DNA from: Phallusia mammillata
Taxonomy: Eukaryota
Direction of reading: 5' to 3'
NCBI GenBank assembly: GCA_965637545.1
Contig: OZ281499.1
Span: 26,040,001 to 26,104,000 of the forward strand
Length of the DNA stretch: 64,000 nt
The notes under the pieces: model-generated
Told to the model about the DNA's origin: nothing
Seen by the model: the letters and a program-made list of their open reading frames with translations, nothing else
Database searches by the model: none
Position numbers and translations under genes: made by a program
Shown here: positions 1 to 64,000 of the stretch, one piece after another
How the letters are laid out: every line of letters starts with the position of its first letter
Position numbering within the stretch: the first letter of the stretch is position 1

Positions 1-14
1 ATTTAATTTTACAG

Positions 15-2032
15 AACCTGCACGTCAGCATGTTGCAGTGACTCAGACAATTGTAACACCCGAACAGTGGTACAGATTGAAACCAGAATAAGATGTGGAA
101 CTGGAACTTTAACTGGTGGCGCGTTTCCTACAGCTACCACTTGTGCCGCTAACGAGCTCTGCGCAAGGACAGAAATAACAGGAGGTAAATAAGCCAAACT
201 TTGTTTAGCCAGCCTACATTTCCTTTAGACATTCTTCCGTTTCGCAAAAAAACTCCCATTAGGGACTTTTTACATGCAACTATGCCTAAAACTGACAACC
301 ACACACAACAAATTTTCGTCCTGTTTAACTTGTAACCAAATGAAGTTCTATATTGTAAAATACCAAAACTTATTTTCAGGTGCTACAGAAGGATCGTGCA
401 AGACACAAACTGGATGTAATTTGCTCTGCGCTGGAGTCACGTGAGTGAATTTTTCCACGTATATGAAAATTTCTGCAACTTGTAATAAAAGCTGACATAT
501 AGTTAGTTATTTTAACTTTCACATTTATCTGGCGTGCATCGTTTTGCTTAACAACCTGCCAGAGTGAAAACATTAAATGTTGGATATATTGCAGGGGTTG
601 CACATCTGCGTGTTGCAACGACGGAGATTTCTGCAACAGTCTTTCTGTTACGAACATAATAGATGTGGTCCGATGTGGAATTGCGCCTGTAACGAACGGA
701 GCATTCACTGCAACAATGGTTTGTGCATCTGGTCAAAAATGTCAAAGAACTGAAACAACTTCAGGTATAATCTGTTGCATAAAAATCTTTATCTTCATTC
801 ATTACATAATTAAAACTGGGTTTATTTTTCAGGCCAAACTGTTACACTTGTTGGTTCATGTATTGCTGGAGATGCCACATGTGGATCTGGATGTACTGCT
901 CCGTAAGTTTAAAAGCTCTAATGCTATCCAAATTGTTATCATGTCAACTTTAAATTGTCACAAAAAATTGAATCCAGCGTTCGTGACAACAAACAGTTAC
1001 AACTTGGAAGGAAACGGGTAGACAAAATCGCAAAGTCGACAGAATAAGGATATTTTGATTTGCAAACCGTAACATACTGATAGCCAATTAAAATTCGAAC
1101 TTTCTTAACTCGTTCCCTAGTAGGGAAAAGATCCAAACTTTATTTTAGTTTTTATGACTTAGCACTCAGATAAACACTTTTGTTTATTGGTTGCAGGGCT
1201 TGCGTGTCAGCTTGTTGCAACGACGCAGATGGATGTAACACTCTGTCAGTGGCAACACAAATGGCAAGACAATGTTACACTGGAACAACCACCCAAGTTG
1301 GAAGTGCAGCAGCAAATGGAAGTTTGACTGCTGAGCATTGCTCCGCTGGTGAAATGTGTGGAAGAAAACAAACCACAACTACAAATGGAGGTAGATTGCT
1401 GTCACAGTTACAATGCATCAACATCTAAAACTACAAACAACATCAATATACATAAACGCATTCAACCAACGAAGTCGTACATGTATTCGAAATACGCCAA
1501 GAATTTATGCCTGCAAACTGTACGCTTGTCATACAAAGCGTAAACATTACTTAACAACACACAAAATTACAATAGACATGGTGTTTAAGAAGACAATAAT
1601 ATATTTAATTTGTTTAGGTGAGACTACAGTGACAACAGTTGGATCTTGCAGCACAGCAGCTGAATGCAACGATGGAAACATGCTTTGCAATGGGTGAGTT
1701 GGTTATGCAAGCATTTGACCGTCTATTAATCGCCTAAACAAGATGTAGATGCCTATACTAAAAAAATACTCGATACCATGGCGTGCAACATTACAGCACG
1801 ATTATTAATATTGCAATAAGGTGAAAAAATCTTTTGCAGGGCTGCCGGTTGCATCGAATATTGCTGTGACACTGATGGTTGCAACTCTGCCGCTGTCACT
1901 ACAACAACCACAACCACCACTACTACAACCACTACAACAACTGCAACAACCACATCTGGTGCTAAACATGCAGCACAAATTAATATGTTGGTGATGATGG
2001 GTCTTGTGGTTCTCGGTTGGTTCATGGCCTAA
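15..2032 (+). CDS. Gene 1 (5' end outside window): multi-LU/three-finger-domain GPI-anchored-type protein; last 3 full domains, Thr stalk and GPI-type tail
   Basis: GT-AG exons 15-184, 380-440, 595-764, 833-902, 1197-1390, 1618-1693 and 1840-2032 join in frame. Repeated CxxACCxxxxxCN motifs; C-terminus ...TTTSGAKHAAQINMLVMMGLVVLGWFMA*. Confidence 0.85.
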
Positions 2033-2210
2033 TCGATGTGTTTCCAATGCATCAGCATTATTGTGTTTGTGTGATTTAGAGAATATATATCCAAGTTTAA
2101 ACTATTTTCTTACGTTGCACATGGATTCCAACCTACTGTGAAGTGTGTTAATGTAAGCTGTGTCTCAGTGTTATAATACTATTAAACCGATTCTGTACAT
2201 TCCAAAACTG
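2033..2210 (+). promoter_or_regulatory. Family-wide conserved 3'UTR block (representative copy)
   Basis: ~180-bp block (TCGATGTGTTTCCAATGCATCAGC...CTGTACATTCCAAA), also at ~7714-7885, 18051-18225, 27519-27695, 39223-39400, 47162-47335 and 57764-57935. Partial orphan copies at 9522, 28776, 49721 and 59734. Confidence 0.7.
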
Positions 2211-2529
2211 TTTGCATTTGACATCCCTAAATACAATTTTAAATCTTTGAGCCAAATGCCTGTGGTTTATCTCTTGTGCACTAAAACACCTGACTGTTAG
2301 TTTAAAGCAAACGCCTTGAATCATGGTTCGTCAGGGTTGTTAAAAGCATCATACAAAATGAGAAAAGACCAATTGCGCTTGTAACAAATTTATTTCTCGA
2401 AGAAGCGGGTAGGAGATCCACCTGCTAATACTAAAGTTTCGAGTCGGACGCTACAATGTAAATATACGGAAGGGCTGTCACTTTTTTGTGCAGTTGGGTT
2501 GACTTAAAGCGGGAAGAGAAAGAAAGCCG

Positions 2530-2712
2530 ACATTGCTAATAATTGTAACGCCCGAACAGAACTTTGAATAATGGAGCGTTTCCTGCATTTACCTTTTGTG
2601 TCGCCGGGGAACTTTGTGCACGAAAAGAAACAAGAACTGGAGGAAGTAAGTGTCAAATACAACACTTGATCATAACAACGATCAGCTATACGTAAACAAC
2701 ACAGGAAGCTGG
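2530..2712 (+). pseudogene. Relic long exon of the LU family with its donor and adjacent intron, stranded upstream of gene 2
   Basis: Frameshifted NCNART...NGAFPAFTFCVAG..C.RKETRTGG, then gtaag at 2646. It shares downstream intron sequence with the relic at 8568-8790. Confidence 0.65.
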
Positions 2713-3266
2713 ACAGTACCTTCAGCTATTCCGTCATTTCTTGACATAAAAGTCAGGTGTGAAGCTAATAAGCGTGAAGACAGAAAAAGGGAAATACCTT
2801 GTGAGACAAAGTGGACAAAGATTCACGTGCTGACTCTGCATTTCCGATTCTGTCTCTACCGTTGAGGCAGTACGGAGTTTACGGTAAAGTGGAAAGATAA
2901 AAAATCGGTAAAAGTGTGGATGGAACAGAACATGTCAGTGTTATGCGGCAAACTCGTCCAAAATTGTCGGGGGTCAAACGGCAATGCAGCCAAAGGTCCT
3001 TTTGGGTGCGTAGGCTTAGACCCAATTTTTCTCAACTTAGCTTTATGTGGTATAATACAAATTAAATTGGCTTTGATGTGCACGCATTTTAGTAAAGTTT
3101 TTGTAGCAACCACAAAAAACTTCCAAGTTGTTAAATCACTTTGTTGGAAGAACGTTGTGTAACAAAAATGTTGCTGGTTGTCGATTTTCATCGGGAAAAA
3201 GGCAGGGGTTTTGTCACAAACTTGTCATAAATAATATTCGACTACCTACAACAAACAAAACGAAAA

Positions 3267-6200
3267 ATGCATTATGCTGGAGCAATGACCGTTTTTTGCG
3301 TCCTTCTGTGCGGTGTTGCAAATTGTTTGAATTGTCGCATAGGAACAATGATGCAGAATGGATCAAATCCCACAATTGGATCGTTTGTATCTGCGACTTG
3401 CCCAGTCAACAACCAATGCTCAAGAACTCAAACAACTGCGGGTATTTACAAATATATCGTTGCAATGCTGAGAACATACCATTCAACTTAAATGTATATT
3501 TAGACTTCTGCGCAACTTATGTTTTTAGGTACCGTCGTCACGACCGTGGCATCTTGTTCTACATTCTCTGCATGCGACAATCTTTGCCTTGGTGTAACGT
3601 AAGTTTGTAGCCAACAAAGACTCGTGTAAAATCACCGAAGTAAAACTTTTTACTTGTATTTGCAGAGGTTGTGTTGCTGCTTGCTGCAAGAACGCAGACA
3701 ACTGCAACGGTGATCCGGTGGCGACTATGATTGGACTTGTCGATTGCGTTACTGACTACACGACTACTCCCGTGACCAGCATAACATGTAGAGATGGGGT
3801 TATGTGCGGAAGAAAAGAAGTTACTTCAGGTACAATTGTCAATTTACAAATTAACATAAGACGATGGTTTAATTCCAACATTTGCTAAACCTCAAGGCGG
3901 AACTACGACACCTACGGGCTCTTGCTCAACTGCGACAGAATGTGCTGCTCTGTGTACTGGCCAAACTAGGTAACTACAGCAGTATCTCGTAATAATTTTA
4001 AACCCGCGTACTTAACGAACCTTAAACCCCATTTACGCTCAATGTTTCAGTACAATATCTGTTTGGATAAATCACCAAAAATAGCATACTCGATATCGAT
4101 ATATTATTTTTACGAATTGACATGTTTTTGCGCATAGCTGCGTCTCAGCATGCTGCAACAACGCAGATGATTGTAACAGCCAGACCCAGGTTCAAATGAA
4201 CGTTGTGTCATGTTCCGTTACGAATAGTGGCTCAGCACCTTCAACACCATGTTCCGCAAATGAAGTTTGTGCTAAAAAAGAAGTTACATCTGGAGGTAGG
4301 TGAAGGAAGCAGAACTAAGTATGGAGCACGTTCAAAAAACATAAAATTACGAAACTAAATGTACAAAAACAAAACTAAATGAGTCAATTTTTACACAGGG
4401 TCGACTACAACCACAGCCTCGTGCCAGGCTCAAACTGCATGCGCTGGACTATGTACTGGTGAAACGTAAGTCAACATGAACCTTTACAACCGACTTGGAG
4501 GCTTAATACAATATTTCGCTTTTTTGAAGCGGCACATGCGTATCAGCTTGTTGCTCAAACGCTGACGATTGCAATTCGGGAACCGTTGCTCAGATTACGG
4601 CAGCAAACGCGCTGAGAGTTTGTATGGTGGGAACTTTTACAAAAGATGGATCCAACCGTGCTTCCGGAGTGCTGACGTTTACAACTTGCACGGCTAACCA
4701 GATTTGCGGAAGGACCGAAATGACAGGTGAGCAAGTGTCAACCTGATGGTGTATTACAATTTTTTGACTGCACTTTTATAATGAAAGAAACATTTTATTA
4801 AGTTTGCCTAATCTTTTAAATATGTTTTGTGCCGACTAAAAAGTGCCATTACAGTTGTGAATCTCTTAAATGTGCACTTTAAAAAAGTCATATTTTCAAC
4901 CCCCGCATTAGCAAAAAATAAATAAACGTTATAATGCAAAATATTTCAAAAAAAAGTCAATTGGTGATGTTTTTTAGAGGGTAGAGTTGTGACAACAGTT
5001 GGATCATGTCAAGATTCTGTCGCCACTTGTGACGCTCTTTGTGCAGGCACCGCGTAAGTTATAAAATTTGCAATGCTGACGCGTTTCCATCCGACTCAAA
5101 CATAAAAATTTCAACAACAATTCGAAACTTTTCATTAAGGTAAACTTTGTCAATACCTTTTTTAAAGGCAAAAACATTTTCCGAAGTTTAGTTGCCAAGC
5201 CAAAAACACATATGCGACTGATCAAAGATTTCATGATCAGTGAATTGAACTTTTAAAGTTTGTCAGTTTAATTTAGGGATTTTAACATCTATTTTATATT
5301 ATTCAGCAACTGTGTGTCAGCCTGTTGCAATAACGAAGATAACTGCAACAGAGAGTCTGTGGCTAACATCAAAGCAACAATTGCGTGTGGAACTGGAACA
5401 ATGGCTAATGGAGCGTTTCCTTCAACCACCACTTGCACCGCCAACCAGCTTTGCGCGAGGACCGAAATTGGCACAGGTAAAACTTTAAAACCGTCCTGAT
5501 AAAAAGTGAATAAAAATTTACAAATAAGTTGTTATGTTGCAAATTTTTATCGATTACAATAAAAAAAAATGCCAGTGTTGGTAACATACCCATTACATAT
5601 TCAAACGAACAAATAAACCGCTTTACATTAGTAGCTTTAGAAACTGTAATGACAAATTTGTCTGCAGCTGTAAAGGGATCGTGCCAGACACAAAATTCAT
5701 GCAATCTACTCTGTACTGGAATCGCGTAAGTTAACTTTTTTACATTTACTGACATAAAAGTGTTGCATGGAAAGCATTAAACAAAACAACACGAAAATTG
5801 ATTTAGTGGCGGTCATTGTTGCTTCACATAAAAGAGAAAGGCCACATCTGTCATAGTAGGTGACACGCACTTCGACACTGGCAAAAACTTGTGAGAATCA
5901 AATGAATTATTTAGCAAGTAACAAACAGCGCAGTATTCACGTCTTATCGGCAGGTACACTAATCAGTTGACACAAACACAAACTTATTAATAGGACTAAG
6001 TTTTCACTTATTAAGTTAAGTGATTTGTCTGCTATCTAAGCTATAATGAAGGTTAAATATAAGCTTTCAAGATCATTATTACCCATCACAGGGGTTGTAC
6101 ATCAGCATGTTGTAATGATGCCGATAACTGCAACACTCGGACTGTGGCACAAATAAAAATGGTTGTTCGATGTGGAACTGGGTCTGCAACAGATGGAAAC

Positions 6201-7713
6201 CTCCCTAACACAATGACTTGTGCATCTGGTCAACAATGCCAAAGAACTGAAACTACTGCAGGTATCAAGCATTTCATTGAATAGGCGGTTTTCATTCATT
6301 ACATAATTAACATTTGGACTATTGTTTCAGGTAACACTGTTACAACTGTTGGAACGTGCATTGCAGGAGATGCCACGTGTGGAACAGGATGTGCTGCAGC
6401 GTAAGTCAAAAATCCTATGCTCAAACTATTGTGGTCGTCATTTTAAATACAAATGGTTTACACACAAAAAAAACAGTGTGCTTATAAATTTTTCTTGTTT
6501 TATTGCAGGGATTGCGTGTCAGCTTGTTGCAACGACGCAGATGGATGTAACACTCTGTCAGTGGCAACACAAACAGCAAGACAATGCTACACTGGAACAA
6601 CCACCCAAGTTGGAAGTGCAGCAGCAACTGGAAGTTTGACTCTTGAGCATTGCATGGCTGGTGAAATGTGTGGAAGAAAACAAACCACAACTACAAATGC
6701 AGGTAGATGGCTGCTACAGTTACAATGTACCTACATCTAAAACTAAACCAACCGCAACATATTTTATAAACACAAACACACATTTAACACCCAATGTTGA
6801 ACTTCAATGATGTTCAAGAGGTTTAAAGTTAATGTAAAAGCATATAGAGCCAATAAATGATAAGCTGCAGACAGTGCACACTGTTTCGACCTATAAGGTC
6901 TCATCAGTGCAGCTGGTGACGAGAGATCGGCCGCATTGGCTAGTGTAGCCATTCAACGGCACTCCAGTTTGTTGGGAGCACAGGGTACAACCCCATGGCC
7001 ATTGTGAGCCAGTTTCATCTGTGCTGTATGTCCAGTTGTGGCATCGCACAGACTAGGTGATGCATGGGGTTGTACCCTGTGCTCCCAACAAACTGGAGTG
7101 CCGTTGAATGGCTACACTAGCCAATGCGGCCGATCTCTCGTCACCAGCTGCACTGATGAGACCTTATAGGTCGAAACAGTGTGCACTGTCTGCAGTTTAA
7201 AGTTAATCATGTATTTCCTCCTGCAAACCGTACGCAAACACTAATAAGACAAGCTAAGCATAATCATCTCATAACAACGTAATGAATCGCAACAAACATC
7301 AGGTGTATATCATTTGTATATCATGACAACAACACAACATTACATGTGTTTAGGTCAGACCACAGTGGTAACAGTGGGATCTTGCACCACAGCAGCTCAA
7401 TGCAACAATGGAAACATGCTTTGCAATGGGTGAGTTTGTTATGCACGCAAATGACCGCTTATTAATCGCTAATACTAAAACAAACGCTCGATACGATAGC
7501 GTACAACACAATTAGTGTTATTAAAAGATGACAAATTTTTTCTGATGCAGGGTTGCAGGTTGCATCGAACATTGCTGTGACAGTGACGGTTGCAACTCTG
7601 CCACTGTCACCACCACAACAACTCTTGCAACTACATCCGGTGCAGAGCATGCAACCAAAATTAATATGTTGATGATGATGGGTCTTGTGGTTCTCGGTTG
7701 GTTTATGGCTTAA
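3267..7713 (+). CDS. Gene 2: signal peptide, 7 LU-like domains, short Thr stalk, GPI-type tail (626 aa, 15 exons)
   Basis: Exons 3267-3441, 3529-3598, 3666-3829, 3897-3969, 4138-4295, 4399-4465, 4530-4726, 4978-5053, 5307-5476, 5668-5725, 6092-6261, 6331-6400, 6509-6702, 7354-7429, 7551-7713. Total 1881 nt, in frame. Begins MHYAGAMTVFCVLLCGVANC. Confidence 0.88.
6834..7195. mobile_element. Hammerhead-bearing inverted-repeat insertion (Penelope-like pLTR or retrozyme fragment) in intron 13 of gene 2
   Basis: Perfect 133-bp arms at 6865-6997 and 7063-7195 with a 65-bp spacer. A 13-bp direct repeat GTTTAAAGTTAAT flanks it (6821-6833, 7195-7207). It is absent from the homologous intron of gene 1. 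The Penelope link is inferred from the known association of hammerheads with PLE pLTRs. Confidence 0.7.
6863..6914 (-). ncRNA. Type I hammerhead ribozyme (antisense copy in the left arm)
   Basis: Exact reverse complement of 7148-7195. On this strand stem I extends to 7 Watson-Crick pairs (AGCTGCA/TGCAGCT). Confidence 0.85.
7146..7197 (+). ncRNA. Type I hammerhead ribozyme (sense to gene 2 pre-mRNA)
   Basis: Stem I CTGCA (7148-52) pairs with TGCAG (7191-95); core CTGATGA 7153-59; stem II GACC-ttata-GGTC; GAAA 7173-76; stem III CAGT-gtgc-ACTG; GTC triplet 7188-90 with predicted cleavage after C7190. Confidence 0.88.
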
Positions 7714-8567
7714 TCGATGTGTTTCCAATGCATCAGCATTACTGTGTTTGTGTGATTTAGAGAATATATATCCAAGTTTAAACTATTCTTTTACGTTGCA
7801 CATGGATTTAAACGTACTATGAAGTGTTTAATGTAAGCTGTCTTAATGTTATAATACATTTGAACTGATTCTGTACATTCCAAAAGTGCTTACAATTTAA
7901 CTCGCTAAATAAAATTGTGTGACTTTACCTGAGCTTTGCGAGATGGACAACGTTAGCTCATGTTCACTAAATCGCCTAAACGTTATCTTAAAAGATAAAA
8001 CCTTAAAATAAGTTAAATTAAAGTTCGTCAGGGCTGTTACAAGTGTAATACAAGAACCAAGTCGGTTTCGCAAGCAATAAAAGCATAAGAAACTAAAAGC
8101 CGACTATTATGAGAAAAAAACAAATCAATATAGCCTACACCTGGACAATATACACCAGGAGAAGAAAGTATTTTTCTGAACACGTATATGTATGTTATCT
8201 AGCATTCGATCAGTTTGTGTCAACAAAGTCAAATACCATAAACTTTTATGCCCCTCTTTTTCCTCGTGTATAACATATGAGGCAAGTACGAAGCTAAGTT
8301 TAATGTATGTTAAGTATTTGAACTACTTTTAATCGAAGCCGTTTAACCAAACCCAACATAAACATGCAAGTTAGACAACAATACCAAGTTTCAATATCTT
8401 AAGCATGATAATAGCTCTAAGAACAACGTACAATGACAAGAAATAATAATAAGATCGGCGAAACTGATTAAAGCAGAAAAAGAGAAGCGACGTTAGCACA
8501 ATAAAAAAACCAAAAGTTTATGCGACTAAAATTACAAAAACTTTTTAGTTCCATAAATTTTGCACAG

Positions 8568-9108
8568 GTGCTTGTTGCAACATTGCTGATACCGTAACGC
8601 CCGAAGTAGCAAAGGTGGGAGTCAGAATTATATGAGGAACATTGAGTAATGGAGAGTTTCCTGCAGTTACGTTTTGTGCCGCCGGGGAACTTTGTGCACA
8701 AAAAAACAACAACTGGATGAAGTAAGTGTCAAATACAACACTTGATCATAACAACGATCAGCTATACGTAACCAACACAGGAAGCTTGTAAAAACTATTT
8801 TAGTAATACTGTCAAATATCCTGAAGCTGAAAACATGCTTGATACAAAGCAAACATCCGTTACATTACATAATTTTCTTAACCTTGCAAAACTCATTTTG
8901 TACAATACTGTCTGTAAAGGTCAGAAGTATACGCTATACAGTTGTATTCAAGTCAAAAGAAACGTCACTACTACGACACCGCCATTTTGTTTAAAACGTT
9001 GGTGTCGTATTTCATTTTTCAAAACAGAGATTTTCCTTTTACAGGCACCACCACTGTCGGATCGTGTCACAATCATGAAGCATGCAAAGGACTGTGCGAC
9101 AGTGCAAC
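8568..9108 (+). pseudogene. Isolated degenerate long exon plus intact-looking short exon (one LU module) of a decayed family member
   Basis: 8568-8721 reads ACCNIAD..(frameshift)..VRII*GTLSNGEFPAVTFCAAGELCA. 9045-9108 is ag/TTTVGSCHNHEACKGLCDSAT/gtaag. An orphan 3'UTR fragment follows at 9522-9584. No signal-peptide or GPI exon. Confidence 0.75.
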
Positions 9109-9769
9109 GTAAGTTAAAAGGTTTCAATAACTCACTCAAAGAATAGAATGATTTATGAGCTAGGATGGCAGTACGGTGCGGTAGACCGCGTTGACCGTCC
9201 CACGTGCCTCGTTACGAAGAGCGTACCGTACCCAATGTCAAAAATCCAAACGTACCTAACTGTACTTTAAAATAGGCCAATTAGAATCACTATTGGATAA
9301 TTTTTTATAAGCACTTAAAGGAGAGGTTTTTAAACAAGCTGTCCCGGTAATTTTAGCAGGTAATTTTCAACACCATATTTTTACTGTTAAATTTTTGGTG
9401 CAAAAGAGACGACTAGATTAACTAACTTTATTCCAAGAACTTAACAATCAATAACCAAGTTAATACTTGTTATTGTCCTGTGTGGTTTATATAATAGGCC
9501 TACAGTGCGAGGATTTCAATTTTAATGTAAGCTGTGTCTCAGTGTTATAATACAATTGAACCGATTCTGTACATTCCAAAACCGTTAGATTTTGAAAACG
9601 CTAAATGTAACTTTGATAAACAATTGCCGAGTTTCATGAAAACGGCATCAAGTCTCATGATAGCTCCATGAAAAAGGAAAATTTAGAGACTTCCAAACAA
9701 GCTTTAGTTAATATCCTAGCGCTCGAGAAAAACATTTCAAAATACAATGTAAAATCACAGTAAGCCAGG

Positions 9770-9880
9770 CCAATTGAAGGCGCCATACCGAATCTACCAG
9801 TCACCAAGCATTCACCACCATATGGCAAGGGTTAGGCTAGAAAAATCTAGCCTGCGGTGGGATTCGAACCCACGACAGGA
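9770..9880 (-). mobile_element. Possible truncated tRNA-derived SINE fragment
   Basis: Minus strand reads GTGGGTTCGAATCCCACCGC (T-arm/B-box like), followed by a GGCTAG-attttt-CTAGCC hairpin. No A-box or full cloverleaf seen. Confidence 0.3.
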
Positions 9881-11109
9881 GTCTACAAAGCAAAATTGTG
9901 TTATTCGTTTGCATCAAAAAGTTAGCAAGTAATCAAAGAGTAACTTTCAGCTTTTAGCAATATGCATTTAACCTTCCTTCGATTTATTAAAACTAAAACA
10001 GTAAGGGCAAGTGGCAAACTTAGTCTTGCGTGAAACTTTGACACAAAACCTTTTTTCTCCGTCTGAGCTGGGGTCTGGGGTCCACGTGTCGACTGTTGTG
10101 GATTAAGTCCCATTGCCGTCTCAACGCTCACAACAGAAGCTAAACCAATACGATCTGGACCAATGGCGCCAAGCATAGCAAAAATTTCAACTCACAAAAT
10201 AAAAGATTACTTTTGCCGATCAGTATGTAGTTTGGTAAGTTTAAAATCCTACAACCAAGTGTTGTTTTCAATAGGGGAAATGTTACTGATGTCAAATAGA
10301 ACATATGTACAGTAAACCGCAGCGAATTTAAAATCCTTTACCCAGTATTGTTTTTCAGGAGAATAGTGTTATGGATTTCAAATACATGGGTGCAATCAAT
10401 GTTGTCTATATATTGCTTTCTGCCAACGGCTAGCATGGGATTGCACAACTTTTTCGCTATTGATGACCGCATAAAAGGTTTTGTTTTTGCCAACGATCGC
10501 CAGTGCGTCCTTTATATTGTTTAGAGCACAAGCGTAAAAAATGATTTGTCATGTATGTTGTAACGTATGGCATTGTTTTCACACAAGTAACTTACTGAAA
10601 GTGTGATGTATGGCGTACTTAATTAGTAATACTTGTTTGCACAGCCCTATAGTTTATGACTCAGTAAAACCCACAGCTTAGTTTCCAGACGTGCAAAAAT
10701 TCGCATCTTTGATAGAAATGTCTAAAATGTTTTCATGTAATTTAGTCTTGGTCACCCAAATCCCGAACCTAAAACTCGATTCGTTCAATGAGTTAGGTTG
10801 TCATCGCATATTAAAATACCGTTACTTCGCCCCGAAACCTTTAGGGTGTATGTCTAAACTAAATATCTAGCAACAGGCAATACCACATTAGAATAAATCT
10901 TCGGCCACAGGTTGTACACCACTGGGATGACAAAACTAACGTTTAATGGGTAACTTAAACCTTTGGTGTTAACCCAACTTAGTGCTGTGAAAAAAGACTT
11001 GCGCTGAAGAGAACGCTGAAAGCCAACTTCAATTAAGGTGAATGTGAACAGGAGCGTAATAGCAGTCACAACAAAAACACGAGGAAAAAGGCCGATCCTC
11101 GCCGCACAC

Positions 11110-11268
11110 GACGAGTCAACACGTGGATGCGACCTTTGGAAAATTTCTAATGGCGCTGTGCGAGAGAAAAAAGAAAAGTTTTGGGGTAATCAGACTCCCT
11201 TGAAAGAGTCGGGACGCTACAATGTAGTGAATATAAGGAGGGGGCTGTCACGTTTTTGTCCAGATTGG
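11110..11268 (+). promoter_or_regulatory. Conserved upstream cassette and core promoter of gene 3
   Basis: CACGTG 11120-25; TATAAG at 11232; Inr-like CAGATT with its A at 11262 (30 nt downstream). Near-identical block precedes genes 4-8. Confidence 0.7.
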
Positions 11269-11535
11269 TTGAGTTTTCGGTGAAGTGGGAAGAGAAACAT
11301 AATCGAGATTCGTGCGCTTGGGATCTTAGACGAAGAGAATGATTTAGCGGCAAGTCGGTGCCCAATTGTCGGCGTTGGTTGTAACTGAAGCAGTCGAAGC
11401 GACCTTGATTGCATGTGAAATGACACAAGACAATGTATTGTATGTTAAACTTTCTGCGACTAACATTGTTATTGATAGAGATACAGGGGAGATTTATTTT
11501 GTCCAATAATATCTTCAATTTTATTTGAAAAAAAC

Positions 11536-14500
11536 ATGGGCCAAGTACGTACAGTTGCACTGTTCACGGTTTTCTTTGTATGTCGCATTTCGTTCAGTGA
11601 TGCTCAGCCTGCGACCTGTATGGTTGGTACGGTTGGTGATGGTATAGCTGCAGCTACCTGTACTACGTTTTGTGGGAGGACGGAAATAGCGGGCGGTGGT
11701 AAGTAGAAGCTTGTAAAGAGCATTTCTCGCTTGTATAAGCAATTTAATGGGTGTGCTATGCACCAAATGTAATTATATGATATAAGACCGCCTTCCACAG
11801 AAAAATAACACCGGACGCATAGAGCAGCTCCAAATCGTTTGGTAGCTTTACACTAAATGTTTTGGCAGGAAAACACTTCATTTAACATCCAAAGACTCCC
11901 ACACAACCTTTATTTATTATGCCCCCTTTGCCCAATGACCGCACGTTTTGCAACCTATGATTTATAACGCAACTTGTTTAAAAAGTGGAGAGTAAAACAA
12001 ATCCGTCCTAAAGGATGTTTAAAACGGTCAAAGGGAAACAGCTCATGAAACACAGAGCCAAAACAGTTCACATCGGACGTGTCCTCTTTTAACGACTACT
12101 GTTTTTTTTTTCAGCCCAAGTTGGATCCTGTGAGGCCGATGTCGCCGCTTGTGACGCTCTGTGTGCTGGAACAGCGTAAGTTGATGTAAAAAAGAACTTT
12201 AAAAAAATTGTTCTCACCGACATTATAAAATACGTCAAGTAAACGCGCACAGAGTACGCTAGCTTGTTTCACAACCGCGCCGTCGCACTAAAACAACATA
12301 TCTGACAAAAAGCAGTTATAGCAAGTGAAATTTGCATTTAAGTTAAATCAAACAAACCAAAATAAAAGTTTTTTAGAAATTTCTGTAACGTTTAGAAACT
12401 GTGTATCGGCCTGCTGCAATGATGCTGACGATTGCAACACCGGGGTCACTGCAATGAGAGGAACAGTGACATGTGGGGTTGGTACACATGATGGTAGCGC
12501 GTTCCCTTCCCCTGCAATGGTGTGTGACCCAGGCGATCTGTGTGGAAGGATTGAAACGTCAGGCACACGTAAGGAAAAGATTCACATGTTTTAACAACGG
12601 TACAGCTCTTTTGGGTGTTCTTTCCGCCTATACCCATCTTGCAGACCTACATTAGGTCTGGCGCCCTGTAATTTGCAATAAAATTGTTTTTTATTAATTT
12701 GGCATTACCGGTATACGCCGCATATACCGACAAACCCTGTCGAGTTGACACACTGTGTACAATACTTAGTAAGAAATTTTAATCCAAAAAAAGAATCTAG
12801 TAGTAACGAAAAGGGGAGTTGTGCACTTAAATGAGTCAGAATAACACAGGTCACATTAATTCGACATTTTCTTTTTACAGCCCCAACTATTGTCGGATCT
12901 TGTTCAACTGTTGCAGAATGTGAAACTCTATGCGATGCAGTGACGTAAGTTTTACTGTACAAAAGTTTGAGAAAGCCAATAAACATTCAAACCAGTATTT
13001 TGGTTTTTGTATGGTTCACATAAAGATAAATTTAGAGATCTAACAACCAAATTACTAAAAACCAAACTCGCCAAAGAAAACTAATATTATTATCAAAACT
13101 AAACAGAAACTTGTGCCACGACATCATGTAAATATCACCAGACATTTTCTTTAGGCATTCTATCAGAAACTGTGTGACGACGTTTGGCAAAAAAAGCTGC
13201 CTACCTTTCAAAAAAATCATCATTTCACCTAAAACCTTAGTGAACAACTGCCAATTACTGAACATATTGATATATAACAAACAATATACAAAGTAATATG
13301 GTCACAGGGATCCATGTGTATCGGCATGTTGCAATGATGCTGATGACTGCAATACTCGAACAGTGGAAGAAATGAGCAACATTGTGCGATGTGGATCTGG
13401 GGAGTTGGCAAGTGGAGTATTTCCTACAATGCTGACTTGTGCTGCAGGATCACTTTGTGGACGAACAGAAATTACCGGTGGTAAGAAACGATTTGCATGA
13501 ACTAAAATGGCAACAAGAAATAGTTGCGCTTTTCATAAAATGTTTTTGCAGGTGCTACCACCGGAACTTGTTCAACGCAAGCCCAGTGCGAAGCGCTTTG
13601 TGACAATACCGCGTAAGTTTTATGAAGCAGAATGCTTCATAATGTTTTTTTGCAAAGCGGACATTATGCGAAAAGTTGTAGGATGACGTTAGTTGAACAT
13701 CCGTTCCTTTCCCAGAAACTGTGTATCGGCATGTTGCGATGATGCTGACGACTGTAACACACGAACAGTGGCAGAAATGAGCAACATTGTGCGATGTGGA
13801 ACTGAAGCGGACGCTACTACAACACTGTTGACTTGCGCGGCTGGATCGCTTTGTGGAAGAATGGAAGTAACTGCTCCAAGTAAGAAAATATTTAATTTTC
13901 CTTACATTTTTTTTTAATTGTACCAGTAGTTAATAACCATAAATGCTTTTTTAACAACTGACATTAAGAACGCTAGTGCAGAAAATGTGTTTCTAATGTA
14001 AAAATATCAAAGGGTGAAATAAACTGGCACTGATAAAATGTTTTCATGAAGTTTTTGTTTTTTGAAGTATTTGAGGGTGCATATACTTTCTGTAAAGCTT
14101 TATCAAGCATTCGTCCTAATTTGTTTTAGTTTGAATAATTTTACCTACCTTAACCGATGTTTAAGTCAAACTTTTATGTTTTTGGTTAAAGGTGCAGCAA
14201 CTACAGGATCTTGTTCGACCCAAGCAGAATGCGACGACTTATGTAAAAATACTGCGTAAGTACAAAAAAACAATTTGGTATCTTGAGCTGATTCCGGCTT
14301 TCTACGGCTAAATCAAACGACAGAAAACATCACTACAAAATAATGTTCCAGTAATAACAGAAAGCATTAATGCAATGTACTGTTCTAGTCAATACAAAAT
14401 GTTTTCTGATTTAATAATGCGCTGCTTATGAGCAATACTTGAATGCAGTGACGCCAAACCCACTTTGTTTAAAAAAGCAAAATATCGGTAAACCCAACAG

Positions 14501-17500
14501 CTACATAATTTACGCGATCTGTTCATACAACTTCGGAACTACGAAAATTTAAAAACGCTAGGAAACCATACTTTGTAGAAAGGTGTTTCTGACGTCGCGA
14601 CAAAACGAAATTTTCACGAAATAAACTCATTGAGAATCGAAAATGATTTGACGAGAAACAGCCAGTTAAATACGTAACTTAAACATTACAATAAGTATTT
14701 CTGATTTCACAACTTCACAACCGCGTTGCATCTTCATTTTTGTTGAAGGTTTCTAGTGAAAATTCTCACGGATTATTTTCTGTAATTTGACTTTTTCCAG
14801 GTCTTGCACTTCAGCATGTTGCAGTGACGCGGATATGTGTAACACAAGAGCAGTGGCAGAAATTGGCGCAACTATTAAATGTGGAACTGGAACTTGGGCT
14901 AACAATGCATTTCCTACTGCCACCACTTGTGCCGCTGGCGAACTTTGCGCAAGAATGGAAGTCAGTGGAGGTAAAAGTTCGTTTTTGTAGTTGTTTTGCA
15001 AAAACAAATTAGCCGATTTGGTTAGCACACTTCCTATAGTTATACAAGATTTTGGTTAGTTATGTTGACTGAGCTTTGTCCGACTTAATTCGAATACAAA
15101 ATATGTGTAGGTGGTGACACAGTGGGTTCCTGCCAGACACAAGCTGCATGTGATTTGCTATGTTCTGGAGTAACGTAAGTGTTTGTCAAAACTGTGTTCT
15201 GTTTCAGCTATTTTTCAGTGCAGCTAATGTATGTATGCTCCGATACAACACGTTGTACAACACGAAGTCTCATAACTTATTTCACTCGTGTTACAGAAAC
15301 TGCATGTCTGCGTGTTGCAACGATGCAGATTTCTGCAACACAGAAGCAGTCACAGATATCGTCGCAGTCGTCCGGTGCGGGTTTGGGACAGCCGACAGTA
15401 ACGGAGCCTTCACTACAATCATGACATGTGACACAGATGAACACTGTCGCAGGACTGAAACAACCTCAACGAATACGATTGCGGGATCCTGCATTGCTGA
15501 CGCTTCCATGTGCGCTAGTGGTTGCACCGCAACGTACGTTGCTTCATGAATAAATCTGATACTCATGTACACTTGTCATTAAACTTTTTTCTATCAAGCC
15601 AAAACCCTTTTCCCGGGTGTTATAACACAAGCATAATACCCTCGATTAAAAAAACTGTTAAAAAAACGATTCAATTTGGCACAAGTTTAAATAAACTCAA
15701 ACGAATCCAAAGTCAAACCAGATACTTCGGTTCATTTTGTGCCGGCAAACCATTAAATTTGTTTTCGTCACAGAGATTGTGTTGCTGCGTGTTGCAATGA
15801 CGCAGACTTGTGCAACACTTTGACCATTGCTGTGACGACAGGCAGAGTTTGCATGGTTGGAACAACTACCACAGTTGGAACTAATGATCCAACTGGAAGT
15901 ATAGTGCCCACACATTGCAGTCCAAACACCTTCTGCGGGAGAACTGAAACCACCACAACAGCAAGTAACAACTTTTGGAAATATTTATGGCTGCATACCC
16001 AGACACATACTTAATGTGAAGTAATATTACAGATAATGTGGATACTGTGGTGAGGGTTGGATCATGCCAGGCTGATGCCACTGCTTGTGATCTACTCTGC
16101 ACTGGTGTCACGTAAGTTGGACGTTAAAAATAGATAAACAGATGACAAAACACTTAAAAAGCAAAAACCTCGTTTTTTTATAAATTGTTTTACATTGCTG
16201 TAGCATTCTGTATTTTTTGGCTATTGCTTAGATGTAAACGTCAATGTAAAATAATATATATTTCATTGTACTCCAGGGGTTGTGTGGCAGCATGTTGCAA
16301 TGATGCCGACAACTGTAACAGCGAAACAGTCACTGTTATCAAGAACGTAGTGACCTGTGGAGTGGGAGTTTTTGCTAGTGGAGCGTTTCCAACCCCAGCT
16401 ATGACATGCCAAGCTACAGAACGATGTGGGAGAACAGAATTAACAAGTGGAGGTAAAATTTGACATGTATTATTAAAACATTTTAGGTTAACTACACATC
16501 GCACTTTCACATTTACAATCAACCTTACATACATTTTTGCTTCAAAATTTGGTAAGTATTTTTGTATTATCTTCAAGGATTCTTTTGTTTTGGGATTAAT
16601 CTATGCCGCCAAATTGGAAAATTTAGGTTAAAGTAAAATAAAACCGCGGTTCACTGATCTAATCATTAACAAATCAACACAAATATTATATTACCCAACT
16701 TAATAGTGATACACTTCTGTTTTTGGTGCCCATTTAGTTATTTTCACTACCGCTTTTGAACTGATTTCGGACAGCCATTTAATGGTATTCTGGCCTACTT
16801 TTCAAATGCCCATGTGTAAAGTAATACCTAATTCTAACATTGTAATTTGTTTTTTCATAAAGAGAACGTAAAGTTTATACATATATCTACGATTAAAAAA
16901 AGTTTAAAAAGTCTGACGTAAATCTTGTTCATTACAGCTGTTGAAGGATTTTGTTCAACGACAACTCAATGCACAGCTGGACTTTGTGGAGAAACCTCGT
17001 AAGTTTCACTTTTCTCTCAATGATTTATACCTAGCATAATGCGCAACACACGTCAATATGCAAATCAAATAAAAACTAAATTTAATCCAAAACTTAGTAT
17101 TGTCGCAACTGAGGTAAATGTTAACCAATGACCCATAATGTGTGTTGCAGAGGTTGTGTGGCAGCTTGTTGCAACGTGGCAGATGGATGTAATAGTCTAT
17201 CAGTGGCAACACAAATGACAAGACAGTGTTTGGTTGGAAGAACTATGCAAGTTGGAAGTGCTGCAGCAACTGGAAGTCTGACTGCTATGCATTGCCCGGC
17301 TGGCGAAATGTGTGGAAGAACACAAACCACAACTACAACTGGAGGTAGGTAGCTGTAACAGTTGCATTGCATCAACAGTTAAAACTACAATCGGGTTTAT
17401 TTTCGCGTGGAACAGGCGTGTACGCAAATCAGGAAACCTAAGCAAAACATTTTAATCTAAAGTGAAGCAGGTTATAAGAAGTACAACTCGGAAAAGTTTT

Positions 17501-18050
17501 TATCAACGATTTCCTATTTTTGTCAACATACAACCTACTAACACAAAGCAGTCGACCTAAGCTTAATCGTAAATTGTAAAAAAATGATTTGGAGCAGAAA
17601 ACCCTACTGAGTACAAATTCACACCTGTTTAGGTGAGACCACAGTGGTAATAGATGGAACCTGCAGCACAGCAGCTGAGTGCAACGATGGAAACATGCTT
17701 TGCGATGGGTGAGTTGATTAAACAAATCTACTCATTGGTGACTGCCAAAAAAATGTACTTAACATTCAACTTTGTATCTTTCTAATTCATGGCGAAAAAA
17801 AAAACAACTTTTAAAAAAGTTAATGCAGATAGACTAAAGAAATATGTTTTACAGGGCTGAAGGTTGCATCGAATATTGCTGTGACACTGACGGTTGCAAC
17901 TCTGCCGCTGTCACTACAACAACCACAACCACCACCACTACAACCACAACAACAACAGCAACAACAACTACAGCTGGTGCTGAACATGCAGCACAAATTA
18001 ATATGTTGGTGATGATGGGTCTTGTGGTTCTCGGTTGGTTTATGGCTTAA
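11536..18050 (+). CDS. Gene 3: signal peptide, 9 LU-like domains, Thr stalk, GPI-type tail (788 aa, 18 exons)
   Basis: Exons 11536-11698, 12115-12175, 12396-12568, 12881-12944, 13308-13480, 13552-13612, 13716-13879, 14192-14255, 14801-14970, 15111-15174, 15297-15533, 15774-15964, 16033-16111, 16277-16452, 16938-16998, 17151-17344, 17633-17708, 17855-18050. Total 2367 nt, in frame. Confidence 0.88.
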
Positions 18051-18999
18051 TCGATGTGTTTCCAATGCATCAGCATTACTGTGTTTGTGTGATTTAGAGA
18101 ATATATATCCAAGTTTAAACTATTTTTTTACGTTGCACATGGATTTTAACCGATTGTGAAGTGTGTTAATGTAAACTGTGTCTCAGTGTTATGATATATT
18201 TGAACCGATTCTGTACATTCCAAATCCGTTTGATTTTGACAATATTAAATATAACTTTTGTAAACAATTCCTGGGTGTCATGAAAACAGCAAAGAAATTT
18301 GGAGACCTTTAAACCAACTAAAGTTGATACTCTGGTGGTTGCAACATTTGAAAAGAATGGAGTAATGTGTCTCTAGTAACAAAAGCAAACGAAGGTTATC
18401 TAGTGGTCAAAAATACCTTCCAAATTTTACTTATTTAATAATCCGGCTAACGTCAACCACAGTGCACTTCCTCTTTCGTTGCCCAAAATCAGTCAGGACA
18501 CAAAAAAGTAAAAAGGGAAAACTTAATCTTGCGTGAAATACTGACTCGAAACCTTTTTTATGCGTCTGAGCGCGGGTTTGGGAACCACGTGTTGTGGATT
18601 AAGTTCTAATGTCGACTTAACGCTCACAGCAGAAGCTTAACCGACTACCACTGATCTAACAACAACATCAACAATCCAGTTCCCACATTCAATGAATAAA
18701 AGTGTTACTTTTAGATAAAATTTGGTAAAACTCAACAACGTTTTATTTTACTCAGTAAAATGCACATGTTAAATCGATATGCTTGTCGCCGGTGAACATA
18801 ACAAGCAATAAATGATTGGCAGAAAAGTCCAGTATCGTCTTTAGCCAAAACTCCGCAATAAATGATTTGTTGAAAACGTCACGTGCATCGTCTGTGGCCA
18901 AAAAACTCAGCACACTGATACCTCAATTACCGTGGAAGTAAACAGGAGCGCTGTACAAGTCATGACAAAAACACGAGGAAAAACGCCGATTCTCACCGC

Positions 19000-19152
19000 A
19001 CACGAGTCAACACGTGGAAGCGACCTTTGGAAAATTTCTAATGGCGCTGTGCGAGAGAAAAAGTTTTGGGGTAATCAGACTCCCTTGAAAGAGTCGGGAC
19101 GCTACAATGTTGTGAATATAAGGAGGGGCCGCCACGTTTTTGTGCAGTTTTT
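19000..19152 (+). promoter_or_regulatory. Conserved cassette, distal core promoter of gene 4
   Basis: CACGTG 19011-16; TATAAG at 19117; GCAGTT with A at 19146. Confidence 0.65.
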
Positions 19153-20204
19153 GGTTTTGTTTGCCATTCGGCGGAAAGGAAAGAGATCGGGAAAAGTGCG
19201 CTTAGAACGAAACGCGAAGAGTTTTTGCGGCAAATGGGTCCGAAATTGTTGGGAGTTGAAAGGCAATGTAGTCGAAGGCCTCGGCGTGAGCGTGCATGCC
19301 TGGGCACAAGTTGATGAAAAACTCTGAGTAAACAAGAAGAAGTTCGAGCAGCGATGATAGAAACAGTTATGCGTATGAGAAACTTGTTTCAATATAAAAT
19401 ATTTTGTTGCGCAAATGCTGTGTGACATGTAAAATAGTTGCTGGTTGTTTGCTTTGAGCTATAAAAAGGCATTAATTTTACGAAAGCTAGTTGGTTTAGC
19501 ACAACGCGTGTAAATGGGATAAAATTGTGGTGACAGTAAATGCTGCTGTTAACTTTTACATTTGGTGCGCGGTAGGCGACTAAACAAAGTTAATGAAAGC
19601 CAATTTACAAACCGGCGAGGTAAAAACTATTGAACTTATGCCATGAACGAATAGACAACATAATGATAATGTGATATTGTTTGTAAAACAGTGTAGAATC
19701 CAGATAAACCTTTGTTGGGCGTGTTAGCATGTTGCAGTTAGTAAGTTTATGCAGAAGTTCGGTTTCGGCAAAATTTTGAAAATGTGTTAATCAAAAATAA
19801 ATCAGGGTCATATTAAATTGTTACTGATTCTTTGACTGACAATTCTTTGCTTCTGAATAAAACGTATACCCTGGCGTATTTAACAAAAGTGGAGCATTCG
19901 ACACAGGAACTGCGATAATTTGTATAAACCACATAACAAAATCCAACACTAACAGACGTATGTAAAGTGCGGTCTCACATCGAGCTGCAAAGGGTGTCAC
20001 ACAAATTCTAGTCTATTTTTTCTTCCCCGAAATGTTTTTACATTGTTCTTTTCTGTATGCGCTACTAAGTGTAGGTTTATACTTTCCTGCTTCTAACCCC
20101 TATAGAACAGCTTTTAAGAATAAAATATTTTCAATGATTTGTCCGTGCGCTAGATGTACCACATAGACTGCGTAACAAAATATAAAAGGACCTGATAACT
20201 CGGG

Positions 20205-20250
20205 AACCAGGAATATAAGGCCGGGTGTGGCTCGTTTTACGCAGTTGGTT
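20205..20250 (+). promoter_or_regulatory. Second TATA+Inr core upstream of gene 4
   Basis: GAATATAAGG (T at 20214) and TTTTACGCAGTT (A at 20243): the same motif pair and spacing as the other cassettes. Confidence 0.5.
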
Positions 20251-21239
20251 GTCGATTCCAATCGGGCTAGCACTGAAAACTAGCCCTATTTTACATTACA
20301 GGCTTGGACTGTATCGAACTTAAACTAGGTTGAAGGCTTTGAGGTGCACGAACTGAGCGCTTTGCGTAAATGAAGAAAATTCGCTATTAGCCGTATTCGG
20401 TAATGTAAACTTTTTTCGTTTAAACCTGTTTTGTAGATAAGCAAACCAGATATGCGACCACAGCGTAATGTTTAGTCTGTAATCTTTTGACTATGCTACG
20501 AAAACTAATACACGTTTTAGCAATACCAAAATATACTCCGGCCTCGTTTTGTGAGGTATAACGAAACATTGCCTTTCCTGCAAAATTCAAAACGTTCGAA
20601 AAAAAAGGAAGACTATACTCGCAAACATTATGGAACTGACGGGTAACTAAAATCTCAAAATCAAAAATTCAAGGTAAAAATATTTTGTCAAATTCGTGGC
20701 GATAAAACCAGACAATAACCGTCGTTCATCACAACTTTGCCTTCTAGCAAAGTCAACAGCGATTTTAATAGGATAATGTCATAGTAAAAAATCTAAAACA
20801 AGTGTTTTCGCTTTCTGCGACGGATTGGTTATGGTGCGGAGAGCAGAAGGTTCGGGGCGTTTGTTATAAAGTAAAGCGTTCGCCATGTCGATGTAAGGTT
20901 GTTTAACGTAGTGGTCGAAACTTACAAGGCGCACCAGGTGCCGGTCCGTGAGGTGTTTGTTACCAGGCCGTATACTTTTTCGGGGTCAATAATTTGAAAC
21001 ACTTTTGTAGTAGTCCTTAAATATGACTGTGTCCAAATATATAACCTATATGAGTTGTAATAAATATTCATTGCTAAACATGTGTTGGTTGTTTAAGGTT
21101 GGGCCCTGATAAAATAACAGTTTTAAAACGATCCGCAATGCAAAAAAAGTTACCCACCACTGGTTTAACGCCAAATTATAAAAAAAATCTACATTAAAAG
21201 GTTTTTGGTCACTTGTAAAGAATTAATTAAAACTTAATT

Positions 21240-24200
21240 ATGACTCGGGAACGTGCGGTGGTGTTGTTAGCAGCTCTGGTTATTTTCGGAGTTTCCCAAA
21301 CCGATGGTTTGAGCTGTCAACAGGGATCAAGTGCTGCCGACGATCTGGCGAATAGCAATTGCGCTGGCGCCGAAACGTTTTGTGGAAAAACCGAAACAAC
21401 GGACAACAGTAAGCAAAAATGTTTTATTAATTACATTTTTAATCAAATTAAACGCGTGTTAAAATAAATTTTAAGTAATGATAGTTTGTAAGTTGTTGAC
21501 TTGCTACGTTAGCTTGACATTTACTCTCAATAAACTACGGCTTTAAAAATATTTTTTCTTGTCACACCTTCCATTAACAAGTTTGTTCACCCTACGAATT
21601 TTAGACGATGATATAACATATGTAGGTCGCTAAACACCTACATGGATTCTTGTTAAAATATTTGTATCACCCCAGTAAGTAGCTTTTTCCGATTACCAGC
21701 ACGGATTTAAAAATTTTTGTTCCGAATTACAGTGGGAATGACAGCTACTGTCGCATCATGCCAAGCTGACGCCGCAGCATGCGATGGCCTATGCATGGGA
21801 ACTGCGTAAGTAAAAACTTGCCTATTTCCTAAATTGCACTAATGTATTTTTTTATTACTATACTTGAAAAATATATGTTTTGATCAAAACGAAACAAAGT
21901 TTTAAAATGTCGTGCCAAAAAGTCATGCCTGAAAGGTTTGTTTCAGTGGCTGTGTATCGGCATGCTGCAACGTAGATAACTGCAACACTGCGACTGTTGC
22001 CGAGATAAGAAATGTGGTAACTTGCATGACGGGGACAGTAACGGGTATGACACTTACCGCTACCACTGCTTGTGAGGCTGGACAGCTTTGTGGGAGAAAA
22101 CAAACAACTGCTGCCGTTGGTGGAGGTGAGAAGCAGATCGCAACATAGAACATAAAATGGAAATGGTGCAACATTTCGCTATAATCATTTTTACACAAAC
22201 GAGACATAATTTTTTACGACACAATGCGACAATCTTACAAGCGTTTCTACCGAACGCTGTGTTCAGCAATTATGCGTCAGGACTTAAACATGCTGCACGT
22301 AAGCATGAGTGTTAGTAAAAGCCTGAATGCTTTTGTAATAAACTGTTCGATCCGATAACATAAGATTAATTGAGAACACCTAAACATTTCGTGTGACAAA
22401 AACACTTTTTTTTCAGCTGTAACAACTGTTGGGTCGTGCTCCACACAAGCACAGTGTGATTTGCTCTGCAGTGGTGTCACGTAAGTAATCAGTTTTATTT
22501 CGTGTCAAAAACATTTCATGAGTCAAATACACGAGCCTTAAACAACAAACTGGTTTACAGAGATCCGTGTATATCGGCATGTTGTAACGATGCGGACAAC
22601 TGCAATGGGGAAGTTATTGCCGATGTAAACGGCATTTTACGATGTGGAACTGGTTCAACTACCGATGGAAATCTTCCTGCCTACATGACTTGTGCCACCA
22701 CACAAGAGTGCGGGAGAATCGAAACTTCGGTCACCACGAACGGTGAATTCAAAAGATCAAATAAACTCAGTAGCAAAAATGCTGACTTGTTCATGAGAAA
22801 AAATTAAGACATGTAAGGTACCTGCAGGTATCAAGGCCCCTTAAAAAACTATTGCGTATAACTAAAAAACAATTGGAGAGTTTCAGGTCAAATTTGGTGT
22901 GATGGTTGCAGAGGTTGATATTAAACATCTATCAGATTTTGAGGATGTTTGCAAGTTTTGTTTTTGTAGGATGACAGTTTAAAAAAAATTAAAACTTGGG
23001 CCTTATTACATGCGTATGCTGTTAATAAAGCCCAACATTTTCATGTTTTTAAAAATAGTCCAGAAACCAATCGGACTCAATTAAACTTTGCTTCTGTCAA
23101 AATAAAGTTCAAACAAGCAACGCCATTAACTTATACAACACATATATTGTTAACTAAGGCATATAACTGTTAATCTGAAGGTACTAACAACTAGGAATAA
23201 ACGACCTTTTGACAGTCGATAACCAAAAAAACTAAATGAAAGATTACTTCTACAAACATCTTATTCGGACTTTTTGTCTCCCTAAGAAAGCAAAAAAGCA
23301 AATTTTGTGCATATCAGTCGCCTTTACTATAAAAGACACTTTAGAAAATGACAAAAAAATGTTGGGCCTTATTGCAAGCAATGGCTGACAAACAAAACCG
23401 TAATCAAATTTATTTGAAGTAATTCTTATTTCCAGATGGGACAATGCTTCAATTAAACTGAAATGACCCCATTACTAATATATCTTAAAAATTTTTCATT
23501 TTGACAACACAACCTTTCCATTTTTGTTACCAATTTTTATGAAAAAATTTATAAAAAGTTGAAAACAAACACGTCTAAATTTGGATTGGTCACAACAACT
23601 ATTACACACAACTTGCAGGTCCAAAACTTTGTAAATCATTGTAAGTACGTATATATTTTAAAATTACATCAAAACGGAAATATTTTTTCTTGCACACAAA
23701 AAAATATGAGCAGTGGGCCTTATTACCTTCCGGGCCTATATACCTTCAGGTACCTTATTAAAAATGTCCAATACATTTTTCAGGAAACACTGTGGTGACA
23801 ACCGTGGGATCTTGTGCAGCAACAGCTGATTGTGGGAGTCTGTGCAACAGCGCTGCGTAAGTTTTAGATTTAACACACATTAACATTCTATCCACTGGCG
23901 GTTTCTATATTTGCAGATATTTGCAGTATTTTAACTGAGGTAAAATAAACGCTGTTTACATAACAATTGCGCAACAATTATTTTTACACTGCAATCAAAG
24001 CAGTTTAGTCGGTTTGCTTTCAAATATCACAAACTTACTTGAACTAAGCTCTCCGCAGATCTCTGACCGTAAAGCGTAAAAGCGCAGAAAATAAACAGTC
24101 AACGAAACGCAAAGTAGTTGAATTGAAAAGCATTTCGAATCTTTTTTATGCTTTCCATGTACAAAGTTTAAGCTCAGCAACATAAAAATCAGCAATAATA

Positions 24201-27200
24201 CCAATAAATACCATGCCTTCAATTAGTACACAAAATATGACTAAAATACATTTTTAGAGGATGTGTGGAAGCTTGCTGTAACGACGCTGACAACTGCAAC
24301 ACTTTGACCATCGCTGTACAGACAGGTATAAAGTGTATGGTTGGAACAACTACCACAGTTGGAACCGATCCAGCAACTGGAAGTATGGTGCCCACACATT
24401 GCAGTCCAAATACCTTCTGCGGGAGAACTGAAACCACCACAACAGCAAGTAAGATCCAACATATCTACATAACGTTGCCTTTGAACATTAAAAATTGAAC
24501 AACAAAGATACCACATGACTTGTTTTTTCAGACACTGTCGACACTGTAGTTGTTGTTGGTTCATGTCAAGCTACGGTCACCTCTTGTGAACTACTTTGTG
24601 TTGGTGTTGCGTAAGTAGAATACCACTACTTTAGTCTAGCGACGATGCAAAAAAAATATTCCCTAGTGCAAAACTTTGCCATAAAGTTGTACTTGTTAGT
24701 CATGTTAAAACAAGCAAACTCTAAACATGGTTCTCAAAAAGCAAAATCAAACAAATTAAAACAACGGATAAGCACGCATTATACGCCCACTAAAAGTACA
24801 TGTCAGTTAAAACCACACCAAAAATGTATTACATCCGTAATTTGCATTAGAATAAGGAAAAAAACTAGACAAATATATTTTTGCAAGGTTTCTGCTTTCC
24901 TAAATATGTTTGTTTTATTCACACGGAAAGCAAAATAATACATGTCATATGGTGTTACAGGGGTTGCATGGCAGCATGTTGCAATGATGTCGACAACTGT
25001 AACAGCGAAATAGTCACTGATATAAAGGACGTAGTGAGATGTGGAGATGGTACTCTATCAACGGAAGGAGTATTTCCACGCCCAGCTATGGCATGCTTAT
25101 CTACACAACAATGCGGAAGAACAGAAACAACCACAAGCGGTAATTCAAATTTAGGCTTTATTGCGCGGTTTTAAAAGTTAACTCTTTGGAATAGTAGGTT
25201 TTTTACTTCATACATGTATAGGTAACACTGTGGTTGTGGGATCGTGCACAGCAGCAAGTGCCTGTGCCGGACTCTGCGGCAGCAATGAGTGAGTAACCTT
25301 TACAATCGCAGTTGCATGCTTAAGTACTTGTATAGCCAATCTCACCAAAACAGTTGAGACAGATCCCCCGGAAAACCCCGGCGAAATCATTGCACACAAG
25401 TCTGTATATCACAACAAACAATAACACCAAACACACCTTCAAACGTACGGTCGTAATAGTTACTAATGTTTGTCATGTTTTTGTAGAAATTGTGTTTCTG
25501 CTTGCTGTAACAATGCCGACACATGCAACACTCTAACCGTAGCCATGCAGAACAGTCCAATTTGTATGGTTGGAACAACTACAACAGTTGGAAACAACGC
25601 TGCAACTGGAAGTTTGATGGCCACACATTGTAGTCCCAATATGTTCTGTGGAAGAACTGAAACCACAACAACAGCAGGTGAAAACCATCGGTTTGATGTT
25701 GAAACTATTCGTCTGAACTTTTAACTAAACCACCATTTTGCAGACAACGTGGACACAGTGGTTGTTGTTGGATCATGTCAAGCTTCAGCAGACTCATGCG
25801 ACTTGCTCTGTGCAGATGACTCGTAAGTTTATGAGCTGACACGCTACAAAAATCAACATGATCAATAATGCACAATTTGCAGAAACTGCGTCCGCGCATG
25901 CTGCAACAATGCTGACGGTTGCAACAGTGTCACGGTTGCTATGATGACAAGCACGCTGACTTGTTACGATCAAGCAGTTACAGGAATAGCGACAGCTTTA
26001 ACCACAACAGCTGACTGCACCACCGATCAAGTTTGTGCCAGAACAGAAACCGGAACTGGAAGTAAGTCCTGTTGCTGGGGGTTGCTACTGCGTTCTGTAT
26101 AACTTAGATTTGAATTACATTGAAACTTATTGTAAATTGAAATGGTAACGGTAACTAGTTTTCATTCGGCAGTGAGAATCGCGCACTTTAAACAATCGAT
26201 CTGCATTATTTGTTGTTGAATAAATCAATTTCAACAACACAACTGACAAACGGCTTCCCGTGCGCACAAAAAATACGCGATTTTACTGCCGAACAAAAAT
26301 TTACACCAAAGCAAAGATTCTTTTAACACAATAATGTTCGAACAGATACAGCAGATGTTGTTACATCTTGTCAAGCTGCAACTGCATGTGCAACATTGTG
26401 TGGCTCAACTCAGTAAGTACTCAACTGTGTCACAATTTCTATAACTGCCTGAAACCAGTAACAGTCTCTTGAAGCGCCGTGCACAATACGTCCTAAAAGC
26501 TTGAATCATAGTTTTAGTTTTTGAACCAATGGACTTTGGGTTTTAGGGAACTCCTGATTGGGAAGCAGTGACCCAAATTAATAGCTATCAGCAAACCAGT
26601 TTATTGTATTTCATCAGCCTGTGAGATCAAAACAAAGGTTACAATAGACAAGGGTTAATTTTATTTGTGTGTGTTTTTTATTTGTCCATTTTCTTTGCAG
26701 AAATTGTGTGAGTGCTTGCTGCAGCAGTTCGGATCTCTGCAACAGTTTAACAGTGAGCCAACAAACAGCCCGAAACTGTTACGTTGGAAGTTCAACTTCA
26801 GACACACCAGTTATGGATATGACTTACACTCGGTGCGCTGCATCTGAACAGTGCGGAAGAACTCAAACATCAGTCACATCTGGAAGTAAGTCTTGTGCGA
26901 AGTTACCTAATGCTCGGCTCTTATTTGTACTTTCGTGCGGCCAACCCCAAAGTAAGGTACTGATGAAATGACATTTACTCAATGTTCGGGATTGAATGAA
27001 TCAACCGAGCACATTTACCTTGCAGGTTTTTTTCTAATGCTTTGCTAATCTTCAGGTACAACAACAGTGACTACAGTTGGATCTTGTACAGCAGCAACTG
27101 CATGCGACACTCTCTGTGGAACGTAAGTTGTGAAAACTTAATCATAAAATGTTGTAACTGTCTCACATTTCAAGCAAACATTTGCCCGTAACGTGTATAC

Positions 27201-27518
27201 AAATTAATTCATACTAACTTCGTCCCATCAAGGGTAATAATAACATCATTTCTTTTAACATGCATCTAACATGCTTTTAGAAAAGAAGCAAAACGAACAA
27301 ACGGCTAAACATGATTATCTTATTTTCATAGAGCGGCAAACTGTGTATCAACTTGCTGTGACACTGATGGTTGCAACTCTGCCGCTATTGCCACAACAAC
27401 AACCACTACTACAACCACTGCAGCAGCCACAACAACTACAGCTGGTGCTGAACATGCAGCACAAATTAATATGTTGGTTATGATGGGTCTTGTGGTTCTC
27501 GGTTGGTTCATGGCTTAA
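21240..27518 (+). CDS. Gene 4: signal peptide, 8 LU-like domains, Thr stalk, GPI-type tail (736 aa, 17 exons)
   Basis: Exons 21240-21408, 21733-21805, 21947-22125, 22417-22480, 22561-22742, 23784-23856, 24258-24448, 24532-24610, 24961-25139, 25222-25288, 25487-25677, 25744-25822, 25883-26061, 26346-26412, 26701-26885, 27056-27122, 27332-27518. Total 2211 nt, in frame. Confidence 0.88.
22814..23757. mobile_element. Non-autonomous DNA transposon (MITE-like, TA-flanked) in intron 5 of gene 4
   Basis: Termini TAAGGTACCTGCAGGTATCAAGGCCC and GGGCCTATATACCTTCAGGTACCTTA are ~26-bp inverted repeats with 3 mismatches. Internal GGGCCTTATT repeats; no transposase ORF. Confidence 0.6.
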
Positions 27519-28320
27519 TCGATATGTTTCCAATGCATCAGCATTACTGTGTTTGTGTGATTTAGAGAATATATATTCAAGTTTAAACTATTTTCTTACG
27601 TTGCACATGGATTTCAACCTACTGTGAAGTGTGTTAATGTAAGTTGTGTCTCAGTGTTATGATATATTTAAACTGATTCTGTACATTCCAAAACTGTTTG
27701 CAATTTATATCGCCAAATATAATTTTTTGTAGTGAAATTCCTGTGATTTATTGGGCAGACGAAGTGAAATCGTGTGCACAATAGTTCTACACTCGACGCT
27801 AATGAGTTTCAAAATAAAAAACGCGGAAAAGACGCGTCAACACAAAGGTAGCGCAGTAGAAAACGTTTTTCGATGTCTCGGATTACCCAGTTTTTTACTA
27901 GCTGCAATCACTCAGTACCGATCCATTGGCAATGATGATTTAAGTCAATTCGTTTGTTTCGATTTCACGCAATTCACACTAACGTAATAATGTTACTATA
28001 CGCGTTTCCAACCTTTGTTACGGTGTACTTTAAAATTACACAGTTTAAATTATGAACGAAATTAGTGAGTCCTGTGAAATTTAATGCGAACGCAACTTAA
28101 ACCTAAAAACAGAAACAAGGGTGCTTTTCAAATTTAACAAAAGGCAACAATGACAAGACACAATCTCTGTCATTACTACCAATAAACACAAAAAAGGCCC
28201 GAGTGTTATTACACAAACTTGCCCCACGAGTAAGAACGTTTAGAAAAAAATTTTCGAGTTTATTAATAGTTTATTAAAGAAAGAGAGAGGTTTTTTAGTG
28301 CAACCAAACTTGGTTGAAAA

Positions 28321-28382
28321 GGACGGGACGCTAACGTTGAGTGAATATAAGGTTGGGATCGTATGGTTTTACATCAGTTGAG
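28321..28382 (+). promoter_or_regulatory. Orphan TATA+Inr cassette variant
   Basis: GTGAATATAAGG (T at 28346) and TCAGTT (A at 28376). Also present at 48078/48108 and 58592/58622. Confidence 0.5.
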
Positions 28383-28642
28383 TTGGAGGGAAAAGATGAT
28401 ATTTTGTTTAAGTTTTTGAATTGCAACTTCAGTTTAGACTCTAGAGTTTCGCGGGAATTGGCTGAGATTTTGCGGCGGGTTTCATGAAATCGCTCGAGGC
28501 CAAGTCGCTTGTGGGCCTTGTCGCTTTAAACATTAGTAAATAAGAATTCGCTTTAAACATTGAAGTCAAATTGGCATTTTTTGCTAGGCCATGATTTCCA
28601 GCTATAGTTTGTTCAAACGCAGAATGTTGCGAAAACTTAACC

Positions 28643-31600
28643 AGAAAATCTTACAAGTCGTGGTAGAAACGTTTTCGCATCAAGTAAATTCAGCTTAGAT
28701 TGCGTAACAAAGTTATAAACGCGATTTCGCCAAAAAAAATTTGTCTGTTAATATAAGTGTTGTAAGTGTTTGATATAAGCTGTGTCTGTTAATAGAGAGG
28801 TGTTATGATACGTTTAAACCGATTCTGTACATTCCAAAACCGTTGGATTGTAAAAACGCTAAATATAACTTTTATAAACAATTGCCAGGTGTCATAAAAA
28901 CAACAAAGGAATTTGAAAACCTTTAAACAAACTTAAGTTGATACTCTGGTGGTTGCAACATTTGGAAAGAATGAAGTAATGTCTCTCTAGTAACAAAAAA
29001 TAAAGTTTTTTATTGGTCAAAAAATGCCTTCTAAATTTCACTTATTTAACAAAGATATAGTCAACCACACTACACTTCCTCTTTCGTTGCCCAAAATCAG
29101 TCAGGACACAAAAAAGTAAAAACGGCGGATTTAGTCTTGCGTGAAATACTGACACGAAACCCCTTTTTTGCGTCTCATGGCGGATACCAGTTCCACGTGT
29201 TGTTGATTAAATTCTAATGCCGACTCAACATTCACAGCAGAAGCAAAACTGACTACCGCTGAATTAACAACAACATCGAGCTCCACATTTACTGTTTAAA
29301 AGTGTTGCTGTTTCATACATTTTTTAATGCACATTAATCATATATGCTTGTCGCCGGTGAATATAGCAAGCAATAAATGATTGGTAGAAAAAGTCGAGTA
29401 TCGTCTGTAGCCAAAAGACTGCAGTGAATGATTGGTTAATTAAGATGAATGTGAACAGAAGCGCAATACCAGTCACGACAAAAACACGAGAAATACGCCG
29501 ATCCTCACCGCACACGACGAGTCAACACGTGGAAGCGTCAACCTTTGGAAAATTTCTAATGGAGCTGTGCGAGAGAAAAAGTTTTGGGGTAATCAGACTC
29601 CCTTGAAAGAGTCGGGACGCTACAATGTAGTGAATATAAGGAGGGGCCGCCACGTTTTTGTGCAGTTGAGTTGAGTTTACGGTGAAGTGGGAAGAGAAAG
29701 AAAATCGAGAGTAGTGCGCTTTGGTTTTCGGGCAAAAAGAGAAAGATTTGGCGCAAATCAGTGCCTAATTGTCCGGGACTGGTTGGAATTGTGATCAAAG
29801 GCCCTACACAACTTTGTTTTTTGTGTGCTCGCCTCAGAGCTATGAAAAAGCAATAATAAAAAAGTTTTACACACAATCAACCACAACTTTAGTTTTCAGA
29901 CGCGCAAAAATATTGTTACAACATGTTGTCGGAATGTGAAAAAACGATATTGTTTTAAAAATCATGATAGTAAACGCCATTTTAGTTATGACATAGTATG
30001 AAGGATTGTGGGGTACCGTTTCAAATTTGGGTTTGCAAGTGGCCGAATCAGTTTGGCAAACCGGATACATATCTAGCTTGTACTTAATTCGTTCAATGAG
30101 TTGTTCAAGTAGTCATCGTATATGTGTTAAAAATTTAGTGGTAAGATCATAACTTAATGCCAACAATTTATCCGATCGAACATGTTCGTACAGATATAGT
30201 TGGGATTTGTTTTAACCAATATTATCTTAAATTTAAACGATGGGTCAAGTACGTGCAGCCGCACTGTTGGCTGTTTTTCTTGTGTGTTGCGTTTTTTACA
30301 CCAATGCAGCGGTTACGATGTGCTTGGTTGGTACGGTTGGTAGTGATATCGCAACAGCTGCCTGTACAAACTTCTGCGGAAGAACTGAAATAGTGAGTGG
30401 GGGTAAGTAGCAATTTTGTTAAGAATATAATTTGTTTGTTTGTTTTTGTGATAAGCGACGCACAATGTTTAACAGGGTGTCAAAATTAAAATGGAAAAAC
30501 AAGGTAGAGAATGCAAAAACACACAGCGTCAGAACCGCTTACATTGCACATTGTACTACATTGTAACCGCTTACATTGTATTTGTACCTAGTTATTTACT
30601 TTTGTACATTTCAGAGCATGTTGGATCGTGTGAGGACGATCTCGCCGCTTGTGACGCTCTCTGTGCCGGGTCACTGTGAGTTGATGCAAATAAAATAAAC
30701 AGCATGTTTTACACACCAAAAAGTTTAACGTGGATAAAAAATTTGCACTAGTTTCAATTGACGCCGTTTAAGCATACTTAACGCAACCAAGCACTACAAT
30801 AAATGTTAGCGATAGAAAACAATACCAAGTTATTTTTTTAATATTATTAGTTCATTAATTACTTCAAGAACAACGTTCGTAAATGTGCATGCGACGCAAA
30901 ACAATTTACCTTTATTTTTAGGAACTGTATATCTGCTTGCTGCAATGATGCTAACGACTGCAACTCAGCCGTAGCTACAATGAGAGGGACAGTAAATTGC
31001 GGTGTTGGAACACACGATGGTACAAACTTTCAAACAGCTGAAAAGACATGCGACGCAGGCGATCTGTGTGGAAGGAAGGAAGTAACTGACTCTAGCAATA
31101 GTAAGTCGAGAAAATGAACTTTTATGCTTTTTGCACGCGGATAGACATTAAAATGTTACAGTGGTTTTAGACCACAAATATTTTGTACAACACGCTTCTG
31201 GAAAACTTCTACCAACATTCCTTATTACAGCTTTGACCTTTTGCCAGGGAATCTTGACGGTTAACTTGACTAAACACGTATAAACCATATTACAAAAGCA
31301 TAGTATTTTTGTACCGGTCATGAATATTTTTGTGTTTACTAACAACTTCAAAAATACCAAACTATTAAACAGAAAAAAACGCAAGAATTTAGAAATACAA
31401 ACAAAACTACAAAACTTTTCAGTCGTAACCATCACTGGATCTTGTTCAACTGTGGCTGAATGTGAAGCACTCTGCGATGGCGAAACGTAAGTTGTGTTAG
31501 TCCGAGACATTTCTGGCCCTTTTCGAACAAATGTTACAATTAAAATGTCCCCTGAGTTCCAGCAAAAGTGTAGAATTTAAAATAAATTTGCAGTATTTTT

Positions 31601-33039
31601 CAGCTCTAATGTAACAGTAAAAAACTCATCTGTATTTGCCCGTTTAAAATTAATAATTAAAATTCATGCCCTACCATTACACTTTAAGGGTACATTAAAC
31701 CGTGCACTAAAATTTAGTAACCGTGTAAAATTTGGTAACCAAATTGCTTTACAGCTTTAGGTCCAGTGTGTTGGTAAGGAAAACGAGGTTAGATCAAAAA
31801 ATGTGAAAACCCTGAAACCAAATAGCAATTGTGCATCGGTAGCAAACACAATAAACTGCAAATCGCCACAAATAATAGGCAAAGTGTTGTTGTTGCAGAG
31901 AGCCAGAGACGCATGTGTGTCGGCATGTTGCAATGGTGCTGACACTTGCAATACTTGGACAGTGGCACAAATGAGCAACATTGTAAGATGTGGAACTGGG
32001 GCGGACGCTACAACGCTATTGACTTGTGCGGCTGGATCGCTTTGTGGCAGAATGGAAGTAACTGGTTCAGGTAAGTACGATTTGCTTTGCTCAGTTTTAA
32101 AGTCGCAGGGTCCTGCTAAATAATAGTAGTCGAAAATATATTACAAAGACTAGTGCCTGTTAGCAAATGACTTGGATTCAAATTCGAAAAAAACAAAACA
32201 GTAAAGGGCATTTTACCAATAACATTCTATCCAATATGTCAACTGAAACACAGACCTTACTGCATGAAGTTTGACTTGTTGTGTCGTATTAAATGGCGAT
32301 AGGGATGACCGCAATAACTTTCTTAAATACATTTTTGCATGAAGTTTAAATGTTCGCTTTTTGAATGAAGGTCCAGCAACCACCGGAACATGTTTAACTC
32401 AAGTGGAATGCGACGCCCTCTGTGCCGATACTGCGTAAGTGCAATAAAGCAGTAAACAAGTTGTGCAAGAAGTGCATAACAAACACCAAATAATTTGTCA
32501 CAATGTTTTTGGGGAATTTAAGACCTTTACTGACAATTTATATTGTACATTATTTGTACAAACGGAAACTGCTTTCAGGTTTTTGTTCAAACAAACTAAT
32601 TTGGGCAGTAAACGGTAATTGAAGAAAAAACTCTTTTTACTGATAAAAAAATCGGAAAAAAAACAGGGAAATAAAGTTTATCACAAAAACATTGTGAAAC
32701 ATGGCAAAACGTCTATAAAAATACCTAAAACATGGCAGAAATCATTATAAAAATACCCAAATAAGGATTCAACTTCAATCTGATTAATTATTAGGCAATT
32801 TCAAAAAAACTACCAGAAACAACGTTTAATTTTTTTTCAAACAACAACATAAATGTGAAATCCTTTCAGTCATCATTACTACGAAAATGTGTTTGAAGCA
32901 AAACTCAAATTTCTTTCTTAAGCAAAGCCATTTCAGCTTTATACTTTTCACAGAGATTGCACAGCTGCATGTTGCAACAATGCCGATGACTGCAACAGCC
33001 GAATGGTAGCACAGATCGAAGCTGCCATTGTTTGTGGAA
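28643..33039 (+). repeat. Recent segmental duplication; the other copy is 59601-64000+
   Basis: Spacer and gene 5 exons 1-7 match the spacer and gene 8. Introns are ~99.7% identical by eye. Confidence 0.9.
29515..29670 (+). promoter_or_regulatory. Conserved cassette, core promoter of gene 5
   Basis: CACGTG 29526-31; TATAAG at 29635; GCAGTT with A at 29664. Confidence 0.65.
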
Positions 33040-36000
33040 CGGGAACAATGACAGGAGGATCGTTCCCTTCAGCCACTACTTGTGCCGCCAACGAGCTTTG
33101 CGCAAGAAAGGAAATAACGGGAGGTAAAAAACTGTTTCTTTTTTTTGGAAAAAACGTTATTTTTCAGGCTTTTTAACAACCCAAAGCTAGGAAGTTAGAT
33201 ATATGATCCAATTAGATTACTATCGCGTTCCCAACTATTACAAAAGAGACGAACAGTTCAAGTCGCAAAAAATAAATTGACACAGTAATTCGTACTTTGC
33301 AAAGAGCGTTATTGTTTTGCAAATTATTGTAATAACACAAGAAAGTCAAATTAATTTTCGTGCAGTAGACCAGTTGAAATTCGTTTCAAATGCTAATTCA
33401 ACTAATTTACAAAACTATATGTGTGCAGGTGACACAGTGGGTTCCTGCCAGACACAAGCTGCGTGTGATTTGCTATGTTCTGGAGTAGCGTAAGTTTTTG
33501 TCAAAACTGTGTTCTATTTTAGCTACTTTTTTAATGTAGCTAATGTTTAAATGTTGCCATAAAACAAGTTGTCGAATTGCTTCATCATTTCATTTCACTC
33601 GTGTTACAGAAACTGCGCATATGCGTGTTGCAACAATGCAGATTTTTGCAACACACAAGCAGCCGGGGATATCGACGCAGTCGTTCGGTGCGGGTCTGGA
33701 ACCGCGGACAGCAACGGAGCCTTCACTACAATTATGACTTGCAACACGGACGAACATTGTCGAAGGACTGAAACAACATCAACAGGTAATAGGAATAAAA
33801 CAGCCGTGTTGTGGCAAATGGAATAATTTCAATTATTTTTTTTACAAAGGCACGATTACTGGAAATTGTATTGATGACCCTACGGCGTGCGCTACTGGTT
33901 GCACAGCACCGTAAGTTTTTCAGTTATAAATCTTATATTCGTATATACCTGCCATCATTCAAAGTTTTTTATCAAGCCAATAGCTGTTTTTCAGGTTTTA
34001 TAATACAAGTATAATAGCTTCGATTGTAAAAAAATTTGAATGAAAAATTTGAAATTTGAAAATTTATCAAAAGTTCATTTTGTGCAAGCAAACCATTAAA
34101 TTTGTTTTCGTCACAGAGATTGCGTTTCTGCGTGTTGCAATGACGCAGACTTGTGCAATACTTTGACCATTGCTGTAACGACAGGCAGAGTTTGCATGGT
34201 TGGAACAACTACCACAGTTGGAACTAATGATCCAACTGGAAGTATGGTGGCCACACATTGCCATCCGAATACCTTCTGCGGGCGAACTGAAACCACCACA
34301 ACAGCAAGTAACAACTTGTGGCATTATTTATGGCTGCATACCTCGACACATACTTAATGTGAAGTAATATTACAGATAATGTGAATACTGTGGTGAGTGT
34401 TGGATCATGCCAGGCTGACGTCACTGCCTGTGATTTGCTCTGCACTGGTGTCACGTAAGTTGGACGTTAATATAAGTAAAGAGTAAAAACGTGAAACTCA
34501 AAACCTGTATATGAAAACAGTAAGAACCTCGTTTCTTTTCATTGTTTTACATTGTTATAACAACGGCATTCTGTATTTATTGCTTATTGTTTACATGTAA
34601 ACTTCGATGTAAAATAATACATGTTTCATTGCGTAACAGGGGTTGCGTGGCAGCATGTTGCAATAATGCCGACAACTGTAACAGCGAATCAGTCACTACA
34701 ATCAAGAATGTAGTGACCTGTGGAGTTGGAATTTTTGCTAGTGGAGCTTTTCCAACCCCAGCTATGGCATGCCCAGATACTAACCAATGTGGAAGAACTG
34801 AATTAACAAGTGGAGGTAAGGTTTGACATATTTCATTTGAACATCTTGGATTAACTACACATGGCACTTGCACATTTAAAACTCCCAAATTTAAAACTCC
34901 AAATCATACATAAATTTTTGCGTCAAAATAGGGTAGCGTAAGATACTTTTGTATTATCTTCATGGATTATTTCGTTGTGGAATAATATCTGCCGCCCAAT
35001 GGGAATAGTGAGGCGGAAGTAAAATAAAACCGCAGATCACTCACCTGATCATTAACAAATCAACACACTATTATCCGCATTGAGGGATATTACCCAACTT
35101 AATCGTGTTACACTTCTGTTTTTGGTGCCCGTTTAGTTTTTTTCACTCCGGCCTTTTAACTGATTGCGGGTGTACGGGCATTTACAGGGATTTTTGCCTT
35201 ATCCAGTCATAATTTTTAAATGCCCAAGTGTAAAGTAATTACCTAATTCGATCATTGTAATGTGTTATTTCATAAAGAGAACCTATAGCTTATACTGATC
35301 TATGATCAAACACGGTTTAAAAACTCTGATGTGAATCTTGTTTATTACAGCTGTTGAAGGATTTTGTTCAACGACAGCTCAATGCACAGCTGGACTTTGT
35401 GGAGAAACCTCGTAAGTTTCACATTTCTCTCAATGATTTATACCTAGCATAATGTGCAAAACGCGTCAATCTGCAAATCAAATAAAAACCAAATTTAATC
35501 CAAAACTTATTATTATCGCAACTGAGGTAAATGTTAACCAATAACCCATAATGTGTGTTGCAGAGGTTGTGTGGCGGCTTGTTGCAACGTGGCAGATGGA
35601 TGTAACAGTCTGTCAGTGGCAACACAAATGACAAGACAATGTTTGGTTGGAAGAACCACCCAAGTTGGAACTGCTGCAGCAACTGGAAGTCTGACTGCTA
35701 TGCATTGCCCGGCTGGCGAAATGTGTGGAAGAACACAAACCACAACTACAACTGGAGGTAGGTAGCTGTCACAGTTGCATTGCATCAACAGTTAAAACTA
35801 CAATCGGTTTTATTTTCGCGTGGAATAGGCGTGTACGCAAATCAGGAAACCTAAGCAAAACATTTTAATCTAAAGTCAGGCAGGTTATAAGAAATACAAC
35901 TCGGAAAAGTTTTTATCAAAGATTTCGTATTTTTGTCAACATACAACCTACTAAAACAAAGCAGTCGACATTAGCTTAATCGTAAATTGTAAAAACCTTA

Positions 36001-36435
36001 CTGAGTACAATTCACATGTTTAGGTGAGACCACAGTGGTAACAGATGGAACCTGCAGCACAGCAGCTGAATGCAACGATGGAAACATGCTTTGCAATGGG
36101 TGAGTTGATTAAACAAATCTACCTTTTGGTGATTGTCGAATAAAAATGTCGCATCCTTCAAAATCATAGCACAAAACAACTTTAAAAAAAGTTAATGCCC
36201 ATTGACTTAAAAAAATATGTTCTGCAGGGCTAAAGGTTGCATCGAATATTGCTGTGACACTGATGGTTGCAACTCTGCCGCTGTCACTACAACAACAACC
36301 ACAACAACTACAACCACTACAACAACTGCAGCAACAACCACAGCTGGTGCTGAACATGCAGCACAAATTAATATGTTGGTGATGATGGGTCTTGTGGTTC
36401 TCGGTTGGTTCATGGCTGTAGCGGTTGCGACATAA
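30240..36435 (+). CDS. Gene 5: signal peptide, 8 LU-like domains, Thr stalk, GPI-type tail extended by 5 LTR-derived residues (715 aa, 17 exons)
   Basis: Exons 30240-30402, 30615-30675, 30922-31100, 31423-31486, 31907-32070, 32371-32434, 32954-33123, 33429-33489, 33610-33785, 33850-33910, 34117-34307, 34376-34454, 34640-34815, 35351-35411, 35564-35757, 36024-36099, 36228-36435. Total 2148 nt, in frame if the CAG at 31904-06 is the acceptor. Ends GWFMAVAVAT*. Confidence 0.82.
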
Positions 36436-39218
36436 TTTGTGCAAACTTTGCAATATTTGTTTACCAAAATAGCTCGTTTTTGACTCGCTAGCTCAAAGGC
36501 TGCGAGGAAGTTAAAATGTATAGCAACCAAATCCCACTGTAATGACAAATCGTGTTCGGACTTTGTAATATTTCCTGTCGCAGTTAATTAGGATGCAGAT
36601 GCAACTTTGTGATCTGGTGTTTATGTGCTTTAACCGTATGTTTTGTCTCGTGCTGTGATTGGATGCTGCTTTGTGTGGGAATTTGTGCAAGAGCCAATCG
36701 CAAGAGCACATGTGTACGATTTAACGCCTTTATCCGGAGTATATATATAAACCGCACTCGTTCATTTCGATCTTTTCTCTTGCCTCTCTTTCTGTCCCTT
36801 GTGCCTTTCAGAAGTAATAAACAAACGAACCGAAGTGCAAGACACGTGTGTGGAGTTTCCAGGACTCCGGTCCTGACAAGCCCAGGAGCTTGGGAGGTTA
36901 AGGACGGTGGTATACCTTCTCTAATTTGTAGTGACGCGGTTGTAACCTTGAGACTCATCACCGAACATTTATAGTGACTCGGTTTTATAGCTTGTACCGC
37001 GACAAACCGTATTTAACACTACAAAAATTTGGTGCCGCTCGAGAGAGGAGAACTTACAAAACATTTGCTGTTTAACAAGTGGTAACTTCAGAAAAGCTCG
37101 AGTGATGGCAGCGAAGTTTACTACAAGAGACCGAAAGAATTTCCAGTTTGCCGTCCAAATGTTTGGACTGCATCGTTAAGCTAAGAAGTTGTAAACGTTT
37201 TATTTTTTTGCAGAAAACTGTATTTTATGTGTTGTCATCAACGTCGAACGTTTGTTTTTGTTTCTCACCGTTTGGATCATGTTTCTATATCATCGTTCGA
37301 TCAGTTACACCGCAGTGCGATGTCTTTTCTTAAACCAGGTGAGCAAATATTGAAGTGCTATTCTTGGCTGATTTGTTATTTGTATGCGTATTTGTTTAAC
37401 GAAAGAAAAACTTTTTACAACTCATGTTACATCATATGCGCACAAAGAATTGTATCGGTCTTCCACTGTGTTGACCTCATGCGCTCGATTTTAAGAAACA
37501 CGTAATTTAACCATAAAAACAACCAAATCGTGTGGGTGCTGTCCACTAGCCTAGCCATAGGAGTATATTGTTTATGCCACCGTGCTATTACATCGCATGT
37601 TGCGCCAATTAGGCGTTTATTGTTCTTCTTGTTCATGCATGATAAACCAACTAGGCGGTCTTTATTACTTGTCCGATTATTGTATTACTACGCCAAATAG
37701 GCGGTGATTACTTTATTATTATTGCATTATGACGCCAACTAGGCGCTCTCTGTTTTATTATCATTGCATGATACGCCAACTATAGGCGCTTTTCTATACA
37801 TTACAAAAGAACGAACAATCGAAGCTTGTCGCAGCTTCCGAGCATGGCTCGATACACGTACGTACTTTTTATTACTTTCCCACGAGGAATGAATACTATT
37901 ATACTTCATGCGAATGATTATTTACATCAATATACTCCTGAGTACCATCTACAATTTAAGGTTTAGTCTGAACATCGGCTAGCTTGGGGGCATACCTACA
38001 TTAAATCACAACTTGATTTCGTGTTCTGCTTTATCAAACGTATTCATTTATTGTACAATTTTTCTAGTTTAGTCAGCCAAGACTAACGCTTCAATTGCCA
38101 AGTTTATTGCCTGCCCAATTGTAACACATAATACTGAATTCGATTCTCAGGCAATAAATGCGCTGCTCTACCGTAATTACTATGTTCTATTGTTACACAT
38201 TAAAACTTATGTGTGAAATAAATGTCATTGTTATTTCGGTATACTGCTTGTTATTTTGTTGTTTCAGAAGCGACGTGACTTTCAACCGCTATTGTGATCA
38301 AGAGCAAAGGACATTCAAATTCACCATACTGACAGACACATAATTTCAGTGATTGAGGTGTCTGAAGACTGGAGACAATCAATCTCCAGGAACAAAACGT
38401 TACGCTCGAAATGCGATAATCAAATTCGATAATTAGTGTGGTGTAAAAGCGAATGTTGTTTGTTCTTGAATGTATAAGTTTAAACGTTTTAATGCCTAAT
38501 GCAGACAATACTGTATTTGTGATGTTACTTATGTATCGTTGTGTTGATACAGAAACTTCAAGAAATCAACAAATTTTCAATTGCATACTGTTTTCCGTTG
38601 TGTATGATATGTATTTTCTTGTGTGCCACTTTCATGCCCAATCCCGCAATGACCATATATTGCTCATTGCTCAAAAAAATGGCGGGGGGTATTTTGTAGC
38701 GGTTGCGACATAATTTGTGCAAACTTTGCAATATTTGTTTACCAAAATAGCTCGTTTTTGACTCGCTAGCTCAAAGGCTGCGAGGAAGTTAAAATGTATA
38801 GCAACCAAATCCCACTGTAATGACAAATCGTGTTCGGACTTTGTAATATTTCCTGTCGCAGTTAATTAGGATGCAGATGCAACTTTGTGATCTGGTGTTT
38901 ATGTGCTTTAACCGTATGTTTTGTCTCGTGCTGTGATTGGATGCTGCTTTGTGTGGGAATTTGTGCAAGAGCCAATCGCAAGAGCACATGTGTACGATTT
39001 AACGCCTTTATCCGGAGTATATATATAAACCGCACTCGTTCATTTCGATCTTTTCTCTTGCCTCTCTTTCTGTCCCTTGTGCCTTTCAGAAGTAATAAAC
39101 AAACGAACCGAAGTGCAAGACACGTGTGTGGAGTTTCCAGGACTCCGGTCCTGACAAGCCCAGGAGCTTGGGAGGTTAAGGACGGTGGTATACCTCTTTC
39201 TAATTTGTAGTGACTACA
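36417..39218 (+). mobile_element. Young non-autonomous LTR retroelement (2802 bp; LARD/TRIM-like; 4-bp TSD as in many Ty3/Gypsy elements)
   Basis: LTRs 36417-37023 and 38695-39218 with TGTAG...CTACA ends, apparently identical over ~500 bp. TSD TGGC at 36413-16 and 39219-22. PBS-like TGGTGCCG at 37030; purine-rich PPT at ~38673-38689. No gag/pol ORF in the 1671-bp interior. Confidence 0.9.
37600..37790. repeat. Five ~43-bp tandem units carrying CGCCAA-N-TAGGCG inside the LTR element
   Basis: Motif starts at ~37603, 37645 (variant), 37691, 37733 and 37774, separated by T-rich linkers. Confidence 0.75.
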
Positions 39219-40129
39219 TGGCTTAATCGATGTGTTTCCAATACATCAGTATTACTGTGTTTGTGTGATTTAGAGAATATATATCCAAGTTTAAACTATT
39301 TTCTTACGTTGCACATGGATTTTAACCTACTGTGAAGTGTGTTAATGTAAACTGTGTCTCAGTGTTATTATACTATGTAACCGATTCTGTACATTCCAAA
39401 TCCGTTTGATTTTGACAATATTAAATATAACTTTTGTAAACAATTGCCGAGTGTCATGAAAACAGCAAAGGCAGTTAGATACCTTTAAACCAACTAAAGT
39501 TGATACTCTGGTGGTTGCAACATTTGGAAAGAATGGGGTAATGTATCTCTAGTAACAAAAGCAAACGAAGTAACTTATTTAATAATCCGGCTAACGTCAA
39601 CCACAGTACACTTCCTCTTTCGTTGCCCAAAATCAGTCAGAAAACAAAAAAGTAAAAAGGGAAAACTTAGTCTTGCGTGAAATACTGACACGAAACCTTT
39701 TTTATGTGTGAGCGCGGGTTTGGGAACCACGTGTTGTGGATTAAGTTCTAATGCCGACTAAACGCTCACAGCAGAAGCTTAACCGACTACCACTGAACTA
39801 ACAACAACATAATCGAGTTCCCCCAATCAATAATCAAAAGTGTTACTTTCAGATAAAATTTGGTAAAACTCAACGTTTTGTTTTACTCAGTAAAATGCAC
39901 ATGTTAAATCGTATATGCTTGTCGCCGGTGAACATAACAAGCAATAAATGACAAGTCCAGTATCGTCTTTAGCCAAAAGACTGCAATAAATGATTTGTTG
40001 GAAATGTCACGTGTATCGTCTGTGGCCAAAAAACTCAGCACGCTGATATTTCAATTACCGTGGAAGTAAACAGGAGCGCAATACCAGTCACGACAAAACA
40101 CGAGGAAAAACGCCGATCCTCGCCGCACA

Positions 40130-40290
40130 CGACGAGTCAACACGTGGAAGCGACCTTTGGAAAATTTCTAATGGCGCTGTGCGAGAGAAAAAAGAAAAGT
40201 TTTGGGGTAATCAGACTCCCTTGAAAGAGTCGGGACGCTACAATGTAGTGAATATAAGGAGGGGGCTGCTACGTTTTTGTGCAGTTGGGT
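40130..40290 (+). promoter_or_regulatory. Conserved cassette, core promoter of gene 6
   Basis: CACGTG 40141-46; TATAAG at 40253; GCAGTT with A at 40283. Confidence 0.65.
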
Positions 40291-41172
40291 TTGGTTTGCC
40301 ATTAGGCGGAAAAGAAAGAAATTCAGCAGTGGTGGGTTTGAGACAGAACGTGTCAGTGTTACGCGGCAAATCGACTCAAAATTGCCGGGGAGTGAGAAGC
40401 AAAGTACTCGAAGGCCTATTTTTAGGCGCGTGCTTGCACATAGTTGAAGCGAAGCCCAGCATTCATAAATGCGGTAACACACAATTTGATGTGCGCGCGT
40501 TTTGACGAAGTTTTAGCAACGCCGACGAGAACGTTTATGCGAACTGTAGCTATTTTATGGGAGAACTATACGGGGTAAAAGTTTGATAACCCTGATGTAG
40601 AGTGTAGAGGGTTAATGTCTAATATTGTTAAGAGTTTGGAGTGGTAGAAAGGCGACGATTTTATCGAAAATAGCCCTTTAACACATTATACGTAAAACCA
40701 ACGCGCGCAATATTGTTGATGACTGCCGCCAGTTTTTACATGTGGTGCCCGGTCGGCAAATTTATTACCGACATGTAGCAAAAAAATTAGTTTCAGGAGG
40801 AATAGACGACAATTTAAAAACAATGACAGTGCTTGTTGCGAAACCGGGCGTAGCCTGCGTTAATGAAAAAATGAAAACATAAAGACTTGTGCGTGGTGTA
40901 CAAAGTTTCCGTCCCTTGCGAAAGGCGAGTAAACTAATTTGTCGGTAACCAAGTTCATTAATTCGATTGCATGCCCAGACCTTATTGCCTGTTGTAAGCA
41001 GCGAAATTTAGGGAACAGAAAAAATTTGATGTTAAACACTATTAACTTAGCAAAGCCCAAAACTTCTTAAATGTAAAATATATAATTTAATTTGTCGCTT
41101 TAGATTTAGTGAACATAAGAATTGCCACAAACTTGTTTTGGGTAATTGACAAACTTGAATATTCAACAAAAC

Positions 41173-44100
41173 ATGTATTTCGTGCAAGCAGTGGCCGTGC
41201 TCGCATTTTGTGCTGTTGCAAATGGTTTGGATTGTTCGATCGGAACAACCACCAAAGTTGGGGCTGACCCCGCAACTGGTTCATTCACAGTTGCTACATG
41301 TCCGACCAACTACCAATGCTCAAGAACTGAAACTACGACAACTGGTAGGTTTTCATGTTTTAAAGTTGGCATATAAAACGTGGTAGATTAGTGGCTCATA
41401 AACGCTCCACTATTGAAGGCAGTCAGTACCAAGTTAATGAAAAAATTAACAAATATAACATGATTGCTCAACTTAGCGACTGATTTTTCCACGTTCATCA
41501 TGATGGTGTGACCTGAGGTTACGTTTGTTTTACTCTGCGTAAAAATTTGAAAGCATTGTTGTACATTGTACATAAAAGTATAAGCAGCGCAAGTTAAATG
41601 TACATATTTTAGCCTCTTCAGTTGATACTGTTGTGACCGTCGGATCATGTTCTACAACGAGCGGATGCGACAATCTCTGCCTCGGGAATACGTAAGTTCG
41701 CAGCAAATAAAGACGCTTTTCGAGTTTGTATGTGTGTTTACAGACGTTTAAGGAAAATGACAAAAGGCGGACATAATGCGAATACAAATATAAAATTATT
41801 GTAATTTTGGTTACCTTTTTGGTAAGTTTAGTACTGTTACTACGCTACATATTTTTTAAACTAGTTGCCTTTTCTTTTCGTAAAATAACGGCGTTGTACG
41901 CTTGTAGAGATTGCGTTGGAGCATGCTGTAAAAACGCGGACGACTGCAACAATGCTGCGGTGACTGATATCATGGAAACTGTCAACTGTCTGGTGGGTAA
42001 CATTGCCACTGGCGCCGCCACAAGCATGGCGTGTGCAGCCAACCAGTGGTGCGGAAGAGCGGATGACACAGATGGAAGTAATAATTAGCTTCATTTTATT
42101 TTTAAGCCGATTTTGAGAGTCTTTTAAACTCGTTTTTATAAGATACAATGACGGGATCGTGCGAGACTACGAGTGCAGCCGCCTGTAATCTCTGTGGCGG
42201 TGCGGGGTAAGTCAAATACAAACATTTATACGAGGTTTATCCTTTTTTTAGGTTACAAGATTGCGCCATTAATGTTCCAAAAGTTTAATAAAGACTTTTA
42301 AAACAATTTAAAACAGGCGGTATATGGGACAATAGACGTGTTAAACATGTGCCTTAAGTTTACAACATCAGTCCGTTTTGTCTTTACCCCAAGCTTTTAT
42401 GAATAATTTTTGCTCTCTTTTTGACTTCTAATCTCGCATTGACGTTTTGCTTTTTCACAGCACTTGCACTTCGATATGCTGCAACAACGCAGATGACTGT
42501 AACAATCAAGCAGCAGCAAATGTAGGCTTCCTCTCCTGTATTGGAGCCAGTGGATCTGAGGTTTGCAGCACTGCTGGACATGTTTGTGCCAAGAAAGAAG
42601 TTACTCCAGCTGGAGGTGGGTGTCTGTATAGTTACTGTACTTTAGACCAATCAAAAACGTGCAAAGTTCATTCCATTCATGCCATATCAAAAGTAATATA
42701 TTACATTACCTACGAGATGAAAATGCTCTTATTTAATTTTCAGGAAGCACAACAACGACCGCATCGTGTCAAGCACCAACCGCTTGTGCAGCACTCTGCA
42801 GTGGTGAAGCCGCGTAAGTTGGCACTGGATGAAACCCACTTACATGAACTAAATTAATTAATCAATCGAACAGATGCATTTGGATCGCTAATCACTTTTT
42901 TTACGTTTAATTTAATTCTTTAAAACAATCCTAGAAACACTTGGTTTTAAAATTTAAAAGTCGATTTTTTTTTAAATAATCGTAATTGAAATACACGGGG
43001 TTCCCGTTGTGCAAATTTTTTTTTAAAATTTGTATCTGTAAAGACTGCCACCAATAGCTCGCAATAAATGCACAACGGGAACCCCGTGCATTTCAATTGC
43101 GATTATTAGGCTCAAGTAACGTATAGTTGTTTTGTTTATGTAGCAACACATGCGTATCAGCTTGTTGCTCAAACGCTGACGATTGCAATTCGGGAACCGT
43201 TGCCGAAATTACTGCAGCAAACGCGCTGAGAGTTTGTATGGTGGGAACCTTCACACAAGATGGATCCAACCCTGCTTCCGGACCGCTGACGTTTACAACT
43301 TGCACGGCTAACCAGATTTGTGGAAGAACCGAAACAACAGGTTAGAACAATCTTTAAAAGCGCAACATAAAAAAGCCGAACTAACTAAAAATGTCATCTT
43401 GTATGAAAGAAATTATCTTGCGAATTTTGAAATGACTAAATGTTTATGCTAACGCCTTTGTTTAGTTGCTTCCACTGGACAAAATAAATAGGCCATTTAA
43501 AAGAGAAATTTATACCAATGTAGCATTTTTTCTTTAGTATTTAAAAAAACTATCTAATAACGCAGAATCTTTTGCAGTGGGTACAGTGGTGACGACGGTT
43601 GGATCTTGTCAAGATTCTGTCACAACATGTGACCTACTTTGCATCGGGACATCGTAAGTTACTTGACATACAGTGTGGCTATTTAATTGTCAGCAGTTAC
43701 GGTAACCAGCAGCACTTTCGACTCTTGTGAAACATTTTTTTCCACGGCAGAACCAAAGAGCACACTAAAATGCCACAAACAGGGTTTTTGACTAAACACA
43801 AAAAATAGCTTCAATTTGAATTACGTAACCAATCCATTGTTAGCATTAACAGCCAGTGGTTAATGTGTAGTAAATCGCTTCAGTTCAAGTGAATACAACA
43901 GTTTTTTGGGAATTTTTAGGAACTGTGTGTCAGCTTGTTGCAACAATGAAGATAACTGCAACAGAGTCTCAGTCACTGATATGGGAGCTACTATAACTTG
44001 TGGGACTGGAACCTTGGCAAGCGGAGCATTTCCTACACCAGTTACTAACTGTGCAACTTTCTGTGGAAGACAAGAAACTGACAGTGGCGGTAAGAATATT

Positions 44101-47100
44101 TAATTGCTATAAAATCAAAATGACTTGTGGTTTTATGCAAATTTGCCTAAGTACACAACCGTTCCTAATTTTATGTTTCACATATACCCGGGTATGTAGT
44201 AAAGGCAAAGCACCACAGAATTTACATTATGTCTCACGCCCATTTCCATTGTGGCTCACATTAAAATCAATGGTGGAAAATAGTAAACATGTAAAACTCG
44301 CGCCAAATACATAAAATACATGTGTATATATAACATTTAAAAGCTCCACTTATTTACAGTTGTAGGATCTTGTTCAACACAAACGCAGTGTGACGCCCTT
44401 TGCAATAGTCAAACGTAAGTAAAAAAGTTATAACTTGTTGTGCTACTGTGAAGAAATAGAAATTAAACCGACAAAGGGGGGTGACTAAACTCAGATTGTA
44501 AATGTCTGATTCGGGTTATGTAACTTGAGATTCTAGGCGTATGTTTTGCGGAAACTTTGTTAATCGTCCGTGTAGTAAACAGTAATAATCAGTGATAAAA
44601 GCGGTGGTACTAAATATCGCATGTTACCGCATGGCAGTAAGTTGTAAAGGGCTTGAAAAAGCTTTTGCAAAAGTATAATTTTGCGGACTTTTGAAAGTTT
44701 TGACGGTTAGCGCTATTCGGGTTAAGTAAGGGTTTGTAATTCAAATAATGCTAGAATCTAGACTAATTTACCCTTTTGGGGGCTTGCATTCTCACATTAT
44801 CGACATCGTTCAGTATTCTCAGTGGAATACTATGCGGTGCAATGTGGTAATATGCGGTATTTAGCCCAACCCATTCTAAAAGACTTGCCGCAACCAAACA
44901 ATCATTTCCCGTGGTGTTTTAGGTTCCAAATTCTCCAGCTTAACAAAAGACGTTTATAGCACGTAGTGTACGTGAAATTTCGACTACATTTTTTGCGCCA
45001 CAAATTTAAACTGTTGTACAAGACACGAACAGAAGCAAATCAAAATACGTTACACTCTGTCCAAACCTTTCAACAACAAAAATGTTAATATTTGACCTTC
45101 CAATTGTATTTTTGCAGGAATTGTGCCTCTGCTTGCTGCGATAACGCAGACAACTGCAACCTCGTATCAGCCGCTGTGCAAAATGGTAAGGTATGTATGG
45201 TTGGAACAACTACCACCGTTGGAAATGGCAATCCAACTGGAAGTTTGGTGGCCACTCATTGCAATCCCAATATGTTCTGTGGAAGAACTGAAACAACCAC
45301 AACAGCAAGTAAAAAAAACATTTTGCGGTTTGATTTACGGAGTATTCGTCGGACTTTTTTTTTAACAAATCCACAATTTTGCAGACAACGAGGACACAGT
45401 GGTTGTTGTTGGATCATGTCAAGTCTCAGCAGACTCATGCGACTTGCTCTGTGCAGATGACTCGTAAGTTTACAAGCTCACACATTCTACAAAATCCAGC
45501 ACGACCAACATTACACATTTTCCAGAAACTGCGTCCGCGCATGCTGCAACAATGCGGACGGTTGCAACAGTGTTACGGTTGCTATGATGACAAGTACGCT
45601 GACTTGTTACGATGAATCAGTCACAGGAACAGCGACAGCTTTAACCACAACAGCGGACTGCACCACCGATCAAGTTTGTGCTAGAACAGAAACCGGAACT
45701 GGAAGTAAGTACTGTTGGTGTGGCTTGTTACGTCGTTCTGTATAACTTAGGTTTGGATTACATTGAAACTTATTGTAAATTGACATGGTAAAGGTAACTA
45801 GTTTTTATTCGGCAGTGAGAATCGCGCACTTTAAGCAATTGATCTGCAATTATTTGTTGTTGAATAAGTCAAATTGACAACAGAACTGACAAACGGCTTC
45901 TTCTGTGTACAAAAATACGCGATTTTACTGCTGAACAAAAACTGACACCAAAGCAAAGATTCTATTAACGCAATAATGTTCGAACAGATACAGCAGATGT
46001 TGTTACATCTTGTCAAGCTGCAACTGCATGTGCAACATTGTGTGGCTCAACTCCGTAAGTACTCAACTATGTCACAATTTCCATAACTGCCTGAAACTAG
46101 TAACAGTCTCTTAAAGCGCCGTGCACAATTACGTAATAGAAGCTTAAATCATAGTTTTAGTTTTTGAACCCATGGACTTTGGGTTTTCGGGAACTCCTAA
46201 TTGGGAACTAGTGACGCAAATTAATAATTGTCAGGAAACCAGTTTATTGTATTCAGCCTGTGAGATCAAAACAAAGGTTACAATAGACAAGGGGTAATTT
46301 CACTTGTGTGTGTTTTTTATTTGTCCATTTTCTTTGCAGAAATTGTGTGAGTGCTTGCTGCAGCAGTTCGGATCTCTGCAACATTTTAACAGTGAGTCAA
46401 CAAATGGCCCGAAACTGTTACGTTGGAAGTTCAACTTCAGACACACCAGTTATGGATATGACTTACACTCGGTGCGCTGCATCCGAACAGTGCGGAAGAA
46501 CTCAAACCTCTGTCACATCTGGAAGTAAGTCTTGTGCGACGTTGCCTAATGCTCGGCTCCCATTTGTACTTTTGTGCGTACCAACCCCAAAGTAAGGTAC
46601 TGATAAAAGATATTTATTCAATGTTCTGAATTGAAAAAAAGCACATTTACTTTTGTATAGACATCTTCTAAAGCTTTGCTAATGTTTAGGTACAACAACA
46701 GTGACTACAGTTGGATCTTGTACAGCAGCAACTGCGTGTGACACTCTTTGCGGAACGTAAGTTAGTAAAAAAAAACATACTGATAAAATGCTGTAACTGT
46801 CACAAATTTCAGGCAAACCTTTGCCCTCAACGTGTATACAAATGCGAATGTATTCATTCAAACATTGTCCCATCAAGGGTAATAATAACATCATTTCTTT
46901 TAACATGCATCTAACATGCTTTTAGAAAAGAAGCAAACGAACGAACAGCAAAACATGATTATGTTATTTCACAGGGCGGAAAACTGTGTATCAACTTGCT
47001 GTGACACTGACGGTTGCAACTCTGCCGCTATTCCCACTACAACAACCACTACTACAACCACTGCAGCAGCCACAACAACAACTGGTGGTGCTGAACATGC

Positions 47101-47161
47101 AGCACAAATTAATATGTTGGTGATGATGGGTCTTGTGGTTCTCGGCTGGTTCATGGCTTAA
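41173..47161 (+). CDS. Gene 6: signal peptide, 8 LU-like domains, Thr stalk, GPI-type tail (717 aa, 17 exons)
   Basis: Exons 41173-41344, 41622-41691, 41908-42077, 42143-42206, 42461-42615, 42744-42813, 43144-43340, 43578-43653, 43920-44089, 44360-44414, 45118-45308, 45385-45463, 45526-45704, 45988-46054, 46340-46524, 46690-46756, 46975-47161. Total 2154 nt, in frame. Confidence 0.88.
42975..43107. repeat. Intronic inverted repeat (MITE-like hairpin)
   Basis: 39-bp arms at 42975-43013 and 43069-43107 with 2 mismatches. The homologous intron of gene 7 (~53420-53505) keeps only the right arm. Confidence 0.75.
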
Positions 47162-50100
47162 TCTATGTGTTTCCAATGCATCAGCATTACTGTGTTTGTG
47201 TGATTTAGAAAATATATATCCAAGTTTAAACTACTTTTATACGTTGCACATGGATTTCAACCTACTGTGAAGTGTGTTAATGTAAGCTGTGTCTCAGTGT
47301 TATACAACTATTGAACTGATTCTGTACATTCCAAAGACGTTTGCAATTTACATCGCTAAATATAACTTTTGTAGTAAAATGCCTGTGTATTATGATGCAG
47401 ACGAAAACAAGTCGTGTACAGAATAGTTTTCTACTCGATCCTAATGAATTTCAATTTAAAAAACGCGGAAAAGACTCACAAAGGTAGCGCAGCATGAAAA
47501 ACGTTTTTCGATGTCTCAGATTACCCAGGATTTTTGCTAGCGGCAATCACTCAGCACCGATCCATGTATTACCTTACAACGACAGTCATCAAACATTACA
47601 AAAACCCACAACATTAACTGGCATTGATACTTTATTCGTTTTTACCATGACAAGGCAGCTAGTGCTCTCACACACCGAACTGAGTACCACATCATGTTGG
47701 CACTGATGATTTAAGTCAATTTGTTTGTATTTGTTGTCATGTATTTGTTACGATTTCACGCATGTACACTAACATATTAATGTTACAATACGTGTTTCCA
47801 AATTTGTTACGGTGTACTTCAAAATTATACAGTTTAAATTATTAAACAATTAGTGGGTCCTGTGAAATTAATGCGCGACAGTGACAAAACACAATCTCTG
47901 CATGACAACCAATACACACAGAAAAGGTCCGAGTGTTATTACACAAACTTGTCCTGCGAGTATAGGAATGTTTAGATAATAATTTTTAATAACAGAGAGA
48001 AAAATGGTTCAATAACAGAGAGAAGAAAAAGGAAGTTTTTTTTTAATTTTCAGGATGACACGACAACGTTAAGTGAATATAAGGTTGCGATCGTATGGTT
48101 TTACATCAGTCAGGGGAAGAGAAAAGAATAAATTTTTGTTGTTGCATTGCAACTTCAGCTTAGATTTTGCGGCGGGTTTCATAAAATCGCTTGAGACCGA
48201 ACCACCTTCGGGTCTTATCGCTTTAAACATAAGAAGAGTATAATTCGCAACCTGTAAATTGGGAGTCCAAACGAGCGGTCTACTAAGTTATAAGACAGTA
48301 GGCCTTATTGCTGAAGTTTTGATGTCAGAGGTTGGGGTTATTTTCTGACACGCGACACCTTCAAAATGTACATTGTTTGGTGTAAAATGTACATTGATAA
48401 ACAATGAGCGGGATCATATCTACTTTGGAAATACACGAAACTTTGTAGTCTAATATTACTTACATTGATATAACTGACTAATATTAGGTACACAATTCAC
48501 GGTTTTAAAGATTCTAACCAGAAACAAACAAGCCAGTATATTTGCATAAAGCATAACGTTTTGACATCAACTTGTGTCATTCTCAAATGAATAAATCTAA
48601 AATCAAACAGCGCGTAAAACCAGTAAAAAAGGCAGAAACACAAGCGCTTAAGGCACGGCGATAAAAAGTAACGTGTTAAAAAGGTATAATGGGATCGAAT
48701 TTTGGTCTACATTTAGCTCGGGGCTGTGTTTCTGAATATTGAGTGATTCCAAAATAAGCAGGCGAGTAAACTGACTAATATTACTTACCGAAAAAAATGC
48801 GCGTTAGATACTTTTAAATACAGGTCACTATAAAGTTTAAGTTTCAAAATATTGCGATGTGTGCGTTTAATTTTTGGGTAATAAGAAACAGAAATCTTTA
48901 AACTATTTAATTTACCATGAACGAGTAACCAGGACTAGGGTTAATAAGCACAAGAAAATCGGCAGTGGCGCGCTTGGAACAGAACGCGCGAAGTGATACG
49001 CGGCAAATCGGCCTGAGATTGTAGGCGGGTGGAAGGCAATGTAGTCGAAGGCCTCGTATGTAGGCGCGTGTTCTCAAACAATTTGAAAAAAATATCGGGC
49101 ATAAACAAGACGTCGTAAGATGACAAGTTGAGCGTTCTAATCAAGCTTCGGAAACTGAGAACTTTCAAGCGGGCTAGGAAATGGTTTCAGTAAAAACATT
49201 TTGTGGTGTGACGCACTAAAGCAGGGGTCACCAAACTTTTTTCACAGACGGCCGGAACAGTTTAATCTTGAAATGCGTAGGTCACATAGTTTACAAGCCC
49301 TTACACCGCCTATTCCTATCTTAACTTCGCGTGTCGATTTTAAATTGAAGTGCCAAGAGATGGCGCTTCTACAATCTTATTTGTCTGGTGAGGTGACAGT
49401 TAATTAAATTGTGCAGTCATATCTACCATCAATGCTCCCTTGCTGCGTTACAAGTAACAAAAGAAAGCAATAATTCGCGAACAATTAATATTTTTAGTCT
49501 TGTTTGTGATGTAACAAACTGCCTTGGATCTTTTCCAGCGTTAAAACACTATAGGTAAATTTGTTAAAGCGCTTTTAAAAAAATGTGAGCAAAGTTTCGG
49601 CAACGTTCACAAGAGCGCCCAAGCGGACTTTGTAGTAAAAGGCATTTGTGCTCGAAGGCCAAAATAGTTGCTGGCTGTCGGCTTTGGTAAAAAAGCGGCA
49701 ATTTCACAGTAGTTTGTGTGAACTGTTTTCTTACGTTGCACATGGATTTCAATCTACTGTGAAGTGTGTTAATGTAAGCTGTGTCTCAGTGTTATGATAC
49801 ATTTGTTACCGAATTATTTCGGCAGGCCTGATAGATCGGTCTTATACACCAAGCCTGCTTACTCAATCGTAACCGGTCCAGAACCCTGCAATAAAGCCAA
49901 TTACTGTCGCACAATGTTTTAGCTGATGGGCGCAAACTTATGTGTAAAAAAATGATTGTCTCCGGTGAACATAGCAAGCAATAAATAATTGGTATGAAAA
50001 GTTCAGTATCGTTTGCAGCCAAAATACTGCAATAAATGATTTGTTGGAAAAGTCACGTGTATTGTCTGTGGCCAAATAACTCAGTACACTGAACATGAAT

Positions 50101-50174
50101 TACCGTGGAAGTAAACAAGAGTGCAATATCAGCAACGAAAAAATACGGGAAAAACGCCGATCCTCACCGCACAC

Positions 50175-50328
50175 GACGAATCAACACGTGGAAGCGACCT
50201 TTGGAAAATTTCTGATGTCGCTGTGCGAGAGAAAAAGTTTTGGGGTAATCAGACTCCCTTGAAAGAGTCGGGGACGCTACAATGTAGTGAATATAAGGAG
50301 GGGGCCGCCACGTTTTTGTGCAGATTGA
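50175..50328 (+). promoter_or_regulatory. Conserved cassette, core promoter of gene 7
   Basis: CACGTG 50185-90; TATAAG at 50292; GCAGATT with A at 50322. Confidence 0.65.
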
Positions 50329-51957
50329 TTTGGTTTGCCATTAGGTGGAAAAGAAAGAGATGGGTGAAAGTGCGCTTAGAACAAAACGCGAGGAGTTTTT
50401 GCGGCAAATGGGTCCGAAATTGTCCGGGGTTGGAAGCCAATGCAGTCGAAGGCCTTGGCGTGGACGTGCGCGTGTGCCTGGACACAAGTTGAGGAAAAAC
50501 TCGGGCATAACATACAAAGTTTAAGCAGCTATGACAGAAATGGTCATGCGCATGAGAAAGTTATTTTAATAAAAATATTAGCGGCACAAATGCTGAGTGA
50601 CATCTAACAATGTTGTTGGTTGTCAGTGGTAAAAAAGCGCTGATTTTACAGAAGCTGGTTGTATGAGCCAACGCGGTTTCAGTACAACTGGTCTGAACAA
50701 AAAATGGTGTTGACAGTTGATGGTGCCGCTAACTGATACATGCGGTGCGCGAATAAACAATGGAAGCAAATTTACAACCGGGCGATGCTAAAAATATTGA
50801 ACTGATGTAACATAAGAATAGATAACATAATAATAATGGAACATTACTTGTCATAGCGTTTGGTATGTGTTTATTTGGTTAAGTATGGCTAAAAACTTGG
50901 ACATATAAAGTATTTGCTGTGTTGCAGTGTTCTTGTTTTAGCGAGCGTAATACTTCGCATTGCAAAGTATTTTACTGACGATCTAATTCCAATGAAACAA
51001 TCTTGCGCACCTAGACACTATGCATTAGCTTAAGTCAAGTGACGGCGTTTCAAAAAAAATAAACCAAACAGTTAAGTTTTGACTTGCGTGTAGCTTCAAT
51101 TAAGGCGTGAATGTTGTTTTTGGTCAAATACGGAAACCTTTTGGCATTAGGGCAATATTTCAACCATTCAAATAACTGTACGTTTCGCAACACCAATAAA
51201 ATTAAAATTGGATGTTCGAGCGGACAATGCTCTGACGCAGGGGTGTGGAACAGACGGTCCGTGGTCCACAATCCAGGCTGCCAATATATTTGGTGTGGCC
51301 CTCAACAACACACCCATTCAGAAAAAAATGCAATTCGTCTGAGAATTTATCAAAATTTTCAACTAAGTTGCTATACTAAACGTAACAGGTATAAGCTAAG
51401 CCAGGGTTTTCCAACCTGACTTAATATCCGAAATAGGTTATCTGGCCTACCGACAAAAAATGTTGCACACCCTGTTTCAACGGGATTGGGCTGCTAAACT
51501 AACGGCATTATCTAACTAAAATTCTTGTTCATAATTTTGAAGACAAAAAAATTTCGGATAATTAGTACTAGCCACAAACTACCGCAACAAAGGCAGTGCT
51601 GTTATTGAGATAAAGCTGTGTTGCGCTCTACTGTTTGAAACCTCTTCTGCATATAAACAATGTTGTCAAACTTCTTTGTTGTTTAGCTTTTTTATTTTCA
51701 TATTATCTTGACAGATTTTTTGAACGACGTAAAATCAGTTACCAAATGACACGCCACGAAAGTAATATGGGTGTGGGGTCAAATAACTTATCAGAACATG
51801 GCGCAATGTAAACTATTTTAAGTTTAAACACAACCAATTATTTATTGGTCACGTTTGTTAAATAAAAACCGTTTTGTAGTCATAGAATTATTGGGAACTG
51901 GATTTGTCACATATTTATCATAAATATCCGACTACTTAAAACAAAACAAAAAGAAAA

Positions 51958-54900
51958 ATGTATTTCGCTGGAGCAGTGGCCGTGTTTGTCGCCCTTCTGT
52001 GCGGCGTCGCAAATGGTTTGGATTGTTCGGTGGGAACAATGATGAAAGATGGGGGAGATCCCGCAACTGGAACGTTTACACTTGCAACTTGCCCTACCGA
52101 CTATCAATGCTCAAGAACCGAAACAACTGCAGGTAACTATATGTACATATATCGTTTAATTGTTAAAAGCACGTGATTCATTCTAAATATAGTTTATTAC
52201 TTTTATCTTTTGCAAAACTCAAATTTCTTTCAGGTACCGTCGTCACGACCGTGACATCATGTTCTACAGCTTCTGCATGCGACAACCTTTGCCTTGGTGC
52301 AGCGTAAGTTTGTGAAAATTATAAACAGAAAAAATAAATAAAAATGAATGTAAATTTCAATCGCGTTATTGTTCTATATTTGTTATAATATATACGCTAT
52401 GTTTGCAGGGATTGTGTTGAAGCTTGCTGCAATGATGCGGACAACTGCAACAATGCTGCGGTGGCTGACATCATGGGAACTGTCAACTGCATTACTGACT
52501 ACACGACTTCCCCTGTAACCAGCACAACATGTCAAGCTACCGAAATGTGTGGAAGAATAGAAGTTACGGGTAATACTAGATGTAAAAGTAAAATTGTCTT
52601 TAACATTAACCACTTGTAATGTTTTTAGTTAGCACAACTACAACACCTACAGGCAGTTGCGCAACTGCAGCAGATTGTACCAATGAGGCACTGTGTGGTA
52701 GTACATCCGGGTAAGAAAGCAATATACTTCGTGATCATTAAAACTTAGGCTGGATAATAAATCTTATGTATATTCAACCAGTTTGCGTAAAGAAACTGAT
52801 GTATTAGGAGAACCACATTATTGAAAGAAATCTTAATATTTACTTTTTCATTTATCCAAAATAGTGTGCTAGTAATCATAGCCGATTTATTTTGACATTT
52901 TTTGCACAGTACGTGTATAGAAGCTTGCTGTAACAACGCAGATGATTGCAACAATCAAGCAGTAGCAAATGTAGGCTTCCTTTCCTGTATCGGAGCCAGT
53001 GGATCTGAGGTTTGCAGCACTGCTGGACATGTTTGTGCCAAACAAGAAGTTACTCCAGCTGGAGGTGGGTGTCTGTATAGTTACTGCACTTTAGACCAAT
53101 CAAAAACGTGCAAAGTTCATTCCATTCATGCCATATTAAAAGTAATTTATTATATTACCTACGAGATGAAAATGCTCTTGTTTAATTTTAAAGGAAGCAC
53201 AACAACGACCGCATCGTGTCAAGCACAAACCGCTTGTTCAACACTCTGCGATGGTGAAGACGCGTAAGTTCGCACTGGATCAAACCCACTTACATAAACT
53301 AAATTAATTAATCAATCAGACAGTTGCATTTAGATCGCAAATCACTTTTTTTACGTTTAATTTAATTCTTTAAAACAATCCTAGAAACACTTGGTTTAAA
53401 AGTTAAAAGTCGACAAATTTTTTTTGATTTGTATCTGTAAAGACTGCCACCAATAGTTCCCAATAAATGCACAACGGGAACCCCGTGTATTTAAATTACA
53501 ATTATTAGACTCCAGTAACGTATAGTTGTTTTGTTTATGTAGCGGCACATGCGTGTCCGCTTGTTGCTCAAACGCTGACGATTGCAACTCGGGAACCGTC
53601 GCTGAGATCAACTCGCTAAGAGTTTGTATGGTGGGAACTTTCACTCAGGACGGAAATGCGGATGCGTCTGGACCGCTGACTGTTACAACTTGCACGGCTA
53701 ACCAGATTTGTGGAAGAACCGAAACAACAGGTTAGAAAAATCTTTAAAAGCGCAACATAAAAAAGCCGAACTAACTAAAAATGTCATCTTGTATGAAAAT
53801 AATTATCTTGCGAATTTTGAAATGACTAAATGTTTATGCTAACGCCTTTGTTTAGTTGCTTCCACCGGACAAAATAAATAGGCCATTTAAAAGAGAAATT
53901 TATACCAATGTAGCATTTTTTCTCTAGTATTTAAAAAAAACTATCTAATAAAGCAGAATCTTTTGCAGTGGGTACAGTGGTAACGACGGTTGGATCTTGT
54001 CAAGATTCTGTCACAACATGTGACCTACTTTGCATCGGGACATCGTAAGTTACTTGACATACAGTGTGGCTATTTAATTGTCAGCAGTTATGGTAACCAG
54101 CAGCACTTTCGACTCTTGTGAAACATTTTTTTCCACGGCAGAACCAAAGAGCACACTAAAATGCCACAAACGGGGTTTTTGACTAAACACAAAAAATAGC
54201 TTCAATTTGAATTACGTAACCAATCCATTGTTAGCATTAACAGCCAGTGGTTAATATGTAGTAAATCGCTTCAGTTCAAGTGAATACAACAGTTGTTTGG
54301 GAATTTTTAGGAACTGTGTGTCAGCTTGTTGCAACAATGAAGATAACTGCAACAGACAGTCAGTCGCTGATATGGGAACAGCTATTACTTGTGGGACTGG
54401 GACATTGACTAATGGAGCATTTCCAACAACAGATATGGCCTGTACAACTTTCTGTGGAAGACAGGAAACTGATAGTGGCGGTAAGAATATTTGGTTGTCA
54501 TAATACCAAAATGACTTGTGCATACACTCGGGTCTGTAGTAGAGAAAACGCCAACAACTTTAACCTGTTCCCTGACTACAATCAATCGCACATTTTAAAG
54601 TAAATTAGAATGAAGAGAATTGTAGCCTACATTTTGAACAAAAATATGCAAACGCGATTTGTTGTACAGAAAGCAGTGTCACCAATTTACTTTGTCTAAA
54701 ATTAAAATGTATGGTGGAGATAGTAAACGTGTAAAACTCGCGCTAATTACACAAATACATGTGTATATATAACATTTAAAAGCGACACTTTTTTACAGTT
54801 GTAGGATCTTGTTCAACACAAACGCAGTGTGACGCTCTTTGCACTGGTCAAATGTAAGTAAAAAATTATACCTTGTTGTGCTACTGTGAAGAAATAGAAA

Positions 54901-57763
54901 GTAAACCGACAACGGGGGGTGACTTAACTCAGATTGTCAATGCCTGCTTCGAGTTATATAACCTGAGATTCTAGGCGTATGTTTTCCGGAAACTTTGTTA
55001 ATCGTCCTTGTAGTAAACAGTAATAATCAGTGATAAAAGCGGTGGTACTAAATATCGCATGTGACCGCACGTTATCACATCAAAGGAAGTTGTAAAGGGC
55101 TTGAAAAAACTTTTGCAAAGGTATAATTTTGCGGACTTTTGAAAGCTTTGACGGTTAGCGCTATTCGGGTTAAGTAAGGGTTTGCAATTAAAATAATGCT
55201 AGAATCTGGACTAATTTACCCTTTTGGGGGCTTCCATTCTCACATTATCGACATCATTCAGTATTCTCAGTGGAATACTATGCGGTGCAATGTGGTAATA
55301 TGCGGCATTTAGCTCTACTCCTTCTAAAAGACTTGCCGCAACCAAACAATCATTTCCCGTGGTGTTTTAGGTTCCAAAATCTCCAGCTTAACAAATGACG
55401 TTTATAGCCCGTAGTGTACGTGAAATTTCGACTACATTTTTTGCGCCACAGATTTAAACTGTTGCACAAGACACGAACAGAAGCAAATCAAAATACGTTA
55501 CATTCTGTCCAAACATTTCAACAACAAAGTGTTAATATTCGACCTTCCAATTGTATTTTTGCAGGAATTGTGCCTCTGCTTGCTGTGATAACGCAGACAA
55601 CTGCAACCTCGTATCAGCCGCTGTGCAAAATGGTAGGGTATGTATGGTTGGAACAACTATGACAGTTGGAAGCAACGCTGCAACTGAAAGTTTGGTGGCC
55701 ACTCATTGCAATCCCAATATGTTCTGTGGAAGAACTGAAACCACAACAACAGCAAGTAAAATACATTCTGCGGTTTGATTTATGGAGTACTCGTCGAATT
55801 TTTTAACAAAACCGCAATTTTGCAGACAACGAGGACACAGTGGTTGTTGTTGGATCATGTCAAGCATCAGCAGACTCATGCGACTTGCTCTGTGCAGATG
55901 ACTCGTAAGTTTACAAGCTCACACATTCTACAAAATCCAGCACGACCAACATTACACAATTTGCAGAAACTGCGTCCGTGCATGCTGCAACAATGCGGAC
56001 GGTTGCAACAGTGTTTCAGTTGCTATGATGACAAGTACGCTGACTTGTTACGATCAAGCAGTTACAGGAACAGCGACAGCTTTAACCACAACAGCGGACT
56101 GCACCACCGATCAAGTTTGTGCTAGAACAGAAACCGGAACTGGAAGTAAGTCCTGTTGCTGGGGGTTGCTACCGCGTTCTGTATAACTTAGATTTGAATT
56201 ACATTGAAACTTATTGTAAATTGAAATGGTAAAGGTAACTATTTTTTATTCGGCAGTGAGAATCGCGCACTTTAAACAATTGATCTGCATTATTTGTTGT
56301 TGAATAAATCAATTTCAACAACACAACTGACAAACGGCTTCCCGTGCGCACAAAAAATACGCGATTTTACTGCCGAACAAAAATTTACACCAAAGCAAAG
56401 ATTCTTTTAACACAATAATGTTCGAACAGATACAGCAGATGTTGTTACATCTTGTCAAGCTGCAACTACATGTGCAACATTGTGTGGCTCAACTCCGTAA
56501 GTACTCAACTATGTCACAATTTCTATTACTGCCTGAAATTAGTAACAGTCCCTTGAAGCTCCACGCACAATTACACCCCAGAGGCTTAAATCCTACTTTT
56601 TTGCACGCATAGTTTTCAGTTTTAAACTTGTTTTTGGGAACCCAAAGTTGGGAACAAGTGACTCAAATTAATAGTTGTCAGCAAACCGGTTTGTTCTATT
56701 TCATCAGTTTGTGACGACAAAACACAGGTTACAATAGTCAAGGGACAATTTTACAGTATTTGTAAACCACATTTTTCATAGAAATTGTGTGAGTGCTTGC
56801 TGCAGCAGTTCGGATCTCTGCAACATTTTAACAGTGAGCCAACAAATGGCCCGAAACTGTTACGTTGGAAGTTCAACTTCCGACACACCAGTTATGGATA
56901 TGACTTACACTCGGTGCGCTGCATCCGAACAGTGCGGAAGAACCCAGACATCTGCCACATCTGGAAGTAAGTCTTGTGCGACGTTACCTAATGGTCGTCT
57001 CTTATTCGAACTTTCGTACGTAACAACCCTACTTAAAGTACTCATAAAGGGCAATAACAACCTGCAGACAGTGTACAATGTTTCGATCTATATAGTCTCA
57101 TTATTGCAGCTGGTGGCGATAGATTAACCGTATTTGCTAGTGAAGCCATCCAACCACAATAAAGAAAGCCATACCTCTACTATTCTGTTCGCTGCCACAA
57201 CTGGTTTGGGGCCTTCACAAGAGCAATAATGCTTTGGATAAATTATTCGCGCACATTTTCTTTTGCAATTATGTTTTCTAATGTTTTGCTAATATTCAGG
57301 TACAACAACAGTGACTACAGTTGGATCTTGTACAGCAGCAACTGCATGCGACACACTTTGCGGAACGTAAGTTAGTAAAAACATACTTACAAATTTTTGT
57401 AACAGTCTCTAGTACTAAGTAAACCTTTGCCCATCGCTTGTTTGTGAATGGTATTCGTATAAACTTTGTCCCATCAAAAGTGATACGAACAACATTTCTT
57501 TTAACATGCATATTAACATCCTTTCAGAAAAGATTACAAAGTAAAAAACGAACGAACAGCAAAACATGATTATCTTGTTTCACAGGGCGGAAAACTGTGT
57601 ATCAACTTGCTGTGACACTGATGGTTGCAACTCTGCCGCTATTGCCACAACCACTACTACAACCACTGCAGCAACTACAACAACTGGTGGTGCTGAACAT
57701 GCAGCACAAATTAATATGTTGGTGATGATGGGTCTTGTGGTTCTCGGTTGGTTCATGGCTTGA
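51958..57763 (+). CDS. Gene 7: signal peptide, 8 LU-like domains, Thr stalk, GPI-type tail (715 aa, 17 exons)
   Basis: Exons 51958-52132, 52234-52303, 52409-52569, 52629-52710, 52910-53064, 53194-53263, 53543-53730, 53969-54044, 54311-54480, 54799-54853, 55565-55755, 55826-55904, 55967-56145, 56430-56496, 56782-56966, 57300-57366, 57586-57763. Total 2148 nt, in frame. Confidence 0.88.
57040..57204 (-). mobile_element. Decayed copy of the hammerhead-bearing element in intron 15 of gene 7
   Basis: 57062-57154 aligns with 6865-6959 (~75-80% identity by eye). 57184-57204 matches the reverse complement of that element's spacer (19/21). Core CTGATGA is mutated to ATAATGA. Confidence 0.75.
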
Positions 57764-60479
57764 TCGATATGTTTCCAATGCATCAGCATTACTGTGTTTG
57801 TGTGATTTAGAGAATATATATTCAAGTTTAAACTATTTTCTTACGTTGCACATGGATTTCAACCTACTGTGAAGTGTGTTAATGTAAGTTGTGTCTCAGT
57901 GTTATGATATATTTAAACTGATTCTGTACATTCCAAAACTGTTTGCAATTTATATCGCCAAATAGAATTTTTTGTAGTGAAATTCCTGTGATTTATTGGG
58001 CAGACGAAGTGAAATCGTGTGCACAATAGTTCTACACTCGACGCTAATGAGTTTCAAAATAAAAAACCCGGAAAAGACGCGTCAACACAAAGGTAGCGCA
58101 GTAGAAAACGTTTTTCGATGTCTCGGATTACCCAGTTTTTTTACTAGCTGCAATCACTCAGTACCGATCCATTGGCAATGATGATTTAAGTCAATTCGTT
58201 TGTTTCGATTTCACGCAATTCACACTAACGTAATAATGTCACAATACGCGTTTCCAACCTTTGTTACGGTGTACTTTAAAATTACACAGTTTAAATTATG
58301 AACGAAATTAGTGAGTCCTGTGAAATTTAATGCGAACGCAACTTAAACCTAAAAACAGAAACAAGGGTGCTTTTCAAATTTAACAAAAGGCGACAATGAC
58401 AAGACACAATCTCTGTCATTACTACCAATAAACACAGAAAAGGCCCGAGTGTTATTACACAAACTTGCCCCACGAGTAAGAACGTTTAGAAAACAATTTT
58501 CGAGTTTATTAATAGTTTATTAAAAAAAGAGAGAGGTTTTTTAGTGCAACCAAACTTGGTTGAAAAGGACGGGACGCTAACGTTGAGTGAATATAAGGTT
58601 GGGATCGTATGGTTTTACATCAGTTGAGTTGGAGGGAAAAGATGATATTTTGTTTAAGTTTTTGAATTGCAACTTCAGTTTAGACTCTAGAGTTTCGCGG
58701 GAATTGGCTGAGATTTTTCGGCGGGTTTCATGAAATCGCTCGAGGCCAAGTCGCTTGTGGGCCTTGTCGCTTTAAACATTAGTAAATAAGAATTCGCTTT
58801 AAACATTGAAGTCAAATTGGCATTTTTTGCTAGGCCATGATTTCCAGCTATAGTTTGTTCAAACGCAGAATGTTGCGAAAACTTAACCTGCATATTAGGC
58901 GTCTAAGACAGCGGTGATCGAAGGGCCACGTTGCTTAATCTTTTAGCGTCTGGAGCCAGGTTCGGGTTATTTCCTGACATGCGACAACTTTGAATTGGTG
59001 AAAATGTACCATGTTTGGTCCTGGGGCTTTTGCAGCTTTTGCCTTATACATTTTTAAATGCAGGTAACTATCGAACAGAACGCGCGAGGTGATACGCGGT
59101 AAATTGGTCCAAAATTGTGGGGGGTTGGAAGGCAATGCAGTCGAAGGCCTCGTGTAGGCGTGTGTTTTTGAACAAACTTGAAAAAAGTCAGGCATAAACA
59201 TCACGTGGTAGGATACAAGTTGAGCGTTATAATAAAGTTTTGAAAACTTTCATAACGACTTCCATGCGGACCAGGAAATGGTTAAAGTAAAAATATTTTT
59301 GTGGCGCGACGCACTAAAGCAGGGTCACGCATAGTTTACAAACATCGCCTGTTTCTAGCTTGACCTGCGAGTCGAGCTTAATTGGACCGCCAAGAGATGG
59401 TCTTTCTATAATCTTATTTGTCTAATTAGTGCGCCTGTTAAATTGTGTATTCAGTCATATTTACCAAGAAATGCTCCTTTGCTTGGAAGTAACAAAAAAG
59501 CAATTGCTCGCGAACAATTAATATTTTTAGTCTTGTTTGTGATGTAACAAACTGCCTAACTGGATCCTTCCCTGCGTTGAAATCATATGAGACTAGGTAA
59601 AGAAAATCTTACAAGTCGTGGTAGAAACGTTTTCGCACAAAGTAAATTCAGCTTAGATTGCGTAACAAAGTTATAAACGCGATTTCGCCAAAAAAAATTT
59701 GTCTGTTAATATAAGTGTTGTAAGTGTTTGATATAAGCTGTGTCTGTTAATAGAGAGGTGTTATGATACGTTTAAACCGATTCTGTACATTCCAAAACCG
59801 TTGGATTGTAAAAACGCTAAATATAACTTTTATAAACAATTGCCAGGTGTCATAAAAACAACAAAGGAATTTGAAAACCTTTAAACAAACTTAAGTTGAT
59901 ACTCTGGTGGTTGCAACATTTGGAAAGAATGAAGTAATGTCTCTCTAGTAACAAAAAATAAAGTTTTTTATTGGTCAAAAAATGCCTTCTAAATTTCACT
60001 TATTTAACAAAGATATAGTCAACCACACTACACTTCCTCTTTCGTTGCCCAAAATCAGTCAGGACACAAAAAAGTAAAAACGGCGGATTTAGTCTTGCGT
60101 GAAATACTGACACGAAACCCCTTTTCTGCGTCTCATGGCGGATACCAGTTCCACGTGATGTTGATTAAATTCTAATGCCGACTCAACATTCACAGCAGAA
60201 GCAAAACTGACTACCGCTGAATTAACAACAACATCAGCAATCGAGCTCCACATTTACTGTTTAAAAGTGTTGCTGTTTTATACATTTTTTAATGCACATT
60301 AAATCATATATGCTTGTCGCCGGTGAATATAGCAAGCAATAAATGATTGGTAGAAAAAGTCGAGTATCGTCTGTAGCCAAAAGACTGCAGTGAATGATTG
60401 GTTAATTAAGATGAATGTGAACAGAAGCGCAATACCAGTCACGACAAAAACACGAGAAATACGCCGATCCTCACCGCAC

Positions 60480-60637
60480 ACGACGAGTCAACACGTGGAA
60501 GCGTCAACCTTTGGAAAATTTCTAATGGCGCTGTGCGAGAGAAAAAGTTTTGGGGTAATCAGACTCCCTTGAAAGAGTCGGGACGCTACAATGTAGTGAA
60601 TATAAGGAGGAGGCTGTCACGTTTTTGTGCAGTTGAG
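60480..60637 (+). promoter_or_regulatory. Conserved cassette, core promoter of gene 8
   Basis: CACGTG 60492-97; TATAAG at 60601; GCAGTT with A at 60631. Confidence 0.65.
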
Positions 60638-61206
60638 TTGAGTTTACGGCGAAGTGGGAAGAGAAAGAAAATCGAGAGTAGTGCGCTTTGGTTTTCGGGC
60701 AAAAAGAGAAAGATTTGGCGCAAATCAGTGCCTAATTGTCCGGGACTGGTTGGAATTGTGATCAAAGGCCCTACACAACTTTGTTTTTTGTGTGCTCGCC
60801 TCAGAGCTATGAAAACGCAATAATAAAAAGGTTTTACACACAATGAACCTCAACTTTAGTTTTCAGACGCGCAAAAACATTGTTACAACATGTTGTCGGA
60901 ATGTGAAAAAACGATATTGTTTGAAAAATCATGATAGTAAACGCCATTTTAGTTATGACATAGTATGAAGGATTGTGGGGTACCGTTTCAAATTTGGGTT
61001 TGCAAGTGGCCGAATCAGTTTGGCAAACCGGATACATATCTAGCTTGTACTTAATTCGTTCAATGAGTTGTTCAAGTAGTCATCGTATATGTGTTAAAAA
61101 TTTAGTGGTAAGATCATAATTTAATGCCAACAATTTATCCGATCGAACATGTTCGTACAGGTATAGTTGGGATTTGTTTCAACCAAAAATATCTCAAATT
61201 TAAACA

Positions 61207-64000
61207 ATGGGCCACGTACGTGCAGCCGCACTGTTGGCTGTTTTTCTTGTGTGTGGCGTTTTTTACACCAATGCAGCGGTTACGATGTGCTTGGTTGGTA
61301 CGGTTGGTAGTGATATCGCAACAGCTGCCTGTACAAACTTCTGCGGAAGAACTGAAATAGTGAGTGGGGGTAAGTAGCAATTTTGTTAAGAATATAATTT
61401 GTTTGTTTGTTTTTGTGATAAGCGACGCACAATGTTTAACAGGGTGTCAAAATTAAAATGGAAAAACAAGGTAGAGAATGCAAAAACACACAGCGTCAGA
61501 ACCGCTTACATTGCACATTGTACTACATTGTAACCGCTTACATTGTATTTGTACCTAGTTATTTACTTTTGTACATTTCAGAGCATGTTGGATCGTGTGA
61601 GGACGATCTCGCCGCTTGTGACGCTCTCTGTGCCGGGTCACTGTGAGTTGATGCAAATAAAATAAACAGCATGTTTTACACACCAAAAAGTTTAACGTGG
61701 ATAAAAAATTTGCACTAGTTTCAATTGACGCCGTTTAAGCATACTTAACGCAACCAAGCACTACAATAAATGTTAGCGATAGAAAACAATACCAAGTTAT
61801 TTTTTTAATATTATTAGTTCATTAATTACTTCAAGAACAACGTTCGTAAATGTGCATGCGACGCAAAACAATTTACCTTTATTTTTAGGAACTGTATATC
61901 TGCTTGCTGCAATGATGCTAATGACTGCAACTCAGCGGTAGACACAATGAGAGGGACAGTAAATTGCGGTGTTGGAACACACGATGGTACAAACTTTCAA
62001 ACAGCTGAAAAGACATGCGACGCAGGCGATCTGTGTGGAAGGAAGGAAGTAACTGACTCTAGCAATAGTAAGTCGAGAAAATGAACTTTTATGCTTTTTG
62101 CACGCGGATAGACATTAAAATGTTACAGTGGTTTTAGACCACAAATATTTTGTACAACACGCTTCTGGAAAACTTCTACCAACATTCCTTATTACAGCTT
62201 TGACCTTTTGCCAGGGAATCTTGACGGTTAACTTGACTAAACACGTATAAATCATATTACAAAAGCATATAGTATTTTTGTACCGGTCATGAATATTTTT
62301 GTGTTTACTAACAACTTCAAAAATACCAAACTATTAAACAGAAAAAAACGCAAGAATTTAGAAATACAAACAAAACTACAAAACTTTTCAGTCGTAACCA
62401 TCACTGGATCTTGTTCAACTGTGGCTGAATGTGAAGCACCCTGCGATGGCGAAACGTAAGTTGTGTTAGTCCGAGACATTTCTGGCCCTTTTCGAACAAA
62501 TGTTACAATTAAAATGTCCCCTGAGTTCCAGCAAAAGTGTAGAATTTAAAATAAATTTGCAGTATTTTTCAGCTCTAATGTAACAGTAAAAAACTCATCT
62601 GTATTTGCCCGTTTAAAATTAATAATTAAAATTCATGCCCTACCATTACACTTTAAGGGTACATTAAACCGTGCACTAAAATTTAGTAACCGTGTAAAAT
62701 TTGGTAACCAAATTGCTTTACAGCTTTAGGTCCAGTGTGTTGGTAAGGAAAACGAGGTTAGATCAAAAAATGTGAAAACCCTGAAACCAAATAGCAATTG
62801 TGCATCGGTAGCAAACACAATAAACTGCAAATCGCCACAAATAATAGGCAAAGTGTTGTTGTTGCAGAGACGCATGTGTGTCGGCATGTTGCAATGGTGC
62901 TGACACTTGCAATACTTGGACAGTGGCACAAATGAGCAACATTGTGCGATGTGGAACTGGAGCGGACGCTACAACGCTATTGACTTGTGCAGCTGGATCG
63001 CTTTGTGGCAGAATGGAAGTAACTGGTTCAAGTAAGTACGATTTGCTTTGCTCAGTTTTAAAGTCGCAGGGTCCTGCTAAATAATAGTAGTCGAAAATAT
63101 ATTACAAAGACTAGTGCCTGTTAGCAAATGACTTGGATTCAAATTCGAAAAAAACAAAACAGTAAAGGGCATTTTACTAATAACATTCTATCCAATATGT
63201 CAACTGAAACACAGACCTTACTGCATGAAGTTTGACTTGTTGTGTCGTATTAAATGGCGATAGGGATGACCGCAATAACTTTCTTAAATACATTTTTGCA
63301 TGAAGTTTAAATGTTCGCTTTTTGAATGAAGCTCCAGCAACAACCGGAACATGTTCAACTCAAGCACAATGCGATGCCCTCTGTGCCGATACTGCGTAAG
63401 TGCAATAAAGCAGTAAACAAGTTGTGCAAGAAGTGCATAACAAACACCAAATAATTTGTCACAATGTTTTTGGGGAATTTAAGACCTTTACTGACAATTT
63501 ATATTGTACATTATTTGTACAAACGGAAACTGCTTTCAGGTTTTTGTTCAAACAAACTAATTTGGGCAGTAAACGGTAATTGAAGAAAAAACTCTTTTTA
63601 CTGATAAAAAAATCGGAAAAAAAACAGGGAAATAAAGTTTATCACAAAAACATTGTGAAACATGGCAAAACGTCTATAAAAATACCTAAAACATAGCAGA
63701 AATCATTATAAAAATACCCAAATAAGGATTCAACTTCAATCTGATTAATTATTAGGCAATTTCAAAAAAACTACCAGAAACAACGTTTAATTTTTTTTCA
63801 AACAACAACATAAATGTGAAATCCTTTCAGTCATCAGTACTACGAAAATGTGTTTGAAGCAAAACTCAAATTTCTTTCTTAAGTAAAGCCATTTCAGCTT
63901 TATACTTTTCACAGAGATTGCACAGCTGCATGTTGCAACAATGCCGATGACTGCAACAGCCGAATGGTAGCACAGATCGAAGCTGCCATTGTTTGTGGAA
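61207..64000 (+). CDS. Gene 8 (3' end outside window): recent duplicate of gene 5, first 3 LU-like domains
   Basis: Exons 61207-61369, 61582-61642, 61889-62067, 62392-62455, 62868-63031, 63332-63395 and 63915-end are in frame. Begins MGHVRAAALLAVFLVCGVFYTNA. Confidence 0.85.

Follow-up and report, generated by a model that had tools for sequence, protein, structure and literature searches.

The analysed window, 64,000 nt of Phallusia mammillata DNA on contig OZ281499.1, contains eight co-oriented genes that were modelled with canonical GT/AG introns, six of them complete and two cut by the window edges. It is one part of an array that spans ~355 kb, holds at least 24 genes and lies towards an end of C6, a chromosome-scale contig of 27 Mb. 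The terminal exon is present in about 24 full-length copies at C6:25.94-26.26 Mb, and ordinary genes (F-box/ApaG, KDM2-like, INTS6) flank the array downstream. The DNA pattern coding for CC-x5-CN occurs 59 times, compared to 0.59 expected from shuffles. The protein motifs, x4 variants included, number 57 on the + strand, and the minus-strand matches are palindromic echoes of + strand sites. G7 is a recent duplicate of G4. The tail of G4 is longer by five residues (VAVAT) and is followed by a repeat-flanked insertion, with duplicated frames at 36372-36971 and 38653-39207. Pseudogene relics, announced in a preliminary description of the locus, are present but few.

Table 1. Genes, exons and relics of the array within the window. 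Single letters denote domain types, in order from the N-terminus.
Feature	Position	Strand	Description	Basis
G0	15..2032	+	3' part, 5' end cut by window start; 3 domains A B C, Thr stalk, hydrophobic tail	spliced model and domain types
G1	3267..7713	+	complete, 15 exons, 635 aa; signal peptide (predicted), 7 LU-like domains D E F G A B C, stalk, tail	
G2	11536..18050	+	complete, 786 aa; 9 domains H I J J A B K L C	
G3	21240..27518	+	complete, 736 aa; 8 domains M N O K P K Q R	
G4	30240..36435	+	complete, 713 aa; 8 domains H I J A B K L C	
G5	41173..47161	+	complete, 712 aa; 8 domains D S F G T K Q R	
G6	51958..57763	+	complete, 710 aa; 8 domains D E F G T K Q R	
G7	61207..64000	+	5' part, 3' end cut by window end; domains H I J ...	
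Domain G2_d5 (modelled)	14874..15345	+	C1-C3 14874-14970, C4-C6 15111-15174, C7-C10 15297-15345	
Fused big+small exon in G2	15297..15533	+	phase-1 intron lost; open frame from domain 5 C7-C10 through domain 6 C1-C6	
Example terminal exon	17855..18050	+	last-domain C7-C10, poly-Thr stalk, AGA / EHAAQIN / MLVMMGLVVLGWFMA-stop	
Linker + finger-1 segment in G5 big exon 43144-43340	43205..43295 (approximate)	+	G1-like; exon edges and flanking introns G6-like	alignment
Short relic downstream of G0	2561..2662	+	finger-1/C3 segment	
Pseudo-exon downstream of G1	8561-8704 (about)	+	degenerate big exon; CN lost, in-frame stop	
Pseudo-exon downstream of G1	9029-9108	+	lone small exon, GTAAGT donor	

The ectodomains are built from repeats of a single cysteine-rich domain. 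All 54 domains fit the pattern C-x8-24-C-x2-7-C-x10-22-C-x5-9-C-x2-6-C-x3-8-C-x3-CC-x3-5-CN, and the closing CC-x4-5-C-N motif is found in 54/54. Together with the gene models, this confirms the initial view of eight co-oriented paralogs in which a signal peptide is followed by 7-9 ten-Cys domains, a Thr stalk and a hydrophobic tail. The plesiotypic LU pattern comprises ten Cys bonded 1-5, 2-3, 4-6, 7-8 and 9-10, with frequent loss of the 2-3 bond (PMC6600238). In the array domains, eight Cys match LU positions 1, 4, 5, 6, 7, 8, 9 and 10, the 2-3 pair is missing and an extra pair lies in loop 3, an assignment made by spacing and not by bonding. The first (N-terminal) domains keep the full ten Cys.

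Each domain is encoded by three exon pieces. A big exon carries C7-C10 of one domain and C1-C3 of the next, and a small exon carries C4-C6. The domain borders are devoid of introns, a phase-2 intron being found instead between C6 and C7, and the exon set is therefore out of register with the domains. The phase-1 loop-2 intron is present in every domain except one that has lost it, and is located between strands 24-30 and 34-41 of the model described below. In LU genes an intron interrupts the domain at the loop-2 tip, and the exon set is flanked by phase-1 introns (PMC6600238). The small exon of G5 at 42143-42206 has an atypical Cys spacing.

The N-termini are hydrophobic. Read by rule from the sequence, the C-termini carry small residues suited to an omega site (AGA or SGA), a polar spacer (EHAAQIN) and a terminal hydrophobic stretch (MLVMMGLVVLGWFMA) that runs up to the stop codon and leaves no cytoplasmic tail. 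This corresponds to a putative GPI-type signal, with a signal peptide at the other end, in line with what had been proposed. The tails are near-identical across genes (...GAEHAAQINMLVMMGLVVLGWFMA) while the ectodomains vary, again as first described. The proteins are rich in Thr (17-18%) and Cys (11.5%), poor in Lys (0.3-1.6%) and aromatic residues (1.5-2.4%), and have a net charge of -14 to -54. A poly-Thr stalk precedes the tail and loop 2 is Thr-rich. N-glycan sequons number 2, compared to 65 expected.

The genes are transcribed, and their splicing agrees with the models. Contigs from probable RNA runs fall on exons only and respect the junctions. For G1 they are restricted to exons, one match beginning at the predicted acceptor 6509, and for G5 a 1449-nt contig of run X1 matches sequence of the 43144 exon type. 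The P. mammillata cDNA-derived protein CAB3266606.1 is colinear with an array member over four exons. Exon by exon, cDNA-derived fragments are 76-97% identical to the genome copy, which only hints at variation between individuals. The genes are restricted to the ascidian lineage. Public databases contain only two entries of the family, both P. mammillata cDNA-derived fragments mis-named 'SCO-spondin-like' and 'Not1 protein', indicating that annotation pipelines miss it.

The domain G2_d5 was modelled with AlphaFold2 (pLDDT 78.6, pTM 0.62). The model consists of strands 2-7, 15-18, 24-30 and 34-41, a helix (43-47) and a last strand (56-61). Three-finger proteins make up 49 of the top 50 Foldseek matches in the PDB; TM reaches 0.64 (CD59), and the E-values are weak (about 0.09 or more). 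Using VIA-align against 48,161 chains, every one of the top 38 matches is a three-finger/LU protein or a TGF-beta-receptor ectodomain; they cover 59-69 of 70 residues, with Z from 6.8 to 3.4, hence below 8. The matches include CD59, bucandin, Prod1, GPIHBP1, uPAR and ActRIIB; the best single scores are those of bucandin (Z 6.8), CD59 (Z 6.6, TM 0.64) and Prod1 (best Foldseek E-value, 0.086). The fold rests on this one predicted model, whose alignment is shallow in the C-terminal half and whose last 7 residues are poorly modelled. The ESM Atlas neighbours of the cDNA-derived fragment P0003 are UPAR_LY6, Toxin_TOLIP, Activin_recp and ecTbetaR2. Thus the predicted fold, the loop-2 intron position and the language-model neighbours support a three-finger (LU) identity of the domains, as suspected from the outset, whereas the Pfam and PDB sequence searches do not.

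These searches give some room to the alternative that the domains adopt a disulfide-rich fold of another kind, forced by AlphaFold into a three-finger shape owing to the CCxxxxCN pattern. The HMMs of every LU family fail to match: with three spliced domains and the translations of six exons as queries, Pfam returned no family up to E = 10, and with P0003 none up to E = 0.01. The PDB sequence search gave no significant match, its sole hit (E = 3.5) being to the N-terminal part of a fungal protein that we take, from its appearance, to be PAN/apple-like. Moreover, a single-sequence model is poor (pLDDT 46) and the C4-x6-C5-x3-C6 spacing is helix-like. However, CD59 also contains a short helix in its loop 3. 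Two independent predictors (AlphaFold2, and ESM features with the Atlas's own model) agree on the clan, 8/10 Cys are at canonical LU spacing, and an intron lies at the loop-2 tip. A fold outside the LU class therefore seems improbable.

LU domains are mainly known as single modules, with one to four per protein in published reviews (PMC6600238, PMC13719153). Here 7-9 stand in a row in at least 24 tandem genes, beyond the usual range as had been claimed. GPI-anchored vertebrate proteins with several LU domains are uPAR (three), CD177 (four), C4.4A, TEX101 and Haldisin (two), and the two-LU cluster of zebrafish chr21 (PMC6600238). Like these, the Phallusia proteins combine a signal peptide, tandem LU domains only and a GPI-type C-terminus with clustered genes, and CD177, uPAR, TEX101 and C4.4A are among the structural matches to the array domain. 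They differ from the vertebrate proteins by their number of domains (7-9 compared to 2-4), their poly-Thr stalk and a family of at least 24 paralogs with segment exchange, and no match is found at the sequence level. The mammalian N-terminal domain lacks the 7-8 bond, whereas the Phallusia one keeps all its Cys. Finally, uPAR, CD177 and C4.4A use the generic two-exon set for each domain, unlike the out-of-register set without border introns found here.

A second resemblance, by Cys spacing, is to ACVR2, BMPR2 and LYPD6, whose LU domains lack the 2-3 bond and have an extra loop-3 disulfide (PMC6600238): the array domains share the missing loop-1 (2-3) pair, the extra loop-3 pair and the CCx4-5CN end. 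The ectodomains of ActRIIB, BMPR and TGFBR appear in the fold list, and Activin_recp and ecTbetaR2 among the Atlas neighbours. However, the extra pair in Phallusia is a C-x5-C located just before C-x3-CC, the Pfam family Activin_recp fails to match, and the proteins, compared to ACVR2 and BMPR2, have no transmembrane kinase and a repeated rather than a single domain. The best structural matches come from the group of CD59, Ly6, Lynx, Prod1 and snake three-finger toxins, which share the short loop-3 helix and, in many cases, a GPI anchor. These are single-domain proteins encoded by the canonical two exons per domain with flanking phase-1 introns, and the sequence identity is only 15-25%.

Comparison of domain order reveals mosaic genes that draw on about 20 domain types. 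The 43144-43340 exon of G5 is 92.8% like that of G1 and 82.7% like that of G6, while the flanking G5 and G6 introns are 93.5-97.6% alike. From the alignment, the G1-like segment within this exon is a short-tract exchange. G4 and G7 differ at 19/736 exon positions compared to 13/2156 non-exon positions (intron and upstream; p = 4.5e-5). More generally, exons are more diverged than their own introns, synonymous sites included, because short tracts of finger-coding exon segments are exchanged between paralogs; an exchange limited to exons makes them older than their own introns. In K-type fingers the 4-residue tips are hypervariable. In the loops the dN/dS ratio is 0.3-0.5 for 5/6 gene pairs; for the Cys box it is about 0.1. 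Judged from these comparisons, the diversification of the family is real, and the earlier picture of a recombining cluster is borne out by the mosaic domain order and the finger-segment exchange. Unequal exchange of exon modules generates the mosaics, short-tract conversion carries the linker and finger-1 segment from paralog to paralog, and the terminal exon stays uniform. With the exon layout observed, any intronic crossover yields an intact hybrid domain. Tandem genes of 7-9 LU domains, this hybrid-making layout and exon-limited exchange make the array a natural case for germline diversification of a binding scaffold.

On balance we favour the view that these lineage-restricted, transcribed and diversified 7-9-LU proteins of GPI type form a surface coat for binding or recognition. 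They may stand as rods, very roughly 20 nm long, on the outer membrane leaflet, and these rods would be acidic, O-glycosylated and free of N-glycans. Since many different finger loops would be displayed, the proteins could act as multivalent extracellular binders, with microbes, other cells or soluble proteins as candidate ligands. The likeness to immune, allorecognition or gamete-recognition families noted at first extends to recombination and diversification; the role itself is not borne out, given the loop dN/dS values.

The composition of the proteins fits a passive coat equally well. Mammalian LYPD8, a glycosylated GPI-anchored LU protein of the gut epithelium that keeps bacteria off, offers a parallel for a layer that would be dense, acidic, mucin-like and resistant to proteases, covering either a barrier epithelium (gut, or the epidermis beneath the tunic) or blood cells. 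Such a layer would serve shielding or anti-adhesion and not specific recognition, with the diversity arising as a side effect of concerted evolution across the tandem array. The Thr-rich stalk and loop 2, the many near-redundant copies and a loop dN/dS below 1 in 5/6 pairs are consistent with this proposal. However, it leaves unexplained why variability is greatest at the finger-1 tips, why finger segments are exchanged alongside a conserved scaffold and tail, and why N-glycan sequons are almost totally avoided; we regard it as the less likely, though still a serious, alternative. Ascidians are self-sterile hermaphrodites, and a tandem family that diversifies fast with segment exchange, and whose cDNA fragments are up to 24% off the genome copy in one exon, might also encode gamete or allorecognition proteins of the egg or sperm surface, with variable fingers that determine self/non-self or species specificity during fertilisation. 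To our knowledge, however, none of the known ascidian self-sterility loci is patterned as at least 24 paralogs with conserved domain order, and the overall dN/dS is not above 1. Such a role is improbable, although LU proteins acting in fertilisation are known (Bouncer, SPACA4; PMC6600238). Least likely of all are self-protection decoys like CD59 or PLI-gamma, with LU domains that would bind toxins or pore-forming components of complement at the cell surface and neutralise them. CD59 ranks with the best structural matches and two-LU proteins of the PLA2-inhibitor-gamma type are among the Atlas structure neighbours, but function is not inferable from fold similarity, and the Pfam and PDB sequence searches detected neither CD59 nor PLI signatures.

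Returning to a binding or recognition coat, the array brings an unannotated, ascidian-restricted surface family forward as a candidate for immunity, barrier function or gamete interaction in animals that stand among the invertebrates closest to vertebrates. A stronger version, which we consider doubtful, is that of a germline repertoire of variable receptors for self/non-self or microbial recognition. Short-tract conversion would move finger-1 cassettes between about 24 multi-LU genes, and selection would keep these cassettes different while introns and tails are homogenised. If true, the array would be an LU-based counterpart of other invertebrate and agnathan variable-receptor families.

The window contains no long open frames. 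CC-x4/5-CN peptide motifs occur 57 times on its plus strand, and CC-x5-CN, taken as a DNA pattern, gave 59 occurrences where dinucleotide shuffles would give 0.59; the few matches on the minus strand are palindromic echoes of plus-strand sites. Exon models were built from open stretches and scored GT/AG sites. The exon pattern of the family genes is strictly periodic, with "big" and "small" exons. A big exon spans a domain border: it encodes the last four of the ten Cys (C7-C10) of the first domain and, after a linker of about 11 residues, C1-C3 of the following one. Its first codon is completed with one base and it ends in phase 1. The small exon carries C4-C6, and its phase-2 end is followed by GTAAGT in nearly all cases. 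In gene G2, one phase-1 intron has been lost, which leaves a fused big and small exon.

The spliced exons give eight co-oriented genes (G0-G7), six of them complete, with G0 and G7 cut by the window edges. G1-G6 encode proteins of 635-786 aa with 7, 9, 8, 8, 8 and 8 domains respectively, and a single ten-Cys regular expression fits 54/54 domains in an alignment spanning 92 columns. The N-termini are hydrophobic and signal-peptide-like. At the C-termini, a run of 5-25 Thr/Ala is followed by AGA or SGA, EHAAQIN, MLVMMGLVVLGWFMA and, immediately after, the stop codon. This layout is that of a predicted GPI-attachment signal, and a secreted, GPI-type architecture can be read from the gene models. 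The eight paralogs of the preliminary description, with signal peptide, 7-9 ten-Cys domains, Thr stalk and GPI-type tail, were recovered in the spliced models. The pseudogene relics that it reported are present but not numerous; they comprise one fragment, a lone small exon and a degenerate big exon that contains a stop.

Coordinates of the features discussed (window positions; the prefix C6 denotes the 27-Mb chromosome-scale contig)
Feature	Coordinates	Strand
Gene G1	3267-7713	
Big exon of G1 matched by the 1449-nt contig	4533-4720	
Predicted acceptor at the start of the 147-nt contig match	6509	
High-copy repeat in a G1 intron	6848-7300	
Hammerhead type I match	6864-6913	-
Long hairpin	~6958-7103	
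Hammerhead type I match	7147-7196	+
Modelled LU-like domain (domain 5 of G2)	14874-15345	
Fused exon of G2	15297-15533	
Gene G4	30240-36435	
Candidate insertion at the G4 stop codon	36372-39207	
First ~0.6-kb copy	36372-36971	
Second ~0.6-kb copy	38653-39207	
Exon with exchanged interior (G1/G5/G6 alignment)	43144-43340	
Exon upstream of the dissimilar G5/G6 intron	43920-44089	
TRGKTPILTAHDESTRGSDLWKISNGAVREKKFWGNQTPLKESG-bearing open stretch	18866-19324	
TRGKTPILTAHDESTRGSDLWKISNGAVREKKFWGNQTPLKESG-bearing open stretch	40047-40502	
TRGKTPILTAHDESTRGSDLWKISNGAVREKKFWGNQTPLKESG-bearing open stretch	50115-50489	
TRGKTPILTAHDESTRGSDLWKISNGAVREKKFWGNQTPLKESG-bearing open stretch	60410-60820	
Piece with retroelement (L012)	C6:26184001-26194000	
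Outlying big-exon profile match (E = 8e-15)	C6:9611817-9611978	-
Outlying terminal-exon match	C6:24322514-24322642	-
Outlying terminal-exon matches	C6:24446894-24450034	+
Outlying terminal-exon match	C6:25145237-25145365	+

The domains had been proposed to adopt the three-finger fold of Ly6/uPAR (LU) proteins. HMM searches of single spliced domains, suggested as a check, did not recognise it: Pfam gave no match with six exon translations and three spliced domains (E up to 10), nor with CAB3266606.1, a Phallusia mammillata cDNA-derived protein (E up to 0.01). Searches of PDB sequences with phmmer and a 4-row profile returned nothing significant; the N-terminal part of 6ryv, PAN/apple-like on our reading, was discarded as a chance match (E = 3.5). 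The fused exon of G2 found no usable match in the ESM Atlas.

Structure prediction was more informative. AlphaFold with a single sequence was unusable (pLDDT 46). A second input was made of four spliced domains tiling the window exactly, together with fragments: 24 spanning C1-C3 and one, from a fused exon, spanning C1-C6. The resulting model (pLDDT 78.6, pTM 0.62) consists of two β-hairpins, a short helix and a final strand. In a Foldseek search of the PDB, 49 of the first 50 rows were three-finger proteins, with weak E-values; they included Prod1, long neurotoxins, CD59 (TM 0.64), cardiotoxins, Lynx2, LYPD6B, GPIHBP1, PSCA and TGF-β-family receptors. When VIA-align was run against 48,161 representative chains, the top 38 were all three-finger/LU proteins or receptor ectodomains, with Z from 6.8 down to 3.4 and 59-69 of the 70 residues covered, and unrelated folds ranked lower. 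The ESM Atlas neighbours of CAB3266606.1, at lead-level scores, were DUF753, ecTbetaR2, Toxin_TOLIP, UPAR_LY6 and Activin_recp clusters by feature, and PSCA-like, PLA2-inhibitor-gamma and cardiotoxin models by structure. The phase-1 intron lies between the two strands of loop 2, and the intron of LU genes is located at the loop-2 tip (Leth et al., PMC6600238). Judged by spacing, eight of the ten Cys occupy canonical positions 1, 4, 5, 6, 7, 8, 9 and 10, the other two are an additional pair in loop 3, and the 2-3 pair is absent, an arrangement described for ACVR2, BMPR2 and LYPD6 (PMC6600238). The model, the fold matches, the Atlas neighbours, the loop-2 intron and the Cys spacing together support the predicted LU-like fold, and we classify it as that of a divergent LU domain, one for which HMM membership fails and disulfides are read from spacing.

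LU proteins described in reviews have one to four LU domains, and those of sponges one to three (PMC6600238; PMC13719153), whereas the Phallusia proteins have 7-9. The gene structure also differs. In canonical LU genes each domain has a two-exon set flanked on both sides by phase-1 introns, whereas in the Phallusia family the domain borders have no introns and a phase-2 intron lies between C6 and C7. Exon modules and domains are therefore out of register with each other, so that skipping or exchange of any big and small pair would keep the frame and make a hybrid domain. Full-text literature searches on ascidians (Ciona, Phallusia) and Ly6/uPAR/three-finger proteins turned up no such family; tunicates were not among the animals covered by a 2026 survey of invertebrate LU proteins.

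Clustering of the 54 domains gave about 20 types, lettered A-T, and showed that the genes are mosaics of domain series. The domain order is D E F G A B C in G1, H I J (J) A B K L C in G2 and G4, M N O K P K Q R in G3, and D S/E F G T K Q R in G5 and G6. The recent duplicates G4 and G7 show differences at 19/736 exon sites compared to 13/2156 non-exon sites (intron and upstream; Fisher p = 4.5e-5). Nine of the codon changes are synonymous and eight nonsynonymous, and they are partly clustered (six in one stretch of 34 bp, for example). In the G5/G6 pair, identity is 86-88% in several big exons, compared to 93-98% for most adjacent introns; the exception is one intron with 66% identity. In a three-way alignment with G1, the edges of one exon and both its introns are common to G5 and G6. 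In its interior (linker and finger 1), G5 resembles G1 and departs from G6: over the exon, G5 is 92.8% identical to G1 and 82.7% to G6. The G1 introns around the counterpart exon are unrelated to those of G5 and G6. On these alignments, finger-coding segments are exchanged between paralogs in short tracts, which also accounts for the surplus of synonymous differences in exons. This supports the preliminary description of a recombining cluster.

The most variable alignment columns are those of finger 1 and the C2-C3 stretch. In K-type fingers, the arms are conserved and the 4-residue tip reads TNDP, SNAA, NGNP, NNAA, TDPA or SNPA. The terminal exon is kept alike, with a synonymous divergence falling to 0.14 compared to 0.4-0.6 in the rest of the gene; nearly invariant tails with varying ectodomains had been noticed from the start. 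Pervasive positive selection was considered and found unsupported. The dN/dS of the loops is 0.3-0.5 in 5/6 gene pairs, that of the Cys box about 0.1 and that of the tail 0.03-0.26; the sole region-wise value not below 1 is that of finger 1 of G0/G1 (1.43, few sites). These ratios are hard to read because exchange inflates dS. The invariant Cys codons of G1-G6 show synonymous TGT/TGC differences no less often than other synonymous sites differ, and more often in several pairs (e.g. G2/G4, pS 0.66 compared to ~0.3; small numbers).

The proteins are rich in Thr (17-18%), Cys (11.5%) and Ala (12-13%), and poor in Lys (0.3-1.6%) and aromatic residues (1.5-2.4%), with a net charge of -14 to -54. 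The six complete proteins contain 2 N-x-S/T sequons, compared to 65.5 expected and a minimum of 46 in 2000 shuffles. This composition suggests an O-glycosylated, protease-resistant and N-glycan-free surface, and the main rival to a recognition function is a passive protective coat. Protection of the CD59- or PLI-like kind is a minor rival, as is gamete recognition. The diversification mechanism targets the fingers. Each protein would form a rod of LU domains, raised on a mucin-like stalk and offering many different finger loops, and we infer a putative multivalent binding or recognition coat.

The family is transcribed. In three runs, whose RNA nature was guessed and which bear the same species label as the DNA runs, contigs lie on exons only and depth is zero over most introns. 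The match of a 147-nt contig starts exactly at a predicted acceptor, with 23 more letters upstream of the match. A 1449-nt contig matches a single G1 exon at 94%, as expected from the spliced mRNA of a G5-type paralog. CAB3266606.1 (141 aa, named "SCO-spondin-like") is colinear with four consecutive exons of an array member in L015, a 10-kb piece of the array, with identities of 76, 84, 95 and 97% exon by exon and both junction types as predicted. The matching database proteins are two Phallusia mammillata cDNA-derived entries and no others. A big-exon HMMER profile run exhaustively against 1.84 billion proteins retrieved two single-exon fragments and nothing else, and a homologous-protein search with CAB3266606.1 retrieved none. 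A search for contigs encoding protein P0001 gave no record. The two cDNA-derived fragments alone hint at between-individual variation.

The window covers C6:26,040,001-26,104,000, and the array extends beyond it. In the 240-Mb assembly, the big-exon profile gave at least 150 scored exon matches (264 candidates), nearly all on the plus strand of C6 between 25.92 and 26.26 Mb. The terminal exon occurs full-length about 24 times (25.94-26.26 Mb of C6). In alternate 10-kb pieces across the array (L001-L018), motifs ran from 25.90 to 26.25 Mb and ended before 26.264 Mb; past this end lie ordinary genes (F-box/ApaG, a KDM2-like gene and INTS6). One piece, L012, holds a Ty3/gypsy-type retroelement (RT, RNase H and integrase in long open frames), in a stretch without family exons. 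Elsewhere on C6, the Thr-stalk and hydrophobic-tail part of the terminal exon has matches in four places, two of them close together near 24.45 Mb. These and an outlying big-exon match may represent related genes of the GPI type or a dispersed member of the family.

Other sequences accompany the genes. Four genes (G3, G5, G6 and G7) each have, 0.4-1.9 kb upstream of the start codon, a copy of a conserved open stretch of about 150 codons bearing TRGKTPILTAHDESTRGSDLWKISNGAVREKKFWGNQTPLKESG. Pfam finds nothing in this stretch, which may belong to the duplicated unit, as promoter or 5′ exon, or be an old mobile element. The frame of the G4 tail continues for 5 residues (VAVAT) directly past the usual end, and two copies of one ~0.6-kb sequence follow. 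The region is consistent with an LTR-type insertion at the G4 stop codon, replacing the 3′ UTR; its frames hold no Pfam domain. Finally, a G1 intron carries a very high-copy repeat, with DNA-run depth up to ~1.3 million compared to a few hundred to a few thousand in bins away. Rfam gave nothing on the whole window at gathering score. Below that threshold, the repeat has two inverted Hammerhead type I matches (22.8 and 21.4 bits; gathering score 34) on both sides of a long hairpin, and resembles a hammerhead-bearing repeat. In the RNA-type runs, too, no other part is as abundant.

What the first reader, a model, noticed from the sequence alone, without database searches (positions are those of the whole stretch)
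3267..7713. Exon module is out of register with the domain, so any pair-skip or intronic crossover makes an intact hybrid domain
Seen: in all genes, long exons (155-197 nt, phase 2 to 1) carry the end of domain n (C..CC..CN) plus the first three Cys of domain n+1. Short exons (55-82 nt, phase 1 to 2) carry the middle three Cys. No intron lies at a domain boundary. Neither exon is frame-symmetric alone, but any adjacent pair is. Inference: skipping or swapping pairs always restores 10 Cys while joining halves of different domains. This is a built-in combinatorial route at the RNA level (splicing) or the DNA level (unequal crossover).
Basis: partly seen in the sequence, partly recalled or inferred. 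Interest (0 to 1): 0.8.

Follow-up and report, generated by a model that had tools for sequence, protein, structure and literature searches.

The report
Offset exon pairs in three-finger genes
Eight neighbouring genes encode surface proteins built from 7-9 three-finger (Ly6/uPAR-like) domains, and their repeating exon pair is shifted by about a third of a domain, a real but explainable gene architecture with no sign yet that the animal uses it to make hybrid proteins on purpose.

Summary
I rebuilt all eight genes. Every model is an intact GT-AG reading frame. The 46 internal long exons are 155-197 nt (phase 2 to 1) and the 53 short exons are 55-82 nt (phase 1 to 2). None of the 105 introns lies at a domain boundary, and all 53 complete domains have 10 Cys.

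A predicted structure of one domain matches only three-finger/LU structures (CD59, Prod1, GPIHBP1, uPAR), but no sequence profile recognises it.

265 of 266 even-numbered exon skips keep the frame and 10 Cys per domain, while 0 of 73 single-exon skips do.

- **DNA level:** at least two exon-pair gains or losses separate the paralogs. Sub-domain mosaicism is strong (G6 switches partner inside exon 5; G1 exon 7 carries an exon-confined patch, p about 1e-16).
- **Against intronic crossover:** non-equivalent introns share no similarity (0 of 732 pairs). The mapped exchange edges lie in exons or at exon edges, so these exchanges are frame-neutral whatever the intron phases.
- **RNA level:** transcript contigs show only ordinary splicing.

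The most likely origin is an internal duplication of a three-exon single-LU gene, followed by pair-wise amplification. Other notes of this scan on the same window already record the mosaic and the intron loss. None records the exon register.

The parts
3267..3441 (+). G1 exon 1: signal peptide plus C1-C3 of domain 1, ends in phase 1
3529..3598 (+). G1 exon 2, short (70 nt, phase 1 to 2), C4-C6 of domain 1
3666..3829 (+). G1 exon 3, long (164 nt, phase 2 to 1), C7-C10 of domain 1 plus C1-C3 of domain 2
3897..3969 (+). G1 exon 4, short (73 nt)
4138..4295 (+). G1 exon 5, long (158 nt)
4399..4465 (+). G1 exon 6, short (67 nt)
4530..4726 (+). G1 exon 7, long (197 nt). It is 92% identical to G5 exon 7 although the flanking introns are unalignable: an exon-confined exchange patch.
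4978..5053 (+). G1 exon 8, short (76 nt; the acceptor at 4987 is also in phase)
5307..5476 (+). G1 exon 9, long (170 nt). The collinear match to G5/G6 ends at about position 118-120 of the exon.
5668..5725 (+). G1 exon 10, short (58 nt)
6092..6261 (+). G1 exon 11, long (170 nt)
6331..6400 (+). G1 exon 12, short (70 nt)
6509..6702 (+). G1 exon 13, long (194 nt), 94% identical to G0 exon 5
7354..7429 (+). G1 exon 14, short (76 nt), last-domain type
7551..7713 (+). G1 exon 15, terminal: C7-C10 of domain 7, Thr-rich stalk, hydrophobic GPI-signal-like tail, stop
15..2032 (+). G0, 3' part of a paralog (7 exons in the window), same exon rule
11536..18050 (+). G2, 9 domains, 18 exons, one fused long+short exon at 15297-15533
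21240..27518 (+). G3, 8 domains, 17 exons (the donor of exon 1 is uncertain)
30240..36435 (+). G4, 8 domains, 17 exons
41173..47161 (+). G5, 8 domains, 17 exons; the copy best represented in RNA-type contigs
51958..57763 (+). G6, 8 domains, 17 exons; G1-like in exons 1-4 and G5-like from exon 5 on
61207..64000 (+). G7, 5' part of a paralog, 98-100% identical to G4

Best explanation
The window holds a tandem array of lineage-specific genes. Each encodes a signal peptide, 7-9 three-finger (LU-fold) domains, a Thr-rich stalk and a GPI-signal-like tail.

The repeated coding unit is an exon pair, not a domain. It consists of a long exon (end of domain n, the linker and the first finger of domain n+1; phase 2 to 1) and a short exon (the middle three Cys; phase 1 to 2).

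The phase-1 intron sits at the tip of loop 2, which is the position of the canonical intron inside LU domains. The phase-2 intron is specific to this family. The canonical phase-1 introns between signal peptide and domain, and between domains, are absent.

The most likely history (inferred):
1. A single-domain ancestor had three coding exons: signal peptide + C1-C3, then C4-C6, then C7-C10 + tail.
2. An internal tandem duplication with break points inside the first and last exons created the fused 'C7-C10 + C1-C3' exon.
3. The long+short pair was then amplified, whole genes were duplicated in tandem, and patchy gene conversion between equivalent modules of paralogs followed.

The frame rule (pairs are symmetric, single exons are not) is a by-product of this history. 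It acts as a filter: only pair-wise gains, losses or skips give a product. It is not a dedicated diversity device.
For: - **Gene models and phases:**
- **First and last exons are the two halves of a long exon:** exon 1 is signal peptide + C1-C3 and the terminal exon is C7-C10 + tail. The residues right after CN are alike in linkers and tails (S/T-x-x-V).
- **Fold:** AF2 model with pLDDT 78.5. Nearly all Foldseek matches and VIA-align ranks 1-38 are three-finger/LU-superfamily structures (CD59 Z 7.2, Prod1 7.1, GPIHBP1, Lynx1, uPAR, CD177, TGF-beta receptor ectodomains).
- **Intron 1 position:** it falls between residues 42 and 43 of the model, the hairpin tip between strands 33-40 and 43-50. 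PMC6600238 states that the intron inside LU domains lies at the tip of loop 2, and that LU exon sets are flanked by phase-1 introns even in multi-LU genes.
- **Pair-wise copy-number differences:**
- **Exchange seeded in exons:**
- **Ordinary splicing in transcript contigs:**
Against: - The duplication with exonic break points is inferred from anatomy only. No single-domain relative or outgroup locus was found. Loss of an ancestral inter-domain intron before amplification would give the same picture.
- The LU assignment rests on a model built from a 5-sequence alignment and on fold matches of middling Z (about 7). Pfam and PDB sequence profiles give nothing.
- Contigs cannot show rare isoforms, so regulated pair skipping is untested rather than excluded.
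- One exchange edge (G2/G4) does lie in an intron, about 16 nt before the short exon.
Confidence: 0.68

Rival explanations
1. One reading: the offset is used as a combinatorial device, and regulated skipping of exon pairs (or splicing between neighbouring genes) produces many hybrid-domain isoforms.
For: Every pair skip is frame-safe and restores 10 Cys (265 of 266), while single skips are frame-breaking and would be discarded. The genes lie head to tail on one strand, 3-5 kb apart.
Against: All joints seen in RNA-type contigs fit constitutive introns. The 'skips' of 716 and 354 nt carry unaligned contig sequence between them and come from a paralog's transcript laid on G1. About 0.24 of G5's words are in RNA-type runs, close to my estimate of about 0.27 for a full mRNA. 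No reads were available, only contigs, so this is weak negative evidence.
Confidence: 0.06
2. One reading: unequal crossover within introns is the main ongoing process that reshuffles pairs and makes hybrid domains, and the architecture is kept because it allows this.
For: At least two pair-number differences exist among paralogs, with all domains intact. The G2/G4 high-identity tract begins in the last ~16 nt of an intron, so G2 domain 5 and G4 domain 4 share their middle and end (97%, 86%) but not their first finger (65%).
Against: 0 of 732 within-gene intron pairs show similarity, and the longest shared exact runs are 15 nt or less. Non-equivalent exons share mostly 8-12 nt runs, so present-day homologous unequal crossover inside a gene is unlikely. 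The pair duplications are old (76% identity, introns unalignable). Other exchange edges lie in exons. Among related pairs, pieces of one domain co-vary more (rho 0.72-0.85) than the two domain parts of one long exon (0.49).
Confidence: 0.17
3. Exchange runs through spliced RNA: reverse-transcribed paralog transcripts recombine with the genes. This would explain exon-confined patches and the precise intron loss.
For: G2 has a precise intron loss that fuses a long and a short exon. The G1/G5 exon 7 patch stops within a few nucleotides of both exon ends while the introns are unrelated.
Against: The G0/G1, G0/G2 and G0/G4 tracts around the long exon run 43-46 nt into the downstream intron, which a cDNA template cannot give. 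Only one intron of 105 has been lost. Diverged introns would stop ordinary DNA conversion at exon edges just as well.
Confidence: 0.07
4. The pattern is an artefact of hand-built gene models, or the genes are dead.
For: Several short exons have alternative in-phase acceptors, and the donor of G3 exon 1 is uncertain. Decayed module remnants exist between genes.
Against: All 8 models give intact frames with GT-AG at every junction. Transcript contigs confirm several junctions. All 53 complete domains keep 10 Cys.
Confidence: 0.02

Closest known systems
Multi-LU GPI-anchored proteins (uPAR/PLAUR, C4.4A/LYPD3, CD177, zebrafish two-LU cluster, Drosophila multi-LU proteins)
   Same: Signal peptide, tandem three-finger domains ending in CCxxxxCN, a GPI-signal-like tail, genes in tandem clusters, and an intron at the tip of loop 2 (PMC6600238).
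   Different: In the known genes each LU domain keeps its own two-exon set flanked by phase-1 introns, and the signal peptide has its own exon (PMC6600238, PMC4839075). Here there is no intron between signal peptide and domain or between domains, and an extra phase-2 intron splits the second half. The loop-1 disulfide pair is missing and an extra Cys pair sits in a shortened third finger (inferred from spacing). No sequence profile recognises the domain.
Repeat genes whose exons are out of register with the repeats (nebulin; Jagged-1 EGF exons 5-6)
   Same: The exon pattern repeats with the domain pattern, but all exon borders lie inside domains. Duplication of an exon block then copies shifted units (PMC1553488; PMC2725086 abstract).
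   Different: Nebulin repeats are short helical modules without disulfides. Here the unit is a disulfide-rich globular fold, so a shifted exchange must rebuild a 10-Cys core.
Patchy gene conversion among tandem paralogs (as in primate opsin or MHC genes; from general knowledge)
   Same: High-identity tracts with sharp edges between neighbouring copies, and exon-confined patches next to diverged introns.
   Different: Nothing essential. Here every tract edge except one at the middle of a long exon falls inside a domain.

Membership tests
Ly6/uPAR (LU, three-finger) domain superfamily | Three-finger beta fold with a disulfide core | tested here: met
   AF2 model of G1 domain 5, pLDDT 78.5. Nearly all Foldseek matches and VIA-align ranks 1-38 are three-finger/LU-superfamily structures, best CD59 Z 7.2, rmsd 2.6 over 66 residues. 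The Z is middling, but the list is exclusive.
Ly6/uPAR (LU, three-finger) domain superfamily | C-terminal CCxxxxCN signature and 8-10 Cys at consensus spacing | tested here: met
   All 53 domains end in C-x3-CC-x4/5-C-N and have 10 Cys. By spacing, the loop-1 pair is absent and one extra pair sits in finger 3 (inferred).
Ly6/uPAR (LU, three-finger) domain superfamily | Recognised by the curated sequence profile (Pfam UPAR_LY6 and relatives) | tested here: not met
   No Pfam family at E up to 10 for the first 252 aa. A profile of 5 domains finds no PDB chain at E up to 10. It finds no true relative among 1.84 billion representatives: the two hits are Cys-free bacterial repeat proteins.
Ly6/uPAR (LU, three-finger) domain superfamily | Canonical gene structure: a signal-peptide exon plus a two-exon set per domain, flanked by phase-1 introns, with the inner intron at the tip of loop 2 | tested here: not met
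   The inner intron position is met: phase 1, at the hairpin tip between residues 42 and 43. The flanking introns are absent in all 8 genes, and an extra phase-2 intron is present.
GPI-anchored surface protein | Cleavable C-terminal GPI signal (small omega residues, spacer, hydrophobic end) | not testable with these tools
   The tails end in a small-residue stretch followed by about 20 hydrophobic residues. No predictor was available; this is inferred.
Mobile protein module for exon shuffling (symmetric 1-1 exon set) | The domain is bounded by introns of the same phase | tested here: not met
   No intron lies at any domain boundary. The symmetric unit is the shifted exon pair.
Programmed combinatorial splicing locus | Several alternative isoforms that use different exon subsets | tested here: inconclusive
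   Only contigs could be laid. They show constitutive junctions, and word shares fit a near-complete G5 mRNA. Rare isoforms cannot be seen this way.

The most novel reading that the evidence does not exclude
The offset exon pair is functionally exploited. In expressing tissue, regulated skipping of exon pairs, or splicing across neighbouring genes of the array, yields a repertoire of surface proteins with hybrid three-finger domains. Single-exon errors would be removed automatically because they break the frame.
Probability: 0.06. Interest if true: 0.8.

Novelty: new variant of a known kind. Interest (0 to 1): 0.36.

Why it matters
This is a clear natural example of a disulfide-rich globular domain whose repeating coding unit is shifted against the fold. 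Every intron lies inside a domain, and only pair-wise changes are tolerated. That contrasts with the textbook LU gene, in which each domain has its own exon set flanked by phase-1 introns.

It therefore shows another route by which a multi-domain gene can grow: a duplication with break points in exons, followed by amplification of the fused unit.

It also offers a test bed for how far three-finger domains tolerate chimeric assembly. The paralogs already carry domains whose three parts were last homogenised with different partners.

The family itself is undescribed and has no detectable sequence relatives, so its function is open. The architecture alone does not show a diversity-generating system.

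Tried and rejected
- **Pfam on the first 252 aa:** nothing.
- **Word-indexed protein search with the full 626 aa:** nothing.
- **ESM Atlas look-alikes of the fused exon:** best score 0.78, unnamed clusters, no lead.
- **HMMER profile against 1.84 billion representatives:** two hits, both bacterial Thr/Val-rich repeat proteins without the Cys pattern. I rejected them as composition-driven.
- **PDB sequence profile:** nothing.
- **First structure job:** I dropped those rows and did not resend them.
- **Fold search in the 'atlas' library:** failed twice because the remote machine did not answer.
- **AU tests of nine alternative clades on the three domain pieces:** none rejected (p 0.085-0.63). 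The 43-150 nt pieces have too little signal, so I rest the mosaic claim on identity steps and site patterns that include introns.
- **Correlation test of which pieces share history:** it did not favour the exon as the coherent unit.
- **Rfam on the intron palindrome:** only sub-threshold hammerhead matches.
- **Other species:** the exon register could not be compared, because no relatives were found and the genome collections on hand are prokaryotic.
- **Organism:** earlier notes call the genome a sea squirt. I did not verify that.
Full report
**What is there**

The window is a head-to-tail array of eight paralogous genes on the + strand:
- G0, up to 2032 (partial)
- G1, 3267-7713 (the finding)
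- G2, 11536-18050
- G3, 21240-27518
- G4, 30240-36435
- G5, 41173-47161
- G6, 51958-57763
- G7, from 61207 (partial)

I built every model by hand-guided search for in-phase GT and AG sites around the conserved Cys motifs. All eight give intact reading frames with GT-AG at every junction. G1 has 15 exons, a 1881-nt CDS and 626 aa. The proteins consist of a signal peptide, 7 (G1), 8 (G3-G6) or 9 (G2) domains, a Thr-rich stalk and a hydrophobic C-terminal tail.

**Check of the observation**

- The 46 internal long exons are 155-197 nt and all have length mod 3 = 2 (phase 2 to 1).
- The 53 short exons are 55-82 nt and all have length mod 3 = 1 (phase 1 to 2).
- Long exons carry C7-C10 (C-x3-CC-x4/5-C-N), a linker of about ten residues and C1-C3 of the next domain. 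Short exons carry C4-C6.
- Exon 1 is signal peptide + C1-C3. The terminal exon is C7-C10 + tail.
- None of the 105 introns lies at a domain boundary.
- All 53 complete domains have 10 Cys.

The one exception is G2 15297-15533, where a long and a short exon are fused by a precise intron loss.

Contigs of RNA-type runs of the same organism lie on exons only. They reproduce intron 7430-7550 exactly and the introns after 4726, 5053 and 6702 approximately. Most of these contigs are 90-95% like G1 and so come from paralogs. The 1449-1572-nt contig fits G5.

**What the domain is**

Sequence methods are blind to it:
- No Pfam family at E up to 10.
- No hit in the word-indexed protein search.
- No PDB chain by profile.
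- In a full HMMER pass over 1.84 billion representatives, only two Cys-free bacterial repeat proteins, which I reject as composition artefacts.

A structure prediction of G1 domain 5 with a five-domain alignment gave pLDDT 78.5. Both fold searches returned almost only three-finger/LU-superfamily structures: CD59 (Z 7.2, rmsd 2.6 over 66 residues), Prod1, irditoxin, GPIHBP1, SLURP-2, Lynx1, uPAR, CD177, TEX101, C4.4A and the TGF-beta/activin receptor ectodomains. These fill ranks 1-38 of the search that does not lean on Foldseek.

**Where the introns sit in the fold**

In the model the phase-1 intron falls between residues 42 and 43. That is the hairpin tip between strands 33-40 and 43-50, i.e. 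the tip of the second finger.

The review PMC6600238 states three relevant things:
- LU genes typically have a signal-peptide exon plus a two-exon set flanked by phase-1 introns.
- Multi-LU genes keep this set for each added domain.

PMC4839075 gives the same three-exon picture.

So the family keeps the canonical inner intron. It lacks the canonical flanking introns, both between signal peptide and domain and between domains. It has an extra phase-2 intron between C6 and C7, in a shortened third finger. That combination is what puts the exon module out of register.

**Most likely origin (inferred)**

Exon 1 and the terminal exon are exactly the two halves of a long exon. The residues right after CN are also alike in the internal linkers and in the tails (S/T-x-x-V).

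The simplest history has three steps:
1. A three-exon single-domain gene existed.
2. An internal tandem duplication with break points in its first and last exons fused 'C7-C10' to 'C1-C3'.
3. The long+short pair was then amplified.

Loss of a boundary intron before amplification would look the same. I found no outgroup to decide between the two.

**Test of the inference in silico**

Removing any even number of adjacent internal exons from the five complete standard genes keeps the frame and leaves 10 Cys in each domain in 265 of 266 cases. Removing one exon never does, in 0 of 73 cases.

A similar, weaker property holds for canonical LU genes. There the intron at the tip of loop 2 also lies inside the domain, so a crossover in it would join halves of two domains. 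This assumes it shares the phase of the flanking introns, which I recall for PLAUR but did not check. The difference here is that every intron is inside a domain, and that single-exon errors break the frame.

**DNA-level evidence: pair-number changes**

- G4/G7 exon 5 aligns to both G2 exon 5 and G2 exon 7, and G2 exons 5/6 resemble exons 7/8 (76% for the long exons). G2 therefore carries one extra long+short pair.
- G0 and G1 go from a G2-exon-9-to-11-like block straight to a G2-exon-16-to-18-like block, so they lack two pairs. By collinearity, G0 domain 2 and G1 domain 6 combine a first and middle part of one position with an end part of another.

**DNA-level evidence: mosaic histories**

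- *G1/G5/G6.* Informative sites group G1+G6 in exons 1-4 (102 sites against 61 and 21). They group G5+G6 from exon 5 on (127 against 18 and 22), with Fisher p about 2e-20. Introns 5-8 are 94-98% identical between G5 and G6. The switch lies within the first ~20 nt of exon 5, between C7 and the CC pair, and intron 4 is unalignable.
- *Exon 7 patch.* Inside the G5/G6 block, exon 7 alone groups G1+G5 (21 sites against 9 and 5; against its flanks p about 2e-16). The alignment shows the patch confined to the exon, while the introns on both sides are G5=G6 and unrelated to G1.
- *G2/G4.* The high-identity tract begins about 16 nt before a short exon. G2 domain 5 and G4 domain 4 therefore share the middle and end (97%, 86%) but not the first finger (65%).

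**Why this does not make the offset a built-in device**

1. Within genes, 0 of 732 intron pairs show any similarity against 79 of 838 exon pairs. Shared exact runs are 15 nt or less in introns and mostly 8-12 nt in exons. Homologous unequal crossover between different positions of one gene has little to seed on today, and least of all in introns.
2. Most mapped edges are in exons or at exon ends. Such exchanges are homologous and in register, so they keep the frame whatever the intron phases. Diverged introns simply stop them.
3. The recent exchange is between equivalent positions of neighbouring paralogs. That is ordinary patchy gene conversion in a tandem family.
4. Among related domain pairs, the three pieces of one domain co-vary more (Spearman 0.72-0.85) than the two domain parts that share a long exon (0.49). 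This does not point to the exon as the preferred unit of inheritance.
5. Half-domain trees differ, but AU tests do not reject any of nine alternative groupings (p 0.085-0.63). The pieces are too short.

**RNA level**

The single reads call showed only constitutive junctions. The apparent long skips come from a paralog's contig, with unaligned sequence between the matched parts.

Four RNA-type runs of one study hold 0.23-0.25 of G5's sampled words. I estimate roughly 0.27 for a complete spliced mRNA (CDS 2154 of 5989 nt, less the words lost at 16 junctions). Other studies hold almost none, which suggests stage- or tissue-limited expression of a near-complete transcript.

Contigs cannot reveal rare isoforms, so pair skipping is untested, not excluded.

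**Comparison with what is known**

Out-of-register exons are documented for other repeat proteins. In nebulin all exon borders lie inside the domains while the exon pattern repeats with the domain block (PMC1553488). Jagged-1 EGF exons are out of phase with the EGF boundaries (PMC2725086). Multi-LU proteins with many domains exist, up to 44 LU domains in Drosophila (PMC6600238). A 2026 survey of invertebrate LU proteins does not mention tunicates or exon structure. I found no description of an LU gene with this shifted exon set.

**Verdict**

The frame logic is true. Pair-wise gains and losses and sub-domain mosaicism are documented here. The claim of a combinatorial mechanism is unsupported, and partly contradicted for the intronic-crossover route. 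I class this as a new variant of a known kind (a multi-LU gene family with a shifted exon set), of moderate interest.

Noticed in passing
window 6860-7200 (inside G1 intron 13): A near-perfect palindrome with sub-threshold Hammerhead type I matches on both arms (6864-6913 on the minus strand at 22.8 bits, 7147-7196 on the plus strand at 21.4 bits; gathering score 34). It has by far the highest depth in RNA-type contigs, with many variant copies, so it is a transcribed repeat family.
   Followed up: partly
window 15297-15533 (G2): Precise loss of the phase-1 intron fuses a long and a short exon into one 237-nt exon. It is the only one of 105 introns lost in the array.
   Followed up: partly
window 2550-2710 and 8549-9108: Decayed module remnants lie in the spacers after G0 and G1. 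They are a long-exon fragment with in-frame stops and a lost Cys, and an intact-looking orphan short exon at 9045-9108. The two remnants are 92% alike over 152 nt. These are signs of gene death within the array.
   Followed up: partly
window 27399-33039 and 57647-64000: A recent segmental duplication at 98.5-99.4% identity starts inside the terminal exon of G3/G6. It runs through the spacer into G4/G7, to the end of the window.
   Followed up: no
window 36417-36935 and 38695-39214: A 520-nt direct repeat at 99.6% identity starts 19 nt before the G4 stop codon, and G4 has five extra C-terminal residues. The normal 3' flank of the family resumes at about 39217. This fits an LTR-type insertion at the end of the coding sequence.
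   Followed up: no
window 11025-11399, 18920-19277, 29438-29791, 40050-40413, 50092-50451, 60404-60758: A block of about 360 nt in the spacers is conserved at 78-96% between copies, more than the neighbouring first exons and introns. It lies a few hundred nt upstream of the G2, G4, G5 and G7 start codons and further (about 1.5-2 kb) upstream of G3 and G6. It may be a shared regulatory element or a repeat.
   Followed up: no
window 43144-43340 and 53543-53730 (G5 and G6 exon 7): In a G5/G6 background of 94-98% identical introns, exon 7 is only 86% identical. G6 has a 9-nt deletion and a cluster of changes in the first-finger loop, so divergence is concentrated in the finger segment.
   Followed up: partly

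Follow-up and report, generated by a model that had tools for sequence, protein, structure and literature searches.

In exons 1 to 6 of the tandem genes 5 and 8 of Phallusia mammillata, the two copies are about 10 times more diverged than in the introns between them, synonymous sites included. The explanation we favor, with a probability of about 0.5, is interlocus gene conversion acting together with selection that keeps copy-specific residues, linked silent sites being dragged along, as in the primate L/M opsin genes. Gene conversion would recently have made the two loci nearly identical over ∼3.8 kb, starting within exon 1 and reaching roughly exon 10, with six short stretches escaping or resisting homogenization. 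Selection would remove any conversion tract that erased a residue specific to one copy; the kept residue and the silent sites near it would retain their old divergence, and introns and unselected exons would be overwritten. The higher divergence would fall on exons because the selected sites lie in exons, and the few isolated substitutions would represent new mutations since the last homogenization. Conversion is visible here as a mosaic of identity, from which we infer the mechanism itself. All positions refer to the window, i.e., the whole stretch of DNA analyzed (64,000 nt; positions 26,040,001 to 26,104,000 of the forward strand of contig OZ281499.1, assembly GCA_965637545.1).

Copy A (gene 5) and copy B (gene 8) were compared by global alignment of 28643-33039 with 59601-64000, which contained 47 substitutions and 5 indels. 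Exons were predicted from the reading frame, GT/AG sites, and conservation among paralogs; the model is sequence-based, and none of the RNA runs searched contained the gene (Table 1).

Table 1. Features of the A/B pair in window coordinates. Exons are predicted; differences are those between A and B.
Feature	Positions	Strand	Remarks
Copy A (gene 5 + upstream flank)	28643..34975	+	Aligns with copy B at 97.3% overall (blastn, MAFFT)
Copy B (gene 8 + upstream flank)	59601..64000	+	Extends 1,895 nt beyond the window end (L001:1-1895)
Upstream block, different history	29314..30248	+	B = copy C at 18/21 A/B differences; A is the outlier (three-way alignment)
Near-identical A/B zone	30249..34094	+	33 substitutions/3,846 nt, 8 isolated; starts within exon 1, stops close to where intron 10 meets exon 11
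Exon 1 (ATG, signal peptide, first module start)	30240..30402	+	ORF, GT donor phase 1; 3 differences
Exon 2 (short module exon)	30615..30675	+	0 differences
Exon 3 (long module exon)	30922..31100	+	4 differences, all within 30955-30976
Exon 4 (short)	31423..31486	+	1 isolated difference, 31471 (Leu/Pro)
Exon 5 (long)	31907..32070	+	5 differences at 31985-32070, 4 synonymous; last nt in split codon
Exon 6 (short)	32371..32434	+	7 differences at 32371-32414; 3 amino-acid changes in Cys-x5-Cys loop
Exon 7 (long)	32954..33123	+	1 difference, 33114 (Ile/Val), start of island reaching into intron 7
Island 1	30213..30248	+	8 differences in 5' flank and first 9 coding nt; B = copy C
Island 2 (exon 3)	30955..30976	+	A = copy C at 4/4 sites and copy D at 3/4
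Island 3 (exon 5, 3' part)	31985..32070	+	5 differences
Island 4 (exon 6)	32371..32414	+	Adjoins island 3 in mRNA; intron 5 between, 1 difference/300 nt
Island 5	33114..33257	+	Exon 7 end and 134 nt of intron 7; 5 substitutions, 2-nt indel
Island 6	33792..33852	+	Intron 9 and first codon of exon 10; 3 substitutions, 1-nt indel

The 20 substitutions in 695 nt of exons 1 to 6 given in the earlier note proved exact (3, 0, 4, 1, 5, and 7 per exon), as did its count for introns 1 to 6, with 5 substitutions and 2 indels (2 nt and 8 nt) in 2,011 aligned nt. Introns 1 and 2 were identical between A and B, as had been stated, and the clustering was confirmed, with 7 differences in the 64-nt exon 6 and 4 within 22 nt of exon 3. 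Of the 20 differences, 9 had been called synonymous; Nei-Gojobori counting gave 11 synonymous and 9 non-synonymous. The resulting pS was 6.6% and pN 1.7% (pN/pS 0.26), and hence dN<dS, indicating constraint rather than diversifying selection. Intron divergence was 0.25%, with pS 25 times that value, and it was below both pS and pN for exons 1 to 6, which was untrue for exons 7 to 13. The difference between exon and intron rates was significant by Fisher's test (p=1.7e-8) and by a circular-shift test keeping the clustering (p=0.0004).

If exons were the target of hypermutation, or if new point mutations had been positively selected following a recent duplication, this could account for island states that are unique in the genome, such as those of B at 30955 and 30975-76 and of A at 32395; the A state at 32404-05 is unique among closer relatives and is also found in one distant module. 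We consider this explanation hardly credible. There was no excess of replacements, because pN/pS was 0.26; about half of the differences were synonymous, and many of the states pre-exist in paralogs. By our own count, only 3 of the 20 exon differences were CpG transitions and AT-to-GC and GC-to-AT changes numbered 9 vs 8, with no bias between them; CpG decay and biased gene conversion were rejected as causes on the same figures. The earlier contention that positive selection alone cannot explain the pattern is borne out by pN/pS and by the elevation of pS over intron divergence.

Near-identical tandem copies are prone to mis-mapping errors, and none of the three genomic contig sets contained the G that A carries at 32070. 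Both points would fit an assembly or polishing artifact in which one copy had received mis-mapped reads from paralogs or RNA, a possibility that we rate as extremely small in view of the genomic contigs. Both island versions were found in contigs from three independent sequencing studies. In X1, the exon 6 and intron 6 variants of B occurred together on one 785-nt contig, and the exon 3 island of B lay on a contig along with intron 2; the A version of the exon 6/intron 6 region was present on contigs of X3 and X4, which come from other studies. Contigs ended at variable sites, as expected where two versions coexist, and the X1 depth ratios (A to B+C, 41:78; A to B, 33:41) were as expected for separate loci. 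Thus, exon and intron divergence in exons 1 to 6 is unequal, and the islands are not polishing artifacts because both versions occur in genomic contigs of independent studies; neither of the outcomes that the earlier note held to be fatal to its claim was found.

Identity along the collinear A/B pair changed in steps of 88%, 94%, 98.6%, >99%, 94%, and 85%. The upstream flank was 1.4% diverged between A and B, and in the old zone (exons 11 to 13) pS reached 14.5% and pN 1.9%, with intron 12 diverged by 9%. In a three-way alignment of the whole 28643-30620 segment, B equaled a third copy, C, at 20 of the 25 A/B differences, and site patterns alternated between those uniting A and B against C and those uniting B and C against A. 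The exon 1 differences at 30245 and 30248 form the edge of the upstream block where B equals copy C. These identity steps and pattern switches are those of tandem paralogs carrying a mosaic of conversion tracts. The genes had been called recent duplicates. With no more than 85-94% identity between the outer flanks of the two units, this is doubtful, and genes 5 and 8 are better regarded as older tandem paralogs.

The contrast between exons and introns is local, being restricted to six exons of one gene pair and gone past the window edge, where exons 7 to 13 (24/914) and introns 7 to 12 (25/923) were equally diverged (2.6%). Over the whole near-identical zone, the circular-shift p value for the exon excess rose to 0.026. 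Isolated substitutions numbered 1 per 1,154 exon nt vs 7 per 2,692 intron nt; the exon excess arises wholly from clusters, and isolated changes are no commoner in exons than in introns. Among other pairs in or beside the window, four had exons clearly less diverged than introns and three showed no significant difference. Only genes 6 and 7 showed the reverse, with exons more diverged, and there a single conversion tract has both ends inside exons.

The six islands of divergence all touch an exon (p=0.010-0.015), and each contains at least one amino-acid difference between A and B. The two mostly intronic islands, 5 and 6, begin or finish at a replacement site on an exon edge. The three replacements in exon 6 occupy positions that vary by 1.7-2.6 bits across 74 family exons. 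Over their spans, the islands are ∼7% diverged, equal to the old flank level. Derived states within islands are mostly one-sided, lying in A for exons 5 and 6 and in B for exon 3. For island 2, the agreement of A with copies C and D indicates that B is derived, and 3 of the 4 B states are unique in the genome; the idea that the islands of B are relics of a C-like original was rejected, since copy C agrees with A, and not with B, in exon 3.

Under a neutral account, one or a few long conversion or heteroduplex events would have undergone discontinuous repair and left relics at random, whose link to exons would be partly chance and partly the placement of tract ends or mismatch-rich spots. This account appears unlikely. 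The occurrence of islands also in introns 7 and 9, the equal divergence of exons 7 to 13 and introns 7 to 12, and the match of island divergence to the old flank level are what it predicts. What it leaves unexplained is the contact of all six islands with an exon, at a chance probability of about 0.01, the amino-acid difference in every one of them, and the circular-shift results for both exons 1 to 6 and the whole zone. With six islands, the association with exons, although significant, falls short of being overwhelming (p=0.026 over the entire zone).

Donors were sought in several ways. The longest exact match of each A/B variant was determined over 284 kb of the cluster, both strands included; exons were aligned to their paralogs, as were spliced modules of exons 5+6 to the three closest ones; and the whole genome was queried with exon 3 of B, exon 5 of A, and both versions of exon 6. 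No donor carrying any island tract was found anywhere in the assembly by these searches, with copies at 26.18-26.45 Mb covered by the whole-genome sequence search only. The best matches in the genome outside A and B were 93% for exon 3 (without the states of B), 86% for exon 5, and 89-90% for exon 6; exact paralog matches to A/B variants were 30 nt at most. Many variant states nevertheless recur in other family members. For the less-matched version at each variable exon site, the exact paralog match averaged 14.8 nt vs 11.8 nt for random single mutations (Mann-Whitney p=3e-4), and by our own count a match of at least 16 nt was present in 5 of 15 independent units vs 5% expected.

These matches raise the possibility, doubtful in our judgment, of a very recent whole-gene duplication or homogenization followed by short ectopic conversion patches from other family members or from alleles outside this assembly. 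Such patches would be exon-confined because only exons are alignable with the donors. Besides the longer exact matches, this account is favored by the patch at 30219-30261 of A, which matches one paralog in two collinear exact blocks (two exact blocks, 14 and 22 nt long, are shared by A and paralog P-22k in island 1), by the one-sidedness of derived states within islands, by sites with both states among paralogs, including the exon 5/6 junction codon, and by the genes 6/7 tract ending inside exons. Weighing against it are the missing donor, the identity of the islands to their nearest modules (80-86%), which is no higher than outside the islands, the extension of islands 5 and 6 into introns without a paralog match, and the need for several tiny tracts from donors that are 70-85% identical. 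The earlier suggestion of exon-confined conversion from paralogs therefore stands in part: variant states do recur in the family, but no donor exceeded 86-93% and two islands enter introns.

One codon, GGT in A and ACT in B, is split by intron 5, and A and B differ on either side of the split: at 32070, where exon 5 ends, and at 32371, where exon 6 begins. Counted along the mRNA, islands 3 and 4 become a single 130-nt tract with 12 differences, whereas the intervening 300-nt intron has one. Both states of the junction codon and of several other sites occur among paralogs. A spliced cDNA of a paralog or allele could have templated conversion across this junction with the intron left in place, and the continuity of the tract in mRNA, the fused exon in gene 3, and the retroelements of the window (both described below) would agree with it. 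We judge this very improbable. A cDNA tract crossing a junction normally deletes the intron; neither island sequence turned up in a transcript or paralog, and the gene was absent from the RNA runs searched. The acceptor of exon 6 could also lie 6 nt downstream (32377), which would make 32371 intronic. Two intron-skipping contig joints, 30493 to 30620 and 31086 to 31425, were considered as processed copies and rejected, as both resemble contigs of copy C: they sit where the structure of C departs from that of A, the first at a part of intron 1 left out of the alignment between C and A, the second across intron 3 of C, which matches poorly. The cDNA donor proposed earlier is left with the split codon as its sole hint, the joints being best explained as copy C contigs.

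A germline system of exon-specific diversification in a large surface-protein family, in which exon islands would be written from spliced transcripts or family modules as templates, is likewise improbable. It keeps some small probability because A and B differ in the split codon on either side of an intron left unchanged, and because many variant states are also found in paralogs. The active diversification mechanism that had been suggested was not upheld, the pattern being local to six exons of one pair and matching ordinary concerted evolution.

Homogenization of introns around retained exon alleles, the second alternative of the earlier note, is thus the best-supported reading. The pN of exons 1 to 6 (1.7%) is about equal to that of the old zone (1.9%), and pS is reduced (6.6% vs 14.5%), as expected if replacements were retained and silent sites partly so. 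Exons 7 to 10 were homogenized almost fully, and selection would therefore have to be residue-specific. Other observations count against this reading. Intron 5, with its single difference in 300 nt, was homogenized between two differing nucleotides of one split codon; four synonymous sites of exon 5, 40-85 nt away, remained unhomogenized, which simple protection by distance from the target would not predict; and the one-sided derived states (A in exons 5 and 6, B in exon 3) would fit a one-sided event better than symmetric old divergence.

The array around genes 5 and 8 is very large, and the family comprises >130 modules. The translation of the gene 5/8 type shows ∼10 cysteines per module, ending in CC-x4-CN, with an N-terminal signal-like segment and a hydrophobic C-terminal tail; the products are probably secreted, GPI-anchored cysteine-rich repeat proteins. 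Each predicted domain in the family is split over three exons. Pfam searches of single exons gave no match. The PF00021 (Ly6/uPAR, three-finger) profile, run on the whole genome, matched other contigs and nothing in this cluster, a weak test because each domain is spread over three exons. A 74-aa fragment searched by HMMER against 1.84 billion representatives gave 0 matches, and ESM Atlas scores were below 0.8. Gene 3 has a fused long and short exon without an intron between, and retroelements are present in the window.

Read as conversion opposed by selection, genes 5 and 8 would be a clear case of invertebrate-style concerted evolution in which a few residues resist homogenization. If selection is indeed responsible, the residues by which two receptor-like proteins, identical elsewhere, differ in function would be those in the islands. 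The candidates are the Cys-x5-Cys loop of one module, the junction codon, and a linker residue, which would be natural targets for binding studies. For scans of paralogs, a contrast between exons and introns can reflect where conversion is tolerated rather than fast mutation or positive selection, and it can change when the comparison is extended past the window edge.

Accelerated exons are familiar from snake three-finger toxin and PLA2 genes, where they are defined by a non-synonymous excess in the mature peptide. Genes 5 and 8 resemble these: they belong to a tandemly arrayed family of secreted, cysteine-rich proteins and are more diverged in exons than in introns. Their pN/pS, however, is 0.26, and synonymous sites share equally in the excess (11 synonymous vs 9 non-synonymous). 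Gene conversion of the chicken immunoglobulin type diversifies genes from donor pseudogenes or paralogs used as templates. The clustered multi-nucleotide differences of genes 5 and 8, with states partly found in family members, recall this type, but the required donor copy, one with an island tract, was not found in the assembly, and there was no sign of a dedicated or somatic process.

Closer parallels are provided by duplicates that convert each other. In Tigriopus GOT1p1/p2, short diverged islands amid near-identity kept by conversion were read as selected for different function (PMC3728101), and islands of divergence between converting ATP1A1 paralogs of the frog Leptodactylus were reportedly likewise read as selected (bioRxiv 10.1101/2020.08.04.234435). 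Short diverged islands persist amid near-identity in genes 5 and 8 as they do in GOT1p1/p2 and reportedly in ATP1A1. GOT1p1/p2 are intronless, and a contrast between exons and introns is invisible there, whereas genes 5 and 8 have introns. The Tigriopus and Leptodactylus studies compared orthologs or populations, whereas genes 5 and 8 are represented by one assembly and contig-level data from three studies.

The nearest match is with the L/M opsins of gibbons, tandem genes in which gene conversion is combined with purifying selection against exon homogenization (PMC3213168). There, exons are more diverged than introns at both synonymous and non-synonymous sites with dN<dS, and the differences that have been kept surround residues of distinct function, the silent sites linked to them being protected as well (PMC3213168). 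In the gibbon genes, divergence relative to polymorphism is also significantly higher at synonymous sites than in introns. The opsin type rests on such functionally distinct residues, and genes 5 and 8 are known here from sequence, in one assembly and the contigs of three studies. They differ from the opsins in that the contrast is limited to 6 of at least 13 exons, some islands extend into introns, and third-party donors are possible in an array of >130 modules. In their tandem arrangement, homogenized introns, higher exon divergence at both classes of site, and dN<dS, genes 5 and 8 are like the L/M opsins, and by this analogy their pattern is one already known from primate color-vision genes.

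Gene 5 (copy A) and gene 8 (copy B) were 98.5% identical in the self-comparison of 28643 to 33039 with 59601 to 64000, and exact alignment of these segments gave 47 substitutions and 5 indels. The putative exon model of copy A was built from the reading frame, GT/AG sites, intron phases (1, 2, 1, 2...), and conservation among paralogs, and its exons 1 to 6 total 695 nt, as in the earlier note. Substitutions in introns 1 to 6 numbered 0, 0, 1, 0, 1, and 3, with additional indels of 2 and 8 nt, and the contrast with the exons was highly significant by Fisher's test (p=1.7e-8). Because the differences are clustered, the whole pattern was also shifted circularly against the exon map, and only 0.04% of shifts placed at least 20 differences in exons. 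Chance was therefore ruled out, and the earlier note was correct that exons 1 to 6 are more diverged than their introns. Nei-Gojobori counts for these exons gave pS=6.6%, pN=1.7%, and pN/pS=0.26, with divergence at synonymous sites 25 times that of the introns. Directly before exon 5, A carries an 8-nt tandem duplication (31896 to 31903), single copy in B, that yields a second AG, which would be out of frame.

Predicted exons 1 to 6 of copy A and the six islands of A/B divergence (window coordinates)
Feature	Coordinates	Location	A/B substitutions	Amino acid replacements
Exon 1	30240-30402	A	3	
Exon 2	30615-30675	A	0	
Exon 3	30922-31100	A	4	
Exon 4	31423-31486	A	1	
Exon 5	31907-32070	A	5	
Exon 6	32371-32434	A	7	
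Island 1	30213-30248	Straddles 5' flank and start codon		Gln/His
Island 2	30955-30976	Wholly exonic (exon 3)		Ala/Asp
Island 3	31985-32070	Wholly exonic (exon 5)		Gly/Thr (split codon)
Island 4	32371-32414	Wholly exonic (exon 6)		Leu/Ser, Val/Ala, Glu/Gln
Island 5	33114-33257	Mostly intronic, begins/ends at exon edge		Ile/Val
Island 6	33792-33852	Mostly intronic, begins/ends at exon edge		Thr/Ala

Copy B extends past the window, and in the next 10 kb the A/B alignment ran on to 34975 in A. Past exon 6, the exon/intron contrast vanished, with 24 substitutions in 914 nt of exons 7 to 13 and 25 in 923 nt of introns 7 to 12. Exons 7 to 10 had no synonymous differences; introns 7, 9, and 10 had ten substitutions and three indels. 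In exons 11 to 13, pS reached 14.5%, intron 12 had diverged by 9%, and intron 13 was barely alignable, while identity fell from 98.6% to 94% to 88% upstream and to ∼85% downstream. A and B are therefore old paralogs with a recently homogenized core (∼30249 to 34094), rather than the recent duplicates initially supposed. At the very end of the coding sequence of A lies a pair of long terminal repeats (36417 to 36935 and 38695 to 39214, 99.6% identical); the matching site in B is uninterrupted, so this insertion (36417 to 39214) occurred in A alone, after the A/B pair arose. At 33475 (exon 8), where the assembly has the nucleotide A, genomic runs X1 and X4 read C, a state absent from both assembled copies that may represent an allele or another copy.

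Substitutions in the core were over-dispersed (variance/mean 1.75, p=0.0002). Isolated substitutions, defined as having no neighbor within 40 nt, numbered 1 in 1,154 exon nt and 7 in 2,692 intron nt, as new mutations since homogenization would give, and all others fell in the six islands. Each island touched an exon (6/6; p=0.015 by circular shift, 0.010 by independent placement) and contained at least one amino acid difference. In exon 6, all three replacements fall within the loop of five residues that separates two cysteines, and the affected positions have an entropy of 1.7 to 2.6 bits across 74 family exons; B departs from the family consensus by one step in this loop, and A by two. Polarity was mixed among islands. 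In exon 3, A agreed with a third copy, C (81128 to 83016 in window numbering, beyond the window), at 4/4 sites and with a further paralog, D, at 3/4, so B is derived there. In exons 5 and 6, each of the three outgroup modules was closer to B than to A, and five states of A were found in none of them. Repair that was patchy by neutral chance is an unlikely source of this mosaic.

Both versions proved to be real. Reads were judged only through bubble-popped contigs. A single 785-nt X1 contig carried the B states of both exon 6 and intron 6, flanked by intron at either end; the exon 3 island and intron 2 of B lay together on an X1 contig, and the A version of exon 6 was present on contigs of X3 and X4, from two other studies. 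Contig breaks fell at 31471 and 31985, which is the behavior expected if two versions are present. Word depths in X1 were 41 for the A state and 78 for the shared B/C state at 29863 to 29911, and 33 (A) and 41 (B) at 33131 to 33166, which fits three and two separate loci, respectively, at equal copy number. The G of A at 32070 was absent from contigs of every run checked, which are not decisive for this site. The gene was not found in any RNA run. With both versions on independent genomic contigs, RNA polishing is excluded for the islands seen, and an assembly artifact is highly improbable.

The upstream region, exon 1, and part of intron 1 recur in copy C at 96%. B equaled C at 18/21 A/B-differing sites in 29314 to 30248, and at 20/25 over the whole three-way alignment (28643 to 30620); from 30370 on, the pattern switched to A and B agreeing against C. 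The first two substitutions of exon 1 therefore belong to the margin of a block whose history was different. The units of B and C were compared over 59281 to 64000 plus sequence beyond the window (80810 to 94800 in window numbering). Their flanks were 91 to 99% alike over ∼14 kb, whereas the gene body of B was only ∼82% like that of C and 99% like that of A. By these alignments, one gene body appears to have been swapped within a segmental duplication, and the locus is probably a patchwork of exchanges involving at least three copies. The B/C flanks include an almost identical 1.7-kb intergenic block (68297 to 70049 and 90109 to 91858). Upstream of B lies a 712-nt segment (58889 to 59600), the last 320 nt of which are common to C; it is missing from A exactly where high A/B identity starts (28642/28643). 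The upstream flank in A contains a dispersed repeat (29326 to 29773) with at least a dozen copies in the cluster at 84 to 92% and a word depth ∼10 times that of its neighbors in three sequencing runs.

At every variable site, both the A and the B version were searched against the rest of 284 kb of cluster sequence for their longest exact match. Whichever version matched other paralogs less well still had a mean match of 14.8 nt, compared with 11.8 nt for random single mutations (p=3e-4), indicating that many variant states are old family states rather than fresh mutations. Together with the pN/pS ratio and the synonymous excess, this recurrence rules out an origin by new point mutations, whether or not positive selection acted on them; hypermutation or selection on new mutations is accordingly very improbable, and positive selection alone is insufficient, as the earlier note had argued. 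Import into exons alone, from elsewhere in the family or from alleles not sampled, would account for the recurring states and for the 5' patch of A, in which collinear blocks of 14 and 22 nt are exactly shared with one paralog. However, no donor for the islands was found genome-wide with the island exons or in the 284 kb. The best third-party matches genome-wide were 93% for exon 3, lacking the B states, 86% for exon 5, and, for exon 6, 89 to 90% (B) and 82% (A). The spliced exon 5-exon 6 module was 80 to 86% identical to its three nearest paralog modules inside the island and 79 to 85% outside, and the intronic parts of islands 5 and 6 matched nothing elsewhere in the 284 kb. Exon-confined conversion from paralogs thus survives as a rival of rather low probability.

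The copies differ on both sides of the exon 5/exon 6 junction, at the final nucleotide of exon 5 and at the opening nucleotide of exon 6. These two positions belong to a single codon (GGT in A, ACT in B) that is split by the 300-nt intron 5 with its single A/B difference. Both codons are present in other paralogs. Selection on the codon would fit this pattern, as would a spliced template or two events each limited to an exon; nothing else hinted at the cDNA donor previously suggested. Two intron-skipping contig joints, considered as a further sign, are positioned where the structure of C departs from A and were read as copy C. The exon 6 acceptor may also lie 6 nt downstream, in which case 32371 would be intronic. 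A cDNA template is scarcely probable.

The window sits within a 240-Mb assembly, inside a very large same-strand array of related genes in which long exons (∼160 to 190 nt) alternate with short ones (∼61 to 64 nt) and encode cysteine-rich modules ending in CC-x4-CN. One long exon as query gave 132 matches genome-wide, nearly all at 25.91 to 26.43 Mb on the same contig. Pfam searches with single exons did not recognize the family, a genome search with PF00021 (UPAR_LY6) gave matches on other contigs and none in this cluster, and a set of 1.84 billion representative proteins contained no match to a 74-amino-acid fused-exon frame; the label "Ly6/uPAR-like" thus reflects no more than a similar arrangement of cysteines. 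That frame belongs to gene 3 (15297 to 15520), where a long and a short module exon are fused without the usual intron, confirmed as continuous by ORF scan. Among other comparisons in or next to the window, exons were clearly less diverged than introns in four and not significantly different in three. Genes 6 and 7 (43012 to 44129 and 53414 to 54520) differed by 12.4% in exons and 3.6% in non-exon sequence, owing to a single ∼650-nt tract (43300 to 43950) with both ends inside long exons, adjoining very diverged finger-coding parts. Conversion is clearly active in the array, and faster exons are not a rule of the family. The proposed active diversification mechanism was not borne out, as the contrast is confined to exons 1 to 6 of the A/B pair and no evidence pointed to a dedicated mechanism.

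The reading we favor, at a probability of roughly one-half, is conversion between A and B with islands retained by selection: conversion would be the homogenizing process, and selection the reason the islands persist. This corresponds to the earlier note's alternative of intron homogenization around retained exon alleles, and is preferred on the mosaic and on a match with primate opsins. The observation is real and statistically sound and is best explained as a well-established process, here in a new gene family. Divergence islands between converting paralogs are described for Tigriopus GOT1 (PMC3728101) and for frog ATP1A1. In gibbon L/M opsin genes, exons exceed introns in divergence at synonymous and nonsynonymous sites alike, dN is less than dS, and conversion tracts are mostly intronic; the explanation given is homogenization with purifying selection against converting functionally distinct exons, neighboring synonymous differences being protected together with them (PMC3213168). 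The A/B pattern matches that of the gibbon opsins in almost every respect.
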